Source: Candidatus Latescibacterota bacterium
GTDB lineage: Bacteria > Latescibacterota > UBA2968 > GCA-2709665
Assembly (NCBI GenBank): GCA_965222075.1
Contig: OZ244937.1
Location: 1 to 64,000 of the forward strand
Reading direction: 5' to 3'
Length of the DNA: 64,000 nt
The translations under genes were made by a program, and so were the position numbers. The notes below the pieces were generated by a model. That model searched no databases, had not been told where the DNA came from, and saw only the letters and a program-made list of their open reading frames with translations. This document shows, piece by piece, positions 1 to 64,000 of this stretch. Numbering within the stretch: position 1 is the first letter of the stretch; each line of letters begins with the position of its first letter.

Positions 1-908
1 ATGCCGGACTGGGACTTACCGGAGGCGCTGGTGGCCACGCCCGCTGCCACTCCAATTTCGGTGAAGGTGCCGCCGTCGTTGCGGTAGAGGAAGTTGGGGG
101 TGGTATCGTTGGCGACGTAGAGATCGGTGTCGCCGTCGCTGTCGTAGTCGAAGGTGACGACGCCCAGACCCTTTCCAGGCGGATAGACGGCGATGCCTGC
201 CTGTTGGGTGACATCGGTGAACGTGCCGTCTCCGTTGTTCCGGAACAGGAGGTCGGGCATACCCGGAAAGTTAAGGGGGGAGCAGTAGATGCGGACGCCG
301 CCCTTGTAGCAGGTGGGCTCCCGGGCGGTGTCGTAGATGAGGTAGCGGACGACGTAGAGATCGAGGTCGCCGTCGCCGTCGTAGTCGAAGAAGGCGGCGC
401 TGGTGCTCCAGCCTCCTCCTGCCAAGCCTGCCTGTCGGGTGACGTCGGTGAACGTGCCGTCTCCGTTGTTTCGGTAGAGGATGTTCTCCTCATAACCGGT
501 GACGTAGAGATCGATATCCCCATCGTTGTCGTAGTCGCCAACGGTGCAGCCCATGCCGTAGCCCCGGCCGGGGACGCCTGCCTGTTGGGTGACATCGGTG
601 AAGCGGATTTTTCCATCTGCTGTGGTGTCGTTGCAGTAGAGGGCATTGATGCCTTCCAGAGGTTGGCCAGGCAGGTTGGCGGCGTTGATCAGGTAGAGGT
701 CGAGGTCACCGTCTCCGTCGTAGTCGAAGAGGGCACAGCCCGATCCCATCGGCTCGATATAGTGCCAGCCCCCCTTTGCCCCGGTGCGATGGAAAAAGGT
801 GACGCCCGATGACTCCGTGACGTCGGTGAAGAGGACCGGGTTTGATGCGGCAGAGATGCAAGGAGAGAACACGAGTGCAACGGAGAGGCAGATGGGTGTG
901 CGGATCAT
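1..908 (-). CDS. CRTAC1-family / FG-GAP (VCBS) repeat protein, 3' end outside the window
   Basis: Not in the ORF track. Manual translation from ATG 908 gives MIRTPICLSVALVFSPCISAASNPVLFTDVTESSGVTFFHRTGAKGDWHYIEPMGSGCALFDYDGDGDLDLYLIN, i.e. a signal peptide plus DxDxDG repeats. Paralogous to 19037-20832. Confidence 0.88.
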   Translation of the reverse strand, partial: MIRTPICLSVALVFSPCISAASNPVLFTDVTESSGVTFFHRTGAKGGWHYIEPMGSGCALFDYDGDGDLDLYLINAANLPGQPLEGINALYCNDTTADGKIRFTDVTQQAGVPGRGYGMGCTVGDYDNDGDIDLYVTGYEENILYRNNGDGTFTDVTRQAGLAGGGWSTSAAFFDYDGDGDLDLYVVRYLIYDTAREPTCYKGGVRIYCSPLNFPGMPDLLFRNNGDGTFTDVTQQAGIAVYPPGKGLGVVTFDYDSDGDTDLYVANDTTPNFLYRNDGGTFTEIGVAAGVATSASGKSQSG

Positions 909-993
909 CTGCAGCCTTCCTGTTCAATGCAGCAGCGGTGGGCAATTACGGCTCAGAGAAAATTCGTGCAGGATGAGGTTTTGTCAGGGGTTC

Positions 994-3342
994 TCAATGC
1001 TCGTGGTGCACGTGCGCGTGTTCCCCCGGCCTGTCGTCAGGGGAGAGATCGAACGGTTTCGACGGAACCGGGACCGGAACCGGATCGCCTTCACGAATTT
1101 TCAAGATCTGGTCCATTTCGATATCTTTGAAAACCTGAACTTCTCCGGTAGCGGGCCAGATGATCTCAATCGCACGGATCGAGGTTGCCTGCCCCAGGCC
1201 GATCTCCTGCTGCAGGCTCGATGCGCCGAAACTCCCGCCGGTCGTCACGGTGGCGTAAATATCCCGACTTGAATTTTCGGTATTCACGCGAACTTTAATC
1301 CGCGCCCCGATGGCGGCACGGTTAGACTGAACGCCTTCCAGCCTGAGCGTAATCCAGTGATTTCCGTGTCCCGGGTTCTCAAAGAGCACATTTTGAAATA
1401 TATCACCCGCAAACGCCCCCCCAATAACAGCATAAATATCTTGATCTCCATCGTGATCGATGTCACCAAAAGCGACGCCGTGACCCTTCTGCAAATGTCC
1501 AAACCCGCCGGATGTTGTGACATCCTGAAAGCGTTTGCCCTCTGCATTCCGAAACATCCGGTTGGGCATCAGCGACCGAAAATCTGGATCGCCGGTTCCG
1601 ACATAAAAGTCCAGATAGCCGTCGTTATCCAGGTCTCCAAAGTTGCAGCCCATGGTCAGCAGCACCTTATCGAGTTTGGCCGCCTGGGTGACGTCGGTGA
1701 ACGTTCCGTCGTGATTGTTGCGGTACAAGCGGGGGTGTTTTGTGTCCGGTGGAAGGCCCATAAAATCCGGGTAAAATCCGGAGTAGTCGGCGTCGGAGGG
1801 AAAGCCCAGATAATCGGCCGCGACATCTCCAGCCCCAGCACAATATCCGGAGACAAAGATATCCAACCAGCCGTCGTTGTCGTAATCCCAAAACCAGGTT
1901 GGAAAGCTACAAACAGGCTCTGCTACACCAGTTTCGTTAGTTACTTTGGTAAACTTCCATTGGCCAGATGCGTCTTTTCCATCATTACGATAGAGAAGGT
2001 TAGGATCTAATAGACGCGAAATATAGAGATCCAGCAGACCGTCGTTATTGTAGTCTCCCCAAACCACCCCTTTTATGTAGCCCACCGCGGTGACCCCCGC
2101 TTCCTTGGCAACATCTGTAAATGTAGCGTCGCCGTTGTTGCGGAACAGTTCACACGCATGGAGTTCTCCATACGTTTCGTTTCCGATAAAGAGATCCACC
2201 CACCCGTCGTTGTCGTAATCGCCCCAGGCTGCTGTCTGGGTTGGATGGAGCGTGAGCAATCCGGCCTCTTCTGTCACGTCATCAAAGCTCCCATCCCCCC
2301 GATTGCGTAGCAGAGAGTTGGGATGGCGGCCGCCATCTGTTGCGGGCGGCATACTGAGCCAGGCGCCTCGCAGGACCAGCACGTCGGCGAACCCGTCGTT
2401 GTTGTAATCGGCGTGGCACAGGTTCAACCCACCCACAATCCCCATCAATCCTGCCTCCTCTGTCCGATCGGTAAACGTCCCGTCCCCATTGTTGCGGAAG
2501 TAGCGGAGCTGATCGCGAAGCCCCCAGGAGGAGGCCATGATGTCCAGATACCCATCCCCATCAAAATCCTCCATAATGCTCCCGCCCGCAAGCCCGACAA
2601 CGTCCAGCCCCAGCCGTGGCGCGACATCGTAGAAGCGCTTGATATCGTAGTCGGATTCGAAAATTCTGGGCGGAATCAGATATGCCTGCGGCACCTTTTC
2701 CGGATACACTCCGAGGGTCATGTAGGCAATATTGAGCAGCCACCAGGAAGTCAAATCCACAGGGTTTTCATCCAAAATCGTCAGATACTCCTCGATCGCT
2801 GCGCGAGATCCACGCTCAATCTGATGAACGCCTGAGTCGCGAATCGGGAACAGGCACGCATCGATGTTGTGCTGCATAATACAATTTTCTTGTTCTCCAA
2901 GACGAAGATAGGCAACGGCTCGTAAAGTCTGAAGTTTTTGCCGAAAGTAGAGATTAAGAAATTTATACTCTTCAGATAGTGCTTGCAGGTGCTGGAACTG
3001 CTGCAAAGCTTCTTCCGTCCGGCCATCCAATAGCAGTTCGGTTGCCAGTGTCAGTCGAGCTTCTAGAATTTGGATCTGGCGCGGATGATTCGGTGACGAA
3101 CCGGATTCTCCAAGGTTATCCACCAGTTCGCGAAGGGATTTCACCCTTTCTGAGTTTACGTAAGGATTCGCCCGGGGATCCACACTTTGTGCGATCTCTT
3201 CCAAGCGTTCAGCCATTCTTCGGGTACTGGCCGTCTGATAGTAAAGAGACGGTTTAAAGATAAGCATGAGCACAATGATCGTTCCTGCTACGACGATGAC
3301 AGGTACGGCATAAATGATAAACTTCTTTATGTTTATTTTCAT
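994..3342 (-). CDS. CRTAC1-family FG-GAP repeat protein with C-terminal ASPIC/UnbV domain and N-terminal membrane anchor/TPR-like region
   Basis: Repeated DYDNDG/DFDGDG motifs, SNRAAIGARIKV and EIGLG ASPIC motifs. Start moved to MKINIKK (GAGGTG RBS). Confidence 0.88.
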   Translation of the reverse strand: MKINIKKFIIYAVPVIVVAGTIIVLMLIFKPSLYYQTASTRRMAERLEEIAQSVDPRANPYVNSERVKSLRELVDNLGESGSSPNHPRQIQILEARLTLATELLLDGRTEEALQQFQHLQALSEEYKFLNLYFRQKLQTLRAVAYLRLGEQENCIMQHNIDACLFPIRDSGVHQIERGSRAAIEEYLTILDENPVDLTSWWLLNIAYMTLGVYPEKVPQAYLIPPRIFESDYDIKRFYDVAPRLGLDVVGLAGGSIMEDFDGDGYLDIMASSWGLRDQLRYFRNNGDGTFTDRTEEAGLMGIVGGLNLCHADYNNDGFADVLVLRGAWLSMPPATDGGRHPNSLLRNRGDGSFDDVTEEAGLLTLHPTQTAAWGDYDNDGWVDLFIGNETYGELHACELFRNNGDATFTDVAKEAGVTAVGYIKGVVWGDYNNDGLLDLYISRLLDPNLLYRNDGKDASGQWKFTKVTNETGVAEPVCSFPTWFWDYDNDGWLDIFVSGYCAGAGDVAADYLGFPSDADYSGFYPDFMGLPPDTKHPRLYRNNHDGTFTDVTQAAKLDKVLLTMGCNFGDLDNDGYLDFYVGTGDPDFRSLMPNRMFRNAEGKRFQDVTTSGGFGHLQKGHGVAFGDIDHDGDQDIYAVIGGAFAGDIFQNVLFENPGHGNHWITLRLEGVQSNRAAIGARIKVRVNTENSSRDIYATVTTGGSFGASSLQQEIGLGQATSIRAIEIIWPATGEVQVFKDIEMDQILKIREGDPVPVPVPSKPFDLSPDDRPGEHAHVHHEH

Positions 3343-3386
3343 TTCACCTCTTTTGGATGAAGCAGCAACCTCTACGAAGGCAGGTA

Positions 3387-4934
3387 TCATTCAAACGGAC
3401 GCCCAAAGGAGGTGAGCGCCCACAGAGCCAGCAGGTAGACGCATATGAGCGATTGGATACTCGAAACCGTCCTGACCCACCCGGTTGCTCGCAAGGTGTA
3501 CTCTCGGGGCTGTATACGAGCAATCCAGTTGCCGGCGTTAAGGTCCCGCCAGCCGATGTGAAAAGCGGATAATATGCTTAAGTAAAGGCCGACCCACAGA
3601 GCGGTCATTCGAACAGGATTCTTTTCCTCTTCTTCTTTATGGATACGATCCTCCGACCACACAGCCCAGATCCTGGCTTTTTCACCCTTTTTCAGGGCGA
3701 ACATGTACGGAACAGAAAAAGCCGGAATAAGAATTAACACTATAATTAAGGGGCGTTTGGGCGACATGCCGTATTGACATGTCAACTCGAAAAAGATGAG
3801 CTTGAAGGCGCTTTCGATATAACCCAAAGCAAGTCCCAGAGCACGTTCTGTCAGGTTCGCGTATCCAACAGACCTGGTTGCCATGGTCCTTTTGCTGTGT
3901 TCAATGGCGTATGTTATTTCACGTTCCTGTTCACGCAGACCCGCCTGCTTGAACGCTTCACGCACCTCCCTCAGCGAGTGGGGTGAATCCGAGAAGGTCA
4001 TTTGTGAGAGATTCTTTGCACGTGCGAGAGATGGAATCTCCGGTAGAGGTCCCGGTTTAAGCTCGAAAATGGTGAAGGCAAGGTTGGCCTTCCACAGGTT
4101 GGCCTTGCTCAGGTTGGCCTTGCTCAGGTTGGCCTTGCTCAGGTTGGCGCTGCTCAGGTCGGTAAAGCTCAGATCCGCCTCTATCAGGTCGGCACCAGTC
4201 AGGTCGGCCTCGCTCAGATTGGCCCCACTAAGGGTGACCCCACTCACCAGTTTGGCCTCTCTCAGTTTGGCCTTGCTCAGGTCGGCTCTGCTGAGGTTGG
4301 CTCCGAGGAGGTCGGCCCTGCTCAGATCGGCCATCACCAGTTTGGCCTTGCCCAGGTCGGCCCCGACAAGGTTGGCGCCGCTCAGGTCGGCCAGGCTCAG
4401 GTCCGCGCCGCTCAGGTCGGCCGCGCCCAGGATGGCCCCGCTCAAGTTGGCCCCGCTCAGGGTGGCCCTGCTTAAGTTGGCCTGGAGCAGCTTGGCCCCG
4501 CTCAGGTCGGCCCCGATCAGGATGGCCCCGTTCAAGACGGCCGTGACAAGGTCGGTCCCGCTCAGGTTCGCTACGTTCAGGGCAGCCCAGCTCAGGTCGG
4601 CTCCACTCAGGTTCGCCTTTCTCAGGTCGATCCCGCTCAGGTTCGCCTTTCTCAGGTTGGCCCCGCTCAGGGCGGCCTTCTCTCCTTCTTTTTGATCGGT
4701 TGAGAGCCACTTCTGGTGGCGTTCGAGGATTCGGTAGAGGCCATCTCTGGTAAGGGTGGTTCCGTCTCGGAGTCTGCCCTTCCACTCTCTGTTCGTCTGG
4801 TCCTGGCCGCTGGCAGATTGGGCGGCAATGAGCAGAATCCCGGCTATTGTCCCGGTCAAGATACGGACAAAGCGTTGCATAGTCTCTATCCCCCAGCTGA
4901 TACGCTTTTCGTTCCGTCGTTCATCGTTCAGCAT
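3387..4934 (-). CDS. Pentapeptide-repeat protein with C-terminal channel-like transmembrane domain
   Basis: Long A(D/N)LSx repeat tract, N-terminal hydrophobic segment, C-terminal TM helices. Confidence 0.85.
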   Translation of the reverse strand: MLNDERRNEKRISWGIETMQRFVRILTGTIAGILLIAAQSASGQDQTNREWKGRLRDGTTLTRDGLYRILERHQKWLSTDQKEGEKAALSGANLRKANLSGIDLRKANLSGADLSWAALNVANLSGTDLVTAVLNGAILIGADLSGAKLLQANLSRATLSGANLSGAILGAADLSGADLSLADLSGANLVGADLGKAKLVMADLSRADLLGANLSRADLSKAKLREAKLVSGVTLSGANLSEADLTGADLIEADLSFTDLSSANLSKANLSKANLSKANLWKANLAFTIFELKPGPLPEIPSLARAKNLSQMTFSDSPHSLREVREAFKQAGLREQEREITYAIEHSKRTMATRSVGYANLTERALGLALGYIESAFKLIFFELTCQYGMSPKRPLIIVLILIPAFSVPYMFALKKGEKARIWAVWSEDRIHKEEEEKNPVRMTALWVGLYLSILSAFHIGWRDLNAGNWIARIQPREYTLRATGWVRTVSSIQSLICVYLLALWALTSFGRPFE

Positions 4935-4972
4935 TCCTTTTGCGAGTATCGTAAGCAGTCATCAATCCCGGC

Positions 4973-6082
4973 CTATCGGTTCGAAGATAAAAAGTCTTCC
5001 ACCAGATCCTGAGGAAACATGTGACCCTTGTCGTGGATGACACATTTCACGTTATCCAACCCTTGTAAGAAACGACAGCTATATCCCTTATCCGCTTCTA
5101 TCTTATACGTTCCTTTTTCCTGTTTCCCATAGGTAAACAGATATTGAGTGGACGAGTCTTTTAGCATCGAATAGAGATTATCAAAGCCAACATCGACATA
5201 TAATCCGGGGATGATGATCTGGTGAAATCCAGACCAGGAAATCGTTTTGGTCATCACCGAAAATCCGGATGCAACAACGGCAGCCGTTGGTTCCGATTGT
5301 AACGCGTTCAACAGCGCGGCAGCGCCCCCCTGCGAGAGCCCCAGGATAAAGACTTTGTCGTATTGACTCTGGAGATATTTTATAAATGCGATACTATTCG
5401 CGATGTAGTGAGCAGAATATGAACTGCCATAGTTGAGGAGATAAGGTGTGATAAAAGCATAGTCCAGTTTATTTTTTCCATCATGTATGGCCAGGATGTC
5501 TTCATTCGGCTTGATAAAGATAAATGTATCACCATATTTTTCCGTTATTTCCAGCACGTTTCCGTGATAATTACTCAGGTCTTTTCGGAAAATCGTTGAG
5601 GATTGATTTTTTCCACTTCCCGGGATGATGAGACATGCACAGGTAACATTGGAAGGAGGGGCCTTGCTTTTTTGAAAGTATGAGTAAGCGGTGTAGGTCT
5701 TCCCAAGCCGATAATCCAGTTTAAAGACATCCTCTTCCAGAGAACCTTCCAATATTTCGAGATCGGAGTAAGCATTTTTGAACAGAGATGCTTCCAAAAA
5801 CATCTCGTTTATTCTTTTGTGAATCTGCTCAAACGTTTCCGAGGGAAGGTATATCTGCTGCTCATCGATGAGTGCATCGACAAAAGCAAATCTCAGGAGT
5901 TCCTCCTGGTTTTGAAACTCGAAATCCGGATTCAATAGAGTCATTGTATGCTCCTCATCGACCTGATTTGGGTTCTGCTGCACAAAGGATGTTGAGGCAG
6001 TTGTCAAAACTGATAGGAGGGTGATCAAGAATACCCATCGTACGATTCCTCTGGAAGTCCAGGGCTTCTCAAGGGTTTTCAC
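4973..6082 (-). CDS. Secreted alpha/beta-hydrolase-fold protein
   Basis: GLSQGG nucleophile elbow, C-terminal GH, N-terminal signal-like helix. AT-rich relative to the window. Confidence 0.7.
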   Translation of the reverse strand: MKTLEKPWTSRGIVRWVFLITLLSVLTTASTSFVQQNPNQVDEEHTMTLLNPDFEFQNQEELLRFAFVDALIDEQQIYLPSETFEQIHKRINEMFLEASLFKNAYSDLEILEGSLEEDVFKLDYRLGKTYTAYSYFQKSKAPPSNVTCACLIIPGSGKNQSSTIFRKDLSNYHGNVLEITEKYGDTFIFIKPNEDILAIHDGKNKLDYAFITPYLLNYGSSYSAHYIANSIAFIKYLQSQYDKVFILGLSQGGAAALLNALQSEPTAAVVASGFSVMTKTISWSGFHQIIIPGLYVDVGFDNLYSMLKDSSTQYLFTYGKQEKGTYKIEADKGYSCRFLQGLDNVKCVIHDKGHMFPQDLVEDFLSSNR

Positions 6083-6184
6083 GGGTGGTTCTCTCCTTTC
6101 CGGGACAGCAGGTATACTATCGGGATATGAGGGTCACTCGTGTGGCAGACGAGGTGTATACCGTATGGACTCTAAATTTCTTCC

Positions 6185-6213
6185 AAGGTATTTCATGACT
6201 GAGGGCGTGTCAA
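6185..6213 (-). promoter_or_regulatory. sigma70-type promoter for the leftward operon
   Basis: TTGACA-17 nt-TACCTT on the minus strand. Confidence 0.6.
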
Positions 6214-6266
6214 GGTGTTATTTCGCCCGAAAAATCTTACACACTCAATAGATCAATAAAAAGAGC

Positions 6267-6295
6267 TTGACATCGGTATAAATAATCATTAATTT
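6267..6295 (+). promoter_or_regulatory. sigma70-type promoter for TBDR operon 1
   Basis: TTGACA-17 nt-TAATTT. Confidence 0.6.
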
Positions 6296-6409
6296 GCTGC
6301 AGGCGATTGCAATATTGTTTCCAATTAATGAATCTTACGGGGAAGGTCTTCGTGGGAATGTCATCTATCAATCCCGGTCGCGTCTTAGAGGTCTGAGAGC
6401 GTTTGATAG

Positions 6410-6600
6410 TAGGATATATATAAAAAAATCCCCGTGATCCCAGGTGTTTGGCGACACGGATCACGAGGCTGAGCAGCGTGCAGGGGAATTAGCTATGCTA
6501 TCTCCTTAGCACGCGCTCAATTAGTCTATATAAAAATTCAGTTTCTGTCAAGAATTTTTTGTCGTTTTGTTTGGAGAAATTCGCCGCAGAGGTCGCAGAG
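6410..6600. repeat. ~200-bp conserved non-coding leader element, copy 1
   Basis: Colinear near-identical match to 30591-30794 (taggatatat...gtgtttggYgacacgga...attagctatgctatct...aaattcagtttctgtcaag...ttggagaaattcgccgcagaggtcgcagag). Confidence 0.92.
6422..6518 (-). ncRNA. Candidate ~95-nt cis-antisense sRNA, copy 1
   Basis: Preceded by a minus-strand TTGACA-17-TAGACT (6551-6523). Two stem-loops, the second (cctcgtgatcc/ggatcacgggg) followed by a U7 tract. Confidence 0.6.
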
Positions 6601-6702
6601 ATGTTTGATCTTTCTCTAATCCGGCGTAATCGACAGCTTTGAGGGTTACCTACTTGAAGGATAATCTAACGTGTCATGCTCATTAAAGGAAGGAGGTCGG
6701 TG

Positions 6703-7449
6703 ATGGATTTTGAACGTGTTTTAAGCCTCTGTGTGGCGTTCCTGCTGGTTGTCGGTTTCTCCGACAGCGCGATTGCACAGGATGCGAAGTTTGAAAAGGG
6801 TATTTATGATGTCACCGAACATAACCAGGACCAGGTGAAAAATCTGTTTGTCGAGGATCAGGTGACGATTAAATATGCGCGCGCTTCTCAGATGGACCAG
6901 GCGGGCCGGTGGGTGAGACTGGGCCCGAATGGAGAGGTGTATGAGATCGTGGGCGAGCATCTTCCGGGTGCCGGAACCGAGACCATCCTGATAAACTACC
7001 AGTCCTTAGCCGATGACATCACGGACAAGGACCTGTGGCGTCCCCCCTGTATGATCTTCTACCAGGTGTTGCCGGTGGACTCAGACGGTCCGGTGCGCCT
7101 TTCAGATGCGTTTGAGGTTGAGCCAACACTGGGCGTACGGCCATTGCCGGGCGAATGGTTCACGCTTCCGCAGGCGAAGTTGGCGGCAAGGGTCTATCCG
7201 AATCCGTTCAACCCGAGCACGACGATATCCTACAACCTGCCGGGCGATGCCTTTGTTTCGATCGTCATCTACGATGTGACCGGACAGGAGGTGCGGCGGT
7301 TGGTCGGAGAGACGAAGGCTGCTGGACGCTACAAGGTCCGGTGGGATGGGAAGGATCAGTTTGGCCGCGATGTGAGCAGCGGTGTCTACTTCGCCAGGAT
7401 CGAAGCGGGTCCGTTTTCGACCTCGCAAAAGATGCTGCTGTTGAAGTAG
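6703..7449 (+). CDS. Small secreted protein with T9SS type-A sorting / FlgD-Ig C-terminal domain
   Basis: Signal peptide; YPNPFNPSTTISY...WDGKD...SSGVYFARI...KMLLLK; AGGAGG RBS. Confidence 0.85.
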   Translation: MDFERVLSLCVAFLLVVGFSDSAIAQDAKFEKGIYDVTEHNQDQVKNLFVEDQVTIKYARASQMDQAGRWVRLGPNGEVYEIVGEHLPGAGTETILINYQSLADDITDKDLWRPPCMIFYQVLPVDSDGPVRLSDAFEVEPTLGVRPLPGEWFTLPQAKLAARVYPNPFNPSTTISYNLPGDAFVSIVIYDVTGQEVRRLVGETKAAGRYKVRWDGKDQFGRDVSSGVYFARIEAGPFSTSQKMLLLK

Positions 7450-7541
7450 CGGAACGGCGTTCAAAAAAAGGCGAGGAGGGGAGATTTTTGTTTCGGAGGA
7501 AAGAAGCGTCGTTTCCGTCTCTCAAGGAAGGAGGTGGGTTG

Positions 7542-8258
7542 ATGCGACTTAACTGTTTGATCTTTAGCCTGGGTGGGATGGCTCTTTTGTTTGTATCGGC
7601 CGGCGTTCAGGCTCAGGAGACTAAGTGGGGAATCGGCGGGTTTGTGGATTTCAACATTCCGTTTCTGCAGTTGCGGGAGAGGTTCAGCAACACCCCAAAG
7701 TACGGGGCTACACTGAACTTTGTGCGCAGTAAGGCCGTTACCATCGAGATCGAGTACCACTACTCACGATTCGGCGACGGGAAACCGGGGGCAGAGCCGT
7801 TTACGTGGTCCGTGGACGGCAAGACCTACACCAGCCCGAACGCCGAATCCTCGTTGACGTTCAACAGCGTGACGATCAATGCCCTGATCTTTCTGGGTGA
7901 GGAGAACCGGTCCCGGGGATTCGCGGCAAAGGAGTACCGGTTCTATGTCCTGGTCGGTGGTGGGTTTTACCGCTACAAGATGGTCAACAAGGATCTGGTC
8001 TTCCCGGGACAGACTTCCCTGCCTATCGATTTGACGCTGGTGATGGACCCGCAGGTAGACCAGCGTTACACCCTGGGGGCGGACTTCGGCGTAGGCCTGG
8101 AGGCGTTTGTGACAGACAATCTGAGCTTTGACCTGCGGGGTCGGTACAACTTTGTGGTGGGAGAGCTGAGGCCGATGCTCTTTTACGAACAGGACCGGAC
8201 CCGGCCATTGCAGCTCGTCGACTTCGGCGTGGGGATGAAGTTCTATTTCTGGCAGTGA
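7542..8258 (+). CDS. Outer-membrane beta-barrel protein (OmpA/OmpW-like, 8-stranded)
   Basis: Signal peptide ending VQA, amphipathic strands, C-terminal GVGMKFYFWQ; GGAGG RBS. Confidence 0.75.
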   Translation: MRLNCLIFSLGGMALLFVSAGVQAQETKWGIGGFVDFNIPFLQLRERFSNTPKYGATLNFVRSKAVTIEIEYHYSRFGDGKPGAEPFTWSVDGKTYTSPNAESSLTFNSVTINALIFLGEENRSRGFAAKEYRFYVLVGGGFYRYKMVNKDLVFPGQTSLPIDLTLVMDPQVDQRYTLGADFGVGLEAFVTDNLSFDLRGRYNFVVGELRPMLFYEQDRTRPLQLVDFGVGMKFYFWQ

Positions 8259-8291
8259 GGTCCGGGGTCGGTTTCTGAAAGGAGGCAGGTT

Positions 8292-11200
8292 ATGGATCGC
8301 AAGCTTCTGTGCTTGGGCGTTGTGATCGCGGTTGCAGTAGTGCTGGCCGGTGCAGATGAGCTGCGGGCCGGTATCACCGGGAAGATCATCGGCGTGGTTC
8401 GGGATGCAGCCGGGACGCCGCTGCCGGGCGCCAATGTGGTTCTCAAGGAGGTCAACCTGGGGGGCACTGCGGACGCCGATAGCTACTATATGATTCTCAA
8501 CGTGCCCCCTGGAACCTACACGCTGACGGCTTCGTTGATCGGGTACGAGACAGTGTCCAAGACCGGCGTGGGGGTGATCGTGGACCATACCACCACCATC
8601 GATTTCTCCCTGAAAGAGGCGGCCGTGGAGCTGCAGGAGATCGTGGTGGTTGCGGAGCGTCCGCTGGTGGAGCCGGACAAGACATCGAGCAAGTATACGG
8701 TGGACCTCGACGAGGTGGAGCGGAGCCTGAGTTCGGGCCGGAGCACGGCCGAACTCCTGCAGTTGCTGCCCGGGATTGCCGTGGATGGATCCAACCGGAT
8801 TCGGGGCGGATTTGTGGGCGGCGCAATGTACTACGGAACCGACGTGGCCTACATGGTGGACGGGGTCCGGATGAACTACAACGACAACCGGGGGGGAGGC
8901 TCGGCCGGAGCTTTCACGACGGTCAACCGGGGCATCATCCAGGAACTCGCGGTGCTGACGGGGGTGACGTCGGCAGAGTACGGCAACGCCCAGGGGGGCG
9001 TGGTTTCGATCGTGACCAAGGATGGGGGCAGCCAGTACAAAGGATGGCTTGAGACCCGGTATGAGCCGTCGGGGAAGAAGCACTGGGGGGCAAACGTCTT
9101 CGACGCGCCCCAACACCGGGACAAGGCGACCTGGGATGATCCAAATTGGCGCAATGAGAAGCATCCCGACACAGGGGAGCTGATTCACGTGCGGTCGGAC
9201 TACACGGACCAGTTGGGATGGGACGTGGAGGGCAACCTGTCGGGTCCGATCGGGGCCAATGTCTCGTTTGTAGCCACGCTCAAGCACAGCCGCGTGGCCA
9301 ACCCCCTGCCCGGTCCGGAGAGGACGGGGTTTTACAACGACCGGGGACAGTTCGTGGCAACGGGCCCGAACAACATAACGACATCGGGGAACCTGACGTT
9401 CAGGCCGACGCCTGAGTTGAAGGTGAAAGTGGGAGGACTCTACCAGTGGTGGAAGATCTGGGCCGGTTCAACCCCGGACACCTATACCGCGGGGGTGGGG
9501 GTGTCCACCTTCCTGTCCGGGGTGGTGCGGGGGACGACCGACAATGGGCGGGACCTGTTCCTGCCGGAGAAGTGGTCGGGGGGGGGGCGCCAGACCAACA
9601 CGGAGGAGCTGATGTATGTCGTGTTCACCCAAACCCTTTCTCCCAGGACGTTCTACGAGGTACGGATCTCACACAGCCGGTCGCAGTCCGACACGTCGGG
9701 GACCAGCGACGCCACGGAGCCAAACAAAAAGGACGCTGCCGGGTGGTTCAACCTCGCCCGGAAGGTGAGCCGGTACAATGTGTCCGACCGGAAGCGCTTC
9801 GGCATCAAGGTGGACCTGTCCTCGCAGATGACCAAGGGACACTTTGTCAAAGCGGGGCTGGAATTCCTGAGAGGGAGTGTGCATCTGTTCCAGCGGTGGG
9901 ACTCGAACCCGGCGGATCGACGGTTCGTGTTCATCGGCAAAGATAACATCTTCGGAAAGCCGGAGCACCCGATTTTCTTCAACGCCTACGTGCAGGACAA
10001 GATGGAGTTTGAGGGGATGATCGTGAACGTGGGAATCCGGATGGATGGGTTCAACCCGAACACACGGGATGTGCCGCTGGGGGCCTACATGGGCGCGCCG
10101 ATGTTCTACAGATACACGTGGGCTCGGGACTACCTCTACCAGGAGGGCTCGCACTATGTCACGGATTCCCAGCAGCAACTGAGGTTCAGCCCCCGGTTGG
10201 GGCTCTCCCACCCGATCACCCAGCGGTCGCAGATGTGGTTCTCGTCCGGGGTCTACCTGCAGTGGCTGGACCTCTCGGCCTACTATGAGAAGGACTACCA
10301 ATCGTTTGGGCAGGGGGTGGATCGGGACGTCAACGGGAATGGGAAGATCGACGATACCGAACGGTTCAACCAGATGCGGATGACGTACGCCGGCATTCGC
10401 GGGAACATAAACTTGAAGCCGGCCAAGACGACGGCCTTCGAAGCGGGGATGGCCTGGAACTTCGTCTCCGACTACACGGCAACACTGTCCGCTTACTTCA
10501 AGAGCGAGGTAGACCATCCGAGCAACCTCTCCGGCCAGGGTTGGCGCGGGGCGTGGACCGGCTATAAGCGCTACAACCGCTACACGGTCAATGGCGTCCA
10601 CGGCAACACCCGGGGGATCGAGCTGTCGGCGCGAAAGGAGTTCAGCCACCACTTCTCGTTCAAGGTCTCCTATAACTACCAGTGGTCGCAGTGGACCACG
10701 GGCAAGCGGTTCACCGGGACCATGCGGATCCAACAGGATGCGGAATCGGTGCGCCGGATGGCCGGGACGATCATGTACACCCACCCGGAGACGGGGGCGC
10801 CGGTGCCTCAGTTGTTTCTGGATTGGGCCCCCCACCCGTCCGGGCGGGAGGTCCCGGTACCGATGACGGAGCAGCAGATCGTGGACCAGGGGAAGCAGGT
10901 GCAGGGAAGGTACAATAGCGAACTGGACTGCTGCCAGGCAGGGTCGTACTCGGGAGTGACGAATTGGGAGGGGCTGCTGCCGACGCCAGGCCCCCCGGGC
11001 GTGAATGGGCTTAAAGTCCAGGTCGGGGGCACGAGCAGGGTGGAGATGATGCCCAAGCCCGGGGACCGGCGGAATTTCGGGAGCGCGGTGTTTCTGGCTT
11101 CGCTGCCGGACAAGTTCCAGTTCGGGCCGCCCTTCCTGGGGCGGCTGCTGAGCAACGTCCGGATGAACCTGGTCACCCGGATCCAGACCGGGACACTGTT

Positions 11201-11510
11201 CCGGTATACGCCGCCGCAGGGCGGGGAGCAATCCTGGCGCGAGTTGGCGATGGACTCCCGGACCGACCTGGCGTTGGAGAAGACCTTCAATGTAAACCGC
11301 CGGGTGCAGCCGACGGTCTTCTTAGATGTTCGCAACCTGTTCAACCAGCAGGATCGGACCAACCCCACGAGCAGTTCGGATTATACCTATTTCGGAATTG
11401 TTGGCTCAAAGCCGGACAACCCCATCTACCTGTCATACGGCGATGCGAGGGATCGGATCTATGCCCACACACCGCGTCTGACACACATCGGCGTGCGGCT
11501 CGCCTGGTAG
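8292..11510 (+). CDS. TonB-dependent receptor 1 (N-terminal carboxypeptidase-regulatory-like domain)
   Basis: GITGKIIG..PLPGANV, plug motif SAEYGNAQGGVVSIVTKDG, YVQDKMEFEGMIVNVGIR, C-terminal GVRLAW. Confidence 0.92.
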   Translation: MDRKLLCLGVVIAVAVVLAGADELRAGITGKIIGVVRDAAGTPLPGANVVLKEVNLGGTADADSYYMILNVPPGTYTLTASLIGYETVSKTGVGVIVDHTTTIDFSLKEAAVELQEIVVVAERPLVEPDKTSSKYTVDLDEVERSLSSGRSTAELLQLLPGIAVDGSNRIRGGFVGGAMYYGTDVAYMVDGVRMNYNDNRGGGSAGAFTTVNRGIIQELAVLTGVTSAEYGNAQGGVVSIVTKDGGSQYKGWLETRYEPSGKKHWGANVFDAPQHRDKATWDDPNWRNEKHPDTGELIHVRSDYTDQLGWDVEGNLSGPIGANVSFVATLKHSRVANPLPGPERTGFYNDRGQFVATGPNNITTSGNLTFRPTPELKVKVGGLYQWWKIWAGSTPDTYTAGVGVSTFLSGVVRGTTDNGRDLFLPEKWSGGGRQTNTEELMYVVFTQTLSPRTFYEVRISHSRSQSDTSGTSDATEPNKKDAAGWFNLARKVSRYNVSDRKRFGIKVDLSSQMTKGHFVKAGLEFLRGSVHLFQRWDSNPADRRFVFIGKDNIFGKPEHPIFFNAYVQDKMEFEGMIVNVGIRMDGFNPNTRDVPLGAYMGAPMFYRYTWARDYLYQEGSHYVTDSQQQLRFSPRLGLSHPITQRSQMWFSSGVYLQWLDLSAYYEKDYQSFGQGVDRDVNGNGKIDDTERFNQMRMTYAGIRGNINLKPAKTTAFEAGMAWNFVSDYTATLSAYFKSEVDHPSNLSGQGWRGAWTGYKRYNRYTVNGVHGNTRGIELSARKEFSHHFSFKVSYNYQWSQWTTGKRFTGTMRIQQDAESVRRMAGTIMYTHPETGAPVPQLFLDWAPHPSGREVPVPMTEQQIVDQGKQVQGRYNSELDCCQAGSYSGVTNWEGLLPTPGPPGVNGLKVQVGGTSRVEMMPKPGDRRNFGSAVFLASLPDKFQFGPPFLGRLLSNVRMNLVTRIQTGTLFRYTPPQGGEQSWRELAMDSRTDLALEKTFNVNRRVQPTVFLDVRNLFNQQDRTNPTSSSDYTYFGIVGSKPDNPIYLSYGDARDRIYAHTPRLTHIGVRLAW

Positions 11511-11598
11511 CGGTGGGGGGAGCGGAGCGTCGCCCGGGAGGCGATTGTCCCCAATTCCACCCTGGCTTATGTTTGTTTAACACAAGGAGGCAGGAGCT

Positions 11599-14064
11599 AT
11601 GAAAATCGGCTGTCTGAACCTCGCTTTGAAGGCAGGGACCGCGATCAGCACGGCCCTGATCGCTGGCGCCGTCTGGCTGGAGACGACACAGGCGCAGATG
11701 AACCCGCACTCCATGCCCAGGAAGTATGCGATGAACACCCGGGCGATGATGATGTCGTCGTGGACCAACATGGGCACTCAGGGGGGGAGCGGGGATTACA
11801 ACTGGGGCGGCCGGAAAAACTCCTACCCGAGCATCGGCCTCGGGATAGGGGGCTACGGTGACCGGATGAGGAATCTCGGTTCCTCCCCGTGGGGTACATA
11901 TTATTGGGGCTACGGCACCTCCGGCGGGGAGGGTACCTTTGTTGTTAACGGAGAAACCAGGACGGTCACCATGGCCGGCCCACGCTTGAGCCAGGATTTC
12001 CTTGAGAACGTTCGGGCGCGGGTCTACGACCCGAAAGGGAAACCGGAGGAGAATTGGGGGGTGCCCAACCCGATTGTCCCACTCTGGAGGGGGGCGAAGT
12101 CGGGGGAATGGACGGGCATCGGAGGAGAGATACCGCCGATGGCCACCTACTGGCCCGGCATCACCGCTGCGGACCAGTGGAGCATCTATGCGAACGACCT
12201 CAATCCACAGAACACCGAAATGCCCCGAATGGCCAACTACGGGCTGAGCGGCTACATCGTGGACCTGACGCTCCCCGAAGAGACGATTATCGCGCAGTGG
12301 GTCGACATCCGGCACGGTGTTCAGATCACCCGGCGGGTCTACAACTGGAGCCACCCCGATTTCAACGATTTTTACATCCAGGATCTGACCTTCACCAACA
12401 CCGGGGACTTCGACGGGGACGGTGCCGAGGACAACCCGGGTGGGACGGCGACGCTCCAGGAGTTGTACTTCGGGTTCATGAACATCGAGGAATGCTGTGC
12501 ATACGGGACGGGCTACGGACATTCGAGAAACCCGTTTCTGGACCCGGACGACATCTACTACTACACGGACGCGGCTGGCTACCCCGGTGTGTTCCCCCCG
12601 GGGATGAGGGCGAGCATCTGGCGAGACGCGGACAATCCGAGAGACGCCATTAACGACCTGGGCGACCCCTGGTTCGACGCTATAGGGCCGAGTAGGTTTG
12701 ATATCGGCCAGACCGAGGGCCAGCCGAGGTCTCCGTCCCACTATGCGATGGTCCCGCTGGCCTTCCGGAACGGGGGGGAGTCCCACACGTTCAACGACTG
12801 GGACCAGGGGAAATACGTAGACCCTCAGGGGGAGCAGCCCTACGCGGCCAGGTATTGGAACGCCCGCGGCCAACAGGACTTCGACTACCCGTATACGGAG
12901 ACCCACTCCCAGACGCAACTGTCCCAGATCTTTACCGAGAAGGTCATTCAGGACAATCCCGATGAGAACAACCCGGCCCACCGCACCGGCTACATCCACG
13001 TGCAGATCTACGGGCCCTACACCCTTCAGCCGGGCGAAAGCGGCAAGACCGTGATGGCCTGGGTGGCCGGCCATCCGGCGCAGATGGTGCCCGATCATTC
13101 ACAGCCGGGCACCTACCACATGGACTACCTCGCGTGGGATCAGGCGGACAGACCGTCGGAGGATAAGCAGCAGGACATCGTGACCCTGGGCGAACAGGCG
13201 CTTTTGGAGAACGCGCAGATGGCCCATTTCACCTACCAGGCGAGCTACCAGATCCCGCCGGCGCCGACCAACGCGTTCATCCCCCCTGCCGACCTGACGG
13301 CCAGCGAAAACGCCCACCAGTTGATCAGGTGGTCCGATAAGGCGGACCAGGCGGTCAACCCCCTCACCGGGGAGCAGGATATCCTGGGCCACCGGGTCTA
13401 CCGCTCGACCCATTTTGGCTACGGGCCGTGGGAACTCCACGACACGATCAAGCCCGGGGAGAGCGGTCAGAGCAACAATGGGAAGTGGACCCACGACGCG
13501 GCGTCCGGGATGTACGAATATGAGGATCTGGATTCAGCGGCCGGATTCACCTACCACTACTCGGTCCGCCCGTTCGCCAAGGGCTACAGCGCCTGGACGA
13601 GTTCCGACGGGAAGAAGACCTTAGCGGACATCCCGTCGGCCCGGGTGCGGGCGAACGTGCAGAAGGGCTACGAGAGCGGATGGGGGCCTCAATCGGCCCG
13701 GACGTACACCGATGGGAGGGAGCCGTTCCAGCCGGTGACACCCGAACTCGAGCGGTTGGATAAGCAGGTGGTGGTGGTACCCAACCCCTATCGGGCGGAC
13801 GGCGAGCACCAGTATCCGAATCAAAAAACCATCCGTTTCGTGAACCTGCCGTCGAAGTGCAAGGTCTACATCTATTCGGCGTCCGGAGACCGGGTGCGGA
13901 CCCTGGCGCACGATGACCCCACCAGGGGGGAGAGGCCGTTTTTCCACTTGACGGGGAACCTGGCGGGTGACATCCCGACGGGATTCTACCACTTTGTTGT
14001 GGTGTCCGAGGTGCCGGGCAGCGAAGGGAAGGTCCAGCGTGGGGCCTTCGTGGTGATCAAGTAG
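11599..14064 (+). CDS. Large secreted TBDR-partner protein with Fn3-like domain and T9SS-like C-terminal domain
   Basis: Signal peptide; GHRVYRS..WEL; C-terminal VVVPNPY...IRFVNLP.KC..YIY...G.Y.FVV...FVVIK. Paralog of 33987-36545. Confidence 0.78.
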   Translation: MKIGCLNLALKAGTAISTALIAGAVWLETTQAQMNPHSMPRKYAMNTRAMMMSSWTNMGTQGGSGDYNWGGRKNSYPSIGLGIGGYGDRMRNLGSSPWGTYYWGYGTSGGEGTFVVNGETRTVTMAGPRLSQDFLENVRARVYDPKGKPEENWGVPNPIVPLWRGAKSGEWTGIGGEIPPMATYWPGITAADQWSIYANDLNPQNTEMPRMANYGLSGYIVDLTLPEETIIAQWVDIRHGVQITRRVYNWSHPDFNDFYIQDLTFTNTGDFDGDGAEDNPGGTATLQELYFGFMNIEECCAYGTGYGHSRNPFLDPDDIYYYTDAAGYPGVFPPGMRASIWRDADNPRDAINDLGDPWFDAIGPSRFDIGQTEGQPRSPSHYAMVPLAFRNGGESHTFNDWDQGKYVDPQGEQPYAARYWNARGQQDFDYPYTETHSQTQLSQIFTEKVIQDNPDENNPAHRTGYIHVQIYGPYTLQPGESGKTVMAWVAGHPAQMVPDHSQPGTYHMDYLAWDQADRPSEDKQQDIVTLGEQALLENAQMAHFTYQASYQIPPAPTNAFIPPADLTASENAHQLIRWSDKADQAVNPLTGEQDILGHRVYRSTHFGYGPWELHDTIKPGESGQSNNGKWTHDAASGMYEYEDLDSAAGFTYHYSVRPFAKGYSAWTSSDGKKTLADIPSARVRANVQKGYESGWGPQSARTYTDGREPFQPVTPELERLDKQVVVVPNPYRADGEHQYPNQKTIRFVNLPSKCKVYIYSASGDRVRTLAHDDPTRGERPFFHLTGNLAGDIPTGFYHFVVVSEVPGSEGKVQRGAFVVIK

Positions 14065-14084
14065 TTCTAACTATATAAGGAGGA

Positions 14085-15086
14085 ATGGCCGTGAAACGGA
14101 ACAACCTGATCGTCGCGGCGGTTCTCGGCCTGCTGCTGATCGTTTCGCCGGTGTATGCCCAAGAGGAGCCAGGACCGATCGTAGGAGAGGCAGGGATCAA
14201 GAAGGTAAACCTCTCCGGGATGCAATTTTTGAAGATCGGTCAGGGCGCCCGGGCTGTGGGGATGGGGGACGCCTTTACTGCGGTGGCCGACGACATCAAC
14301 GCCATCTTTTGGAACGGGGCCGGGCTGGTCCACGTGGAGCGGTTCGCGTACCAGGCGAACTACACCAGATGGATAGGTGATACCAACGTCTACTCCCTGG
14401 CGGCGGCCTGGAATACCCGCTCGTCACGGGGTGAGGTCCTCGGTTTCAGCATCCTCTCTCATCAGCCTCCAACGATCCTGGAGACGACCGTTTTCCAGCC
14501 GACCGGGACCGGGGGGACGGTCGATGTGAGTCAAATCTCCGTAGGTTTTCTCTACATGATAAAGTTCACGGACAAGCTTTCGGTCAGCGCCAAGGTCAAT
14601 TACGTGCAGGAGGTGCTCTTCGACACTAAGACGCAGGGCTTCATCGTCGACATAGGGAGCTTTTTCTACACCGGGTTCAAGAGCCTGCGGGTGGCCATGG
14701 CCTTAAAGAACTTCGGGCCGGACCGGACGGTGGAGGATCGGGCCTACCTGATGCCGCTCTTCTACATCATGGGCGTGGCCGGGGAGGTTTACGGCGAGAA
14801 GAGCGATCCGAGCTATCTGACGCTGTCGGCCGAGAGCGTGTATGCGATTGACTACGAGCAGCGCTACCACTTCGGGGCGGAACTCTGGCTGCAGAATACG
14901 CTTGCGCTGCGCGCCGGGTGGAAGTGGAACTACGACCTGGAGTCGATCGCCCTGGGCGCCGGCTTCAAGCAGACCGTGGGCGGCCGGACGTTCAACGTAG
15001 ACATCGCCTATTCGGTACTGCAGAAAGAGGGCGGCGTCTCCCTGTTCGGCCCTCCGATCCGGATCTCTGTGGGCGGGGCGTTCTGA
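14085..15086 (+). CDS. PorV/PorQ (UPF0164) family beta-barrel protein
   Basis: FLKIGQGARAVGMGDAF..ADD.NAIFWN motif, LALRAGWK, C-terminal F. Confidence 0.88.
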   Translation: MAVKRNNLIVAAVLGLLLIVSPVYAQEEPGPIVGEAGIKKVNLSGMQFLKIGQGARAVGMGDAFTAVADDINAIFWNGAGLVHVERFAYQANYTRWIGDTNVYSLAAAWNTRSSRGEVLGFSILSHQPPTILETTVFQPTGTGGTVDVSQISVGFLYMIKFTDKLSVSAKVNYVQEVLFDTKTQGFIVDIGSFFYTGFKSLRVAMALKNFGPDRTVEDRAYLMPLFYIMGVAGEVYGEKSDPSYLTLSAESVYAIDYEQRYHFGAELWLQNTLALRAGWKWNYDLESIALGAGFKQTVGGRTFNVDIAYSVLQKEGGVSLFGPPIRISVGGAF

Positions 15087-15147
15087 GATCGGTGCAGGGG
15101 ACACTCTGTCCCCAGTGGGGTGATTTCCCCTCTGATACCGGATAATC

Positions 15148-15191
15148 CAACGGGCGACCGACGGGGCTTCGGGCCCTCCGGTCGCCCGTTG
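15148..15191. terminator. Strong intergenic hairpin (REP-like or mRNA-stabilising) after the PorV/PorQ gene
   Basis: caacgggcgaccg...cggtcgcccgttg; no clear U-tract. Confidence 0.5.
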
Positions 15192-15215
15192 TATTCAGGA
15201 TTGAATTGGGTACGA

Positions 15216-18200
15216 TGCATTCCGTATCTCCTTTTCTGAACGATAGACCACGGACGGCGGACGGTAGCCTCTCCTCTATTGTCTCCCGTCGATGCCTGCT
15301 GAATGCACTCCGGATTGCGGCGCTGCTGGCGTTTTGGGGTCTCGGTTGGACCGACGCGTGGGCCGATCGGGGGGCCGTCGCCCATTCCGCCCAGGGCCAG
15401 CGAGCCTGGGCTGTCTGCCGGGAGTCGGGGCCTGTCGCCCTGACAGAGATCTGGATGGACGGAGGACAGGGCGGTTCTGCCCGGCGTCTGGGGACGTTTC
15501 CAGGGTATCCTGGCAGGCTGGGATGGGCCGCCGACGGGCATCGGCTGCTCTACCGGGAAGAGCCGCTGGAACTCCCGATGTTCGGGGTGTCTTTAGACGG
15601 ACAACGGACCGTGGACCTGGCCCCGGCTGGGCTCTGGGAGATTCCGATGGGCGGAGGGCCGGTCCGGCGTCTAACAGAAGGGGAGGCCGACACGTCGGCG
15701 GTGTTCCGCGCGGCGGTCGGGGGCCGTGCAGCAGAGGTGGAAGGATCGCCCGAAGGGGAGGTGGGTGAGGCGCTTGCGGGCGTGGGCAGGGGATTCAGCC
15801 TGACTTCCACGGCCTACAGCGCCCTGCACCGGTGGGATTTCCGCGCAGCGAGAAGGTTTTACCGCCGTGCGGCCCGGGAGTTCGAGAAACTGCCGGAGAA
15901 GTACCCGGGGGTGGGTCTATTTCAGGAGCCATTCAGGACCTACGCCCGAGCGCTGGAGGTTCAGGCCCGCCGGGCCCGGGAGGAGGAGGCCCGCTGGGTC
16001 TGCCGGGAACACCTGATGGCTATCGGCGACCTTCTCCGGGTCTACGAACGGGTCCACGAAGGACAGCGGCCCTCCGACTTAGAGATGCTCAAAGAATGGG
16101 TGCAGGCACAGCTTCCGTCGGATGCGGACCCGGAGCCCCTGGAACTCCTGTTCCGCTCGCCGGCCGACCCGGAGAAGGGCCGGGCAATCAGCTACTATTA
16201 CCGGCCGGACGCGGCGGAGGGGGAGGCGGCGGTGACCAGCTTCTTCTACGAGGGCCGCTTAGTCGAACTGGTCCGGGAGGGGAGAGGATTCCGGGTGGTG
16301 GACCGGGCTGTGGGACGGGCGCAGGTGGACTCCCTGCTGGGGGTGGGGGTTTTGGAGGCAGATGGGAACGGGACGGAGGCGATCTCCGTGCTGGAGATGG
16401 TCACACAGGTGGACCCGAAGTTTGCCCCGGGGCATTCCAAGTTGGGCTACGCTTATTTGAAGGCCAGGCAGTTGGATCGGGCTCTGTCCTCGTTCGAGCG
16501 GGCCGTCTCTCTGGACCACAGGCTGGCCGAGGTCTACAACGGTCTGGGCCTGGTGTTCCGGGAGCGCCCGAAGGGGCTCTACGACGCGATCCGCTACTTC
16601 CGGAAGGCGCTCCGGTGGGACCGAGACTACATCGAGGCCAGGTTCCACATCGTCGAGGCTCGGCACAAAATGGGTGAGCACGACCTGAGGCGGGATGCGG
16701 AGCGGGTCATCGCCATGGACCCGACGTTCGCGCCGGTCTACCTGTTGTTGGGGGAGTGGTACGAGGAACACGAAGAGGACTATGAGACCGCAGCGCTGTA
16801 TTACGCCCGCTACATGTCCTTTCGGCCCAACGATCCGGAGGCCAGACACCGTTTGGCCAATGTCTACCTGAAGGCGCAGAACTACGATCGAATCGTGCAG
16901 CTCCTGTCGGACTACGTTCGGGAACACCCCGAGGAGGTCGAGGTCCTGCCTATTCTGGCACAGGTCTGCATCAAGCAGGAGCGCCTGGAGTGGGCGGAGG
17001 CGTATTTCAACGGGTACCTGAAGGGGATCGATCCGCAGGAGCGGATGCTCTACGAGGATATCCGCCTGCTGGCGTCGGAGGAGGAGGTCGCGGCGTTCAA
17101 TGGGACTGCGGGGGCCGAGCGGGAGGCGTTCCTGGGCCGGTTCTGGACGGGGCGGGACCCGAATCTGCTGACCACCCCCAATGAGCGGCGGTTAGAGCAC
17201 TACCGCCGGGTCTGGCACGCCCGGCAGAACTTCTCGGAGGGGCGGCAGCCGTGGGACCGGCGGGGGGAGGTCTACATCCGGTTCGGGGAGCCGGACTATC
17301 GGTCGCGGTCGGACATGATCAACCTGGACCAGAGCCTGGCGGTGCAGCGGGTGAAGGAACGGATGGTTCGGGAGGTCTACGGGGAGGAGGCGTCGAGTAT
17401 GAGCTACTTCGGGCCGGTCTACCCGGTGCGCAGCCTCCGGACCAAACTGGGCGGAGCACCAGACATGCGGGTAAATTTAAGAACCGAATGGGACACCGAG
17501 CAGGGGGCTCAGGGGGAGGATGCCGCCCGAAGGGCTGAGGAGAGTGCAAACAGGGGGAACGAGAGCATAAGAGCTGTCGGAGGGGCGGGGGAAGACAATG
17601 CGGCGGGGGACTTTAACCTGACTGCCGAGGATCAGGCCCAGTTTGACCAGGCGAGCAGGCAGGAGATTTTGGTAAGCGATGGGCCGTTGGGGAGCATGTT
17701 CGGGGGCGGGAGCACCAGCCTGTACGATCTCCTTCCCGAGTTTCAATCGGTTTCCAGCCAGGAGGACGCCTCGATGGTGCCGTGGGAGACGTGGGTCTAC
17801 ACGGTGGTGAACGGGGGGATTGAGATTACGTTTACAGACGAGAACCACAACGGGACCTACGACTACGCGCCTCCTCCCCTGGACGCCTATACATCGATCA
17901 GGCAGTTGGCTCTGTTTAACCGGTACAGTCCCCAGCGGGTGGCGGAGCAGTCGGCGCTGATCACGCCCGACTACTATGTGACGCTGGACGTCGATCCGCT
18001 GGAGTTTTATTACGACCTGGCCGATTTCCGGGGGGGACAGGAGGGGCGCACCCTTCTGGAGGTCTATATAGGGGTGCCCCGAAAGTTCGCCCGATACTCC
18101 TCCGAACGGAACGAGACCAACCTGGTGGTCGAACGGGCCGTGGCGGTGCTGGACGAGAAGACCGGGATGGTCTACCGGAGGCAGGGAGACCTGGTGTTCC

Positions 18201-18814
18201 GGAGGGACGGGAACGTGGCCGGGGGGCGCGGGACGTTTGTGCCCGACCTGGTGCGCCTGGAGGTGCCTCCTGGGCACTACCGGATGGAGGTGCAGGTGAA
18301 GGACCGGCTGTCGGGCCGGCAGGGGCGGTACCGACAGAGGGTGGTGCTGGAGGACTACAAGCCGGAAGGGCTGTGGCTGAGCGATCTGGCGCTGGCCTGG
18401 CAGATTGGGGAGACGGGGTCGGAAGACAAATTCCGCAAGGGGGGCCTGCACGTGGTGCCGATACCCACGCGGACCTACAGAAAGGGTCAGAGCGTGTTCG
18501 TCTACTACGAGATCTACAATCTGGTGCGGGACGAGTACGGCAGAACGAATTACCGGATAGAGTATACGATTGGGCCCAAAGGGGGACCGAATCGGGGAGG
18601 GATTATCTTCCACCTGGTACGGACGCTGGTGGGCAGACCGGAGGAGGTGGCCGTAGGCTACGAGCAACTGGGATTTGGAGAGTCGGAAAAGGCGTATATG
18701 GAGTTGGACCTGGCGGCGTCCGATCCCGGGCGACACTATCTGAAGGTGGAGCTGACCGATCTGAAAAGTGGGCAAACGGCGTCAAAGGAGGCGACCTTTG
18801 CGGTTGTGAAATAG
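15216..18814 (+). CDS. TPR + GWxTD-domain protein 1 with N-terminal extension
   Basis: TPR repeats; FW..RDP...NERRLEHYRRV...PWDRRGEVYIRFGEPD; C-terminal VFVYYEIYNL Ig-like domain. Start uncertain. Confidence 0.85.
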
Positions 18815-18844
18815 TCGGTCCCTCGGGTAATTCAGGATCGCGGG

Positions 18845-18888
18845 AGGGCCCACCGGTCTGAAGGGGCCGTTGGGCCCTTTTCTGTTTT
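18845..18888 (+). terminator. Rho-independent terminator
   Basis: agggcccaccggtc...ggccgttgggccct followed by a T-rich tract. Confidence 0.7.
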
Positions 18889-19036
18889 GCGGTGGAGGTT
18901 GAGACCTATAAATAAGGTGCTTGCTTCTCCAAGTGTCTGGTCTATATTTTGCCACGGTGAGTTTCCCGGCGTTGACGCCCATCATTGAAATTGTTGAGTC
19001 CAGCTTCCGTTCCTCCCCCCCCGGGTGGCCCCTCCA

Positions 19037-20832
19037 TGGTGAATGTATCCACAGTTATGGTGTTTCTTCTGTTGGTCCACTTGGCAGATGCCCTCTACGC
19101 CGACCCTCCGCGCTTTGTCGATGTGACGGCGCTGTCGGGCATCGACTTTCGGCACGTCCACGGCGGGACCGGGAAGAAGTATTTCGTGGAGACGATGGGG
19201 TCGGGTTGCGCGTTTTTCGACTACAACGGCGACGGCCGGCTGGACCTCTTTGCCGTCAACGGGGGCGTGCTGCCGGGCTACACCGGCGCGCGTCCGTTCA
19301 ATCGGCTCTACCGGAACGACGGCAGGGCGGTGGGTCGATCCGGTGAATCGACGGAGGGGGGGTGGACCTTCTCGGATGTGACCCGGTCTGCGGGTATCGG
19401 GGTTACGGCCTACGGGATGGGCAGCTGTGTGGGGGACTACGACAACGACGGATACGACGACCTCTATGTGAGTTGCTACGGGCCCAACAGCCTGTTTCAC
19501 AACAACGGGGATGGGACGTTTACGGAGGTGGCCCGCAGGGCCGGTGTATCGGAGGATTCGGCCTGGAGCGTGGGCTGCGCCTTCTTAGATTACGACAACG
19601 ACGGGTATCTCGATCTCTACGTGGGCAACTACGTGACGTACTCACTCACCTCCTTCTTCGCCCTCTTTCGGGCTTACAGTCCCAGTTTCACCACAGATTC
19701 CGCCGACAACGCCCTGTTTTATCCCCATCCCGACAATTTCAAAGGGGTGTCCGACCGGCTTTACCGCAACAACGGCGACGGGACGTTTACGGACGTGACG
19801 GATCGGGCAGGCGTTTTCGATCCCTCCGGAAAGGCGATGGGACTGGTCTGCGGAGATTACGACGAGGATGGGGACGTAGATATCTTTGTGGCCAACGACA
19901 TGACGCCCGATTTTCTCTACCAGAACGATGGGGAGGGAACCTTTGTAGATGTAGGGCTGCTGGCAGGAGTGGCTTACAGCGGGGAGGGCGATCGGCAGTC
20001 GAGCATGGGGGCCGATTTTGGGGATTACGACGGCGATGGCCGGATGGACCTGGTGGTGACACATTTCCAGCTTGAGGGTGCAGTCCTCTACCGCAACGAG
20101 GGGAATGGGTTCTTCACAGACGTCACATCTGTATCCAGGATCAAGGGGGCGACCCTCAATTACGTCCACTGGGGCGTCCATTTTATGGACTACGACAACG
20201 ACGGCTGGCGCGACCTGTTCGTGGCCACCGGCCACGTGCTGGACAACGCGGAACTTGTCGGCAGCACCCACGCCCAACCCGATTTGCTGTTCCGCAACGA
20301 CGGGAAGGGGAGGTTCGTGGACGTGACGCGGGAGGTGGGGGACGACCTGTCTACGCCTTGTGCGAGCCGGGGGGCTGCGTTTGGAGACTACGACAACGAC
20401 GGAGACATGGACGTGTTCGTCCTGACGATGAACGGTCCGGCGAGGCTTCTTAGAAACGAGGACGGAAATCAGAATCACTGGCTGAGCGTGAAGCTGGTGG
20501 GAGGAGCAGAAGCCGTCCAGAGTCCAGAGTCTAAAGTCCAGAGTCCAGAAGTTTTAGGGAGGGGTAGGGGGGACTCGGGACTTGTTTTATCCAACCGGAA
20601 CGGCATCGGTGCACGGGTGACGGTGTGGGTTGGGGGACGGCAGCAGGTCCGGGAGGTGCGGAGCGGGTCGAGCTACCTGTCGCAGAACGATTTTCGGCTG
20701 CATTTCGGGCTCGGTTCGGCGGTGAAGGCCGACTCCGTCGTTGTCCGCTGGCCGGGCGGGACAGTAGATTGGCTGCAGGATGTGGCTGCTGACCGACAGG
20801 TCATCGTGCATGAGGGGGAGACACATCCCTGA
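19037..20832 (+). CDS. CRTAC1-family FG-GAP/ASPIC-UnbV protein
   Basis: ETMGSGCAFFDYNGDG, repeated DYDNDG, SNRNGIGARV, SGSSYLSQN..LHFGLG. Confidence 0.9.
20514..20548. repeat. Heptamer tandem repeat (agtccag)n inside the CDS
   Basis: gtccagagtccagagtctaaagtccagagtccaga, translated as VQSPESKVQSPE. Confidence 0.7.
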
Positions 20833-20864
20833 ACAGAGAGGTGTTGACAGGAGGGTAGTCCGAA

Positions 20865-22346
20865 ATGCTGAATTGTAAGACCAACTGGCTGATAAGGGGA
20901 GTTTTGTGTCTGGCCCTTTGGCCTGCATCCGCATCCGCCCAGAGCACGCGCTGGGAGACCACACTCTGGGATACAAATATGGAGGATGGAAGAGAGGCAC
21001 TCCAGCAAGGCCGCCACGTCGAGGCCGAGAAGCTGTTTCTGGCCGCCCTCAACGTAGCGGAAGGGTTTGGGCCACAAGATCCTCGTCTGGCCGCGACCCT
21101 GAACAGCTTGGCAGAACTTTATAAGATCCAGGACAGGTATGCAGAGGCGGAGCCACTCCTGAAGCGGTCTCTGGCGATTGTGGAGAAGGCCCTTGGCAGA
21201 GATCATCCTTCTGTGGTGCTATCCCTGGACAATCTGGCAGAACTTTATAAGATCCAGGACAGGTATGCAGAGGCGGAGCCACTCCTGAAGCGGTCTCTGG
21301 CGATTGTGGAGAAGGCCCTTGGCAGAGATCATCCCGATGTGGCGTTATCCCTGAACAGTTTGGCAGAACTTTACAGTGACCAGGACAGGTATGCGGAGGT
21401 GGAGCCTCTTCTCAAGCGGTCCCTTGCGATAGCAGAAGGGTTTGGTCCCCAGGACCCCCGTCTCGCGGTGACCCTGAACAATCTGACCGCAGTGTATTAT
21501 TCCCAGGGCAGGTATTCGGAGGCGGAGCCCCTTCTCAAGCGGTCTTTGGAGATCAGGGAGAGAACTTTGGGTGGGGATCATTCCGATGTGGCGCAATCAC
21601 TGAGCAATCTGGCGCTGCTGTATTATTCCCAGGGCAGGTATTCGGAGGCGGAGCCCCTTCTCAAGCGGTCTTTGGAGATCGGGGAGAGAACTTTGGGTGG
21701 GGATCATTCCGATGTGGTGCAGTCTCTGAATAACCTGGCGCTGCTGTATTATTCCCAGGGCAGGTATTCGGAGGCGGAGCCCCTTCTCAAGCGGTCTTTG
21801 GAGATCGGGGAGAGAACTTTGGGTGGGGATCATTCCGATGTGGTGCAGTCTCTGAACAACCTGGCGCTGTTGTATTTTTTCCAGGGCAAGTATTCGGAGG
21901 CGGAGCCCCTTCTCAAGCGGTCCCTGGAAACAAAGGAGAAGGTTTTGGACAGAGGGCATCCCGATGTGGCGCAATCTTTGAACAATCTGGCGGAACTTTA
22001 CAGTGCCCAGGGCAAGTATACCGAAGCTGAGTCCCTTTTCAAGCGGGCCCTGGCAATATGGGGAAAAGCCCTTGGACCAGACCATCCCGATGTGGCGCAA
22101 TCTTTGAACAATCTGGCGGAACTTTACAGTGCCCAGGGCAAATATGCCCATGCCGAGCCCCTATACAAGCGGGCCCTGGCAATATATGAGAGGGCGCTGG
22201 GCCCGGAGCATTCGAACGTAGCCCAGAGCCTGGAGAGCTACGCTGCTCTTCTGCAAAAAATAAATCGCGACGCGGAAGCTGAAAAGCTGGAGGTCCGTGC
22301 CAAGGCTATCCGGGCCAAAGAGGCCGAGGAGAACCCGACGAAGTGA
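20865..22346 (+). CDS. Secreted tetratricopeptide-repeat protein (42-aa kinesin-light-chain-type TPRs)
   Basis: Signal peptide; about 9 repeats of HPDVAQSLNNLA.LY..QG.Y.EAEPL.KR.L.I with near-identical 126-bp DNA units. Confidence 0.9.
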   Translation: MLNCKTNWLIRGVLCLALWPASASAQSTRWETTLWDTNMEDGREALQQGRHVEAEKLFLAALNVAEGFGPQDPRLAATLNSLAELYKIQDRYAEAEPLLKRSLAIVEKALGRDHPSVVLSLDNLAELYKIQDRYAEAEPLLKRSLAIVEKALGRDHPDVALSLNSLAELYSDQDRYAEVEPLLKRSLAIAEGFGPQDPRLAVTLNNLTAVYYSQGRYSEAEPLLKRSLEIRERTLGGDHSDVAQSLSNLALLYYSQGRYSEAEPLLKRSLEIGERTLGGDHSDVVQSLNNLALLYYSQGRYSEAEPLLKRSLEIGERTLGGDHSDVVQSLNNLALLYFFQGKYSEAEPLLKRSLETKEKVLDRGHPDVAQSLNNLAELYSAQGKYTEAESLFKRALAIWGKALGPDHPDVAQSLNNLAELYSAQGKYAHAEPLYKRALAIYERALGPEHSNVAQSLESYAALLQKINRDAEAEKLEVRAKAIRAKEAEENPTK

Positions 22347-22448
22347 CACGACACGACAAAGATCTGTGAGGTACCGTTTCTGGTGCGGGATCATTCGGTG
22401 CAGGGGCTGGCTACGGGTCCCGAGCACGTCTACGTGAGGAAATTATCC

Positions 22449-23627
22449 ATGCAAGGGATCATCGTCGGACATGCTTCGGATCGTTCAAGTTTGGAGGCTG
22501 TGGTCGAGGAGTTCTCATCCTGGCACCCACAGATGCGTTTGGGCGTGGGGGCACAGGCCGGTCCCGGCACCCTCGGGCCTGAATGGGGCGGCGTTCGCTA
22601 CCTCTGGATTGAGAGCGGGGATGGGCGGGCGTTCGTGCCTGAAGGCTACCGAACGCAGGAAGGAGATGGCGATTCCCTGCCATCCTCCTATGTGCTGGAT
22701 CCCTTAGATGAAGCTGCGGGGCAGGCGCTTCGCGACCTGGCCGAGTTCGCAGATCGCGTGAATCCTGCAATCCAGCAACCTATCAGGGCCATTCTGGATC
22801 GGCGCTCGGTCCGGGGGTTTCGCGGCAATATCGCGGGTGAGCTCTGGCAGATCCGTCAAAGTGGCCTGACTCCCGAGGCGTGGGCCGAGACGAGAGAGGC
22901 CGTGGACGGCCTGGAGTACCTGTTTGCCTATTATCGAGAGCTCGGCTGGTCGACTAAGACATCCGATGGCTGGGAATCACTCCGGCCCGGCGATCAGCTT
23001 ACCCTGACCGAGGAACAACCGCTGCAGGTGGACGGTCAATTTCGTTATTGGTGGATCGAGGACCTGGCCTATGAAGGGGTCTACGTGTCGGCCCTGCGCC
23101 GCCTTACGTATATCAAAGATACGGCCGGCGGGTGTAATTTTGCATTTGATGCGTTCCGGCGTATGCCCATGACCTGGTGCGTGGGCTCTGAGAGGCCCGA
23201 TAACGCCGATGGCCTCAATCGGGTTAACAGTCACGTTGTAAATATTCCCGAGGAGACTTCTCCGACGCATTTTCATCCGGAGGAGGCGATCGGCGGCGGT
23301 TTGCCGCAGAGTGAAATGTACCTGGTTCTCGACCCGGCCGACTGGTCTCTTAGTACCTACGGTCGGGAAGCCAAGCTTTATACTTACCCTGACTTAGGTG
23401 ATCTGCGGAATGTTGAGACCACTGTTCTCCCGCCTGGCACCATCGTCCACATCAAGCCGGGGACAGGCCACCGCGGGTCCAACGTCTTTGTGAATGTTGT
23501 GACCATACCCGGATTCAAGCCTCATAACGAGTTCTATATTGATCGGCTTATCAAGGAACAGGCCGGAGACGCTGCCCCCTACAATCCGTCTGTCGTGGAG
23601 AACCCCAACCAGGAGACGAGCATTTGA
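22449..23627 (+). CDS. Cupin-like hypothetical protein
   Basis: THFHP...EMYLV...IKPGTGHRG metal-binding cupin motifs; GAGGA RBS. Confidence 0.6.
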   Translation: MQGIIVGHASDRSSLEAVVEEFSSWHPQMRLGVGAQAGPGTLGPEWGGVRYLWIESGDGRAFVPEGYRTQEGDGDSLPSSYVLDPLDEAAGQALRDLAEFADRVNPAIQQPIRAILDRRSVRGFRGNIAGELWQIRQSGLTPEAWAETREAVDGLEYLFAYYRELGWSTKTSDGWESLRPGDQLTLTEEQPLQVDGQFRYWWIEDLAYEGVYVSALRRLTYIKDTAGGCNFAFDAFRRMPMTWCVGSERPDNADGLNRVNSHVVNIPEETSPTHFHPEEAIGGGLPQSEMYLVLDPADWSLSTYGREAKLYTYPDLGDLRNVETTVLPPGTIVHIKPGTGHRGSNVFVNVVTIPGFKPHNEFYIDRLIKEQAGDAAPYNPSVVENPNQETSI

Positions 23628-23642
23628 CCATCAGACCGGAGC

Positions 23643-23731
23643 AAGGAGATCGGATATACCGGTTTTGTGGCCTACGAGCGGCGGCGTGCGATCGGGCGCA
23701 GGCGCTGGGCTGCGAGCGGTACCCGGTCTGA
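23643..23731 (+). pseudogene. Collapsed remnant of an isomerase + homocysteine S-methyltransferase cassette
   Basis: 34/36-nt match to 41178-41213 (KEIGYTGFVAYE), followed by AAACDRAQA joined to AQALGCERYPV*. Confidence 0.8.
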
Positions 23732-23757
23732 ACCAGATTCCGCGGAAAGGACAGCCG

Positions 23758-24771
23758 ATGAATACCTACGAGCTTTCGAGCCTCGAACGCGGGTGGCTCG
23801 CGGAGGCCCGGGCGAATCTGAGCTACCAGGCGACAAATGCTGAGGAGCATCGGGAATGGCGGGAGCGGGCCCTGCCCAGGCTGCGCGCGCTGTTCGGGGT
23901 CACGCCCGAGCTGGCGGAGCCGCCGGAGATCATCTTGGGAGAGGCCTCGGATGTGGAGGGCATTCAGGTCCGGTATTTTCAGCACCGGGCCTACGACGGG
24001 GAGATGCGCGACCACATTCTGCTGCAGCCGGAGGACCCGCAGGGCGTGGTGATCGCGCTGAACGACGCAACGCAATTGGAAGTGATTGCGGGCCTGGACC
24101 ATCCCGAGCTGGCACAGAAGCCGGACCGGGGCCTCGGGCTGCCCCTGGCGGGGGCGGGGCTGGCGGTGATCGTGACCGAGCTCAGGGGGTACGGGCGTAC
24201 GGGACATCCGAAGAAGTGGGGCTACCCCGGCATTTACGTTACCTCGGTGGCCTACACCGCCCTGGGAAAGGATCCGCTCGCGCAGGTGTATGCGAAGGAC
24301 AACCTGCAGACGGTTGCGGCCGCGAAGCACCTGTTCCCCGGGCTGAAGGTCGGTTTTGTGGGGATCTCCAAGGCGGGAGACAATACGGCCAAGACGGCGG
24401 CGCTCTCGGAGGACGTCGACCTGGCCTACGTGGCGTCGGGGTGCACCGACGAGCGGTTTGCGGGCTATACGACGGAGCCGCACCTGTACCCGCCCGGGCT
24501 GTCCAATTGTTTCTGGCGGCCGGATTACCTGTGTTTTATCGCGCCCCGGCCGCTGCGTCTGAGCTACGGGCTGCAGGAGAACTTTGCCTACCGCCGGGAG
24601 GCAGAAGAGAAGGCGGCTTTCAGGTATGCGCTGAGGGCATACGAGAATGCGGGCGCCTCGGGTCGGATTTCGCAGCTTACCCATCCCGAGGGACACGTGT
24701 TCATCATCGAGGACATCGTTTCATTTTTTGCGACGGAAATACGGAGACTCAACGGAGAGGGGAGGCCGTAG
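23758..24771 (+). CDS. Alpha/beta hydrolase (dienelactone hydrolase / acetylesterase-like)
   Basis: ELRGYG, GISKAG elbow, IAPRPL, EGHVF. Confidence 0.75.
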   Translation: MNTYELSSLERGWLAEARANLSYQATNAEEHREWRERALPRLRALFGVTPELAEPPEIILGEASDVEGIQVRYFQHRAYDGEMRDHILLQPEDPQGVVIALNDATQLEVIAGLDHPELAQKPDRGLGLPLAGAGLAVIVTELRGYGRTGHPKKWGYPGIYVTSVAYTALGKDPLAQVYAKDNLQTVAAAKHLFPGLKVGFVGISKAGDNTAKTAALSEDVDLAYVASGCTDERFAGYTTEPHLYPPGLSNCFWRPDYLCFIAPRPLRLSYGLQENFAYRREAEEKAAFRYALRAYENAGASGRISQLTHPEGHVFIIEDIVSFFATEIRRLNGEGRP

Positions 24772-24773
24772 GT

Positions 24774-25676
24774 ATGGATATTCTGGAGATGCTGAAACAG
24801 GGCACCGTGCTGGGCGACGGGGGCTACCTGGTGGAGGCGCGATTCCGGGGTTACAGCACGCCGAAGGTGATTGTGGAGTTTCCGGAAGTGCTGCGGCAGA
24901 TCCACGTGGACTTTTTTCGGGCGGGTTCGCAGGTGCTGCAGGCGCATACGTGGTGGACCACCCGCAAGTACCTGAAACAGCGTGGGGGAGACCGGGGCTG
25001 GGCGGACCGGATGGAGGAGATCAACCGGACGGCGGTTCAGTTGGCGAAGGAGGCGGCGGCCGGTGAGGCGCTGGTGGCCGGGTCTCTGTGCGCAGCGGGA
25101 TATGGAAACGACATGCTGGATTTAGACGACAAGGCGGCCTGCGACGCAGCGCAGGCGGAGTGGGACGAGCAGATCGCGGTGATGGCCGACGAGGGGGTGG
25201 ACCTGCTGATCTGCGAGGCGATCCGCCGCCTGGACGAAGCCCGGCTGGTCCTGGCCTGCTGCAAGAAGACCGACATCCCGACGGTCGTGACGATGGGGGC
25301 GGGGATGGTCGTGTTCAAACCCAGGGAGATGGAAGGTGTGACCGCGGCGCACTGCGCGCGTGTGCTGGTCGACGAGGGCGCGGACGCCGTGGGCATGAAC
25401 TGCGGGCTGGATTCCCGCAATATGTGGCCATACGTGCTGGAGATGCGGGAGGCGGTGGACGTGCCCGTCGCCTACCAGCCGGTGGGCACCCGGACGGACG
25501 TGCCCGGCTGGCGTCCGATTCAAGAGTCGGTTGTGGTGCCAGGGCGGGAGATGGCGAAATACGCGCTGAAGGCGGAGGCAGAAGGAATCAACTATATCGG
25601 CGCCTGTTGTGGAGCAGGTCCCGAGCACATCCGCGCGATGGCGCAGGCGCTGGGGTGCGAGCGGGATCCGATCTGA
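24774..25676 (+). CDS. Homocysteine S-methyltransferase (BHMT-like) family protein 1
   Basis: LGDGGY, GMNC and GACCG Zn ligands. Confidence 0.9.
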   Translation: MDILEMLKQGTVLGDGGYLVEARFRGYSTPKVIVEFPEVLRQIHVDFFRAGSQVLQAHTWWTTRKYLKQRGGDRGWADRMEEINRTAVQLAKEAAAGEALVAGSLCAAGYGNDMLDLDDKAACDAAQAEWDEQIAVMADEGVDLLICEAIRRLDEARLVLACCKKTDIPTVVTMGAGMVVFKPREMEGVTAAHCARVLVDEGADAVGMNCGLDSRNMWPYVLEMREAVDVPVAYQPVGTRTDVPGWRPIQESVVVPGREMAKYALKAEAEGINYIGACCGAGPEHIRAMAQALGCERDPI

Positions 25677-25687
25677 GAGGAGGGACA

Positions 25688-26482
25688 ATGTCGGACCTGA
25701 ACTTTTTCGATTGCCACTGTATGGTGGGCCCCATGCTGCTGATACCGGAGTGGGGGCGATACACCACGCAGCGCCTGCTGGACGATATGGATGTGCTGCA
25801 GATCCGGCAGACGCTGCTGGTGCATTCCCTGGCCGTGTGCAGCCACCCTTTCAAGGGGAACGGGCATACGATGGAGACCGTTGCCCCCCATCGGGACAAG
25901 CTCGTCCCGGCGTGGGTGCTGGTGCCGGACCAGATGGAGCTCTATTCCAAGCCGGAGCAGTGGGTGGACGATATGCTGACCGCCGGGGTGCGCGCTGCGT
26001 ACCTCTATTCGGGCAACGCCCCTTACCGCAGCCACAAGTATCCCCTGGATGAATGGCTGTGCGGGGAGCTGTTCAGCGCACTGGAAGCGCATCGCGTGCC
26101 GACTTTTCTGCACATCAAGGACGCGCTGATCGGAGGTTCCCACAGCTTCGAGCAGTTCCGCATGCTGCACGATGCGTGCAAAGCACATCCGAATCTGCCG
26201 GTTGTGCTGGTAGGGCCGAAGAACGCGGAGGGACGCATTCTGTTCGGTCTGATGCGTCAATGTCCCAACCTGCACATCGAGACATCGGCCTACGGCATGT
26301 TGCGGGGTCTGGAGCAGGTGGCCGTGACGTTCGGCCCCGACCGGCTGCTGTTCGGGACGAACCTGCCGTTCCAGCCGCCGGCCAAGGGGCTGTTTATGGT
26401 GGGGTATTGCAACGTGCCGCTGGAACACAAGAAGATGATCGCGGGGGACAACCTGCGGCGGATGATGGAGGAGGTACGCTGA
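25688..26482 (+). CDS. Amidohydrolase family protein (Amidohydro_2)
   Basis: FDCHC, DRLLFGTNLP, IAGDN. Confidence 0.8.
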   Translation: MSDLNFFDCHCMVGPMLLIPEWGRYTTQRLLDDMDVLQIRQTLLVHSLAVCSHPFKGNGHTMETVAPHRDKLVPAWVLVPDQMELYSKPEQWVDDMLTAGVRAAYLYSGNAPYRSHKYPLDEWLCGELFSALEAHRVPTFLHIKDALIGGSHSFEQFRMLHDACKAHPNLPVVLVGPKNAEGRILFGLMRQCPNLHIETSAYGMLRGLEQVAVTFGPDRLLFGTNLPFQPPAKGLFMVGYCNVPLEHKKMIAGDNLRRMMEEVR

Positions 26483-26483
26483 G

Positions 26484-27320
26484 ATGACATCGAAAGAAGA
26501 TCCGCGGAGGACGGGCGAGCTGCTGCGCCAGGCACTGACGTGGGAACCGCTGGATGACGTGTTCATCGTCGACAGTCACGTGCACGTGGGCGAAATGCCT
26601 CCGTTTTACCAGCCCGCGCCCTGGTACGAATGGCCCGGCATCCTGGAACTGATGGACCTGCTCGGCATCGATATGTCGTGCATCAACAGTCTGACCCACG
26701 TGGACCTCCATCTGGGGAACCAGATCGTGGCCGAAGCCTGCAACGCGCATCCGGACCGCTTCATCGGGTATGGGACGGTGACCCCTCTGGAGCCTGATCG
26801 CATCGTCCCGGAGCTGGAGTGGTGCGCCGACCACTATGATATGCGGGGGATCAAGTTGCATCCCTACTCGGCGGAGTACCCGGCGGACGGTCCCAATCAC
26901 TTCCCAGTCTACGGGTATGCCGAGGAGCACGATCTTCCGGTGCTTATCGACGTGAACCACCCGCAGTACAATTACAAGGGACTGATCCGGGCAGCAGAGC
27001 GGTATCCGAACGTCCAGTTTATTATGGCGCACTACGGGGGATCGCTCAAGGCAACGCGGGAGACCTGCGGGGCCTGCCCGAATGTGGCGGTGGATATGAC
27101 CTACACGGTGCTGGGTTACGACTACATCGAGCGGCTGGTGGATATTTGCGGCGCAGAACGGGTGCTGTTCGGGTCGGACATCCACGTGTCGGCGCCTGAG
27201 TCGAGGCTGGGCTACATCATAGGGGCGCGCATATCGGACCGGGAGAAGCGCATGATCCTGGGGGAGAATATCGCCCGCCTGTGCAAGATAGAAATCCCTG
27301 AGCGGTATAGCGCTTCGTAG
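26484..27320 (+). CDS. Amidohydrolase family protein (Amidohydro_2)
   Basis: DSHVH, GIKLHP, MAHYGG, RVLFGSD, ILGEN. Confidence 0.88.
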   Translation: MTSKEDPRRTGELLRQALTWEPLDDVFIVDSHVHVGEMPPFYQPAPWYEWPGILELMDLLGIDMSCINSLTHVDLHLGNQIVAEACNAHPDRFIGYGTVTPLEPDRIVPELEWCADHYDMRGIKLHPYSAEYPADGPNHFPVYGYAEEHDLPVLIDVNHPQYNYKGLIRAAERYPNVQFIMAHYGGSLKATRETCGACPNVAVDMTYTVLGYDYIERLVDICGAERVLFGSDIHVSAPESRLGYIIGARISDREKRMILGENIARLCKIEIPERYSAS

Positions 27321-27348
27321 GGACGGGGCTTCGATTTTCGACCGATCC

Positions 27349-29370
27349 TCACCATACGTGCAACCAGTGTCCATTGCGGGGAAACCAGATTTGGTCGACA
27401 AAGTGGAAAAGGAGGACGGCGATGGCGTGACCCACGATGATGCCGATGAAGAAGGGAATGCCCCGGCGGTAGAGGGATACACCCCCGACCCGAAGGAGAA
27501 TCGACTTGATGCCCCAGATCATGACAATGCTTACCACTGAGTTGCGGGCACCGGTGCCGGCCGCGGGCAGGCCGATGGGGTGGAGAGGCCACCAGGGGAA
27601 GCGGTAGCGGAGGTAGGTGAGGAGGGCCATAAGCCCGGCGCCGATGCCGAAGAACATGAAACGTTCCCATTCGGTTCCGGTGTAGTTTTTGATGAGGCTG
27701 AGGGACCGGTCGAAGAGCCTGGGGGGAAACTGGACGAAGAGATAGTCTCGGAAGTTGGCGGCGCCGTGGGCATAGCCTGCGTAGAGGGTCGCCAGGATCG
27801 AGGTGATAAAGGCGACGAGGACCGTCAGGAGGATCGCCGCGACGAGCCGGCGTCCCTGTCTCCGGATGAGATCGCTCAGGCGGGCCACCTGCGTGAGGGC
27901 CGGCAGGAGGACCCCCGGTCCGTTGCTCCGGAGGATGAAGGAGAAGGTGAGGACTGTCATACTGGAGGCGGAGACGGAGGAGGTGCCGCTGAGGCGCACG
28001 GCGAATTCTTCGGCACTCATGGGGCTGCCAGCGTAGAGGATGCCGGCCTCGGCCACAAACCGCGATATGCCGATGTAGATGACCAGCAGGGCGAAGAGGA
28101 AGGGGAGGGTGACCCGGAGTTCCAGACCGGCGGCGTGGAACCAGAAGAGGGTGTAGGACAGGCCGCCGAGGGTGCAGCAGACGGCGGCGCGGCAGGAGAG
28201 CATTTCGCCGGTATCGTCGAGGGGGTGGTCGGACCGGAGGGCCTTGCGGACGACATCGATCAGGTGCCGCCGGGAGATGTAGAGTCCCCAGAGCACCAGG
28301 AAGGTAAAGGACCCGAAGGACTGCCAGACGGTTTCGGGGTCGCTCCAGGCGCCTTTTGTGCCGAGGTAGCCGAGGACGCCGAACCCGCCGCCGATCTGGT
28401 AGCCCACCCGCCGGAACAGGCCGAGCTGCAAGGCCATCAGCAGGAGGAAGATCCAGATGCCCAGGAGGACGTCCAGGTTGACGAAGTAGCCGAAGCCGAA
28501 GGTGTAGAGGTTGAACCGGGTCCAGATCGGGGGACTGTAGCGGTTGAGGTAGAACCACTGGCCCGGCCACAGGAAGCGGGGGAGGGAGGGGATCAGGAGG
28601 GAGATGAAAGAGAAGTAGTTCCAGGCGTCTATCAACAGGGCCACAGCAAAGCCGGCCCAGAAGAGGCGGGTAAGTGCGGTTCTGGACCAGAGGGCACCGG
28701 GCTGAGGCTCTTCGGTGAGGGGGATCGCAGGCGTCAGGAGGGGGTAGGCGAGGCGCTGGTGTTCGGCCCAGGACCGGCGGAGGATGACGGCGATGCCGAG
28801 GCTGAAGGCTGCCACCGCGGCGATGAGGGTGCCCCACCAGAACAGGGGAACCAGCCAGACATCCCACGGGATGGCCGCGCCGGGGGGAAGCCCTTCAAAG
28901 AGGTAGGTCAGGGCAGAGCCGGTATCGCGAGGAGCCAGCCAGGACGGGATATGGCCGTGAAAGAAGTGGTCCCACTGGTTCTCCGGAGAGGCGTAGTAGA
29001 AGGGGGCGGTCAGAATCCCGATGAGGATGCTGGTGACGCCGAAGGTAGGAATGCCGGCGCCGACCAGGCCCATGGCTATGGCGACGAACAGTTCGGGGCG
29101 GGTGAGCGCCCACCTGTGATTCAGCAAGTTGAGGGCAGGGTTCAGGATGAGGAGGAAGAGCACAAAGGGCGCGACAAGGGCGACGGGAAACTGGGTCATG
29201 TTGGGCCGCGAGGTCCGGGCGATCGTTTCGGCGTGGATACACCAGAGGTTCGCGACCACGACCAGGAGGAGACCGAGGACGAGGGCACGGAGTGTGACCG
29301 CGCGGACGGGCCGGTCCACCGGAGAGGCGGCGGGCCGATCGGTAGAGTGGACAGCGGAAGAGTGCTGCAT
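27349..29370 (-). CDS. DUF6785/DUF6784-type polytopic membrane protein (putative peptide/solute transporter), copy 1
   Basis: Many TM helices; YYASPENQW, RFVAEAG, FPWWPLHPIG, PFFIG motifs. Confidence 0.8.
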   Translation of the reverse strand: MQHSSAVHSTDRPAASPVDRPVRAVTLRALVLGLLLVVVANLWCIHAETIARTSRPNMTQFPVALVAPFVLFLLILNPALNLLNHRWALTRPELFVAIAMGLVGAGIPTFGVTSILIGILTAPFYYASPENQWDHFFHGHIPSWLAPRDTGSALTYLFEGLPPGAAIPWDVWLVPLFWWGTLIAAVAAFSLGIAVILRRSWAEHQRLAYPLLTPAIPLTEEPQPGALWSRTALTRLFWAGFAVALLIDAWNYFSFISLLIPSLPRFLWPGQWFYLNRYSPPIWTRFNLYTFGFGYFVNLDVLLGIWIFLLLMALQLGLFRRVGYQIGGGFGVLGYLGTKGAWSDPETVWQSFGSFTFLVLWGLYISRRHLIDVVRKALRSDHPLDDTGEMLSCRAAVCCTLGGLSYTLFWFHAAGLELRVTLPFLFALLVIYIGISRFVAEAGILYAGSPMSAEEFAVRLSGTSSVSASSMTVLTFSFILRSNGPGVLLPALTQVARLSDLIRRQGRRLVAAILLTVLVAFITSILATLYAGYAHGAANFRDYLFVQFPPRLFDRSLSLIKNYTGTEWERFMFFGIGAGLMALLTYLRYRFPWWPLHPIGLPAAGTGARNSVVSIVMIWGIKSILLRVGGVSLYRRGIPFFIGIIVGHAIAVLLFHFVDQIWFPRNGHWLHVW

Positions 29371-29438
29371 GGCATCTGGCCTGAACCACGCCGAAATCGG
29401 GAATCAAAAGGAGAAGCCGTTGGGAAAGATTTCTGGTC

Positions 29439-29467
29439 AAGATATTTCAGACCCGACAGCATGTCAA
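29439..29467 (-). promoter_or_regulatory. sigma70-type promoter for the DUF6785 gene
   Basis: TTGACA-17 nt-TATCTT on the minus strand. Confidence 0.6.
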
Positions 29468-29531
29468 GCCGAAATCGGTGTGCTACGGTTTTGGAGGGGT
29501 TTGTCCTTATAGACTCAAAGGAGGGATTACC

Positions 29532-30455
29532 GTGAGTCGTGAACGGCTCTATGTCTGTATGACGATGGACGTGGAACGGATTAACGCGTTTTACCGAGGA
29601 GGGCCGCCGACGTGGGAATTCGCCGAGCGGTCGGTGCGGTCCTACTGCGGGCTGCTGGCCGAACACGGCCTGCCGGCGACGCTGTTCGTGGTGCCCGATA
29701 CGGCCACTCACCAGGGAAAGATGCTGCGGGAGGTGGCCCAGGAGACGGGGGCGGAACTGGGGATGCATTTCCATCCTGAGGGCTGGGGGGATCACTACAA
29801 GAATCGGGAGGCTTACGATTGCCTGGGGGGGTATTCAAGAGAGGAGCAGCACCGGATGCTGGCGGGGGCGCTGGAGCAGGTGACCGAGGGATTTGGGACG
29901 CGACCGGGGGCGTTCCGGCCGGGGAACTGTTCGGCGAACGACGAGACCTTCGGGGTGCTGGCCGACCTGGGGTTCACCCACGGGAGCGTGAGCCAGCCCG
30001 GGCGGGCGGCGTCGAGCCGGAAGGCGGTCTGGAAAGATGCGTGCCTGGACGTGCACCGGGCGCACGGGGCGTTCCGGATGGTGGCGGGGGATCTGGACTT
30101 TATTGAGGTGCCGATCGTGAGTGACCAGGAGCGGTCGGATCACTGGACGGGTGTGGGCGATGTGCGGTTTGAGGCCGCAAACCCGGCGCAGGTGGCGAAG
30201 GCAGTGCAGCAGCACGTGACGCGGCAGGTGGAGGAGGCCGTGCCCCTCAAGCACGTCTGTCTGTTTACACACAACACGGTGAATTTCTGGTCCGCAGAAG
30301 AATCGGAGCGGGGGAGGCGAGGGGTGCTGGAGGAATCGATTTCAAAGATCCGGGATAATGCAGAGGAGCTGGATCTGGAGGTGAAGGGGGCGACGATCGC
30401 GGATGTGCGGGAGACGTTCCTGGAGGCTGAGCAGGAGGTTGGGACGAAAGGCTGA
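29532..30455 (+). CDS. Polysaccharide deacetylase (NodB/CE4-like) family protein
   Basis: TMDVE, ATLFV, ELGMHFHP, FRPG motifs; GTG start after GAGGG. Confidence 0.82.
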   Translation: MSRERLYVCMTMDVERINAFYRGGPPTWEFAERSVRSYCGLLAEHGLPATLFVVPDTATHQGKMLREVAQETGAELGMHFHPEGWGDHYKNREAYDCLGGYSREEQHRMLAGALEQVTEGFGTRPGAFRPGNCSANDETFGVLADLGFTHGSVSQPGRAASSRKAVWKDACLDVHRAHGAFRMVAGDLDFIEVPIVSDQERSDHWTGVGDVRFEAANPAQVAKAVQQHVTRQVEEAVPLKHVCLFTHNTVNFWSAEESERGRRGVLEESISKIRDNAEELDLEVKGATIADVRETFLEAEQEVGTKG

Positions 30456-30523
30456 TTTATTGCGAGTTGAAATTATTCAAGGCCATTTTAATATCGGGAA
30501 CTTTCCCCCCCCAAAAAAAACAT

Positions 30524-30551
30524 TTGACAACAGGGATAGAGTGATTATATT
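30524..30551 (+). promoter_or_regulatory. sigma70-type promoter for TBDR operon 2
   Basis: TTGACA-16 nt-TATATT. Confidence 0.55.
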
Positions 30552-30590
30552 CTCAAGTTGTGCAATTATTAGTGGTCTTTCAAAATAGCG

Positions 30591-30794
30591 TAGGATATAT
30601 ATAAGAAAAATCCCGCGTGATCCCACGTGTTTGGTGACACGGACCCCGGGACCGAGCAGCGTGCAAGGGGATTAGCTATGCTATCTTCTTAGCACACACT
30701 CAATTAGCCAACCTACATAGAAATTCAGTTTCTGTCAAGGATTTTTTGTTCTCTTGCGTTTTGTTTGGAGAAATTCGCCGCAGAGGTCGCAGAG
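30591..30794. repeat. ~200-bp conserved non-coding leader element, copy 2
   Basis: Colinear match to 6410-6600. Confidence 0.92.
30603..30704 (-). ncRNA. Candidate cis-antisense sRNA, copy 2
   Basis: Minus-strand TTGACA-17-TAGGTT (30738-30710), the same two hairpins, and a U-tract after the tcccg/cggga stem. Confidence 0.55.
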
Positions 30795-30859
30795 TTGTAA
30801 ACGCCGATAGGTTGAGAATTTACCGAGGGAGCCGGGTTTTCTCACAAGGAGGTTGTCGT

Positions 30860-33800
30860 ATGAGACGTGTATGCTTGTTATTTGGCATTGTTCTGAGCCT
30901 CTGCCTGCTGGCCGGCCCGGTGTGGTCGCAGACGACCGGTAAGATGACCGGTAAGATGACCGATCCAAACGGTGAGCCTCTGCCGGGCGCCAACGTGGTG
31001 ATCGAGGGCACCCGCTTCGGGGCGACGTCCGATGCGGAGGGTTTTTACCTGATCATCGGCGTAGAGCCGGGCTTCTACGAGGTGAAGGCGTCGATGGTCG
31101 GTTACGAGGCGGTGGTGCGCACGAACGTGCAGGTGGCTGTGGCCCGGACCACAGTGGCGAACTTCACGCTGCGGGAGTCGGCAATCGAGGCGGCGGAGAT
31201 CGTGGTGAGGGCGCAGCGGCCGCTGGTGGAGGTGGACCGGACGTCGAGCGAGGCAAAGATCTCGGCGGCGGACATCAGTCAGCTCCCGATTATCCGGAGC
31301 GTGAGGGAGCATCTCCAGTATGTGGCCGGGGTGGATCCGACGAGAAACCACGCGAACGGGGTGGCGATCCGTCGGTACAAGGATGGCCATACAAGGCAGT
31401 GGCAGACCTGGACGCTCGACGGCATGGAATTGCCGATGTATGACACCGGGTATCAGAGTCAGGTTATGCAGTACAACAATCTGCCCGTGACGTCCATCAG
31501 TGAGATAGCGGTCGTGAAGGCGGGGTGGGGCGCCTCGCAGCCTGCTGCTGTCTCCGGTGTGGTGAACATGGTTACCCGGGAGGGGACGCGGGTTCTCCAC
31601 GGCGGCGTCGACATCCGGATTGAGATGCCGGGCAAGCGGCACCGCGGGCCGAACGTCTACGATGCCGCCCCCGGGCAGCGGGGGGGGACGAACGGGATCT
31701 GGCGGAACCGTATGAAGTGGAACGATCCGGAGTGGGTGAACGAGACCGACCCGGTTACCGGGCAACAGGTTCACGTGAGGCAGGACTACGAGGGCGCTGT
31801 CGGACACTTAGTGGAGGGGTGGCTCACCGGGCCGCTGGGTGAAAACGCGACGTTTGTGTTGAGCGGGAAGACCAGCCGGGCGAAGGAGAACTTCCCGGCT
31901 GCTCAGCGGACCGGCCTGCGGCAGTGGAGCATTTTCGGGAAGCTCAGTTTCACGCCGTCCGACAACCTGAAGCTGAAGATCGGCTACAACCAGTCGGGTC
32001 AACCCGAATTGAGCCGGGCAGACAGAAGAGGGCCGAACAGAAACCTCTTTCTGGTCCGGGATCGGGGCCACACGGGATATGAAAGGCACTTTAGGAACCA
32101 GATCGTCTACCTGACAACCACCCACACGCTCAGCCAGAAGACGTTCCACGAATTCCAGATCGGATTCCACGGGTCCAAGCACGACACAACGGGTAACACC
32201 GACGAGACGACGAGTTCCTGGAGGAGGGACAACAGCGGGTATTTCAACCTGGATCGGCAAAGGAGGGACCTCCGGCTCAACTACAACCGGCGCTACAACT
32301 TCCGGTGGGACATCACCAGCCAGGTGACCCGGCGGAACCTGGCCAAGGCCGGGTTTACCTATCAGGTCTTTCACAATGCCAACTGGGATTACCGGCAGTC
32401 GAGCGCGAGCAACGTGACGCTTTTGGTCATTGGCAAGGACAGCATGCCGGGCCAGCGGTATGTGGCCCAACGGTTTGGGGCGTACATCGAGGACAAGATC
32501 GAGTTCCAGGGGCTGATCGTGAACGCTGGTCTCCGTTACGACCGCCTGTGGGGCGGGCCCAAGAAGACGCTTGGGGGGTGGTACAAGGGGATGCCCGGCC
32601 ACCGGACGTACAAGGCCTACATTACCCGTACACCCCGGGAACATTCGAAGCCGATTTCAACCTGGGCGCCCCGGGTCGGGATATCGCACCCGATCACGGC
32701 CCGGTCGGCCATCCGGTTCTCCTTCGGCCAATACTTCAAACCGGCGGCGTTCGGGTATCTGTGGGCCGAGGGATGGCTGCCTTCGGACCTGGAAAACCAC
32801 CCAAACCTGGACGAAACCTGGGGAGACGAGCCGGACAAACCGGGCGGGGGCTGGCACCTTGACCACGTCCAACGCAAACCGACCGGGGTCACGAATACGA
32901 CCGAGTTCGAGGTATCCTCGGGGTGGAACTTCCTCGCCAATTTTGTCTTAGACATGGCCACCTACTACCGCCGGACGGACTGGTCGACCGGCGAAAATTT
33001 CCGCTGGTTCGTAGACCCGGTGAAGGGTACGGGCAGGTCCCGGTCGCGGGGGCCGAGCGCCCGTGCGGAGGCCAAGGGGATCGAGACGTCAATCTACAAG
33101 CCCCTCTCCGACAACTTTGCCTTCCGGATCTCGCTGGACGTGGGCTGGTCACAGTTCACCTGGTCGGGTGGACCCCTCAGTTCGTGGTTCTACCCCGACT
33201 CCACCTACATCGCCAGTTCGAACTACTTTTTGGTGGACGCCAACGACGATCCGGTGCCGTTGACGGATGCAGAGATTCGAAATATCGGCCACAAGGCCAA
33301 CGAGACCATCCGGAAGAAGCAGGAGGCGCTCGCCGCAACGGAGGCGATCCTTACGAACAAGACGCCGCTTCGGCCTTTTCGTGAGTATCCGGACCTGAGC
33401 AGCAGCGATCGGAATCGGTCCGAAATCCAGGGCCTCTGGTATTCGCAAGACTGGACCGCGGACAAGACCCTTTACGTTCGGGCCGCGCCGAACACGCAGG
33501 CCAGGTTCCAGTTCCTCTGGTCCACCCCTTCCGACTGGGGGCCGGGACCGACCGTGGGCGGGTCGAAGCTGTTGGGCGGCATCCAGGCGAACCTGGTCTG
33601 GCGGTTCCACAGCGGGGATAATTTCAAGTTCACGCCTCCGGACAACCCGGGGTTCAGCAGCTCGAAGGCCGGGCCGATGTTCGTGCGGACGGACCTCAAT
33701 TTCCAGAAGACGTTCGAGGCGGGCACGGTCAGGCCCACCATCTACGCCGAGGTGTTCAACCTGTTCAATACGCACGTGGAATCGACTCGCAGCGCCAACT

Positions 33801-33925
33801 ACGTCCGGTGGGGCCTGTTGAGGCCGACGCCGAACGACCCGAACTATGAGAGGTACGGCGACCCGAGTCCATTCCGGGGCGGTACGCCGAGGTACGTGAA
33901 CGTTGGCGTGCGGATCGGGTTCTGA
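30860..33925 (+). CDS. TonB-dependent receptor 2
   Basis: QTTGKMTG..PLPGANV, SGVVNMVTREG, YIEDKIEFQGLIVNAGLRYD, PRVGISHPIT, C-terminal GVRIGF; AGGAGG RBS. Confidence 0.92.
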   Translation: MRRVCLLFGIVLSLCLLAGPVWSQTTGKMTGKMTDPNGEPLPGANVVIEGTRFGATSDAEGFYLIIGVEPGFYEVKASMVGYEAVVRTNVQVAVARTTVANFTLRESAIEAAEIVVRAQRPLVEVDRTSSEAKISAADISQLPIIRSVREHLQYVAGVDPTRNHANGVAIRRYKDGHTRQWQTWTLDGMELPMYDTGYQSQVMQYNNLPVTSISEIAVVKAGWGASQPAAVSGVVNMVTREGTRVLHGGVDIRIEMPGKRHRGPNVYDAAPGQRGGTNGIWRNRMKWNDPEWVNETDPVTGQQVHVRQDYEGAVGHLVEGWLTGPLGENATFVLSGKTSRAKENFPAAQRTGLRQWSIFGKLSFTPSDNLKLKIGYNQSGQPELSRADRRGPNRNLFLVRDRGHTGYERHFRNQIVYLTTTHTLSQKTFHEFQIGFHGSKHDTTGNTDETTSSWRRDNSGYFNLDRQRRDLRLNYNRRYNFRWDITSQVTRRNLAKAGFTYQVFHNANWDYRQSSASNVTLLVIGKDSMPGQRYVAQRFGAYIEDKIEFQGLIVNAGLRYDRLWGGPKKTLGGWYKGMPGHRTYKAYITRTPREHSKPISTWAPRVGISHPITARSAIRFSFGQYFKPAAFGYLWAEGWLPSDLENHPNLDETWGDEPDKPGGGWHLDHVQRKPTGVTNTTEFEVSSGWNFLANFVLDMATYYRRTDWSTGENFRWFVDPVKGTGRSRSRGPSARAEAKGIETSIYKPLSDNFAFRISLDVGWSQFTWSGGPLSSWFYPDSTYIASSNYFLVDANDDPVPLTDAEIRNIGHKANETIRKKQEALAATEAILTNKTPLRPFREYPDLSSSDRNRSEIQGLWYSQDWTADKTLYVRAAPNTQARFQFLWSTPSDWGPGPTVGGSKLLGGIQANLVWRFHSGDNFKFTPPDNPGFSSSKAGPMFVRTDLNFQKTFEAGTVRPTIYAEVFNLFNTHVESTRSANYVRWGLLRPTPNDPNYERYGDPSPFRGGTPRYVNVGVRIGF

Positions 33926-33941
33926 GAATGTTATGGGTGTG

Positions 33942-33967
33942 GTGGGGTGACGCATGCGTCGCCCCAC
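33942..33967. repeat. REP-like palindrome
   Basis: gtggggtgacgcatgcgtcgccccac, resembling GTAGGGGCGACGCATGCGTCGCCCCTAC-type REP elements. Confidence 0.6.
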
Positions 33968-33986
33968 AAACTGAGAGAGGTTTGAT

Positions 33987-36545
33987 ATGCGGATAAAACT
34001 GTTTTTCTGTGCAGCGCTCATCCTTGCGCTGGGGGCGTTTGATTTCCCTGCGGAGGCACAGCGGATGGCCCTCACCGGGACGGCCAACACACCCATGCCC
34101 CCTCGCCAGTTGACCCGGGGGCGGCTCTGGCACAGTTTTGTGAACACCGGCGCTGAGGGCGCACGGGTGGTGGAGATCAACTACTCCGGTATTTTTGCCG
34201 ACCTGGACTATCCGGGCCACACTATCATCCAGGGTTTCGGGGCGTTCTCCTCTCCCGTAAACGACTTTAATAGCCATTACGGGGCTCGCTCCGTCCTCAA
34301 CAGCGACCAGATCGACTTTGCCACGCACAACGGCCGTGGGCACGGGTGGTGGTTCGCCGCGAAGGTGAACGGAGAGGCGCAGGTCAGCTACAGCAGCCCC
34401 CTGATCAAGGGCAGGGAGGAGAGCGACGACGTCTTCGCGGTGGCGGTCGATCCGACAGTGGACTTCGGGGGACGCTTTGCCAACGTCGGGAACGATGTAT
34501 TGGCCCCCGTTTCGGGCCAGTCGATGGGCAATTGGTGGCCCGGTACCACGGTCGCCCTCGACGCGCTCGAGCCGAGGGAGATCCTGAACTACAAGTTCGG
34601 GGAGTATAACGGCGTGGCCACGGACAACTTTCCGGAAGACATTATCCTGAGCAAGTGGACGACGAAGATGGGCATCACCGGGACGAAGGCGGCCTATGCC
34701 TGGAACCACCCGGACTACGACGACTTCGTCATCGTGGAGTGGGTGTTTGAGAATACGGGGGATACGGACGGGGACCGTGTCGCCGACCTCCCCGGCGGGG
34801 GACACATGCTCGAAGATGTCTTTTTCGGCATCCAGCACCGCCTGATAAACTCCTCTGCCGGGAACAACCGACACAGCTACACGGCCTACTTCTGGGACTA
34901 TGGGGCGGGAGATGGGTGCTCAGGCGTATTCGGACAGGCAGACAACGGCCAGGACGACAAGATCAAGTATACCGAGGCGCCCAACTACGACGGTCCGGCG
35001 TCGGCTGTGGGACTGAAGATGACCTACTCCTACGACTGGGACAACTGGTGCTATACGGGGGCGGTTTCCAACGACGTGGGGGACCCGTATCGCGCGGGAT
35101 TCAGGCGAGGGGGTCTGCCGATCCCCGTGTTCACAAAAGACGGCGACATTCTGTCGCCCGCCTGGGTCGGGGTTGCGGAGATCGACGTGGACCCGACGGA
35201 CGGGTTCGTGGGGGATAACGACGTGTATGAGGCCCCGAAGGTGGCGCAGCAGCCGTTTGCGCACAACCTGTTTCACTTCTTTCATCGGCAGCAGAGCATT
35301 GCGGTGTTGTTCGAACTGTTGACGGAAGAGCCGGATCCGAACGTGCATACCGATGATACCCTATACCAGATGATCTCCAGTTCGCCAGACCCGTCCTACT
35401 TCGAACCGTTGAATGACCACAATGCTGCCCTCTCGCGTTCCACCCGGGGATCGGGCGATCCGAATCTGGGCGTGCCCCTGCTGCCCCTGCCGGACAACCC
35501 GACCGAGCCGATGCCCTACATGCCCAACCCGGAATGGGAGTGGAAGGACCGGCACGGGATTGCGGCGGCGTATTCGGTGATGGATGCCTACGGCCCGTAC
35601 GACCTGGCTCCGGGGCAGAAGGTGAAGTTGGTGTTCGCCTACGTGGCGGGCGCGCCGGTGACGGAGAACTTCAAGACGTTTCAGAAGAGGCGGGACAACA
35701 CGGAACTGCGGAAGGAGGAGAACGGGCTGGCCTGGGCGAACCTGGTGAACCACCTGATGAAGGCGAAGGAGGCCTATGCACTGGGATACGACCTCCCGAA
35801 CCAGCCGCCCGACGTGGACGCGAGGCTCGCCTCCTCTGCGAACGCGCAGGTCGAGATCACCTGGCCCGCTACGGGGGATAATGCGATCAACCCGGACACG
35901 GACCAATCCGACGTGGCGGGCTACCGGGTCTACCGGTCGGAGGGGCTTCCCGATCAGTGGGAACTGGTGGCCGACATCAAGGTGGGCAGTGCTTCGGGAG
36001 GGACCTACTTGTATGAAGACTCGAATTCGGTGGCGGGCTTTCCCTACTATTACAGTGTGCGGTCCTACCAGGGGAGCGCGAACACAGGGTTTGTCAGCCG
36101 CGTGACCGGCGAGACGGTGGCAGGCGGGGTCTCCGCGTATGAATCGGGGCCGGGCGACCCTTCGACGTTCTACTACCCACCTTCCGGGCCGGTCTCATTC
36201 AGCCCGGTGCAGTCGGTCTCGGCCTCGGCGGACCGGCTGGAGAAGGATATCCTCATCGTGCCGAACCCCTACATCCTTGATGATATGCACACCTACGAGG
36301 GTTCGACCAAGATCCGCATCCTGAACGTTCCGAGGAAGTGCAAGATCCGGATCTACACCGTTGGCGGAGACCTGGTGGGTGAAGTGCTCCACGATTCGCA
36401 GACGGTGGGCGAGGCGGCCTACTTCCAGCTCAACCGGACGTCTACCTCTCCGCTGGTCTTCGGCACCTACTTTGTGACGGTGGAGTCCATGGTGCAGGAG
36501 AGCATGGGCCAGGTTAAGCGTGCTGCCTTTGTCACTATTCGTTAA
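33987..36545 (+). CDS. Large secreted TBDR-partner protein with Fn3-like and T9SS-like C-terminal domains
   Basis: Signal peptide; WNHPDYDDF, GYRVYRS..WEL, ILIVPNPY...IRILNVP.KCKIRIYT..G...FVTIR. Confidence 0.78.
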   Translation: MRIKLFFCAALILALGAFDFPAEAQRMALTGTANTPMPPRQLTRGRLWHSFVNTGAEGARVVEINYSGIFADLDYPGHTIIQGFGAFSSPVNDFNSHYGARSVLNSDQIDFATHNGRGHGWWFAAKVNGEAQVSYSSPLIKGREESDDVFAVAVDPTVDFGGRFANVGNDVLAPVSGQSMGNWWPGTTVALDALEPREILNYKFGEYNGVATDNFPEDIILSKWTTKMGITGTKAAYAWNHPDYDDFVIVEWVFENTGDTDGDRVADLPGGGHMLEDVFFGIQHRLINSSAGNNRHSYTAYFWDYGAGDGCSGVFGQADNGQDDKIKYTEAPNYDGPASAVGLKMTYSYDWDNWCYTGAVSNDVGDPYRAGFRRGGLPIPVFTKDGDILSPAWVGVAEIDVDPTDGFVGDNDVYEAPKVAQQPFAHNLFHFFHRQQSIAVLFELLTEEPDPNVHTDDTLYQMISSSPDPSYFEPLNDHNAALSRSTRGSGDPNLGVPLLPLPDNPTEPMPYMPNPEWEWKDRHGIAAAYSVMDAYGPYDLAPGQKVKLVFAYVAGAPVTENFKTFQKRRDNTELRKEENGLAWANLVNHLMKAKEAYALGYDLPNQPPDVDARLASSANAQVEITWPATGDNAINPDTDQSDVAGYRVYRSEGLPDQWELVADIKVGSASGGTYLYEDSNSVAGFPYYYSVRSYQGSANTGFVSRVTGETVAGGVSAYESGPGDPSTFYYPPSGPVSFSPVQSVSASADRLEKDILIVPNPYILDDMHTYEGSTKIRILNVPRKCKIRIYTVGGDLVGEVLHDSQTVGEAAYFQLNRTSTSPLVFGTYFVTVESMVQESMGQVKRAAFVTIR

Positions 36546-36555
36546 GGAGATCGCC

Positions 36556-37524
36556 ATGCGGAGCATCTATTCGATCGGATTTGCGGCGGTGCTGGCCGGA
36601 CTCGTTCTCTCTGCCCCGGCGCTGGCCGGTATCTCGAACCAGGCGCCTCTGGGCGAGACCTACGCCACTTTCTTAGAAGTAGCCCAGGGTGCACGCGGCG
36701 TGGGCATGGGCGACGCCTACGTGGGTGTGGTGGACGACATCGGCGCCGTTTTCTGGAACGTGGCCGGGATGACCGACATACCGAAAAACAGGTTTCAGTT
36801 TACGTTCACCAACACGCAGTGGCTCGTGAATTCGCAGTTCAACTCCGCGGCCGTGGGCGTGAATACGGACTACGGGGCGTTCGCCTTCAGCATCGTGACG
36901 TTTTCACCGCCCGAGATGCTGGAGACGACGATCCAACAACCTCAGGGGACGGGACGCAATCTGGATACCGGAAGCTGGGCTTTCGGCGGGGCCTACGCCA
37001 AGAAGCTCACGGACCGGTTCTCGGTGGGCGCACAGATCCGGGTGGTGAATGAGACGCTGTTCAGGGAGTGGGGCTTCCGGACGTTCGACCTGGCGCTCGG
37101 GACGAAGTATTACACGGGCTTCCGCAACCTGCGGATCGCGATGGCGCTGCGGAACTTCGGGAAGGATAAGATTCTCATCGACAACGAGATCCTCAACGCC
37201 CATATGCCCGCCCTTTTTAATATTGCGGTGGCTGCTGAGGTGATCGGGGAGAAGGGGGACCCTGCCTATCTCACCGGCGCTTTTGAGAGCCTCTACGCCG
37301 TCAGCGTAGAGAGGCGGGCGCACTTCGGGGCGGAACTCTGGCTGCGGAACATGCTGGCCCTGCGAGGCGGCTACAAGTGGAACTACGACAACCAGGATTT
37401 TACGGCAGGGGTAGGGGTGCGGCTCAAACGGGGAGACCGGTTTCTGTCGGCCGACGTGGCGTGGGCAAACTTCGGCGACCAGTTCGATGCTCCGCTGCGG
37501 TTCTCTGTGACGGGGTCTTTCTGA
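36556..37524 (+). CDS. PorV/PorQ (UPF0164) family beta-barrel protein
   Basis: FLEVAQGARGVGMGDAY..VDD..AVFWN, LALRGGYK, C-terminal F. Confidence 0.88.
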   Translation: MRSIYSIGFAAVLAGLVLSAPALAGISNQAPLGETYATFLEVAQGARGVGMGDAYVGVVDDIGAVFWNVAGMTDIPKNRFQFTFTNTQWLVNSQFNSAAVGVNTDYGAFAFSIVTFSPPEMLETTIQQPQGTGRNLDTGSWAFGGAYAKKLTDRFSVGAQIRVVNETLFREWGFRTFDLALGTKYYTGFRNLRIAMALRNFGKDKILIDNEILNAHMPALFNIAVAAEVIGEKGDPAYLTGAFESLYAVSVERRAHFGAELWLRNMLALRGGYKWNYDNQDFTAGVGVRLKRGDRFLSADVAWANFGDQFDAPLRFSVTGSF

Positions 37525-37583
37525 TTTATTAAGGAGTTAACTTTTCGGGTCCTAACGTATCAGGGTTTGAGATCGTCGTCGAA

Positions 37584-37620
37584 AAGGCCTCCTGTTGCGG
37601 ATCGTTCAACAGGGGGCCTT
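37584..37620. terminator. Intergenic hairpin after the PorV/PorQ gene
   Basis: aaggcctcctgttg-9 nt-caacagggggcctt. Confidence 0.55.
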
Positions 37621-37648
37621 ACACCTTCATGACAGGGGAGGATGGAAC

Positions 37649-38536
37649 ATGTCAGAGGGCATCCTTGAACGTCTCTCAAAGGGTCCCGTACTCGGCGACG
37701 GCGGTTATATCTACATTTTACGCCAGCGGAGGCTGCCGATGGAGAACTGGTCACCGCAGGATGTGCTGACGCACACCGACGCGGTACAGCAGCTCCAGCA
37801 GGAGTTCTTCGACGCCGGGGCGGAGGTGCTTATGGCGGAGACGTTCTCCGGCACGCGAAACCGGCTGGAGGAGGTGGGGCAGTCGGACCGGTTTGAGGAG
37901 ATCCACCGGAAGGCGGTGGAGATCGCCCGGAACGTGTCGCAGGGACGCGCGCTGATCGCCGGGACGGTGGGGTCGGCCCTCGGGTCGCAGTTTCGGGAAG
38001 GGGACGGGGACCGGGTGAGGCCCTGGTATGAGGAGGAGTGCGCGACCCTGAAGGATCTGGGCGTGGATTTCATGATCCTGGAGACGTTATACTTCTTAGA
38101 GGATGCGCTGGGTGCCCTGGGGGGGGCAAAGTCCACGGGCCTGGCGACGATGGTGACGATGTCGTGCAAACCTGAGCTCAAATCCCGCGAGGGGTTCGAG
38201 ATGGACATCTGTGCGAAGCGTTTGAAGGATGCGGGGGCTGACATCGTGGGACTGAACTGCATGCAGGACCCGGAGTTGATGCTGCCGCTGATGGAACAGG
38301 TCCGGAAGGCGGTGGACGGCCCGATCGCCGCGCAGCCGGTGGCCGTGCAGTGCCGGCCTTATGTCTACATGGGTGAGTCGGGGAGGCCGTGGACGGAGCT
38401 TGTCCTGCCTCCACAAGCGATGGCGGATTTTGCCCGGCAGGCGATGGAGGTCGGGATCGACTATATCGGCTCCTGCTGCGGGTCGGGCCCCGAACACGTC
38501 AGGGCGATGGCTGAGGCGATGGGCAAGGCTTCATAA
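37649..38536 (+). CDS. Homocysteine S-methyltransferase family protein 2 (divergent paralog)
   Basis: LGDGGY, GLNC, GSCCG. Confidence 0.88.
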   Translation: MSEGILERLSKGPVLGDGGYIYILRQRRLPMENWSPQDVLTHTDAVQQLQQEFFDAGAEVLMAETFSGTRNRLEEVGQSDRFEEIHRKAVEIARNVSQGRALIAGTVGSALGSQFREGDGDRVRPWYEEECATLKDLGVDFMILETLYFLEDALGALGGAKSTGLATMVTMSCKPELKSREGFEMDICAKRLKDAGADIVGLNCMQDPELMLPLMEQVRKAVDGPIAAQPVAVQCRPYVYMGESGRPWTELVLPPQAMADFARQAMEVGIDYIGSCCGSGPEHVRAMAEAMGKAS

Positions 38537-38584
38537 ATTCAGTTGGAAGGGTAACCCCACACGAATTGTTGGAAAGGACCACTT

Positions 38585-40393
38585 ATGCCGGTTGAGACGC
38601 CGATACTCGTGCTGCTGCGCCGGTGGGCGGAGGCGCCGTTTAACCCGTATCTGGAGGAGATCCTCCAGATGGAGGGGTATTTCTGCTACCGGGTGGAGGA
38701 TGTGACGGACCGGGCGATTGACGATGGGGTGCTGGGTGACGCGCCTGTGGCGGTGCTGACGCGGATGGAACTGTCGGCGGCGGAGATGGAGGCGCTGGGG
38801 CGGTATGTGGAGCGTGGGGGACGGCTGGTTGCGTTTCGGCCGCCTGCGGCGCTGGCCGGGCTGTTTGGGTGCGTTCCTCTGGAGGGGAGGTATAGTCTGG
38901 CGTGCGAGGGGTTTGTGGTGGTGGATCGGGAGCATCCTGCGACGAGCGGATTTCCGGAGAGCGGGATGCAGTTTCGTGGGGATGCGGAGCTTTATATGCC
39001 GGAGGAGGCGAATCGGATTGCGTCATTTTGCACGGAGCCGGAGGGTTTGCTGCCGTTTGCGGGTGTGTCGTTGTGGTATCGGGGCAGGGGTGCGACGGCG
39101 TTGTTTGCGTATGATCTTGTGGAGACGGTGGTGCGGTTGCATCAGGGGAATCCGGAGCAGGCGTCCAACGGGAGCCGGCCGGATGCGGACCGGGACAATA
39201 TGTTCAAGCCGAACGATTTCTACGTTGGAGAGACCGATCCCCGGATGAGGCTGGTGCCTCAGGCGGATTTGCATCAGGATCTTTTGGTGCGTGTGTTGCG
39301 TTTTTTGACGGACGATGGGTTGCCGTTGCTTCGGGTGTGGCACTATCCTGGGGGGAAGCCTGCGGTGACGTTTTTGAACGGTGACAGCGACGGGATGGTG
39401 GATGGGGATCTGCAGCGGGTGGAGGGTTTGCTGCGTCGGTATGGGGCGTCGTTTACGGTGTATGTGATGGAGGAGCATTTTCCGCTGTTTTCGCCGGGTG
39501 CGGTTCCGGATCTGAAGGGGCGGGGGCTGGACTTTGGGCCCCATCCGTTTTGCGGGAGCCGGACCCCGACGGTGGAGCAGATGGGGGTGCATTTAGAGGC
39601 GATGTCGGCGGATTTTGAAGGGCATTTCGGGTATCGGGCGACGAGTACGCGGCACCACAATGTGATCTTTCCGGGATGGACGGAGACGTTTGAGACGCTG
39701 AGCCGGTTGGGCTACCGGATTGATACGAATCATATGGCGACCCGTTACTTCTACCCGGGGTATCTCTCCGGGAGCGGTCTGCCGTTCAAGTTTATCGATC
39801 GGAACGGCGAGATGGTGGATCTCTACGAGCAGGCGACGACGCTGGTGGATGACCCTGCGATGCATAAGTGGCTGCGGCCGACGTTTTCGGTGGAGGAGGC
39901 GCTGGAGGTGGAACAGAAGGTGTTCGTCGACTGCGTGGAGCGTTACCACACGGTTTTCCACCACTACTTCCATCCGGGCATCCAGAAGGATAAGAACTGG
40001 CACCGATACGGATGCCCGGAGGGGAACTACGCGGCAAAGGCGCTTTACAAGGCGCTGGAGTTGACGCGGGACACCGGGCTGCCGACGTTTACGGGGGAGG
40101 CGTGGGCGGGGTTCAACGACGGGCGGCGGGCGGTGCGGATAAGGGTGTTGGATGCGGGCGGCGGGCGCTGTGGGTTCCAGGTGGGATCGGCGCGTGACGT
40201 GTCAGGGCTGACGTTGATGCTGCCGGGTTGGAGCGATGGGGCGATGCTGTCGTCGGTGAGGGTGGACGGGCAGTGTGTGGAGGTGGCGTGTGTGGACTGG
40301 GAGGGGCTGGCATGGGGGGTGTGGACGATGGACGTGGAGGCGGGGCGGTCTTACAGGGTGGAGGGGATGTATAAAGTGACGATTGGTGACTGA
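38585..40393 (+). CDS. ~600-aa uncharacterised protein with N-terminal GATase-like and central NodB/deacetylase-like barrel, copy A
   Basis: PFNPYLEEIL, QGNP, VPQAD, FLNGDSDG, GPHP, TRHHN, YFHP. Fold assignment is an inference. Confidence 0.65.
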   Translation: MPVETPILVLLRRWAEAPFNPYLEEILQMEGYFCYRVEDVTDRAIDDGVLGDAPVAVLTRMELSAAEMEALGRYVERGGRLVAFRPPAALAGLFGCVPLEGRYSLACEGFVVVDREHPATSGFPESGMQFRGDAELYMPEEANRIASFCTEPEGLLPFAGVSLWYRGRGATALFAYDLVETVVRLHQGNPEQASNGSRPDADRDNMFKPNDFYVGETDPRMRLVPQADLHQDLLVRVLRFLTDDGLPLLRVWHYPGGKPAVTFLNGDSDGMVDGDLQRVEGLLRRYGASFTVYVMEEHFPLFSPGAVPDLKGRGLDFGPHPFCGSRTPTVEQMGVHLEAMSADFEGHFGYRATSTRHHNVIFPGWTETFETLSRLGYRIDTNHMATRYFYPGYLSGSGLPFKFIDRNGEMVDLYEQATTLVDDPAMHKWLRPTFSVEEALEVEQKVFVDCVERYHTVFHHYFHPGIQKDKNWHRYGCPEGNYAAKALYKALELTRDTGLPTFTGEAWAGFNDGRRAVRIRVLDAGGGRCGFQVGSARDVSGLTLMLPGWSDGAMLSSVRVDGQCVEVACVDWEGLAWGVWTMDVEAGRSYRVEGMYKVTIGD

Positions 40394-40415
40394 TGGTATT
40401 CAAAAGGATATCCGT

Positions 40416-41306
40416 ATGAAAACCGCACTCCATTCCGTCAGTTACGCCGGGGTCTGGACCGGCCAGCACCGGCTCTCCCTTGAGGGTTTTTTGCAGAAGG
40501 CGTCGGACCTGGGCTACGATGGCGTGATGCTGATGGCCAAGCGGCCGCATCTGTCGATCCTCGACATGGACCGCGAGGCCAGGACGCGTGTCCGCGGCCT
40601 GCTAAAAGAGAAGCATCTGGAGCTGGCCTGTGTAGGCGGATACTGCGATTTCAGCATTGGCGCAGAGCGGCCCGAGATCCCGGTGCTGGAGATGCAGATC
40701 GCCTATGTGACGGAGCTGGCCCGGCTGGCGCAGGACTTGGGCGGCGACAAGGTGCGGATCTATACGGCTTACGAGCGGCCGGAATTTTCGACCGATCAGC
40801 TCTGGGACCGCTGTGTGCAGGCGGTCAAGGAGTGCGCCCGGAGGGCTGCGGATTTCAGTGTGACCATCGGGGTGCAGAACCACCACGATCTGGCCAACCA
40901 CTACGAGGGCTATCTGGCGTTTTTGAAGGAGGTGGATGAGCCGAATTGCAAGGCGATGTTCGACGCCTGGGCGCTGGAGCTGCACGGGAGCGACGTTCAG
41001 GAGGCGGTGCGGAAGCTGGCGCCCTATATCGTTCACACTACCGTGGCCGACTACGTGCGGCGGCCCCGGTTTCTGTATGACTCCCGCTACGTCAACTTCG
41101 AGCGGGGGCTGGATGTCTTCAAGGCGGTGCCGGTTGGGGAGGGCGAAGTCAATTACCGGGGTTTCCTCGGGGCGTTGAAGGAGATCGGGTATACCGGGTT
41201 TGTGGCCTACGAGATGTGTTCAATGCTCGAAGGCGGCGGCTCTGAGGCAAATCTGGACCGATTCGCTAAGCGTTTCCTGGAGTATATGCAGACCGTCGAG
41301 GACTGA
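40416..41306 (+). CDS. Sugar phosphate isomerase/epimerase (xylose isomerase-like TIM barrel)
   Basis: GYDGV, VQNHHD, MFDAW, VPVGEG, GYTGFVAYE. Confidence 0.85.
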   Translation: MKTALHSVSYAGVWTGQHRLSLEGFLQKASDLGYDGVMLMAKRPHLSILDMDREARTRVRGLLKEKHLELACVGGYCDFSIGAERPEIPVLEMQIAYVTELARLAQDLGGDKVRIYTAYERPEFSTDQLWDRCVQAVKECARRAADFSVTIGVQNHHDLANHYEGYLAFLKEVDEPNCKAMFDAWALELHGSDVQEAVRKLAPYIVHTTVADYVRRPRFLYDSRYVNFERGLDVFKAVPVGEGEVNYRGFLGALKEIGYTGFVAYEMCSMLEGGGSEANLDRFAKRFLEYMQTVED

Positions 41307-41468
41307 ACACTCGCCCACAACTGGAAGAGACGCTGTGGCAGGCGCGCACGATACCGAACGAATGGACACTTTTGAATCCCGTTATTCTGGAAGCACAAGG
41401 CTCGCTGAGCGACGCGGTGGTCGAGGCAGTCTGCTCCCCGAACGCCGCACTCGAAGGAGGATTGAAAG

Positions 41469-42374
41469 ATGGCGAGGGATATTCTGGAGTCTTTGAAGCA
41501 GGGCTTCGTTTTGGGGGATGGGGGGTATCTGGTGGAGGCGAGGTTTCGGGGGTACAGCACGCCGAGGGTCATCGTGGAGTTTCCGAATGTCCTGCGCCTG
41601 ATCCACCAGGATTTCTTCCGGGCGGGCTCACAGGTGCTGCAGGCTCACACGTGGTGGACCACGCGCAGGCACCTGAAGGCGCGAGGGGGGGAGGCGAACT
41701 GGGCCGACCGGATGGAGGAGATCAATCGAACGGCGGTTCGATTGGCGAAGGAGGTGGCAGGGGATGAGGCGCTGGTGGCAGGGAGCGTGTGTGCCGCAGC
41801 GTATGGAAAGGACGTACTGGACCTGGACGACGGGGCGGCCTGCGATCGGGCGCAGGCGGAGTGGGACGAACAGATCGCGGTGATGGCCGACGAAGGGGTG
41901 GATTTTCTGATCTGCGAGGCGTTTCTGAGGCTGGGGGAGGCCCGGCTGGCACTGGAGTGCTGCAAGAAGACCGGACTTCCCACAGTGGTCTGCATCAGCA
42001 TCTACCCGGATGAGGCGGTGACGCGGGACGGGGCGTCTCCGGCGGAATGCGCGCGTGTGCTGGCCGAGGAGGGCGCGGATATTGTGGGATCGAATTGCTG
42101 CCGGGAGCCCGCCCAGATGTGGCCAATGGTGCTGGAGATGCGGGAGGCGGTGGATGTGCCGATCGCCTTCCAGCCGGTGGGGTGCCGGACGAGTGCGCCC
42201 GGCGATTGGCGGTCGATCCGGGAGTCGGTGATTGTCCCCGGCGTGGAGATGGCCAAGTTTGCGCTGCAGGCGAAGGCGGAGGGGATCAATTATATCGGGG
42301 CGTGCTGTGGGGCCGGTCCCGAGCTGATCCGGGCGATGGCGCAGGCGCTGGGTTGCGAACGGGATCCGATCTGA
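41469..42374 (+). CDS. Homocysteine S-methyltransferase family protein 3
   Basis: LGDGGY, GSNC, GACCG; close paralog of copy 1. Confidence 0.9.
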   Translation: MARDILESLKQGFVLGDGGYLVEARFRGYSTPRVIVEFPNVLRLIHQDFFRAGSQVLQAHTWWTTRRHLKARGGEANWADRMEEINRTAVRLAKEVAGDEALVAGSVCAAAYGKDVLDLDDGAACDRAQAEWDEQIAVMADEGVDFLICEAFLRLGEARLALECCKKTGLPTVVCISIYPDEAVTRDGASPAECARVLAEEGADIVGSNCCREPAQMWPMVLEMREAVDVPIAFQPVGCRTSAPGDWRSIRESVIVPGVEMAKFALQAKAEGINYIGACCGAGPELIRAMAQALGCERDPI

Positions 42375-44194
42375 TGAAAAGTAGGATTCAGGAGGTTGAG
42401 ACGCCGATACTCGTGCTGCTGCGGCGGTGGGCAGGGGCGCCGTTTAACCCGTATCTGGAGGAGATCCTCCAGATGGAGGGGTATTTCTGCTACCGGGTGG
42501 AGGATGTGACGGACCGGGCGATTGACGATGGGGTGCTGGGTGACGCGTCTGTGGCGGTGCTGACGCGGATGGAACTGTCGGCGGCGGAGATGGAGGCGCT
42601 GGGGCGGTATGTGGATCGGGGGGGACGGCTGGTTGCGTTTCGGCCGCCTGCGGCGCTGGCCGGGCTGTTTGGGTGCAGCGAGGTGAGGGGGGTGGAAGAT
42701 GTGTATAGTCTGGCGTGCGAGGGGTTTGTGGTGGTGGATCGGGAGCATCCTGCGACGAGCGGATTTCCGGAGAGCGGGATGCAGTTTCGTGGGGATGCGG
42801 AGCTTTATATGCCGGAGGAGGCGAATCGGATTGCGTCATTTTGCACGGAGCCGGAGGGTTTGCTGCCGTTTGCGGGTGTGTCGTTGTGGTATCGGGGCAG
42901 GGGTGCGACGGCGTTGTTTGCGTATGATCTTGTGGAGACGGTGGTGCGGTTGCATCAGGGGAATCCGGAGCAGGCGTCCAACGGGAGCCGGCCGGATGCG
43001 GACCGGGACAATATGTTCAAGCCGAACGATTTCTACGTTGGAGAGACGGATCCCCGGATGAAGCTGGTGCCTCAGGCGGATTTGCATCAGGATCTTTTGG
43101 TGCGTGTGTTGCGTTTTTTGACGGACGATGGGTTGCCGTTGCTTCGGGTGTGGCACTATCCTGGGGGGAAGCCTGCGGTGACGTTTTTGAACGGTGACAG
43201 CGACGGGATGGTGGATGGGGATCTGCAGCGGGTGGAGGGTTTGCTGCGTCGGTATGGGGCGTCGTTTACGGTGTATGTGATGGAGGAGCATTTTTCGCTG
43301 TTTTCGCCGGATGCGGTTCCGGATCTGAAGGGGCGGGGGCTGGACTTTGGAATCCACCCGAATTGTGGGAGTTTAACCCCGACGGTGGAACAGATGGGGG
43401 TGCATTTAGAGGCGATGTCGGCGGATTTTGAAGGGCATTTCGGGTATCGGGCGACGAGTACGCGACACGACGCGGCAATCTGTCCGGGATGGACGGAGAC
43501 GTTTGAGACGCTGAGCCGGTTGGGCTACCGGATTGATACGAATCATATGGCGACCCGTTACTTCTACCCGGGGTATCTTTCAGGGAGCGGTCTGCCGTTC
43601 AAGTTTATCGATCGGAACGGCGAGATGGTGGATCTCTACGAGCAGGCGACGACGCTGGTGGATGATCCTGCGATGCATAAGTGGCTTCGGCCGACGTTTT
43701 CGGTGGAGGAGGCGCTGGAGGTGGAACAGAAGGTGTTCGTCGACTGCGTGGAGCGTTACCACACGGTTTTCCACCACTACTTTCATCCGGGCATCCAGAA
43801 GGATAAGAACTGGCACCGATACGGATGCCCGGAGGGGAACTACGCGGCAAAGGCGCTTTACAAGGCGCTGGAGTTGACGCGGGACACCGGGCTGCCGACG
43901 TTTACGGGGGAGGCGTGGGCGGGGTTCAACGACGGGCGGCGGGCGGTGCGGATAAAGATGTTGGATGCGGGCGGCGGGCGCTGTGGGTTCCAGGTGGGGT
44001 CGGCGCGTGACGTGTCAGGGCTGACGTTGATGCTGCCGGGTTGGAGCGATGGGGCGATGCTGTCGTCGGTGAGGGTGGACGGGCAGTGTGTGGAGGTGGC
44101 GTGTGTGGACTGGGAGGGGCTGGCATGGGGGGTGTGGACGATGGACGTGGAGGCGGGAACGGCTTGCAGGGTAGAGGGGACCTATGGGCGATGA
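42374..44194 (+). CDS. ~600-aa deacetylase-fold protein, copy B
   Basis: Near-identical to copy A; TGATG overlap with the upstream gene. Confidence 0.65.
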   Translation: MKSRIQEVETPILVLLRRWAGAPFNPYLEEILQMEGYFCYRVEDVTDRAIDDGVLGDASVAVLTRMELSAAEMEALGRYVDRGGRLVAFRPPAALAGLFGCSEVRGVEDVYSLACEGFVVVDREHPATSGFPESGMQFRGDAELYMPEEANRIASFCTEPEGLLPFAGVSLWYRGRGATALFAYDLVETVVRLHQGNPEQASNGSRPDADRDNMFKPNDFYVGETDPRMKLVPQADLHQDLLVRVLRFLTDDGLPLLRVWHYPGGKPAVTFLNGDSDGMVDGDLQRVEGLLRRYGASFTVYVMEEHFSLFSPDAVPDLKGRGLDFGIHPNCGSLTPTVEQMGVHLEAMSADFEGHFGYRATSTRHDAAICPGWTETFETLSRLGYRIDTNHMATRYFYPGYLSGSGLPFKFIDRNGEMVDLYEQATTLVDDPAMHKWLRPTFSVEEALEVEQKVFVDCVERYHTVFHHYFHPGIQKDKNWHRYGCPEGNYAAKALYKALELTRDTGLPTFTGEAWAGFNDGRRAVRIKMLDAGGGRCGFQVGSARDVSGLTLMLPGWSDGAMLSSVRVDGQCVEVACVDWEGLAWGVWTMDVEAGTACRVEGTYGR

Positions 44195-44233
44195 TTGCCT
44201 CTCAAAAACCTTTTTTCGGAGGAGGATCGGAGG

Positions 44234-45121
44234 ATGGCAATGGACATTCTGGAGTCGCTGAAGCAGGGTGTCGTCCTGGGAGATGGGGGATATCTGGAGG
44301 AAGCGAAGTATCGCGGGTACAGCACGCCGAGGGTTATTGTGGAGTTTCCGGATGTCCTGCGGCAGATCCACGTGGATTTCTTCCGGGCAGGCGCGCAGGT
44401 GCTTCAGGCCCTGACGTGGTGGACCACGCGTAGCCTTCTGAAGCGGCAGGGAAAGGCGGACTGGAGCGACCGGCTGGAGGAGATCAACCGGACGGCCGTT
44501 CGGGTGGCCAAGGAGGCCGCCGGCGATGAGGCGCTGGTGGCCGGGTGTGTGGTTCCGTCCTTCAGGTCCGATATTTCGGGGTCACGCGAGGCGATCCAGG
44601 CGGAGTGGGACGAACAGATTGCGGTGATGGCGGAGGCGGGCGTGGATATGCTGATCTGCGAGGCGTTCCTCCGGCTGGACGAGGCCCGGCTGGCCCTGGC
44701 GTGCTGCAAGAAGGCCAGGGTCCCGGCGATGGTCTGGATGAGCATCTTTCCGATGGAGACGATGACGCGGGACGAGGACGGGGTGTCTCCGGCGGAGTGT
44801 GCGCGGGTGCTGGTGGACGAGGGGGCGGACAGCGTGGGAATGAATTGTACGCGTGAGCCACGTGATATGTGGCCGATGGTGCTGGAGATGCGGGAGGCGG
44901 TGGATGTGCCGACCGCTTTCATGCCGGTCGGTCACCGGACGAGTGCTCCCGGCTGGCGGCCGGTCCGGGAAGCTATGATTGTCCCCGGCGTGGAGATGGC
45001 CGAGTATGCTTTGAAGGCGAAGGCAGAGGGGATCAACTTCATCGGTGCTTGCTGCGGCGCCGGGCCCGAGCATATCCGTGCGATGGCGCAGGCGCTGGGT
45101 TGCGAACGGGATCCGATCTGA
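44234..45121 (+). CDS. Homocysteine S-methyltransferase family protein 4
   Basis: LGDGGY, GMNC, GACCG. Confidence 0.9.
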   Translation: MAMDILESLKQGVVLGDGGYLEEAKYRGYSTPRVIVEFPDVLRQIHVDFFRAGAQVLQALTWWTTRSLLKRQGKADWSDRLEEINRTAVRVAKEAAGDEALVAGCVVPSFRSDISGSREAIQAEWDEQIAVMAEAGVDMLICEAFLRLDEARLALACCKKARVPAMVWMSIFPMETMTRDEDGVSPAECARVLVDEGADSVGMNCTREPRDMWPMVLEMREAVDVPTAFMPVGHRTSAPGWRPVREAMIVPGVEMAEYALKAKAEGINFIGACCGAGPEHIRAMAQALGCERDPI

Positions 45122-46944
45122 TGAAAAGTAGGATTCAGGAGGTTGAGACGCCGATACTCGTGCTGCTGCGGCGGTGGGCAGGGGCGCCGTTTAACCCGTA
45201 TCTGGAGGAGATCCTCCAGATGGAGGGGTATTTCTGCTACCGGGTGGAGGATGTGACGGACCGGGCGATTGACGATGGGGTGCTGGGTGATGCGCCTGTA
45301 GCGGTGCTGACGCGGATGGAACTGTCGGCGGCGGAGATGGAGGCGCTGGGGCGGTATGTGGATCGGGGGGGACGGCTGGTTGCGTTTCGGCCGCCTGCGG
45401 CGCTGGCCGGGCTGTTTGGGTGCAGCGAGGTGAAGGGGGTGCAGGGGGTGTACAGTTTGGCGTGCGAGGGGTTTGTGGTGGTGGATCGGGAGCATCCTGC
45501 GACGAGCGGATTTCCGGAGAGCGGGATGCAGTTTCGTGGGGATGCGGAGCTTTATATGCCGGAGGAGGCGAATCGGATTGCGTCATTTTGCACGGAGCCG
45601 GAGGGTTTGCTGCCGTTTGCGGGGGTAGCACTCTGGTATCGGGGCAGGGGTGCGACGGCGTTGTTTGCGTATGATCTTGTGGAGACGGTGGTGCGGTTGC
45701 ATCAGGGGAATCCGGAGCAGGCGTCCAACGGGAGCCGGCCGGACCGGGATCGGGATTTCAAGTTTACGCAGAGCGATCAATTTGTGGGGGAGACGGATCC
45801 CCGGATGAAGCTGGTGCCTCAGGCGGATTTGCATCAGGATCTTTTGGTGCGTGTGTTGCGTTTTTTGACGGACGATGGGTTGCCGTTGCTTCGGGTGTGG
45901 CACTATCCTGGGGGGAAGCCTGCGGTGACGTTTTTGAACGGTGACAGCGACGGGATGGTGGATGGGGATCTGCAGCGGGTGGAGGGTTTGCTGCGTCGGT
46001 ATGGGGCGTCGTTTACGGTGTATGTGATGGAGGAGCATTTTCCGCTGTTTTCGCCGGATGCGGTTCCGGATCTGAAGGGGCGGGGGCTGGACTTTGGGCC
46101 CCATCCGTTTTGCGGGAGCCGGACTCCCACGGTGGAGCAGATGGGGGTGCACCTGGAGGCGATGTCGGCGGATTTTGAGGGACATTTCGGGTATCGGGCG
46201 ACGAGCACACGACACCACAATGTGATCTGCCCGGGGTGGACGGAGACGTTTGAGACGCTGAGCCGGCTGGGCTACCGGATTGATACGAATCACCTGTCTT
46301 CTCGCTATTTCTACCGCGGGTATCTCTCCGGGAGCGGTCTGCCGTTCAAGTTTATCGATCGGAACGGCGAGATGGTGGATCTCTACGAGCAGGCGACTTT
46401 GCTGGTGGATGACCCTACGGTTCACAAGTATCTGCGGCCGACGGTTTCGGTGGAGGAGGCGCTGGAGCTGGAACAGAAGGTGTTCGTCGACTGCGTGGAG
46501 CGCTACCACACGGTCTTTCACCACTACTTCCATCCGGGCATCCAGAAGGATAAGAACTGGCACCGATACGGATGCCCGGAGGGGAACTACGCGGCAAAGG
46601 CGCTTTACAAGGCACTGGAGTTGACGCGGGACACCGGGCTACCGACGTTTACGGGGGAGGCGTGGGCGGCGTTCAACGACGGGCGGCGGACGGTGCGGAT
46701 AAGGGTGTTGGATGCGGGCGGTGGGCGCTGTGGGTTCGAGGTGGGGTCGGCGCGTGACGTGTCAGGGCTGACGTTGATGCTGCCGGGTTGGAGCGATGGG
46801 GCGATGCTGTCGTCGGTGAGGGTGGACGGGCAGTCTGTAGAGGTCGAATCGGCGGGGTGGGAAGGGCTGGAGTGGGGCGTGTGGACGATGGACGTGGAGG
46901 CGGGGACGGCTTGCAGAGTGGAGGGGACCTATGGGCCGCGTTGA
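45121..46944 (+). CDS. ~600-aa deacetylase-fold protein, copy C
   Basis: Near-identical to copies A and B; TGATG overlap. Confidence 0.65.
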   Translation: MKSRIQEVETPILVLLRRWAGAPFNPYLEEILQMEGYFCYRVEDVTDRAIDDGVLGDAPVAVLTRMELSAAEMEALGRYVDRGGRLVAFRPPAALAGLFGCSEVKGVQGVYSLACEGFVVVDREHPATSGFPESGMQFRGDAELYMPEEANRIASFCTEPEGLLPFAGVALWYRGRGATALFAYDLVETVVRLHQGNPEQASNGSRPDRDRDFKFTQSDQFVGETDPRMKLVPQADLHQDLLVRVLRFLTDDGLPLLRVWHYPGGKPAVTFLNGDSDGMVDGDLQRVEGLLRRYGASFTVYVMEEHFPLFSPDAVPDLKGRGLDFGPHPFCGSRTPTVEQMGVHLEAMSADFEGHFGYRATSTRHHNVICPGWTETFETLSRLGYRIDTNHLSSRYFYRGYLSGSGLPFKFIDRNGEMVDLYEQATLLVDDPTVHKYLRPTVSVEEALELEQKVFVDCVERYHTVFHHYFHPGIQKDKNWHRYGCPEGNYAAKALYKALELTRDTGLPTFTGEAWAAFNDGRRTVRIRVLDAGGGRCGFEVGSARDVSGLTLMLPGWSDGAMLSSVRVDGQSVEVESAGWEGLEWGVWTMDVEAGTACRVEGTYGPR

Positions 46945-48994
46945 TGAGTGTCTCCAATCCGATAAAACCCGTTCTGCTGTGCCCTCAACCGGCCAGTCCA
47001 CCGACGCTCCTGAAGTTAAACTCTCCCGCGCGGTCACCCCCCGCGCCCTTGCCATCGGCACCCTGCTGATCATCGCGATCGATTTCTGGAATATCCATAC
47101 CGAGACGGTCGCCCGCGCCTCACGGGTCAATATAACCCAGTTTCCCGTCTCTTTTGTCGCGTTTTTCGCGCTCATTGTCCTCGTTGTCAATCCCGTCCTG
47201 ACCGCTTTGCGCCGGAAGTGGGCGCTCACCTCCGGCGAGATGCTTGTTGTCCTTGGCATGGGTCTGATCGGCTCCCTCATCCCTTCCTACGGTCTGACCA
47301 GCATCCTCATCGGCATGCTGGCCACTCCCTTCTACCATGCCTCCCCGGAGAACCAGTGGGACATTTACTTTCTCGATCATATTCCGCTCTGGCTGGCTCC
47401 CCGGAATACGGGCTTCGCCCTCACCTATCTGTTCGAAGGGCTCCCCCCCGGCGCCTCCATCCCCTGGGGGGTCTGGGTGGTTCCCCTGTTCTGGTGGGGC
47501 ACCCTGATCGCAGCAGTTGTGGCGTTCAGCCTGGGCATCGCGGTGATTCTGCGCCGCCAGTGGGCTGAACACGAACGCCTCATCTACCCGCTCCTGAAGC
47601 CTGCCATCGCCCTTACCGAGCAGCCGCATCCTGGCACCTTTTGGGCCAATATTGTGCTTACCCGCCTCTTCTGGGCCGGCTTCGCCCTGGCCCTGGGAAT
47701 CAGCGCCTGGAACTACTTATCTTCTGCGCATTCAGGCATCTTTTCAATGGTTCCCCCCCCCCCTCGCATCCTGTGGCCGGGTCAGTGGTTCTACCTTGAT
47801 CGCTACATGCCTCCGATCTGGACCGTTTTCAACCTCTATACCTTCGGCTTCGGGTATTTCGTCGATCAGGACATTCTCCTCAGCTTCTGGGTCTTCAACC
47901 TGCTGCTGACCGCAGAGGTCGGCCTGTTTCGACGGGTGGGCTACCAGATCGGCGGGGATACCGGCATCCTCGGCTATATCGGCGGAAGCAGCCTCTGGGG
48001 CAACGCCGAGACGGCCTGGCAGTGCTTTGGCGCCCTGGTGTTCCTGGTGCTCGGGGGCCTCTACGTTGCCCGGCGACACTTGGCCGACGTGGTCCGCAAG
48101 GCCCTTCGACCCAGCCACCCCTTAGACGACGCGGGCGAAATGCTCTCGTGCCGAACGGCTGTCCTCTGCGTCATCGGCGGTCTGGCCTACACGCTTTTCT
48201 GGTTTCACGCCGCCGGCCTGGAGTACCAGATGCTTATCCCTTACCTGTTCGCCCTCCTGATCACCTATATCGGCGTTACGCGATTCGTGGCCGAGGGTGG
48301 GGTCCTCTACGCCTTCACTCCCATGAGCCCACAGGAGTTTATGGTGCGCATCAACGGCACCGCCTCCACTACCGCCTCCAGTATGACGTTCCTTACCTTC
48401 TCCTTCATCCTGTGTTCCAACAGGAAAGGGTTTCTCCTGCCGCCCCTGGCCCAGGTGACCCGCCTGGGTGGTCTGCTCCGGGGACCGGGGCGCCGGCTCT
48501 TCGTCGCTGTCGCTCTGGCCATCCTCGTCGCATTCATCGTTTCGATCCTCATGACCCTCTACATGAGCTACACCTACGGCGCCTCCAACTTCCGCGACTA
48601 CCCCCTCACCAGATACCCGCCCAGTCTCTTCGACCGGACACTCACCCTCGTTAAGAGCTACGCAGAGACCGACCCGGAGCACTTTATGTTCCTGGGCATC
48701 GGCGCGGGGGTCATGGCCCTTCTCACCTACCTCCGCTACCGCTTCCCCTGGTGGCCTCTCCACCCCATCGGCCTTCCCATCGCCGGCACCGAAGCCCGCA
48801 CCTCTATCGTGAGCATTATCGTGGTCTGGGGCATCAAATCGGTCCTCCTTTGGGCCGGCGGCGTGGTTCTCTACCGCCGGGCCATCCCCTTTTTTGTCGG
48901 TCTCATCGCGGGTTATTCCATCGCTGCCCTCCTCGGCCATCTGGCCGATCAGATCTGGTTCTCCGGTCAGGGGCATTACATACACGGATGGTGA
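46931..48994 (+). CDS. DUF6785/DUF6784-type membrane protein, copy 2
   Basis: Paralog of 27349-29370 (ASPENQW, FPWWPLHPIG). Confidence 0.8.
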   Translation: MGRVDECLQSDKTRSAVPSTGQSTDAPEVKLSRAVTPRALAIGTLLIIAIDFWNIHTETVARASRVNITQFPVSFVAFFALIVLVVNPVLTALRRKWALTSGEMLVVLGMGLIGSLIPSYGLTSILIGMLATPFYHASPENQWDIYFLDHIPLWLAPRNTGFALTYLFEGLPPGASIPWGVWVVPLFWWGTLIAAVVAFSLGIAVILRRQWAEHERLIYPLLKPAIALTEQPHPGTFWANIVLTRLFWAGFALALGISAWNYLSSAHSGIFSMVPPPPRILWPGQWFYLDRYMPPIWTVFNLYTFGFGYFVDQDILLSFWVFNLLLTAEVGLFRRVGYQIGGDTGILGYIGGSSLWGNAETAWQCFGALVFLVLGGLYVARRHLADVVRKALRPSHPLDDAGEMLSCRTAVLCVIGGLAYTLFWFHAAGLEYQMLIPYLFALLITYIGVTRFVAEGGVLYAFTPMSPQEFMVRINGTASTTASSMTFLTFSFILCSNRKGFLLPPLAQVTRLGGLLRGPGRRLFVAVALAILVAFIVSILMTLYMSYTYGASNFRDYPLTRYPPSLFDRTLTLVKSYAETDPEHFMFLGIGAGVMALLTYLRYRFPWWPLHPIGLPIAGTEARTSIVSIIVVWGIKSVLLWAGGVVLYRRAIPFFVGLIAGYSIAALLGHLADQIWFSGQGHYIHGW

Positions 48995-49105
48995 GGATCA
49001 TAACTTTGAAATACGCCACAGAATCACACGGAATCACACGGAGGGCAGGTGCGGTCTATGGCGGCGGCATTGGGTAAAACACTGCGGAATTAGAAGGGGA
49101 GAGCC

Positions 49106-50293
49106 ATGATCAACGGCAAGTTTGGCGCCGGCATTATCGGATGTGGCGGCGTCTCGTCCAGGCATGCCCAAGCGTATCGGATGTTTTCCGACGACTGCGA
49201 TATTGTTGCTGTTGCGGATGTCAGTGAGGAATCGGCGCGGCGGTTGATGGATCAGTTCAAGGTGGCGCAGTGGTTTCCGAACTGGCGCGACTTGCTGGCA
49301 GATGAACGCATCGATGTGGTGAGTATCTGCACGCCCCACTACCTGCACGCCCCCATGACGATCGCAGCGGCGCAAGCAGGCAAGCACATCATCTGTGAGA
49401 AGCCGATGGCAATGACCGTGGGCGAAGCCCGCGAGATGATCGCTGCATGTAAGGCGCAGAAAGTGAAACTTTCCATCGGTTCCGAACGTTTCAATCCGCG
49501 TCACCGCTTTCTCAAAGAGAGGGTGCTCCCCGAACTGGGAGAGGTGACGTTCAGTTGGCTGGTGGACTTCTACTTCCGCGATGCCGCCTACTACGCCAGC
49601 GGCTCGTGGCGCGGCACGTGGGCGAAGGAGGGCGGCGGCATCTGCGTGAATCAGGCGATTTACACCTGGGACCAGTGGCAGTGGTTCTTAGGTGGAGTGG
49701 AGTACGCCTACGGGTACTGGGCAAATGTCCTCCACCCGACAATCGAGGTCGAGGACATCGCCTACGGTCTGGTGGCGTTCAAAGACGGCTCGTACGGCAA
49801 GGTCTTGGCGACGAGTTGCTGCGACGGAGAGCCGGGCGTTGCAGGGCTGCGTATCCACGCAGAGAACGGTTGCATCTGGGCGGACGATCCGTGGTTTTAT
49901 CAGGTGGATTTCACGCTGGACGACTCCGGATCGGATGCCGCGCTTCGTCAGGCGTTCCAGCAGGCTATTGACCCGGATTACAAGGGCATGCAACACTGCC
50001 AGGTGGCCGACATGCTCGCCGCCATCCGCGAAGAACGCGAGACGCTCGTGCCCGAGGCGACGGAGGCGTTGAAGATCCTCAACGGGATTCATTGGCACGG
50101 GTGGAACCATGTGAGCAGGTTCAAGGCGTGGGCGGAGGAGTTGGGTTTGCCGCCTACCGCAGAGGACGCAAAAGCACAGGGATGGAAGGGCGGCAGGCTG
50201 GCCGCTGAACTGGTAAACATCGTGAAGGCACGCACTCGCACCCTGGAGGCGCCGTTTCTGGTCCCGCAACACGCGAAACCTGAGGACAGTTAA
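49106..50293 (+). CDS. Gfo/Idh/MocA family oxidoreductase
   Basis: GIIGCGG, ICTPHYLH, KHIICEKPMA, WRGTWAKEGGG, EVED. Confidence 0.92.
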   Translation: MINGKFGAGIIGCGGVSSRHAQAYRMFSDDCDIVAVADVSEESARRLMDQFKVAQWFPNWRDLLADERIDVVSICTPHYLHAPMTIAAAQAGKHIICEKPMAMTVGEAREMIAACKAQKVKLSIGSERFNPRHRFLKERVLPELGEVTFSWLVDFYFRDAAYYASGSWRGTWAKEGGGICVNQAIYTWDQWQWFLGGVEYAYGYWANVLHPTIEVEDIAYGLVAFKDGSYGKVLATSCCDGEPGVAGLRIHAENGCIWADDPWFYQVDFTLDDSGSDAALRQAFQQAIDPDYKGMQHCQVADMLAAIREERETLVPEATEALKILNGIHWHGWNHVSRFKAWAEELGLPPTAEDAKAQGWKGGRLAAELVNIVKARTRTLEAPFLVPQHAKPEDS

Positions 50294-50330
50294 TTGCAGA
50301 GAGGGGTCAAACCCGCCCTGGAGGTGAACT

Positions 50331-52970
50331 ATGAAGACAAGGCTCGGTGTGGTCTTCGCGGCTACTGTCTGGGGCCTGTGGACAGGGGCAAACCTGGAGG
50401 CTCAGGGGTTGTCTCCGGCGGCCGTGGATTCGCTCTACAGGCGTGCGAGCAGCATGGATGCGGAGGGCATTCGGGCGCTGGCGAAGAGGCTGGAGGGGGC
50501 CGTGTCGGGCTATACGAACCCTTCGAGACTGCTGACCCGGATCGGCCAGCTCTACCTGCGAGTAGGAGAGGCCGACAGCGCGCGTTCGGCATTTCAGCGG
50601 GCCGTCGAAAGAGGGCCGGGGCTGACCTCCGCGCACGTCGGCCTGGGACGCGTCTATTTGGAGTTGAAGGACGACCCGAAGGGGGCGCTGCCCCACTTAG
50701 ATGCGGCTCTCAAGGCCGATTCTACCTATACCTGGACCCACACCTTCCTGGCCCGCGCGCTCACACAGATCGGCGGGCTCTTCCTGCGGGCGGAACTGGC
50801 CGACAGCGCGCGTTCGGCGTTTCAGCGCGCGATCGGTCACGACCCGAAGCTAACTGCTGCGCACCTCGGCTTAGGGCGCGTCTATTTGGAGTTGAAGGAT
50901 GACCCGAAGGGAGCGCTGCCCCACTTAGAGGCGGCTGTGGAGGCCGACTCCACAAATGTTGAGGCTCACTATGTCCTGGCCCGGGCCTACCGGGAGATGG
51001 AGCGGCTGGAGGCCAAGCATGCGGCGGACAGGGCGATCCGGTACAACCCGCAGTATGCCCCGGCCTACCTGCTGCTGGCGCAGGCGTATCAGGAGGAGGG
51101 CAACCGGCAGGCGACGGTGTTCTACTACAAAAAATACCTTGAGCAGAAACCGAAGGACCAGGAACCAGCCTACGCCTTTGCCCTGGATCTGATGCAGAAG
51201 AGGCGGTTTAAGGAGTTGGAAGAGATCACCTCTCTGATGATAGACAGGCGGGCGCTGCCCCTGCTTGCGCACGCGTTGATGCGGCGGGGGGACTACGAAG
51301 GGGCGATGGGGGCGTTTGAACTCTACGCCGAGACTTTAGACCCGGTGGAGCGGAAACTCTACACCGACATCTCCCTGGTGGGACTGCCCCACGAGATCAA
51401 GGCCTACAAGACGACGCCTCCGGAGAAGCGGGAGGCATTTCTGCGGCAATTCTGGCTGCGTCACGATCCGTTCAAGGCCTCAGGGGGGAGCATGCGCCGT
51501 GCGGAGCACTACCGGCGGGTCTGGGACGCCCGGACCTATTACGGGAAGGTGAAGTTTCCGTGGGATCGCCGCGGAGAGGTCTACATCCGCTACGGGGAGC
51601 CCGACTACCGCTCCTCTTCGCTGGAGCCGAACGCCAAGGTGCCTCCCGCAGTAGAGCGCGTACAGGACGAGATGGCCTACCGGCTCTACGGAGCATCGGG
51701 GTTCGAATTGTCCTTTATGGGACCGGTCTACCCCATTCGGACAGACCTCGGGCGCTACAGGCAATACGCCCAGGGGGATACGATGCGGGACGGAACCGAA
51801 TTAGAACTCTTCCCCGGGGTGGAGGTGCCGCTGGACCCCGAGTTCAGGATCGGGCTGAGTGGGTGGAAGCCGGTGACCGTCGGAAACAACTGGGCATCCG
51901 TACCCTGGGAGGTCTGGGTGTATGCCAACGTGGGGAATGGCTTAGAGATCGCTTTTACCGATGAGTTCCTTTCGGGCAGTTACGACTATGCCCCGATTCC
52001 TGGATTGGACGTTGATGACCTGGAAGGCCTCGATAAAGATACGTTCGTGGGGCAGACCGGTTACATGCGCATGGTGCAGCGGCTGACGGAACTCTCCCCT
52101 TCAGTCCGGGTGGCCAGGGTGTCGACGGAGGAGCCCGAACGCTATAATGTCACCGATTTCGAGCCGATCGACTTCTACTACGATGTGGTCTCTTTCCGGG
52201 GGCAAAACGGTCTGACGGAGGTACAGGTGAACATCAGCATCCCGATCGACCAGGTGGCCCTGCCGGGGGATGCCGACACCACTGTGCTGGTGGATCGCCG
52301 AGTTGCGCTGATGAAGAGCCAGTACACCAGCCTGTTGCCGGCGCAGCAGGACCTGGAGGTGCCGATCTCCGGACCGAGGCGGGGTCGGACGCTGCTGGAC
52401 CGAGTGGACCTGAGGGTTATGCCGGGGGACTACAAGCTGGCTGTGCAGGCGGGGCGTCGGCACACGCGTCTGTTCCAGTCCTACCTGCAGGACCTATCGC
52501 TTGGGGATTACTCGGGGGATGAGCTGGGGCTGAGCGACCTTTTTGTGGCAAGGCAGGTGGCCGCAGCCGAGGCCACGTCGGATCCCAAGTTTGTGCGGAG
52601 AAAGTGGAGCATTACGCCGCTGCCGTCGCACGTGTTCAAGACCGGGCAACACGTGTTTGTATATTTCGAGATCTACAACCTGGTGCGGGATGCGTTCGGA
52701 GCCACGCGCTATGAGGTGACCTACGAGCTCCACTGGACCGATGAGAAAGGGGCCAGGCTCTCGCCGCTGCTGACGAGGATACTGGGGCGGACGGGAGCGG
52801 CGGTGACGGTCAGCTACGAACAGACAGGCACGGAGGCGTCGGTTTCGGATTACGTGGGGCTGGATGTTGGAGAGACCGCGGCGGGACGCCACGTGGTCCG
52901 GATGACGGTGAAGGATCGGAACAGCGGGCAGGAGGTGACCAAGGAGGGGATATTCTGGGTGGCGGAGTGA
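50331..52970 (+). CDS. TPR + GWxTD-domain protein 2
   Basis: Signal peptide, TPRs, EHYRRV...PWDRRGEVYIRYGEPD, VFVYFEIYNL. Confidence 0.85.
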   Translation: MKTRLGVVFAATVWGLWTGANLEAQGLSPAAVDSLYRRASSMDAEGIRALAKRLEGAVSGYTNPSRLLTRIGQLYLRVGEADSARSAFQRAVERGPGLTSAHVGLGRVYLELKDDPKGALPHLDAALKADSTYTWTHTFLARALTQIGGLFLRAELADSARSAFQRAIGHDPKLTAAHLGLGRVYLELKDDPKGALPHLEAAVEADSTNVEAHYVLARAYREMERLEAKHAADRAIRYNPQYAPAYLLLAQAYQEEGNRQATVFYYKKYLEQKPKDQEPAYAFALDLMQKRRFKELEEITSLMIDRRALPLLAHALMRRGDYEGAMGAFELYAETLDPVERKLYTDISLVGLPHEIKAYKTTPPEKREAFLRQFWLRHDPFKASGGSMRRAEHYRRVWDARTYYGKVKFPWDRRGEVYIRYGEPDYRSSSLEPNAKVPPAVERVQDEMAYRLYGASGFELSFMGPVYPIRTDLGRYRQYAQGDTMRDGTELELFPGVEVPLDPEFRIGLSGWKPVTVGNNWASVPWEVWVYANVGNGLEIAFTDEFLSGSYDYAPIPGLDVDDLEGLDKDTFVGQTGYMRMVQRLTELSPSVRVARVSTEEPERYNVTDFEPIDFYYDVVSFRGQNGLTEVQVNISIPIDQVALPGDADTTVLVDRRVALMKSQYTSLLPAQQDLEVPISGPRRGRTLLDRVDLRVMPGDYKLAVQAGRRHTRLFQSYLQDLSLGDYSGDELGLSDLFVARQVAAAEATSDPKFVRRKWSITPLPSHVFKTGQHVFVYFEIYNLVRDAFGATRYEVTYELHWTDEKGARLSPLLTRILGRTGAAVTVSYEQTGTEASVSDYVGLDVGETAAGRHVVRMTVKDRNSGQEVTKEGIFWVAE

Positions 52971-52994
52971 CATCGACTCATCAGGAGGAGGCAT

Positions 52995-54260
52995 ATGGCG
53001 ACAACAGAACTGGCCCTCCACGGAGGGCCGAAGGCGGTGACGATCAAGGATCCGGAAGGGTGGCAGACCTTCGGGAGAGAAGAGGCCGAACGGGTAGAAC
53101 AGATGGCGGCAGAGGCGGATCTTTCCGGGCAAGGCACCGGGGTCACCAAAGCGTTTGAGGAGGCGTTTGCCGAATATGTGGGGCGGTCCTACGCGCTGTC
53201 GCAGATGAACGGGACATCGACGCTGTGGGCAGCCTACTTTGCGGTGGGGGTGGGGCCGGGGGACGAGGTGATCCACCCGACGTATAGCTGGATCGGGTCT
53301 ATTGCGCCGGCGGTGTTTTTGGGCGCCCGGCCGGTGTTCTGCGAGGTGGATCCGCAGACCCTGACAGCCGATCCGGAGGATATCGAACGGCGGATTACGG
53401 TGCGTACCCGGGCGATCAGCGTGGTGCACCTGTTTGGCAATCCATGCGATATGGATGCGATTATGGCCATTTCCCGCCACTATGGGATTCCAGTGATCGA
53501 GGACTGTTCGCACGCACACGGGGCGAAGTGGGACGGGAAGGTGGTGGGATCAATCGGGGACATCGGATGTTTCTCGCTGCAGGGGGAGAGGAGGGGGGCG
53601 ATGAGCGTGGGAGAGGGAGGGATCGTGGTGACTGACAACCGGGAGTATTACGAGCGGATGCTGATCTGCGGGCACCTGAACCGGAGGGGGGTGGCCGATG
53701 AGCTGACGCGGCCGGAGTATCGGGTACTGCGGAATACGTGTCTGGGGATCAAGTTCCGGGTGCACGCGCTGGGGATGGGGCTGGGGGTGGAGCAGCTGCG
53801 CAAGCTGGATGCGGTCAACGGGAAGCGGCGTGAGGTGCATCGGCGGTTGAACCAGATCGCCGAAGAGATCCCGGGTCTGGAGCCGGTGGTGGTCCTGGAG
53901 AAGGCGACGCCGGGGGGCTTTTACGGCTACCGGCTGCTCTACCGGCCGGAGGCGTTGGGCGGGCTTCCGGCCGAGACGTTTGTGGAGGCGCTGCAGGCGG
54001 AGGGGGCGGAGGTGACAGGATGCGATTTTCCGCTGCTGCACACCCTGCCGCTGTTTGCAGAGGGGTTCGATATCTACGGGGGGAACCGGGGCCCGCTGGC
54101 TGGGGACTATCGGGGCTACCGGGAGGGAGACCTGCCGGTTTCGGAGGCGGTGCACAAACGGGTGCTGGCGCTGCCGGGATTCACAGATCCGAAGCCAGGG
54201 GTGCTGGAGCAATATATGGAGGCGGTACGGAAGGTGGCGGTGAATGCAGGGATATTGTAG
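52995..54260 (+). CDS. DegT/DnrJ/EryC1/StrS-family aminotransferase-like protein 1 (expected PLP lysine absent)
   Basis: NGTSTL, GPGDEVI, IEDCSHAHGA, FSLQGERRGAMSVGEGG. Confidence 0.88.
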   Translation: MATTELALHGGPKAVTIKDPEGWQTFGREEAERVEQMAAEADLSGQGTGVTKAFEEAFAEYVGRSYALSQMNGTSTLWAAYFAVGVGPGDEVIHPTYSWIGSIAPAVFLGARPVFCEVDPQTLTADPEDIERRITVRTRAISVVHLFGNPCDMDAIMAISRHYGIPVIEDCSHAHGAKWDGKVVGSIGDIGCFSLQGERRGAMSVGEGGIVVTDNREYYERMLICGHLNRRGVADELTRPEYRVLRNTCLGIKFRVHALGMGLGVEQLRKLDAVNGKRREVHRRLNQIAEEIPGLEPVVVLEKATPGGFYGYRLLYRPEALGGLPAETFVEALQAEGAEVTGCDFPLLHTLPLFAEGFDIYGGNRGPLAGDYRGYREGDLPVSEAVHKRVLALPGFTDPKPGVLEQYMEAVRKVAVNAGIL

Positions 54261-54288
54261 ATTGTGGATTGAAAACTCCCAAGACATA

Positions 54289-54323
54289 GAATCCGAGATC
54301 AGAGATCCGAAATCCGAAATCGG
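54289..54323. repeat. Intergenic heptamer repeat (aatccga)n
   Basis: gaatccgagatcagagatccgaaatccgaaatcgg. Confidence 0.6.
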
Positions 54324-54334
54324 AGGACGAGGCG

Positions 54335-55657
54335 ATGGCAGGTAAAGACGGAAAGCTGGCGATCTTAGGTGGGCCGAAGGCGGTGACGGTCAAGCGGCAG
54401 GACCGGTGGGAGACGATGACGGAAGAGATGGTCCGGCGGGCGAGAGAGGCCGTGGAAGGGCAGGATATATCCACGCAGGGACAGAAGATCGCCCGGGAGC
54501 TGGAGGAGGGGTTTGCCGAATTTATCGGGGCGAACCATACGGTGTCGCAGCACAATGGCACGTCGACGCTGTGGTCGTCCTACTTTGCGCTGGGTGTGGG
54601 ACCGGGGGATGAGGTGATCCACCCCGACTTCACCTGGATCTGTTCGATCGCGCCGGCGATGTTTTTGGGGGCGCGGCCGGTGTTCTGCGAGGTGGATCCG
54701 AAGACGTTTCTGATTGATCCGGAGGATATCGAGAAGCGCATCACCTCCCGCACGAAGGCGATTTCGGTGGTTCACTGGGGGGGGAATGTGTGCGATATGG
54801 ACGGGGTGATGGATGTGGCCAACCGGCACGGGATTCCGGTGGTGGAGGACTGTTCGCACGCACACGGGGCGAGTTTTGATGGGAAGGTGGTGGGGACGAT
54901 CGGGGCGATCGGGGGGTTCAGTTTCCAGGGGGTGCCAGGGAGCGGGAAGCCGATCTGCGGGGGGGAGTGCGGGATGGTGGCGACGATGGACCGGCACCTG
55001 TACGAGCGGGTGCTGCTGTTCGGACACATCGGACGGACCGATCTGGCTGACAGATTTCAGGACCCGGCGCACAGGCGGCTGGCGCCCTACGGGCTGGGAC
55101 TGAATTTTCGGCCGTATCCGCTGGGGGTGGCGATTGCGCAGGTGCAGATGGGGCGGATCCGGAAGCAGAATGCGGGGCGGTGGGCCTACGTGCAAGCGAT
55201 GATCCGGGGGTTGGAGGAGATTCCGGGGATCGACCCTCTTTATATCTACCCGAAAGCACAGCCGGGGGGATTGTTCATGGCCTTGCAGGCCCGGTATCGG
55301 CCGGAGGATCTGAGGGGGCTGCCCCGGGAGGCCTATTGCGAGGCGCTGCAGGCAGAGGGGGTGCAGGTGCGGGCAGGCGCATACGCGGATGCGTTTGTCG
55401 CAAGCCAGGCAGGGGTGCGGCATATGCCGTATCACTTGCTGCCGCCGTTTTCGAGGGGGATTGATTTTTACACCCACGGGCGGGGGCCGCTGTGGGAAGG
55501 GTATGAAGGGTATGCGCCGGAGGATTTTCCGCAGACCCGGGAGGCGATTTCGCGGATGCTGCAATTGCCGATCCTGACGGATCCTGAAGAGGGGGTGGTG
55601 GAGCAGTTCCTGGAGGCGTTCCGGAAGGTGGCCGAAAACCACAGGTCGCTGTTTTAG
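54335..55657 (+). CDS. DegT/DnrJ/EryC1/StrS-family aminotransferase 2
   Basis: VEDCSHAHGA, FSFQGVPGSGKPICGGECG (lysine present), GLNFR. Confidence 0.92.
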   Translation: MAGKDGKLAILGGPKAVTVKRQDRWETMTEEMVRRAREAVEGQDISTQGQKIARELEEGFAEFIGANHTVSQHNGTSTLWSSYFALGVGPGDEVIHPDFTWICSIAPAMFLGARPVFCEVDPKTFLIDPEDIEKRITSRTKAISVVHWGGNVCDMDGVMDVANRHGIPVVEDCSHAHGASFDGKVVGTIGAIGGFSFQGVPGSGKPICGGECGMVATMDRHLYERVLLFGHIGRTDLADRFQDPAHRRLAPYGLGLNFRPYPLGVAIAQVQMGRIRKQNAGRWAYVQAMIRGLEEIPGIDPLYIYPKAQPGGLFMALQARYRPEDLRGLPREAYCEALQAEGVQVRAGAYADAFVASQAGVRHMPYHLLPPFSRGIDFYTHGRGPLWEGYEGYAPEDFPQTREAISRMLQLPILTDPEEGVVEQFLEAFRKVAENHRSLF

Positions 55658-55673
55658 ATATGAGGATCGGAAG

Positions 55674-56600
55674 ATGGGAATGGATATTCTGGAATTGCTG
55701 AAGCAGGGCTTTGTCCTGGGCGACGGCGGGTACCTCGAGGAGGCGAAGTTTCGGGGCTACAGCTCGCCGAGGGTTATTGTGGAGTTTCCGGAGGTGATGC
55801 GGCAAATCCACGTGGATTTCTTCCGGGCGGGTTCGCAGGTGCTGCAGGCCCACACGTGGTGGACCACCCTCAAATACCTGAAACAGCGCGGGGGCGACCG
55901 GGGTTGGGACGATCGGATGGAGGAGATCAACCGGAGGGCGGTCCGGTTGGCGAAGGAGGCGGCCGGTGGGGAGGCACTGGTGGCCGGGTCCCTGTGTGCG
56001 TCAGCTTACGGAGTCCACGTTTTTGACCCCAACGATAGGGCGGCCTGCGATGCGGCACAGGCGGAGTGGGACGAACAGATCGCCGTGATGGTGGACGGGG
56101 GGGTGGACCTGCTGATCTGCGAGGCGTTCCACTGGCTGGACGAGGCGCGGCTGGCCCTGGCGTGCTGCAAGAAGACGGGGATCCCCACGGCGGTCACGAT
56201 GAGCGGTGGCAACTGGGCGAGTTTGTGGCTGAAGACGGAGGGCTGGCCGGGAGAGGATGGTGCGTCTCCGGCCGAGTGCGCACGCGTCCTGGTGGACGAA
56301 GGCGCTGATATCGTGGGATCGAACTGCAGCAGCGAGCCGCGCACCATGTGGCCGATCGTGCTGGAGATGCGGGAGGCAGTGGATGTGCCCGTCGCTTTCC
56401 AGCCGGTCGGCTACAGGAGAACGGCCGCTGGCTGGCGGCCGATCCGGGAATCGATGATCGTCCCGGGGGTGGAGATGGCAGAGTACGCCCTGCGGGCGAA
56501 AGATCATGGGATCAATTACATCGGTGCCTGCTGCGGCGCCGGGCCCGAGCACATCCGTGAGATGGCGCAGGCGCTGGGGTGTGAACGAGAGCCGATCTGA
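55674..56600 (+). CDS. Homocysteine S-methyltransferase family protein 5
   Basis: LGDGGY, GSNC, GACCG. Confidence 0.9.
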   Translation: MGMDILELLKQGFVLGDGGYLEEAKFRGYSSPRVIVEFPEVMRQIHVDFFRAGSQVLQAHTWWTTLKYLKQRGGDRGWDDRMEEINRRAVRLAKEAAGGEALVAGSLCASAYGVHVFDPNDRAACDAAQAEWDEQIAVMVDGGVDLLICEAFHWLDEARLALACCKKTGIPTAVTMSGGNWASLWLKTEGWPGEDGASPAECARVLVDEGADIVGSNCSSEPRTMWPIVLEMREAVDVPVAFQPVGYRRTAAGWRPIRESMIVPGVEMAEYALRAKDHGINYIGACCGAGPEHIREMAQALGCEREPI

Positions 56601-56653
56601 TCAAAAACGCCACGGAATCCACGGAAGGACACGGAAAGGCAAGTGGGATATAG

Positions 56654-56782
56654 TTTCTCGCGCCGGGCGATCCAGAGGTTCAGACGCGTGTCATCCGACA
56701 GCGCGACGGCATTCCGATCGCCGATGATGTCTGGCAGTCTATAACTGAAGTTGCCGTGTTGCTGGGTGTAAAGGAAATTTGA
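56654..56782 (+). pseudogene. 3' remnant of an Ldh_2 (AllD/YiaK-type malate/L-lactate dehydrogenase) family gene
   Basis: Translates as FLAPGDPEVQTRVIRQRDGIPIADDVWQSITEVAVLLGVKEI*, matching the PG(E/D)PE..R...GIP....W C-terminus. No start codon; in-frame stop just upstream. Confidence 0.65.
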
Positions 56783-56784
56783 CA

Positions 56785-58482
56785 ATGAGGGTTAGCTTGG
56801 CCAAGAAAAGACAGGTCTATGAGGTGCGAGTGACTCGGAATGTAGAAGCGGTGATGCGGGATGGGGTGGTGCTGAGAGCAGATATCGCCCGGCCGAAGGC
56901 TCGGGGGAGATTTCCAGTGATTCTGGAGCGAACGCCGTATGGGAAGGAGGTCCCTGCTCACCTGGCGGCGGCCGGCTACGTGGTGATTACGCAGGATATG
57001 CGGGGGTGCTACGCGTCCGACGGCGAGCTTACGTGGATGTTTATGCCGGGTTACCGAGATGCGGAGGATGGCTACGATACGGTGGAGTGGGCCGCCGGGC
57101 TTCCTTTTTCGAATGGGAAGGTTGGGGCGTTGGGGTTCTCCTATCTGTCATGGGCGGCCTGGGAACTGGCGTCGCTACGCCCGCCCCACCTGGTGGCGAT
57201 GTTCAACGGGGCGTTTGCCACGCGGCTGACCGACTGGGAGGTAGGGGGGGTGTTCCGGACCGGCCGGGCGCTGAAGTGGCTTTTCGGGCACGGCGCAGAC
57301 CAGAGGCGCCGTAAGGGGATGGGTGGGTACCACACATCGGCGGAGGTCCGGGCGGCGTCTGTAAAAGACCGGGAGAAGGCACTCTGGTTTGTGCCGCTAA
57401 AGGAGATGCCGAACGAGTATGTTGAGGGGCTCCGGGAGGATTTTATCTACTGGCTGGACCATCAGAATGAGGATTATTTCAATTTCTGCGAGCGGCATTG
57501 TGAGGTGGACGTGCCGGTGTTCCATACCACGGGGTGGGCAGACCGGCTTGTGCTAACGGTGGACCACTTTACGGGGATGCAGAAAAACGGCCGTACGGAG
57601 ATGGCGCGGGAGAACCAGCGGATCATCCTGGGGCCCTGGTCCCACGCGGTGGACGGGCACCGGAAGGTGGGGGAGATGGATTTCGGACGGAGGGCAAGGG
57701 TCGATTTTAATAAGCTGATCATCCGCTGGTTCGACTACTGGCTGAAGGGGATCGAAAACAGGATCATGAAAACGGCGCCGGTGCGCTACTTTGTGATGGG
57801 GGAGAACCGCTGGTATGAGGCGGAGACCTGGCCTTTGCCGGAGGCACGGCCGACGGCCTACTTCTTCCATTCCAGGGGTTCCGCGAACACGCCCTCGGGA
57901 GATGGGCGTCTCTCGCGCAGGGCGCCTGGACGGGAGGCATCGGACCGGTATGCCTACGATCCCCGGGACCCGGTGATGACGCTGTTTTATGAGAATTGCC
58001 AGGATGCGCCCTACGACCAGCGGCAACTGGACGGCCGGGAGGATGTGCTGGTCTACCAGACACAGCCGTTGCGTAAACCTGTGCGCGTAGTAGGGCGGCC
58101 GGAGGTGCGGCTTTTTGCTGCGTCGAGCGCCCTGGATACGGATTTTGTCGTAAAGCTGATCGATGTACATCCGGATGGGTTCGCCCATCAGGTCTGCTAC
58201 GGGATCGTGCGGGCGCGCTACCGGAAGTCTTTTGACCGGCCGAAGCTGCTGAGACCGGGGAGGGTCTACGAGTATACGATCCAGATGCTGCCGACGGGGA
58301 ACCTGTTTCAGGCCGGGCACCGGATCCGGGTGGCGGTGTCGAGTTCGGATTTTCCGAACTTCGACCGGAACCACAATACGGGGGGCGACGATTACGGGGA
58401 GGCGACTTTCAAAGTAGCGCATCAGGAGGTCTTCCACGATGCGCAGCGGTCCTCCCGGGTGGTTCTGTCAGTGGTGCCGTGA
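56785..58482 (+). CDS. CocE/NonD family hydrolase
   Basis: MRDGVVLRADI, RTPYGK, QDMRG, DGYDTVEW, GFSY, GPWSH, SSSDFPNFDRN. Confidence 0.93.
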   Translation: MRVSLAKKRQVYEVRVTRNVEAVMRDGVVLRADIARPKARGRFPVILERTPYGKEVPAHLAAAGYVVITQDMRGCYASDGELTWMFMPGYRDAEDGYDTVEWAAGLPFSNGKVGALGFSYLSWAAWELASLRPPHLVAMFNGAFATRLTDWEVGGVFRTGRALKWLFGHGADQRRRKGMGGYHTSAEVRAASVKDREKALWFVPLKEMPNEYVEGLREDFIYWLDHQNEDYFNFCERHCEVDVPVFHTTGWADRLVLTVDHFTGMQKNGRTEMARENQRIILGPWSHAVDGHRKVGEMDFGRRARVDFNKLIIRWFDYWLKGIENRIMKTAPVRYFVMGENRWYEAETWPLPEARPTAYFFHSRGSANTPSGDGRLSRRAPGREASDRYAYDPRDPVMTLFYENCQDAPYDQRQLDGREDVLVYQTQPLRKPVRVVGRPEVRLFAASSALDTDFVVKLIDVHPDGFAHQVCYGIVRARYRKSFDRPKLLRPGRVYEYTIQMLPTGNLFQAGHRIRVAVSSSDFPNFDRNHNTGGDDYGEATFKVAHQEVFHDAQRSSRVVLSVVP

Positions 58483-58593
58483 GCCCTGAAGATTTAAACC
58501 CGACCTCGTCGGTTTTCAGCATCTCAAACCCAAGCGGGATCCGATCTGAGCGGTGCAGGTCGTCCCTCGATTATCTTGATCTTCAAGACAGGA

Positions 58594-60231
58594 ATGGCCA
58601 TGGCGCATTATCCGTTTCCGCTGCGCAAGCACCTGGTCCAGAGCAGGCAGGGCATGGTGGCAACAGCTCACCCGCTGGCCTCACAGGCTGGGCTGCGTAT
58701 CCTCCAGGAGGGAGGGAATGTCGTGGACGCGACCGTGGCCACAGCCGCTGTGCTGAATGTGATCGATATGGACGAGTGTGGGCTGGGGGGCGACGCCTTC
58801 CTGATCGTCCACCTGGCAGAGTCGGACGAGACCTGGGCGCTCAACGGTGGTGGAGCCGCCCCGACCGGGGCGACGCGGGACTATTTCACGCGTCGCGGGA
58901 TAACCATGATGCCCCTGGAAGGGATTCTGAGCGCCTCGGTGCCGGGGGTGGTGGATGCCTATGTCACCGCGCTGGAGCGGTGGGGAAGTATGCCCTTAGC
59001 CGAGCTGTTGCAGCCGGCCATTTCCTACGCCGAAGAGGGATTTCCCCTTTCCGAACCGGTCGCCCTGTCGATTGACCGGAGCAAGAAGCTGGACCGCTTT
59101 CCCACCACCAGGCGCGTCTTCCGCGACCCGTCGAACCCGGCGCGACCGGGGGGCATCTTCCGGCAGCGGGATCTGGCCGGGAGCTTTCGGCTGATCGCCG
59201 AAGGGGGACGCGAGGCCTTCTACGAGGGACCGATTGCTGAGGCGATCGTCCAGCAGTCGGCCGAAGAGGGGGACGGTCTCTTCACGCTGGAAGACCTGAA
59301 GGCGCATCGCTCCGAAGTCTACCGGCCGCTCCAGATCGACTATAGAGGCTTCACCGTCTACGAGACGGCGCCCCCGTCGCAGGGTTTAATCGTGCTGGAG
59401 GAGCTTGCTCTGGTCGAGGCCTTCGATCTGGCGGCCATGGGTTTCGGGTCGGCCGAGACGATTCACACGATGGTGGAAGCGAAGAAGCTGGCCTTTGCCG
59501 ACCGAAACGCCTACGTGGGCGATCCGCGCTTTGTGGACGCTCCCGTCTCCCGTCTCCTGTCCAGGGCGTATGCGGCGGAACGGCGCAGGGCGATCGATCC
59601 CGACCGGGCGGACAACGCCCCGACGGCCGGGACCTTAGCCGACGGGGACAATACCTCTTCCTTCGTGGTGGCCGATGGAGAGGGGAATGCGGTGTCGTTT
59701 ATCCAGAGCGTCTCAGCGGGATACGGGGCGGGGGTGATCGCGGGGGAGACGGGGATCTTTCTGAACAATCGGGCGGGACGAGCGTTCACGCTGGAGGACG
59801 GGCATCCCAACTGCATCGCGCCGGGGAAGCGGGCGGTCTACACCCTGAACTGCTACATGATCTTTCGGAATGGACGCCCCATGATCGTGGGAGGGACGCC
59901 TGGAGGGGATAGACAGCCTCAGCATAACTTCCAGGTGATCGCCAGTTTCCTCGATTTCGGGTTTGACGCCCAGGAGGCTGTCGAGGCTCCCCGGTGGTCC
60001 AGCCTGCCGGGCACTGACCCGGCTACTCTCGGCGATCCGCTGACCCTGACGGTCGAGAGGCGGTTCCCGGAGGAGGCGATCCGAGAGTTGGCGGCGAAGG
60101 GACATCGGATGGATGTGGTGGGAGACTGGGGGGTGGGGGGGGAGGCGCTGGTCATCGTCATCGATCCAGACACGGGTGTCCTCTCCAGCGGCTGCGACCC
60201 CCGATGCATCGGGTGCGCCATCGGATATTGA
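58594..60231 (+). CDS. ggt: Gamma-glutamyltransferase
   Basis: GGNVVDA, GLGGDAF, SVPG, NTSSFVVADGEGNAVS (Thr nucleophile), GTPGGDRQPQ, DPR. Confidence 0.92.
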   Translation: MAMAHYPFPLRKHLVQSRQGMVATAHPLASQAGLRILQEGGNVVDATVATAAVLNVIDMDECGLGGDAFLIVHLAESDETWALNGGGAAPTGATRDYFTRRGITMMPLEGILSASVPGVVDAYVTALERWGSMPLAELLQPAISYAEEGFPLSEPVALSIDRSKKLDRFPTTRRVFRDPSNPARPGGIFRQRDLAGSFRLIAEGGREAFYEGPIAEAIVQQSAEEGDGLFTLEDLKAHRSEVYRPLQIDYRGFTVYETAPPSQGLIVLEELALVEAFDLAAMGFGSAETIHTMVEAKKLAFADRNAYVGDPRFVDAPVSRLLSRAYAAERRRAIDPDRADNAPTAGTLADGDNTSSFVVADGEGNAVSFIQSVSAGYGAGVIAGETGIFLNNRAGRAFTLEDGHPNCIAPGKRAVYTLNCYMIFRNGRPMIVGGTPGGDRQPQHNFQVIASFLDFGFDAQEAVEAPRWSSLPGTDPATLGDPLTLTVERRFPEEAIRELAAKGHRMDVVGDWGVGGEALVIVIDPDTGVLSSGCDPRCIGCAIGY

Positions 60232-60266
60232 GCTGTTCTGGCTTTGTACAGGCTGGAGGTGATCGC

Positions 60267-62288
60267 ATGTCATCCCGCTCTGCTGTTCCATCCACTGGTC
60301 AGCCCAGGGCCTCTGCCGGAGTCAGATCCTTCCACGCAGTCACCCCTCGCGCCCTCGCCGTCGGCCTCCTGCTGGTCATCGCGATCGATTTCTGGAATAT
60401 CTATTCCGAAGCGGTCATCCGTGGCTCGCGGGTCAATTTGACCCAGTTTCCCGTTTCCCTTGTCGCGCCTTTCGTACTTCTTGTCCTCGTTCTCAACCCC
60501 TGCCTGGCCGCTTTGCGCCAAAGGTGGGCGCTCACCCCCGGCGAGTTGCTTGTTGTGCTTGGCATGGGTCTGGTCGGCTCTGTCATCCCTTCCTACGGCA
60601 TGACCAGCATCCTCATCGGCATGCTGGCCACTCCTTTCTACCACGCCACTCCCGAGAACCAGTGGGACATCTACTTCTTAGATCATATCCCACCCTGGCT
60701 GGCTCCCCGCGATACCGACTTTGCCCTCACCCATCTGTTCGAGGGGTTGCCCCCTGGTGCCTCCATTCCCTGGGGCGTCTGGGTCATCCCCCTCTTGTGG
60801 TGGGGCAGCCTGATCGCCGCGGTTGCGGCTTTCTCCTTCGGTATTGCGGTAATTCTGCGCCGCCAGTGGGCTGAACACGAACGCCTCGTCTACCCGCTCC
60901 TGAAGCCTGCCGTCGCCCTCACCGAGCAGCCGCATCCCGGCACCTTCTGGGCTGATACTGTGCGGACCCGCCTCTTCTGGGCCGGCTTCGCCCTCGCCTT
61001 CGGGTTCAACACCTGGCTCTACCTCTCCTCCACCTTTTTAATGGTCCCTTCCCTTCCCCGCATCCTGTGGCCGGGCCAGTGGTTCTACCTTGACCGGTAC
61101 ATGCCCCCGCTGTGGATCCGGTTCAATCTCTATACCCTCGCCTTCGGGTATTTCGTCAACCAGGACGTCCTCCTCAGCTTCTGGGTCTTCAACCTGCTCC
61201 TGACGGCGGAGATCGGGCTGTTTCGACGGGTGGGCTACCGGATCAGCGGCGATGCCGGCGTCCTCGGCTACATCGGTGCAAGCGGCTTCTGGGGCAGCGC
61301 CGTGATGGCCTGGCAGTGCTTCGGCGCCCTAACTGTGCTGGTGCTCTGGGGTTTCTATGTGGCCCGGCGACACCTGGCCGATGTGGTCCGCAAGGCCCTC
61401 CGACCCGGCCACTCCATTGACGACACGGGTGAATTGCTCTCCTGCCGCGCCGCTGTCTGCTGCACCATCGGGGGCCTGGCCTACACGTTCTTCTGGTTTC
61501 ACGCTGCCGGCCTGGAACTCCGGATGCTCCTTCCCTTTCTGTTTGCCCTCCTCATTGTCTACGTTGGCCTGTCGCGCTTCGTGGCCGATGCCGGGGCCAT
61601 TTACGCCTACAGCCCCATGAGCCCCCAGGAATTCATGGTGCGCATCAGCGGCACCTCCTCCATCTCCGCCTCCAGTATGACGCTTCTCACCTACTCCTTT
61701 GTCCTCCGCGCCAACGCGCGGGGGTTCCTCCTGCCCACGCTGGCCCAGGTGGTCCGTCTGGGCGACCTGATCCGGGGGCAGGGACGACGGCTCTTCGCCG
61801 CGACCTCCCTGGCCATCTTCGTCGCCTTCATCGTTTCGATTCTCATGACTCTGTACATGGGCTACACCTACGGCGTTTCCAATTTCCGCGACCTCCCCCT
61901 CACCAGATACCCGCCCTTCCTCTTCAACCGGACCCTCAGTCTCATGAAGAGCTACGCCGACACCGGCCCGGAGCGCCTCATGTTTTTCGCCATTGGCGGA
62001 GGCGTTTTGGCCCTCCTCACCTACCTGCGCTACCGCCTTCCCCGGTGGCCCCTGCATCCCATCGGTCTCCCCATTGCCGGCACCAGTGCCCGAAGCTCGA
62101 TTATGAGCATGGTCCTGATCTGGGGCGTCAAGTCGATCCTGCTGCGGATCGGCGGCGTAGCCCTCTACCGCCGGGGTTCCCCTCTCTTCATCGGCATCAT
62201 CGCAGGTTACACCATCGCTATCTTTCTCGGCCACCTGGCCGATTCTGTCTGGTTTTCCGGCCAGGGGCATTTCCTTCACGGATGGTGA
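60267..62288 (+). CDS. DUF6785/DUF6784-type membrane protein, copy 3
   Basis: Paralog of the other two; GGAGG RBS before MSSRSAVP. Confidence 0.8.
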   Translation: MSSRSAVPSTGQPRASAGVRSFHAVTPRALAVGLLLVIAIDFWNIYSEAVIRGSRVNLTQFPVSLVAPFVLLVLVLNPCLAALRQRWALTPGELLVVLGMGLVGSVIPSYGMTSILIGMLATPFYHATPENQWDIYFLDHIPPWLAPRDTDFALTHLFEGLPPGASIPWGVWVIPLLWWGSLIAAVAAFSFGIAVILRRQWAEHERLVYPLLKPAVALTEQPHPGTFWADTVRTRLFWAGFALAFGFNTWLYLSSTFLMVPSLPRILWPGQWFYLDRYMPPLWIRFNLYTLAFGYFVNQDVLLSFWVFNLLLTAEIGLFRRVGYRISGDAGVLGYIGASGFWGSAVMAWQCFGALTVLVLWGFYVARRHLADVVRKALRPGHSIDDTGELLSCRAAVCCTIGGLAYTFFWFHAAGLELRMLLPFLFALLIVYVGLSRFVADAGAIYAYSPMSPQEFMVRISGTSSISASSMTLLTYSFVLRANARGFLLPTLAQVVRLGDLIRGQGRRLFAATSLAIFVAFIVSILMTLYMGYTYGVSNFRDLPLTRYPPFLFNRTLSLMKSYADTGPERLMFFAIGGGVLALLTYLRYRLPRWPLHPIGLPIAGTSARSSIMSMVLIWGVKSILLRIGGVALYRRGSPLFIGIIAGYTIAIFLGHLADSVWFSGQGHFLHGW

Positions 62289-62381
62289 GAACTTTAAAAG
62301 GGAATTGTACTTGTTTTTAATACAGTTATCTCTGTTGAGGGGGGGGGTAATAGAGACCTCTTGTCGAGGTCTAAAAAAACC

Positions 62382-62411
62382 TTGACAGAACGCATAGATT
62401 CGTTATAAATT
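62382..62411 (+). promoter_or_regulatory. sigma70-type promoter for TBDR 3
   Basis: TTGACA followed by TATAAATT at 16-18 nt spacing. Confidence 0.55.
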
Positions 62412-62460
62412 TATGTATTACGTTAGGACTTCATGACTTCCAAATAAGCTTTAGCTTCTG

Positions 62461-62563
62461 AGAAGGATAAATCGGTCGAAAGGCCGAGAGGAATAGTTAT
62501 GGGTCTTCGTCTGCCACAAGAGAGCCGCACTGCCGGGGGAATGGATGGTAGTACGGTTTTTTT
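62461..62563 (+). ncRNA. c-di-GMP-I (GEMM)-like riboswitch variant with overlapping intrinsic terminator
   Basis: ggataaa-tcggtc-GAAA-ggccga-gaggaatag-ttatgggtct...gagagccgcactgcc. The 3' strand can alternatively pair with ggtagtacggt, followed by a T-run. Confidence 0.55.
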
Positions 62564-62767
62564 GTATGCGTAAAAAGAGCCGTTAGTCGCCGACTTTGGC
62601 GAGCAGGGGCTAACGGGGCACAGGTTGTGTGAGGGGTGTGTGCGGGGTGCGGGGAGGCAGTTGAGCCGGGAGAAAGGAGGGGAGAACCGATGGAAAGACT
62701 TCACTTCAGATTTGGGATTTCGGGAGGAATGAGGTTCTGTTTTAACCCGAAGGAAGGAGGAAGGCAG

Positions 62768-64000
62768 ATGAGCAGGTTGAAGATAGGTTTGGGCATTGCC
62801 CTCGCGCTGTGCGCCGTTTTGGCGATGGGCAGTGTGGCGACTGCCGGGACGACCGGGAAGGTGATGGGCGTCGTGACGGACGAGAAGGGAGATCCGCTGC
62901 CGGGGGCCAGCGTGGTGCTTGAGGGGACGCAGCGGGGATCGACGACGGATGCGGACGGGTCCTACGTGATCCTTTCGGTCGATCCCCGCGTGTATTCGGC
63001 GACGGCCTCTATGGTGGGCTACCATTCGGTGACCCAGAAGCAGGTACAGGTGCGGGCGGATTTTACCACGACGGTGATTTTCACGCTTCGGGAGCAGGCG
63101 CTGGAGTTAGAGGAGATGGTGGTGGTGGCGGAGCGTCCTCCGGTGGAGCCGGACCGGACGGAGAGCCGGTATGTGGTGACCGCCGAGGAAATCCAGCGGA
63201 CGCCGATTATACGGAAGGTGGAGGACTTCCTGGGGCTGGAGCCGGGTATGTCGGTGGACGGTCAGGGGTTCGTCCGGGGTTCGATGCCTGACGAGTCCAC
63301 GCTTTATGTGGACGGAGTCCGAATCCAGCAGACCGATAGACGCGTTTGGGGTGGATTTAACGCGGAGAACAAGCAGTGGTGGGCGGTCAACACGGATGCG
63401 GTGCAGGAGATCTCCCTGATTACGGGCGGGATGAACGCCGAGTACGGGAACGCGCAGTCCGGAGTTGTACAGATCGTGACACGGGATGGGGGGCGGGACT
63501 ACCACGGCGAGGTGGAGTACCGGCTCACGCCGGCGGGGCAGAAGCACTGGGGGAAGAACGTGTACGAGGCGCCCGAGCACCGGGGGCACATGCGGTGGGA
63601 CGATCCGGATTGGGTGGCCGAGGTGGACCCTGCGACGGGGAATCTGGTGCACCAGCGGACCAATTATACGGACTGGCGGGGCCACTACTTCGACGGTTTT
63701 GTGGGCGGTCCGCTGGTTTCGAATGCGTCTTTCTTTGTCAGCGCCCGGCACAGGCGGGATGCCGCCCGCATTCCCGGGCCGTGGGAGACGCAGCCGGCCA
63801 ACATCCGGACGTCGGCGAAATTGACTGTGCCGATGGGGCATAATGTGAAGTTCCGAGCCGGCTGGCTCTCCGACTATTGGGAAAACTTTCAGAGCGGCCA
63901 GTTGAGGAATACTCGCGTCACCAACGTGCTGAGGGGCCCCGGGCGGGACATCTTCCTGCCGCTGGGGTCGCCTGCGGGGAAGACCATCAACAGGGAGAAC
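62768..64000 (+). CDS. TonB-dependent receptor 3, 3' end outside the window
   Basis: Not in the ORF track. Manual translation gives MSRLKIGLG...AGTTGKVMGVVTDEKGDPLPGASVV...GGMNAEYGNAQSGVVQIVTRDG...QKHWGKNVYEAPEHRG. Confidence 0.9.
   Translation, partial: MSRLKIGLGIALALCAVLAMGSVATAGTTGKVMGVVTDEKGDPLPGASVVLEGTQRGSTTDADGSYVILSVDPRVYSATASMVGYHSVTQKQVQVRADFTTTVIFTLREQALELEEMVVVAERPPVEPDRTESRYVVTAEEIQRTPIIRKVEDFLGLEPGMSVDGQGFVRGSMPDESTLYVDGVRIQQTDRRVWGGFNAENKQWWAVNTDAVQEISLITGGMNAEYGNAQSGVVQIVTRDGGRDYHGEVEYRLTPAGQKHWGKNVYEAPEHRGHMRWDDPDWVAEVDPATGNLVHQRTNYTDWRGHYFDGFVGGPLVSNASFFVSARHRRDAARIPGPWETQPANIRTSAKLTVPMGHNVKFRAGWLSDYWENFQSGQLRNTRVTNVLRGPGRDIFLPLGSPAGKTINREN

Follow-up and report, generated by a model that had tools for sequence, protein, structure and literature searches.

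A conserved module upstream of TonB-dependent receptor operons

Upstream of a TonB-dependent receptor (TBDR) operon in the window, by which we mean the whole 64-kb stretch of contig OZ244937.1 (Candidatus Latescibacterota bacterium) that was analysed, two sigma-70-like promoter sites face each other, where the original prediction had placed them (6267–6600), and both can be read directly in the sequence. Between them lies the structured core of a repeated module, predicted to encode a small RNA (sRNA) on the minus strand. The features of this locus (copy 1) and of a second copy in the window are as follows.

6267–6295, plus strand: candidate operon promoter P1, TTGACA-17-TAATTT (TTGACA 6267–6272, TAATTT 6290–6295, by sequence reading)
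Near 6302, plus strand: predicted transcription start of P1
6381–6421, no strand assigned: left conserved part of the module, in which copies 1 and 3 agree best (alignments; the nhmmer envelope for the module is 6378–6610)
6422–6428, minus strand: U7 tract of a predicted intrinsic terminator (A7 on the plus strand)
6430–6468, minus strand: bulged terminator hairpin of 15 pairs, in which CCAAACAC, making up the loop and 3' side, is invariant in all five sequences compared
6470–6519, minus strand: 5' stem-loop of the predicted sRNA, built from a ~10-pair closing stem, a further stem inside it and an AUAGC/GCUAA hairpin at the apex
6516–6519, minus strand: predicted sRNA start, from the position of the sRNA promoter
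6523–6551, minus strand: sRNA promoter, TTGACA-17-TAGACT (TTGACA 6551–6546, TAGACT 6528–6523)
6552–6601, no strand assigned: conserved part to the right of the core, on the upstream side of the sRNA promoter, with ~37 nt identical in all three copies (6564–6600)
6639–6667, plus strand: second candidate operon promoter P2, TTGAGG-17-TAATCT, common to copies 1 and 3 only
6703–7449, plus strand: first gene of operon 1, a FlgD_ig / Por_Secre_tail protein, likely start ATG 6703 behind GGAGG
8292–11510, plus strand: CarboxypepD_reg and Plug TonB-dependent receptor of operon 1
30524–30551, plus strand: operon promoter of copy 2, TTGACA-16-TATATT, 11/12 in the consensus scan, upstream of the module
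30574–30805, no strand assigned: copy 2 of the module (covariance model, 119 bits; nhmmer)
About 30703 to 30606, minus strand: sRNA of copy 2, promoter TTGACA (30738–30733)-17-TAGGTT (30715–30710)

The module is ~200–230 bp long, with the RNA core inside it, and occurs in exactly three copies (86–87% identical) in the 5.36 Mb genome; three methods applied to the whole genome (BLAST, covariance model R1 and nhmmer --max) agreed on this count and found no fourth copy. The second copy invoked in the original prediction proved to be real (30590–30798, 86% identity over 209 columns), and the third lies outside the window (genome positions 4692590–4692795). All three copies are upstream of CarboxypepD_reg-type TBDR operons in identical relative orientation, so that in place of the many copies unlinked to TBDR operons that had been named beforehand as the mark of a mobile-element scar we found three, each of them linked to such an operon. 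The receptor of copy 2 begins at ATG 30860; the receptors of copies 1 and 3 are preceded in their operons by another outer-membrane gene. At least 31 Plug-domain receptors are encoded in the genome and three of these have the module; the three are only 29–34% identical and rank 12th–16th among each other's paralogs, and there are closer receptor paralogs that have no module. Based on the identity of the modules (86–87%) as against that of the receptors, the module has apparently been kept, or copied, independently of the genes, which raises the question of movement or homogenisation of a short cassette between operons.

The left part of the module (6381–6421) showed no significant fold and holds AGAGGTCTGAGAG (6387–6399), an 11/13 direct repeat of 6588–6600. 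The right part (6552–6601) likewise gave no significant RNA fold, and its end, TTCGCCGCAGAGGTCGCAGAG (6580–6600), is a variant of a dispersed REP-like motif (CCGCAGAG.{1,3}CGCAGAG) with 17 sites in the genome, some of them palindromic; it was to this motif, and not to further sRNA copies, that the weak nhmmer matches led. The ~37-nt identical block at 6564–6600 is the most conserved stretch of the module; it lies outside the sRNA and is unaccounted for by the antisense model. The module as a whole does not behave as a MITE or REP-type element, with three copies in one context and only its last ~21 nt resembling the REP-like motif, and a mobile or plasmid origin found no support, as the three copies are chromosomal and no terminal inverted repeats were seen by eye.

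Folding and strand of the predicted sRNA

Folding of 6418–6519 bore out the two hairpins and the minus-strand U7 terminator that had been predicted, the A7 at 6422–6428 being U7 on the minus strand: the minus strand forms two hairpins at -49 kcal/mol (z -6.4, with none of 200 shuffles folding as well), and the plus strand a mirror fold at -46.2 kcal/mol (z -5.8). The ensemble frequency of the minimum-energy fold is 0.52 on the minus strand versus 0.07 on the plus strand. The sense-strand loop, given originally as TTTGGCG, was approximately right, the computed inner loop of the plus strand being UGGC within GUGUUUGGCGAC. The hairpin at 6430–6468 is unique within the 64-kb window and has the make-up of an intrinsic terminator, i.e., on the minus strand a GC-rich hairpin of 15 pairs with one A and then U7 directly behind it, and a U-tract of 4–7 after the hairpin is retained in all five aligned sequences; a simple terminator scan did not call it, presumably because of its bulge.

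Structural conservation was assessed over a set of five close sequences, in which 94.8% of the cells of the consensus structure are paired, versus 32–47% when the partners are slid. Helix 1 has 20 pairs, two of which changed on both sides (93.9% of cells paired), and helices 2 and 3 are 95–96% paired with one both-sides change, from A-U to G-C, with G·U intermediates. Covariation among the five sequences was not significant (three both-sides pairs, with 55 of 500 shuffles equal), because they are so few and so closely related. The count of G·U against A·C cells was 14 versus 4 (10 versus 4 by distinct pairs) in favour of the minus strand. Based on this G·U excess, the kept -35 box with its 17-nt spacing and the kept U-tract, all of them features of sequence, we favour the minus strand as the one that would give the RNA. 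There is no conserved small ORF in the module, and a 21-aa GTG frame common to copies 1 and 2 was rejected, having no SD and being frameshifted in copy 3. The 64-kb window contains no tRNA or tmRNA.

Promoters on the two strands

In a consensus promoter scan the sRNA promoter scored 10/12; P1 was not listed, because its second hexamer matches only 3/6, and neither was the sRNA promoter of copy 2. Between 5800 and 7000 the scan found 2 promoter-like sites versus 1.6 expected from shuffles, so a lone site is not remarkable, and TTGACA-17-TAnnnT occurs 246 times on the two strands of the 5.36 Mb genome (~3 expected per 64-kb window). Two facing TTGACA sites ~250 bp apart around a conserved structured core are beyond chance. 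Copies 2 and 3 and a copy from a relative (L011) have the same sRNA -35 box and 17-nt spacing, which are thus kept in 4/4 copies in which this part is present, even though indels occur immediately 3' of the -10. The -10 itself varies among the other copies (TAGGTT, TAGATA and TAAACT), and those of copies 2 and 3 are weak (3/6 each, with the final T missing in copy 3). An alternative promoter in the right part of the module, with AGAAAT as -10, was rejected at ~6/12, its -35 being shifted by a 7-nt indel between copies.

For the operons, the sole consensus promoters of copies 1 and 2 are upstream of the module (6267–6295 and 30524–30551), which would make the sRNA antisense to their leaders. 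In copy 2 the promoter scan found no consensus promoter in the gap that separates module and ATG, and in the relative's genome 33 nt of the copy-2-type gap are deleted. Paralogous TBDR operons that have no module show TTGACA promoters and leaders of roughly 110–350 nt as the norm; for copies 1 and 2 this lends plausibility to a plus-strand promoter ahead of the module and so to an overlap of sRNA and leader. In copy 3 no clear consensus promoter was found upstream of the module, and the promoter comparison supports a P1-type start for copies 1 and 2 but not for copy 3. The ~95-nt RNA described originally as fully complementary to the leader stands in part: promoter, body and terminator define a gene of ~94 nt, while the complementarity holds only if P1 is used. 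Downstream of the pairing region the search of the sense strand turned up neither a terminator nor an attenuator, and an A/U hairpin with a U-run at 6533–6560, considered as a sense attenuator, folds no better than shuffles. The label 'switch' that the locus had been given is a presumptive one.

RNA-library contigs

Four sponge metatranscriptome runs from one study (X1–X4) were compared over the copy 1 region as assembled contigs, and as contigs they do not allow strand, ends or levels to be read. The module is covered in two of the four runs at a depth of ~4 (X1, 6424–6640; X4, 6318–6606; both strandless). The X1 contig begins inside the U7 tract and extends well beyond the predicted sRNA start, and those of X4 extend leftwards through the terminator to 6318; the region just upstream of the predicted sense start at ~6302 (6134–6317) is uncovered in all four runs, gaps not being evidence. 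Contigs of the operon begin at 6599, 6631, 6632 and 6689 in the four runs, the last being the first-gene contig of X4, and depth climbs from ~4 in the module to 7–12.5 in the first gene. Such starts suggest that much of the operon RNA may begin downstream of the sRNA gene, which would leave little sense RNA for pairing.

Distribution and pairing

The covariance-model scan proposed in the original prediction was run on the genome and its relatives, i.e., 22 family genomes (BLAST and R1) and a 151-genome phylum sample (R1, with stricter filters), many of these genomes being incomplete; it recovered the three copies of the genome, and all matches were limited to its own genus (2 genomes). The second species of the genus has at least two copies, and in this relative's genome an unrelated IS is inserted inside one of them. 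An exact-pattern scan of genome contigs returned one record, from the same relative, and the scans of metagenome contigs returned none, exact patterns being blind to diverged relatives. In line with what was first supposed, the RNA could be assigned to no named family: Rfam searched at gathering score over the whole window gave no match. Based on these searches, which compare sequence and modelled structure, we consider this likely to be a new sRNA family restricted to one genus.

A search of the genome (97.6% complete) for Hfq and RRM_1 proteins found none, an absence that fits a chaperone-independent, fully complementary mode of action. Pairing of the sRNA to the downstream leader and receptor start regions was at shuffle level (z -0.8 to +1.7) in a crude duplexfold test with mononucleotide shuffles.

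Proposed explanation and alternatives

We tentatively propose, with a confidence that falls somewhat short of even, that a paralogous sRNA gene is set backwards in the leader of the TBDR operons, antisense to it and probably lowering its output. The sigma-70-type promoter on the minus strand (6551–6523) would start an RNA of ~94 nt near 6517. A long stem-loop would form at the 5' end of this RNA, then the GC-rich terminator hairpin, whose CCAAACAC loop side is invariant, and the RNA would end in the U7 at ~6424. For copies 1 and 2, sense transcription from the upstream promoter would run through the sRNA gene, and the sRNA would be perfectly complementary to a ~94-nt stretch of leader lying some 185 nt ahead of the first start codon. 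Output of the operon would most likely be lowered in cis, either through collision of the convergent polymerases or, alone or jointly with this, through a duplex with the nascent leader, which would then undergo double-strand cleavage and decay. The production of the RNA, the passage of sense transcripts across its gene and the direction and mechanism of regulation are what we infer from these signals; by analogy with the antisense RNAs of Bacteroides, the three receptor operons would probably be dampened.

It is possible, if rather doubtful, that a real sRNA is made without being antisense in practice: the operons would mostly start downstream of its gene, at the right edge of the module or from P2, and the sRNA would be a divergent, co-regulated partner that works in trans or that matters through its promoter region and not through its RNA. 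The operon contigs that start at 6599–6689 in all four runs, with depth rising from ~4 to 7–12.5, point this way, as do the occurrence of P2 in both copies 1 and 3, the missing upstream consensus promoter in copy 3, an invariant terminator loop of the kind expected of a seed, and the block of 37 identical nt ahead of the sRNA promoter, which resembles a shared control region; however, copy 2 has no consensus promoter between module and ATG, the right part of the module makes a poor sigma-70 promoter (~6/12), and both the duplex predictions (z -0.8 to +1.7) and the failure to find an Hfq or RRM_1 chaperone speak against action in trans. The kept perfect -35 at a fixed 17-nt spacing and the U-tract after the hairpin, on the same strand in every copy, argue in turn against there being no stable sRNA and the module being a DNA-level operator/promoter cassette or REP-like palindromic repeat, whose hairpins would be by-products of palindromic DNA. 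This we consider unlikely, given also the G·U to A·C asymmetry (14 to 4), a copy number of only three with no burst, and a hairpin region that shares nothing with the REP-like family (no further matches by nhmmer), although the right end is a variant of the dispersed motif (17 genome sites, some of them long palindromes), imperfect direct repeats flank the module (6387–6399 and 6588–6600), its distribution departs from the receptor phylogeny, covariation is not significant and the two strands fold nearly equally well.

The plus-strand fold (z -5.8), the presence of the module in the leaders of three operons of one functional class, and the sequence UGUUUGG, with two occurrences in the leader (one in the hairpin loop, the other at 6568–6574), would suit a structured plus-strand leader bound by a protein or ligand, with the minus-strand signals incidental. 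We regard this as very unlikely: of the cells paired on the minus strand, 14 turn into A·C mismatches when read on the plus strand, whose minimum-energy fold reaches an ensemble frequency of only 0.07; the run of A ahead of the hairpin serves no purpose there, and neither an expression platform (terminator or SD-sequestering helix) nor a match to an Rfam cis-regulatory family was found. That the module is a functionless MITE or mobile-element scar seems to us highly improbable, as there are only three copies, at one kind of site and in one orientation, no terminal inverted repeats were seen at the module ends (reading by eye), the second species of the genus has at least two copies, and the exact-pattern scans gave no metagenome-contig matches and only one relative among genome contigs; the sharp boundaries of the module, its replacement of the leader of the closest paralog and the unrelated IS inside one copy in the relative are what would favour it.

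An antisense sRNA gene in the leader, our preferred reading, could also be part of something larger, and here we speculate, while thinking it quite unlikely, that the ~220-bp module is a portable cassette (sRNA gene, promoter and 37-nt block) that was copied into the leaders of three TBDR operons unrelated to one another, to give one antisense regulon. The 37-nt control block would then end in a REP-like half-site, spread would probably have occurred by recombination at GCAGAG-type repeats, and each of the three sRNAs, being near-identical, could also pair with the leaders of the other two operons. If so, a regulon would have been built through the spread of an antisense-RNA cassette rather than of transcription-factor sites.

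Relation to known systems

CopA/CopT of R1 and RNAI/RNAII involve antisense RNAs of ~90 nt with two stem-loops, convergent with and fully complementary to the leader that they control. The module sRNA resembles these plasmid countertranscripts in its length of ~90 nt, its two stem-loops, its convergent arrangement and a YUNR-like UUGG in the sense-strand loop. Unlike them, it is placed at a chromosomal operon with no replication gene and no homology, and no leader peptide or downstream attenuator was found. The control of a replication gene, which defines the CopA/CopT class, is thus lacking, and the analogy is one of resemblance only; the loop-loop kissing through a U-turn that was suggested originally is hypothetical, the YUNR match being four letters in one loop.

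A closer parallel in placement is DonS (Cao et al. 2016), a PUL-associated cis-antisense RNA of Bacteroides (PMC7366714, PMC13750123, PMC11697453). According to two of these sources, the DonS family RNAs are 78–128 nt long, lie on the opposite strand beside the first SusC-like/TBDR operon genes in several copies, and have been reported to repress (PMC7366714, PMC11697453); PMC11697453 states the mechanism of DonS to be unknown. The two are alike in small size, opposite-strand placement by TBDR operons and multiple loci per genome, and all three copies of our module place the sRNA on the opposite strand upstream of a TBDR operon. They have no sequence relation, and the module is without a match in Rfam 15, which may or may not include a DonS model; the host belongs to the Latescibacterota, another phylum than Bacteroides. 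The module sRNA has classical TTGACA promoters and not those of Bacteroides type, and it is placed in the leader ~185 nt upstream of the first start codon, of a gene that is not always the receptor.

The FopS/GibS sRNAs of Bacteroides thetaiotaomicron are also multicopy and tied to outer-membrane glycan transporter operons, and FopS has 14 copies whose single-stranded 5' seed (R1) acts in trans, base-pairing close to the start codon of susC; RbpB, an RRM protein, counteracts FopS (PMC11697453). FopS shares with the module sRNA a canonical housekeeping promoter, a Rho-independent terminator and the link to transporter operons (PMC11697453). The module sRNA differs in having three copies and almost no single-stranded 5' end, in a genome in which no RRM_1 was found, and in start-region pairing no better than shuffles; with its 5' end paired and no Rfam match, it does not belong to FopS/GibS.

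Should the sRNA prove real, Latescibacterota would have their first candidate regulatory RNA, no relevant earlier report being among the literature matches listed, and antisense sRNAs heading outer-membrane uptake operons would extend beyond gut Bacteroides within the FCB group, the RNA being unrelated here and its promoters classical. The practical importance is limited, as the family appears from sequence searches to be confined to one genus of uncultured sponge symbionts.

The best sub-threshold Rfam match was to RF02589 (Spy779816, an S. pyogenes sRNA) on the minus strand at 6424–6509, with 32.7 bits against a gathering score of 67 and an E-value of 0.0016 that applies only to a search of 651 bases (6100–6750, E up to 10) in which the other matches were noise. 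At half its gathering score, and absent from the whole-window search, this match is regarded as a chance terminator likeness, in which the two RNAs share a hairpin-spacer-terminator layout and GUCGCCAAAC in the terminator loop.

Features of the candidate sRNA gene

On reading positions 5900-7000 we found all of the elements listed by the original prediction in the leader of this TBDR (TonB-dependent receptor) operon, namely facing promoters, a hairpin and a minus-strand U7:

6267-6295 (+), promoter-like site P1, TTGACA (6267-6272), 17 nt, TAATTT, by sequence reading
6551-6523 (-), sRNA promoter candidate, TTGACA (6551-6546), 17 nt, TAGACT (6528-6523), 10/12 in the promoter scan
6430-6468 (-), GC-rich terminator hairpin, found once only within the window
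6422-6428 (-), U7 (plus-strand A7), directly after the hairpin on the minus strand

The predicted RNA runs from ~6517 to ~6424 (~94 nt) and matches no Rfam family, in keeping with the original prediction, which did not recognize it as a named one. The minus-strand fold of 6418-6519 has an energy of -49 kcal/mol (z -6.4), matched by 0 of 200 shuffles, and consists of a long 5' stem-loop and the terminator hairpin; the plus-strand fold is by necessity its mirror (-46.2 kcal/mol, z -5.8), the ensemble share of the predicted fold being 0.52 on the minus strand versus 0.07 on the plus strand. The module holds no conserved small ORF; a 21-aa frame common to copies 1 and 2 only was rejected due to a frameshift in copy 3.

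Module copies and their receptor operons

A local BLAST search of the window with the intergenic region as query identified copy 2 at 30590-30798 (86% identity over 209 columns), and copy 3 (87% identical) lies on the opposite strand at 4692590-4692795 of the genome, a single 5.36 Mb contig whose first 64 kb are the window; the nhmmer envelope of the module is ~6378-6610, i.e., 200-230 bp. The proposed genome scan with R1, a covariance model covering the sRNA part, recovered exactly these three copies, and no fourth was found in the whole genome by R1 or by nhmmer --max with whole-module and sRNA-part profiles. Rather than the many copies without a TBDR link that the original prediction had named as counting against it, all three precede TBDR operons. 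In one shared orientation, each lies upstream of an operon with a CarboxypepD_reg and Plug TBDR (~1020-1070 aa):

Copy 1, downstream: T9SS-sorted FlgD_ig protein; beta-barrel OMP; receptor (8292-11510); proteins without Pfam matches
Copy 2, downstream: receptor immediately (ATG 30860)
Copy 3, downstream: beta-barrel OMP, then receptor; upstream: LacI-family gene

The module thus precedes three of at least 31 Plug-domain receptors in the genome (30 listed, plus that of copy 2 added by hand). These three receptors rank only 12th-16th among each other's paralogs, and the paralogs 68% and 57% identical to the copy 2 receptor are without the module. At 86-87% nucleotide identity, module conservation is far above that of the receptors (just 29-34% identity), which suggests that the module was either copied into the three leaders or kept alike through selection or conversion.

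The best-conserved part of the module, ~37 nt at ~6564-6600, is identical in all three copies, lies outside the sRNA and upstream of its promoter, and shows no significant RNA folding. The 21 nt at its end, TTCGCCGCAGAGGTCGCAGAG (6580-6600; copy 2, 30774-30794), are a variant of a dispersed REP-like motif with consensus TTCACCGCAGAGACGCAGAGG, often extended by ACGCAGAGAA, that is found for example at genome positions 2688057, 4530303, 4995254/4995307 and 5001318/5001371; its strict form, CCGCAGAG.{1,3}CGCAGAG, has 17 genome sites. Several sites are paired into long palindromes (~70 nt), and many closely follow an A/T-rich hexamer, at a distance of a few nt, and lie shortly upstream of a start codon. 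An imperfect direct repeat, AGAGGTCTGAGAG at the left edge (6387-6399) and AGAGGTCGCAGAG at 6588-6600 (11/13), flanks the module clearly in copies 1 and 3 and more weakly in copy 2, and may be a trace of cassette copying. We read the right block as a putative shared control region and/or a possible recombination scar of such copying.

Strand of the predicted RNA

The minus strand is favoured as the RNA strand on several counts. Copies 1-3 and the copy of the relative (the second genome of the genus, G021) share the same -35, spacer sequence and 17-nt spacing, despite indels just past the -10. The -10 itself varies (TAGACT, TAGGTT, TAGATA, TAAACT), with weak versions in copies 2 and 3. After the hairpin, 5/5 sequences keep a U-tract of 4-7. 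The RNAalifold structure of five minus-strand sequences (35 pairs) has 151 Watson-Crick cells and, on the minus strand, 14 G·U cells (mismatched as A·C on the plus strand) versus four A·C cells (plus-strand G·U), or 10 versus 4 as distinct pairs; it is 94.8% paired, slid partners reaching 32-47%. Covariation is weak, with both-side changes in three pairs, a number equalled by 55 of 500 shuffles, because five sequences of one genus allow no more.

Sense transcription

Whether the sRNA is antisense to the operon leader depends on the sense transcription start site. TTGACA-17-TAnnnT occurs at 246 genome sites versus roughly 16 expected by our own estimate from base composition, and TTGACA-type promoters, clearly in use by this organism, also precede other receptor operons (70-651 nt from printed frame starts). 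Around the module we noted the following:

Copy 1 (+): P1, upstream of the module; between module and ATG, candidate P2, 6639-6667, TTGAGG-17-TAATCT
Copy 2 (+): 30524-30551, upstream of the module, 11/12
Copy 3: upstream of the module, no obvious consensus; between module and ATG, P2, common with copy 1

The 65-nt module-to-ATG gap of copy 2 has no consensus promoter, and 33 of the 65 nt are deleted in the relative. Judged by these promoter positions, sense transcription would have to traverse the sRNA gene at copy 2, and probably at copy 1 too; copy 3 is the exception.

Of the words sampled from 5000-12000, 68-73% occur in four sponge metatranscriptome runs of one study (X1-X4); these are assembled contigs, and strand, ends and levels are unreadable from their coverage of 5800-7600. 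One X1 contig (6424-6640) has its left end inside the U-tract and two X4 contigs span 6318-6400 and 6371-6606; in the module X3 has short pieces only (6383-6414), from other copies or strains, and X2 no contig. Positions 6134-6317, adjoining the predicted sense start (~6302) upstream, are covered in 0 of 4 runs, contigs of the first gene start at 6599, 6631, 6632 and 6689, and contig depth is 7-12.5 in the first gene versus ~4 in the module. This coverage would agree with a small share of sense transcripts starting at P1, with a minus-strand RNA that ends at the terminator, and with starts further downstream for most operon RNA. It can also be read in other ways, and the contig breaks near 6600 may be an effect of the 37-nt block common to the three copies. 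An X4 contig with G for T at 6445, in the terminator hairpin, diverges upstream of 6371, which indicates that the community also contains related strains with their own module version.

Distribution

The module was found in its own genus only, in 2 of 22 family genomes (BLAST and R1) and 2 of 151 genomes of a phylum-wide sample (R1). An exact 24-nt pattern matched one public genome record, a Candidatus Latescibacterota MAG (contig C297 of the relative), and two exact patterns had no matches in metagenome contigs. The copy 2 ortholog of the relative is divided, its sRNA body and promoter lying on separate contigs (L010:1590-1629, C127; L011:1560-1600, C297), both running into the same 14-nt terminal repeat at the contig break inside the module. 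The relative has 24 occurrences of this repeat, and those whose position can be seen mostly lie no more than ~25 nt from a contig end; the window's genome has none. We therefore read the break as a multicopy IS, probably inserted exactly at the sRNA start, which has parted the sRNA body and its promoter. Another copy in the relative (L009:1230-1300, C48) has a copy-1-like left leader preceded by a promoter almost the same as that of copy 2 (TTGACA.CAGGGATA.AGTG), which has a single occurrence in the window's genome; this mosaic suggests recombination between module copies.

Possible mode of action

Antisense sRNAs heading TonB-dependent/SusC-like operons in several paralogous copies are already known from Bacteroides, and the DonS-type RNAs, as outlined in PMC7366714 and PMC11697453, are an analogue of the control proposed here; we found no paper on sRNAs of the phylum Latescibacterota. 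We tentatively suggest, giving it somewhat less than an even chance, that the predicted sRNA acts in cis to lower the P1-derived transcript, which convergent-promoter interference, and/or duplex formation with the leader followed by cleavage, would reduce. The convergent promoters are ~250 bp apart and sRNA-leader complementarity would be perfect; the model is also supported because neither Hfq (PF17209) nor RRM_1 (PF00076) had matches in the genome, rated 97.6% complete. Against it, the bulk of operon RNA may start downstream of the sRNA gene, no attenuator was found in the leader, the pairing site is distant from the ribosome-binding site, and the most conserved block (~6564-6600) is left unexplained.

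Likeness to CopA/CopT, to which the original prediction had compared the module, holds for layout and nothing beyond it. For FopS-like trans action on start codons there is no support: the predicted 5' end of this sRNA is paired and its predicted duplexes are at shuffle level. That the module is a portable antisense cassette assembling a regulon we consider improbable. The candidate sRNA is well formed and testable, comes from an uncultured lineage and is genus-restricted.

Other features of the window

A third TBDR operon leader (62382-62770) has a strong promoter (62382-62411, TTGACA-18-TAAATT) ~350 nt upstream of the ATG and a terminator-like minus-strand hairpin (62578-62612) whose loop contains CGCCAAAG and whose tail is CUCUUUUU. 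There is no visible minus-strand promoter there and neither R1 nor nhmmer matches; this may be an unrelated or a decayed analogue of the module. A 15-nt periodic repeat array at 4064-4696 encodes a pentapeptide-repeat protein (minus-strand gene 3387-4934). Paralogous genes in numbers cluster around the TBDR operons:

23856-25676, 37595-38536 and 41469-42374, homocysteine S-methyltransferase (PF02574) genes, domain confirmed
44195-45121 and 55674-56600, placed with these paralogs by repeat-family assignment only

Neighbouring genes include further paralogs, of ~600-700 aa, one of them (27349-29370) being DUF6785/DUF6784.

Follow-up and report, generated by a model that had tools for sequence, protein, structure and literature searches.

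In the SusC/SusD (RagA/RagB) systems, a TonB receptor with a CarboxypepD_reg-like N-terminal extension is encoded next to the gene for a surface binding protein, many copies of the pair occur per genome, and the pairs are set among variable catabolic and regulatory genes, including a Reg_prop/Y_Y_Y sensor. The locus described here resembles these systems in each of these respects. It also resembles systems in which a surface protein is held by an outer-membrane barrel. In the T9SS attachment complex, PorQ holds PorZ and PorV holds PorU, and type B CTD cargo is encoded with an adjacent barrel of the PorP/SprF family, as in SprB-SprF. PMC12578637 cites Glew 2017 for PorV as a CTD-binding shuttle, and describes BamG-BamH of the Bacteroides BAM, where the loops of a 14-strand FadL/PorV-like barrel keep an extracellular protein permanently bound.

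We analysed a stretch of 64,000 nucleotides (positions 1 to 64,000 of contig OZ244937.1, here called the window) from an uncultured sponge-associated bacterium of the Latescibacterota, with a genome of 5.36 Mb in which 16,949 ORFs were scanned. The window contains two complete triads of genes for a TonB-dependent receptor (TBDR), a partner protein of about 830 aa and a PorV-family barrel, plus the start of a third. The first triad consists of TBDR1 (8292-11510, +; 1072 aa), with a CarboxypepD_reg extension, a TonB-box-like EIVVVAERP, a plug and a barrel, followed by partner 1 (11599-14064, +; 821 aa) and PorV/PorQ-family barrel 1 (14085-15086, +; 333 aa). The second consists of TBDR2 (30860-33925, +; ORF start at 30746), partner 2 (33987-36545, +; 852 aa) and PorV/PorQ-family barrel 2 (36520-37524, +; probable start Met near 36556). 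Pfam recognized the CarboxypepD_reg and Plug domains in both receptors, and both barrels exceeded the 90-bit cut-off of the NCBIfam PorV_fam model NF033709 (144.8 and 143.0 bits, respectively). The identity between the two triads is 29% over 1094 aa for the TBDRs, 34% over 363 aa plus 30% over 204 aa for the partners, and 41% over 329 aa for the barrels. This confirms the initial annotation, which had described the triad as occurring twice in the same order. A third related TBDR, which it placed at 62768, was also recovered (TBDR3, 62768-64000, +); the gene is cut by the window end, continues to 65833 and heads a full triad with a partner (65892-68228) and a PorV-family barrel (68259-69209). 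The TBDR subfamily signature is located at residues 262-305 of TBDR1. The insert said to be common to the three receptors is real and exclusive to triad TBDRs, since a loosened motif matched 20 of the 16,949 genome ORFs, exactly the 20 triad TBDRs, but its letters had been given inexactly: TBDR3 has QKHWG and TBDR2 has 8 additional residues.

The three genes form a module of constant order that has multiplied in the genome and is widely syntenic. All 20 triads in the genome have the same gene order and strand, and the pairwise distances of the three genes are correlated over the 18 intact triads (r = 0.91-0.93), a level reached in 0 of 5000 permutations, which indicates that the genes duplicate as a unit. 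We also obtained the gene-neighbourhood statistics that had been proposed as a check, examining 80 related loci. A TBDR was found directly upstream of the partner in 70 of the 73 loci with room for it (two of the three lacking it are artefacts of the overlap rule used), a PorV-family barrel immediately follows it in 77 of 79, and both neighbours are present in 68 of 72. The depositors labelled 53 of the 80 loci as Latescibacterota/Latescibacteria, 12 as Gemmatimonas/Gemmatimonadota, 6 as Neomarinimicrobiota/Marinimicrobia and 6 as "uncultured bacterium", with one each from KSB1, Fidelibacterota and Cytophagia. In our phylum sample the partner family was present in 34 of 81 genomes but in none of the 15 from one sister family, and it is therefore lineage-restricted within Latescibacterota. 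A homologue of a 238-aa outer-membrane beta-barrel encoded ahead of TBDR1 (7542-8258, +; OMP_b-brl 25.8 bits, under the cut-off) immediately precedes the TBDR gene in 9 of the 20 triads. Contigs from RNA libraries (four runs from one study, labelled sponge metagenome) cover positions 6600-16085; the pieces listed differ by 0-1 letters each and all aligned records are at least 95% identical, which shows presence in RNA libraries, short of proven transcription. Our literature search found no paper describing the TBDR/partner/barrel cassette.

Both window partners carry a signal peptide and a tail of the form (V/I)VPNPY ... F V(V/T) I (K/R), and neither matched a Pfam or NCBIfam family. Partner 1 models as a signal peptide, a GH65/94/116-type beta-supersandwich (residues ~37-560), a helix, an Fn3 domain (~565-700) and a divergent T9SS-like CTD beta-sandwich (~720-821), with a pLDDT of 71, a pTM of 0.78 and 185 residues of pLDDT < 50. 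The N-terminal sandwiches of GH65, GH94 and GH116 enzymes and of cyclic-glucan synthase superpose on residues 37-610 of the model (Z 15-17, 246-282 residues, rmsd 3.2-4.6 A). A sandwich fold in common is in itself no proof of sugar binding by the partner. Foldseek also retrieved PorZ (5m11) and Fn3 pairs with this model. The tails of 19 paralogues gave matches to PorZ (12 tails, in all of which it was the best match), TIGR04183 (10), CHU_C (10) and Por_Secre_tail (7), all under the curated cut-offs; the weakest scores were those of the two window partners, the first of which lacks a TIGR04183 match at E <= 1. From sequence, the tail has the look of a divergent T9SS CTD, resembling PorZ by profile and, through the weak CHU_C matches, type B cargo. 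Within the partner the N-domain varies most, with a mean pairwise identity of 38% versus 43% for the tail. Across the 19 paralogues 54 columns are invariant, and Asp, Glu, Gly or Pro occupies many of these.

These features bear on whether the partner is simply an ordinary T9SS cargo, an enzyme or adhesin, with the barrel as a mere shuttle and the receptor co-regulated without forming a complex. The tail is like T9SS sorting domains, the invariant columns could mark catalytic or calcium-binding residues, and galactose-mutarotase-like sandwiches can be catalytic or accessory. Against this, the model contains no catalytic domain beside the sandwich, all three genes keep their order in 68 of 72 loci from several phyla, and the three genes diverge together. 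A single housekeeping PorV would moreover suffice as a shuttle, and the genome has a separate PorV_fam gene at 3.196 Mb that scores above the triad barrels (227.9 bits). We regard the ordinary-cargo explanation as unlikely.

Complex prediction, in line with the proposal of the initial annotation, places the partner tail on the PorV-family barrel encoded next to it, with ipSAE values of 0.89, 0.89 and 0.88 against 0.00 for the best of three controls. Of 157 solved complexes, 116 attain the ipSAE mark applied, as do 2 of 215 mismatched pairs; this benchmark is only rough here because our own alignments were used for the tail-barrel complex. At least 91% of the contacts were common to the runs, the partner pLDDT was at least 65, and the predicted interface on partner 1 spans residues 725-821. 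The nearest solved chain to barrel 1 is F. johnsoniae PorV, the sole solved relative by sequence (7 entries), and the complex score may be driven by likeness to solved PorV complexes. If it reflects memory of such complexes, the tail link would be a prediction artefact and the barrel could be a channel of the FadL type that passes a co-substrate or product, either small or hydrophobic; PorV is a FadL family member according to PMC12578637, and barrel 2 has a weak Pfam Toluene_X match (E 0.015). We consider this the least probable of the explanations, given that the three controls scored 0.00 versus 0.89, that the barrel always follows the tail-bearing partner gene, and that BamG-BamH, as described in that paper, is a precedent for a FadL-like barrel holding an extracellular protein.

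A docked tail would place the triad close to the PorZ-PorQ and PorU-PorV pairs, in which a PorV/PorQ-family barrel likewise holds the C-terminal beta-sandwich of a surface protein. Unlike these pairs, there are about 20 private barrels in the genome, each beside its own cargo and receptor, the window barrels fall short of the equivalog models (PorV 55.4 versus 250; PorQ 54.1 versus 220), and the role would be nutrient capture rather than cargo attachment. As with type B cargo, a dedicated outer-membrane barrel gene follows the cargo gene, but the barrel is of the PorV/PorQ family, and the PorP/SprF model TIGR03519 matched nothing in this genome or in the control genomes. The likeness to BamG-BamH, drawn from its published description, is that a PorV-like barrel would likewise hold an extracellular protein other than as a secretion shuttle; there, the pair belongs to the BAM and not to an uptake locus.

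The genome search for T9SS core and TonB genes, another suggested check, was positive for SprA (618 bits summed) and TonB_C (9 matches). It was negative for GldM, GldN and PorP, models that gave no match in the control genomes either; GldK yielded only generic FGE-type matches and PorU a partial match under the cut-off. The absence of detected T9SS motor and ring genes, and a TBDR1 whose barrel Pfam does not recognize and of which solved TBDTs match only the plug and N-terminal extension, would suit an outward-directed module, in which the CarboxypepD_reg-type TonB-dependent barrel exports or assembles the partner and the PorV-family barrel displays it, forming a surface coat or adhesion layer in the sponge. 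In Myxococcus, Oar is reportedly required for secretion of PopC. However, SprA is present, the plug and TonB-box features are of the importer type, and the catabolic islands that contain the triads also encode inner-membrane carriers and regulators of the sugar type, which makes an outward function highly improbable in our view.

The triads also differ from SusC/SusD. SusD (PF07980) had no match anywhere in the genome, no TBDR in the genome passes the SusC model (best 96.7 versus a cut-off of 368 bits), the triad partner, mainly of beta structure, bears a secretion tail and is not a lipoprotein, and the private barrel adds an obligatory third gene. In agreement with the initial annotation, Pfam searches of 37 window ORFs revealed neither SusD nor any glycoside-hydrolase family, and no recognised glycoside hydrolase, lyase or sulfatase was found in the window.

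Its claim of three DUF6785 and two GWxTD genes was likewise correct. The DUF6785+DUF6784 membrane proteins are encoded at 27349-29370 (-; PF20581 328.7 bits, PF20580 75 bits), 46931-48994 (+; PF20581 333.7 bits, 12 hydrophobic segments) and 60204-62288 (+; PF20581 353.8 bits). An ORF on the + strand at 27580-29535 overlaps the first of these and was rejected as spurious. DUF6785 genes lie within 10 kb of 14 of the 20 triads against a random mean of 3.5, yet only 16 of the 46 in the genome are within 10 kb of a triad; they are thus enriched near triads but not dedicated to them. The suggestion that DUF6785 imports the ligand is only partly supported: the protein is polytopic and enriched near triads, but neither sequence nor profile comparison linked it to a known transporter family, including OPT. 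The GWxTD proteins (TIGR04514, cut-off 28 bits) are a long TPR protein (15206-18814, +; 54.3 bits; TPR families, start uncertain) and an 879-aa TPR protein with a signal peptide (50331-52970, +; 43.8 bits), for whose C-terminal 549 aa PDB and Pfam searches gave nothing except GWxTD. Of the 20 triads, 11 have an adjoining GWxTD gene.

The other window genes, all on the + strand, begin with that for a small secreted protein (6676-7449), which has a signal-like N-terminus and ends in a canonical type A sorting tail of the T9SS (TIGR04183 38.1 bits against a cut-off of 23; also Por_Secre_tail and FlgD_ig in Pfam). Pfam identified a secreted FG-GAP/UnbV_ASPIC protein (18985-20832), a secreted TPR_12 protein (20865-22346), two Amidohydro_2 genes (25691-26482 and 26484-27320), a CE4-type polysaccharide deacetylase (29478-30455; PF01522 30 bits, cut-off 23.1), a xylose-isomerase-like TIM barrel (AP_endonuc_2, 40383-41306), a GFO/IDH/MocA oxidoreductase (49106-50293) and two DegT/DnrJ/EryC1 aminotransferases (52995-55657). 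Two ORFs have no Pfam family (22383-23627 and 23539-24771), and GC3 (0.78) favours the latter frame over the N-terminus of ORF 23856-25676. A Peptidase_S15/PepX_C hydrolase (56779-58482) and a gamma-glutamyltranspeptidase (58576-60231) have no evident signal peptide.

Five BHMT-like homocysteine S-methyltransferase genes (24768-25676, PF02574 144.8 bits; 37595-38536; 41469-42374; 44195-45121; and 55674-56600, identified with Pfam) are among 24 paralogues in the genome. Their best solved match is BHMT (PDB 1umy, 1lt7; E 6.9e-34, 121 bits), with the zinc cysteines of "NCC" and "CCG" aligned to "VNC" and "GGCCG" of BHMT; unlike BHMT, they are only ~300 aa long, lack its C-terminal region and fail the bacterial equivalog (91.6 versus 338). 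Three genes encode a 600-aa NodB-fold protein (38585-40393, 42374-44194 and 45121-46944). The last two form tandem units with the methyltransferase genes at 41469 and 44195, 88.7% identical over 2731 nt, in which the start codon of the 600-aa gene overlaps the methyltransferase stop by one base; copies 1 and 2 of the 600-aa gene are 96.7% identical over 1788 nt. Residues ~180-517 share the fold of Agd3/PelA/NDST-type and CE4 (NodB) deacetylases (CE4-fold enzymes: Z 20-21, 235-253 residues, rmsd 3.2-3.5 A), the top Foldseek match is Agd3 (6nwz, E 3.1e-15), and the whole chain aligns with Agd3 at Z 17.1 over 489 residues. In contrast to CE4 enzymes and Agd3, the protein adds an N-terminal ThuA/GATase1-like domain and a C-terminal sandwich and has no match to Pfam PF01522; it is probably cytoplasmic, since it lacks a signal peptide. 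The 238-aa barrel, the five BHMT-like genes and the three 600-aa NodB-fold copies had been missed in the initial annotation.

The families encoded in the window fit the proposed stripping of methyl groups (BHMT-like), acyl groups (NodB-fold, Amidohydro_2) and amino groups (DegT). That the substrates are small found no support, considering the carbohydrate-enzyme-type sandwich of the partner and the sulfatases and polysaccharide lyases at sister loci. Among 118 ORFs around the other 18 triads, we identified 2 sulfatases, 1 FGE-sulfatase, 1 heparinase II/III, 2 PcRGLX-like, 1 RGL11-like and 1 pectate-lyase-like protein, GH127-like, GH130-like and DUF4838/GH67N proteins, and 2 AXE-like esterases. 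The regulators include 3 LacI, 1 GntR and 2 Reg_prop+Y_Y_Y sigma-54 activators (HTCS-like) just upstream of a TBDR. Since other triads adjoin sulfatases, lyases and LacI or HTCS-like regulators, the cassette is PUL-like, and "PUL analogue" was a fair label.

Taken with the predicted interface, we judge it probable that each triad forms one outer-membrane capture-and-import complex, with the tail-docked partner beside the TonB receptor. We infer a surface location, tail retention, receptor contact, a ligand class and roles for the DUF6785 and GWxTD proteins along the following lines. The partner would be exported by Sec and reach the cell surface via its divergent T9SS-type C-terminal domain. 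The tail would stay uncleaved and docked on the adjacent private 14-strand barrel of the PorV/PorQ family, by analogy with PorZ on PorQ and PorU on PorV, and the barrel would tether the partner next to the receptor encoded just upstream. The variable beta-supersandwich may bind a glycan or glycoconjugate, which the TonB-powered receptor would import, and polytopic DUF6785 proteins or other inner-membrane carriers would pass it into the cytoplasm. There, signal-less enzymes (BHMT-like, NodB-fold, Amidohydro_2, DegT, GFO/IDH/MocA and the sugar-isomerase-type TIM barrel) would strip the ligand. By position and fold, the partner would take the place of SusD, and the set of TBDR, partner and private barrel appears to stand in for the SusC/SusD of Bacteroides.

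The genome is a single contig of 5.36 Mb with about 62% G+C, of which the window is the first 64 kb, and the + strand carries almost all genes from 6.7 kb to the window end. Pfam and NCBIfam scans of 37 window ORFs and all-against-all BLASTP searches bore out the gene inventory of the initial annotation. Two complete triads are present at positions 8292-15086 and 30860-37524, each consisting of a TonB-dependent receptor (TBDR; 8292-11510 and 30860-33925), a partner protein of about 830 aa (11599-14064 and 33987-36545) and a barrel of the PorV/PorQ family (14085-15086 and 36520-37524). A third TBDR starts at 62768 and continues beyond the window into a third full triad. As had been noted, none of the 37 ORFs matched a SusD or glycoside hydrolase family in Pfam. 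Outside the cassette, the minus strand at 994-6082 encodes an FG-GAP/UnbV_ASPIC protein (798 aa), a pentapeptide-repeat protein of 515 aa and an FSH1-type serine hydrolase.

All three window TBDRs matched PF13715, PF13620 and PF07715, corresponding to a CarboxypepD_reg-like extension followed by the plug, and their N-terminal domain matched the 'SusC homolog' fragment 9hfj. The barrel regions were recognised neither by Pfam nor by the sequences of solved TBDTs. With 62.9, 46.9 and 69.4 bits, the receptors stayed below the cut-off of 368.25 bits for the SusC/RagA model TIGR04056, and the matches covered only model positions 2 to about 216. No receptor in the genome scored above this cut-off, the best value being 96.7 bits, and the SusD model PF07980 had no match across the genome while the control in B. 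thetaiotaomicron was positive.

The genome contains 20 triads, all with the genes in the order receptor, partner and barrel on a single strand, and 13 of these fall between 0 and 290 kb or between 4.88 and 5.36 Mb. Among the triad genes, a partner and a receptor are each broken into two ORFs (contig coordinates 4437715-4440122 and 2089816-2093020), which may reflect a frameshift or decay. When pairwise distances were compared over the 18 intact triads, the matrices for receptor, partner and barrel correlated with r = 0.91-0.93, a level reached by none of 5000 permutations. On these sequence distances, the triads duplicate and diverge as units, which is a statement about shared history and not about contact.

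To identify related loci, we used a profile built from 19 partner paralogues to search a genome set in which each species was represented once, and called the neighbours of the hits with our own HMMs on six-frame ORFs. This yielded 171 relatives, of which 80 loci were kept. A receptor was located directly upstream of the partner in 70 of the 73 loci with room for it, two of the three misses (loci L070 and L090) being due to the overlap rule used in the calling, and a PorV-family barrel was located directly downstream in 77 of 79. Both flanked the partner in 68 of 72 loci. According to the labels of the depositors, the loci belong to Latescibacterota/Latescibacteria (53), Gemmatimonas/Gemmatimonadota (12), Neomarinimicrobiota/Marinimicrobia (6), KSB1 (1), Fidelibacterota (1), and Cytophagia (1), with 6 unnamed. 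An even sample of the phylum contained the partner family in 34 of 81 genomes, including 27 of 29 from the window's own order and none of 15 from one sister family; the matches within each genome were capped at 12 scored candidates and do not give copy numbers. In a search of 1.84 billion cluster representatives with the partner profile, 256 proteins passed E <= 1e-30 and 1950 passed E <= 1e-10; among the weaker matches are some to the Fn3 domain only or to the tail only.

The insert reported to be shared by the TBDRs is a real segment located just after the plug, although the motif as first written was not letter-perfect. A loosened version matched 20 of the 16,949 called ORFs in the genome, which are exactly the 20 triad receptors, and it was also found in 50 of the 80 related loci. 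The insert thus marks this receptor subfamily.

Both window barrels passed the cut-off of 90 bits for the broad PorV/PorQ family (NF033709; 144.8 and 143.0 bits) and remained below those for PorV proper (NF033710; 55.4 and 51.1 bits against 250) and PorQ proper (NF033711; 54.1 and 42.8 bits against 220). The nearest solved chain was PorV 6h3i_F (E 8.9e-21). The partners have signal peptides with no lipobox, and as whole proteins they matched no curated family in Pfam or NCBIfam. Scanning the tails of 19 partners alone gave sub-threshold matches to the PorZ model (12/19), TIGR04183 (10/19, best E 9.8e-4), CHU_C (10/19) and Por_Secre_tail (PF18962; 7/19), while the tail of window partner 1 produced FlgD-type matches only. 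Foldseek paired the C-terminal part with Fn3 tandems and with PorZ (5m11). We read the tail as a putative, divergent T9SS-type sorting domain.

To examine whether such a tail might bind the barrel, we predicted the complex of barrel 1 with residues 565-821 of partner 1, a single pair in three runs with our own alignments. The ipSAE values were 0.89, 0.89 and 0.88, whereas the best of three controls yielded 0.00; among solved complexes 116 of 157 reach the mark used for this score, and among mismatched pairs 2 of 215, a calibration that is rough here, with own alignments in use. The runs had at least 91% of the contacts in common, with a partner pLDDT of at least 65, and placed partner residues 725-821 against the N-terminal segment and loops of the barrel. 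The model thus supports, but does not show, binding between tail and barrel. By sequence, the barrel has a single solved relative, the Flavobacterium PorV, with seven entries, some of which presumably show PorV holding a cargo tail, and for this reason the high score may reflect likeness to solved PorV complexes. In a look for a pairing code, the conservation of the predicted interface residues did not differ clearly from that of the rest in either the tail (47% versus 41%) or the barrel (41% versus 49%), which speaks neither for nor against such a code.

An AlphaFold2 model of the partner, built from the alignment of 19 paralogues, had a pLDDT of 71 and a pTM of 0.78, with 185 residues below pLDDT 50. 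In this model, the N-terminal beta-supersandwich found in GH65, GH94 and GH116 enzymes and in cyclic-glucan synthase is the structural match for residues 37-610 (Z 15-17, 246-282 aligned residues, rmsd 3.2-4.6 A). After the sandwich the chain forms a long helix, then an Fn3-like domain and finally a beta-sandwich at the C-terminus; no catalytic (alpha/alpha)6 domain was seen to follow the supersandwich in the model. The N-domain is the most variable part of the protein, with a mean pairwise identity among paralogues of 38% versus 43% for the tail, which fits a ligand-specific head on a constant anchor.

In the search for T9SS core genes and TonB in the genome, SprA was present (618 bits summed), as were nine matches to TonB C-terminal domains. 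The models for GldM, GldN and PorP (TIGR03517, TIGR03523 and TIGR03519) are trained on Bacteroidota and matched neither this genome nor any control genome, so their silence does not show absence, and the GldK model (TIGR03525) gave only partial matches of the generic FGE-sulfatase type. A PorU-like gene matched its model partially (212.8 bits against a cut-off of 420), and a separate PorV_fam gene at 3.196 Mb outscored the window barrels. A canonical type A tail closes at least 16 ORFs of the genome, including the window ORF at 6676-7449. Co-occurrence with SprA was set aside as support for a link to the partner, since SprA was found in all 34 sampled genomes with a partner but also in 76 of the 81 sampled overall.

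The initial annotation had also counted DUF6785 and GWxTD proteins as components of the system. Three genes for DUF6785+DUF6784 proteins (PF20581 and PF20580) are present in the window, with scores of 333.7, 353.8 and 328.7 bits for PF20581, where the cut-off is 25; one of them is located on the minus strand at 27349-29370, where the overlapping + strand ORF is spurious. These proteins have 11-12 hydrophobic segments. A DUF6785 gene is located within 10 kb of 14 of the 20 triads, where 2000 random placements gave 3.5 on average and 13 at most, and in 35 of the 80 related loci one follows within 5 kb downstream on the same strand. However, only 16 of the 46 full-length copies in the genome are within 10 kb of a triad, and DUF6785 is hence a frequent companion of the triads rather than a dedicated part. 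A relationship to the OPT transporters found no backing at the sequence level: PF03169 had no match in the genome, the DUF6785 profile matched nothing in the PDB at E <= 1, solved transporters included, and hhalign against eight OPT genes of the same phylum gave a probability of 0.4% (E 0.14). The sole hint of OPT came from a language model, which pointed weakly (0.78-0.80) to 'peptide transporter/OPT' clusters.

The two GWxTD proteins reported for the window were confirmed by TIGR04514 (54.3 and 43.8 bits, cut-off 28), with Pfam PF20094 below its cut-off. TPR-GWxTD genes occur within 3 kb of 11 of the 20 triads (random mean 1.5, maximum 8), although the genome-wide counts are upper bounds since the HMM takes in the TPR region. 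Strong matches were found in the 5-kb flanks of 5 of the 80 related loci and weaker ones in 8 more. The proteins carry signal peptides. A whole-protein search matched TPR structures and no others; the C-terminal 549 aa had no match in the PDB (best E 1.5) and no Pfam family except GWxTD. In addition, a 238-aa outer-membrane barrel is encoded ahead of the receptor in 9 of the 20 triads, including triad 1.

The window further encodes five PF02574 proteins of about 300 aa (141-156 bits against a cut-off of 22), for which the best solved match is betaine-homocysteine methyltransferase (BHMT; E 6.9e-34). The copy at 41469-42374, whose residues were inspected, has all three zinc cysteines in register with BHMT. 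Three genes starting at 38585, 42374 and 45121 encode 600-aa proteins with no Pfam family, including no match to PF01522, and with 53 unnamed homologues. The model of this protein (pLDDT 91.9) comprises a ThuA/GATase1-like domain, a NodB/CE4 deacetylase fold (Z 19.5-21.4 to 3rxz, 3qbu, 1z7a, 3cl6 and 3s6o over 235-253 residues) and a C-terminal sandwich, an arrangement that resembles Agd3 overall. Residues D228, D267, H320, H358 and H463 are invariant in 31 homologues.

The start codons of copies 2 and 3 of the 600-aa gene overlap the methyltransferase ORF ahead of them by one base, the last of its stop codon, and the two methyltransferase plus 600-aa units are 88.7% identical over 2731 nt. 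The three 600-aa copies are 93-97% identical in DNA (37595-46944). Since copy 1 is 96.7% identical to copy 2 but the methyltransferase ahead of it is only about 41% identical to the others, the sequences suggest that the 600-aa gene recently underwent duplication or gene conversion by itself. We also considered the two genes as a conserved pair, but their adjacency is confined to the three window copies; the strong 600-aa paralogues at 260656 and 5341515 have no adjacent methyltransferase.

The other enzymes of the window are a CE4 deacetylase, two Amidohydro_2 proteins, two DegT aminotransferases, a GFO/IDH/MocA oxidoreductase, a sugar-isomerase-type TIM barrel, an S15 hydrolase and a GGT. 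No signal peptide was detected in the enzyme N-termini inspected. The roles originally proposed, namely removal of methyl, acyl and amino groups from small nitrogen-containing substrates, are matched by families that fit demethylation, deacylation and deamination, but small substrates are not favoured over imported oligomers. As judged from the families, the enzymes point at least as much to sugar-containing oligomers imported whole, N-acetylated or aminated and possibly N-methylated, as to small molecules.

In the flanks of the other 18 triads (loci L098-L115), we scanned 118 of 130 called ORFs, having dropped five that were antisense inside triad genes and seven short ones at the start of L114. 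Glycan-directed functions were represented by two sulfatases, an FGE-sulfatase, a heparinase II/III, a pectate-lyase-like protein, two PcRGLX-like and one RGL11-like lyase-type proteins, GH127-like, GH130-like and DUF4838/GH67N proteins and two acetyl-xylan-esterase-like hydrolases. Other enzymes included five further homocysteine-methyltransferase genes, two DegT and three GFO/IDH/MocA proteins and nine PhyH Fe/2-oxoglutarate dioxygenases. The share of PhyH proteins (9 of 118 ORFs) and the number of PF02574-type methyltransferase matches in the genome (24) are both unusually high. Regulators were three LacI and one GntR proteins, and two Reg_prop+Y_Y_Y sigma-54 activators encoded just upstream of a receptor. 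With such varied enzymes and regulators nearby, the triads are, by gene content, located in variable catabolic and regulatory contexts, as SusC/SusD pairs are. The two sigma-54-type regulators, of 1149 aa each (contig coordinates 2085652-2089098 and 2110090-2113536; L104:2453-5899 and L105:2391-5837), belong to two different triads. They join a Reg_prop and Y_Y_Y sensor, which is typical of hybrid two-component PUL regulators in Bacteroides, to an AAA+ domain of the sigma-54 activator type and an HTH of the Fis type.

The triad-1 stretch was found at least partly in 20 of 22 public runs listed, four of which are sponge metatranscriptome libraries from one study. Contigs from these four runs cover positions 6600-16085 with 0-1 differing letters per piece. 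The triad-1 locus is thus present in sponge RNA libraries, although contigs neither prove transcription nor rank genes. Word depth was 0-3 over 16.6-25 kb versus 6-35 over 6.6-16 kb, but the runs had been chosen with the triad itself and uncovered parts are uninformative, and we therefore set this contrast aside as evidence of differential expression or against DNA carry-over. The highest depth in all four runs was at 14560-15734 (18-35 versus 6-13 in neighbouring contigs), a span that takes in the 3' part of the PorV-family gene, the gap behind it and about 500 bases at the start of the GWxTD ORF. Genes cannot be ranked by the depth of contigs, and the peak is at most a hint that a stable 3' fragment or a small RNA may exist here. 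At 25438-25468, inside the methyltransferase gene at 24768-25676, contigs of all four runs have loose ends at two shared positions, where they probably switch to paralogous copies that are 68-75% identical. A contig in two of the four runs skips 324 bases of TBDR1 (9661-9986) with a shorter side of 20 letters, probably an assembly artefact or a paralogue.

A literature search that left subscription journals and supplements outside its scope found no paper describing the triad module and none on 'DUF6785' or 'GWxTD'. The 2015 analysis of Latescibacteria, where it deals with Plug-domain proteins, places them in the uptake of vitamin B12 and iron (PMC4454575). In function, SusC/SusD comes closest to the triad, and the pairing of tail and barrel is mechanistically closest to PorZ-PorQ, PorU-PorV and type B cargo with PorP/SprF. 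SusC/SusD is the textbook system for polymer capture in Bacteroidota and relatives; the triad genome differs in having no SusC- or SusD-family members by model, while its barrels belong to the broad PorV/PorQ family. A precedent is BamG-BamH of the Bacteroides BAM complex, in which an extracellular protein is permanently bound by a FadL/PorV-like barrel (PMC12578637).

We tentatively propose, at somewhat less than an even chance of being right, that the triads represent a SusD-independent 'utilisome' in the FCB candidate phyla Latescibacterota, Marinimicrobia, KSB1 and Fidelibacterota. A T9SS-type tail would have been converted into a permanent membrane anchor, and every TonB-dependent receptor would be served by a separate lectin-like partner that a private PorV paralogue locks to the cell surface. 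About 20 orthogonal receptor complexes might then be assembled side by side in a single cell, and the GWxTD/TPR proteins and DUF6785 carriers would carry the pathway on through the periplasm and the inner membrane. Sediments, oceans and sponges harbour Latescibacterota, Marinimicrobia and KSB1 in abundance, but the TonB receptors of these phyla have so far been interpreted as gates for vitamins or iron (PMC4454575). If the proposal is correct, the three-gene module, with its non-homologous binding protein and repurposed secretion barrel, would be a recognisable marker for substrate-uptake loci in these phyla and would extend the known uses of the PorV/PorQ family. It would also provide a first functional context for the partner family, DUF6785, GWxTD and the 600-aa NodB-fold family.
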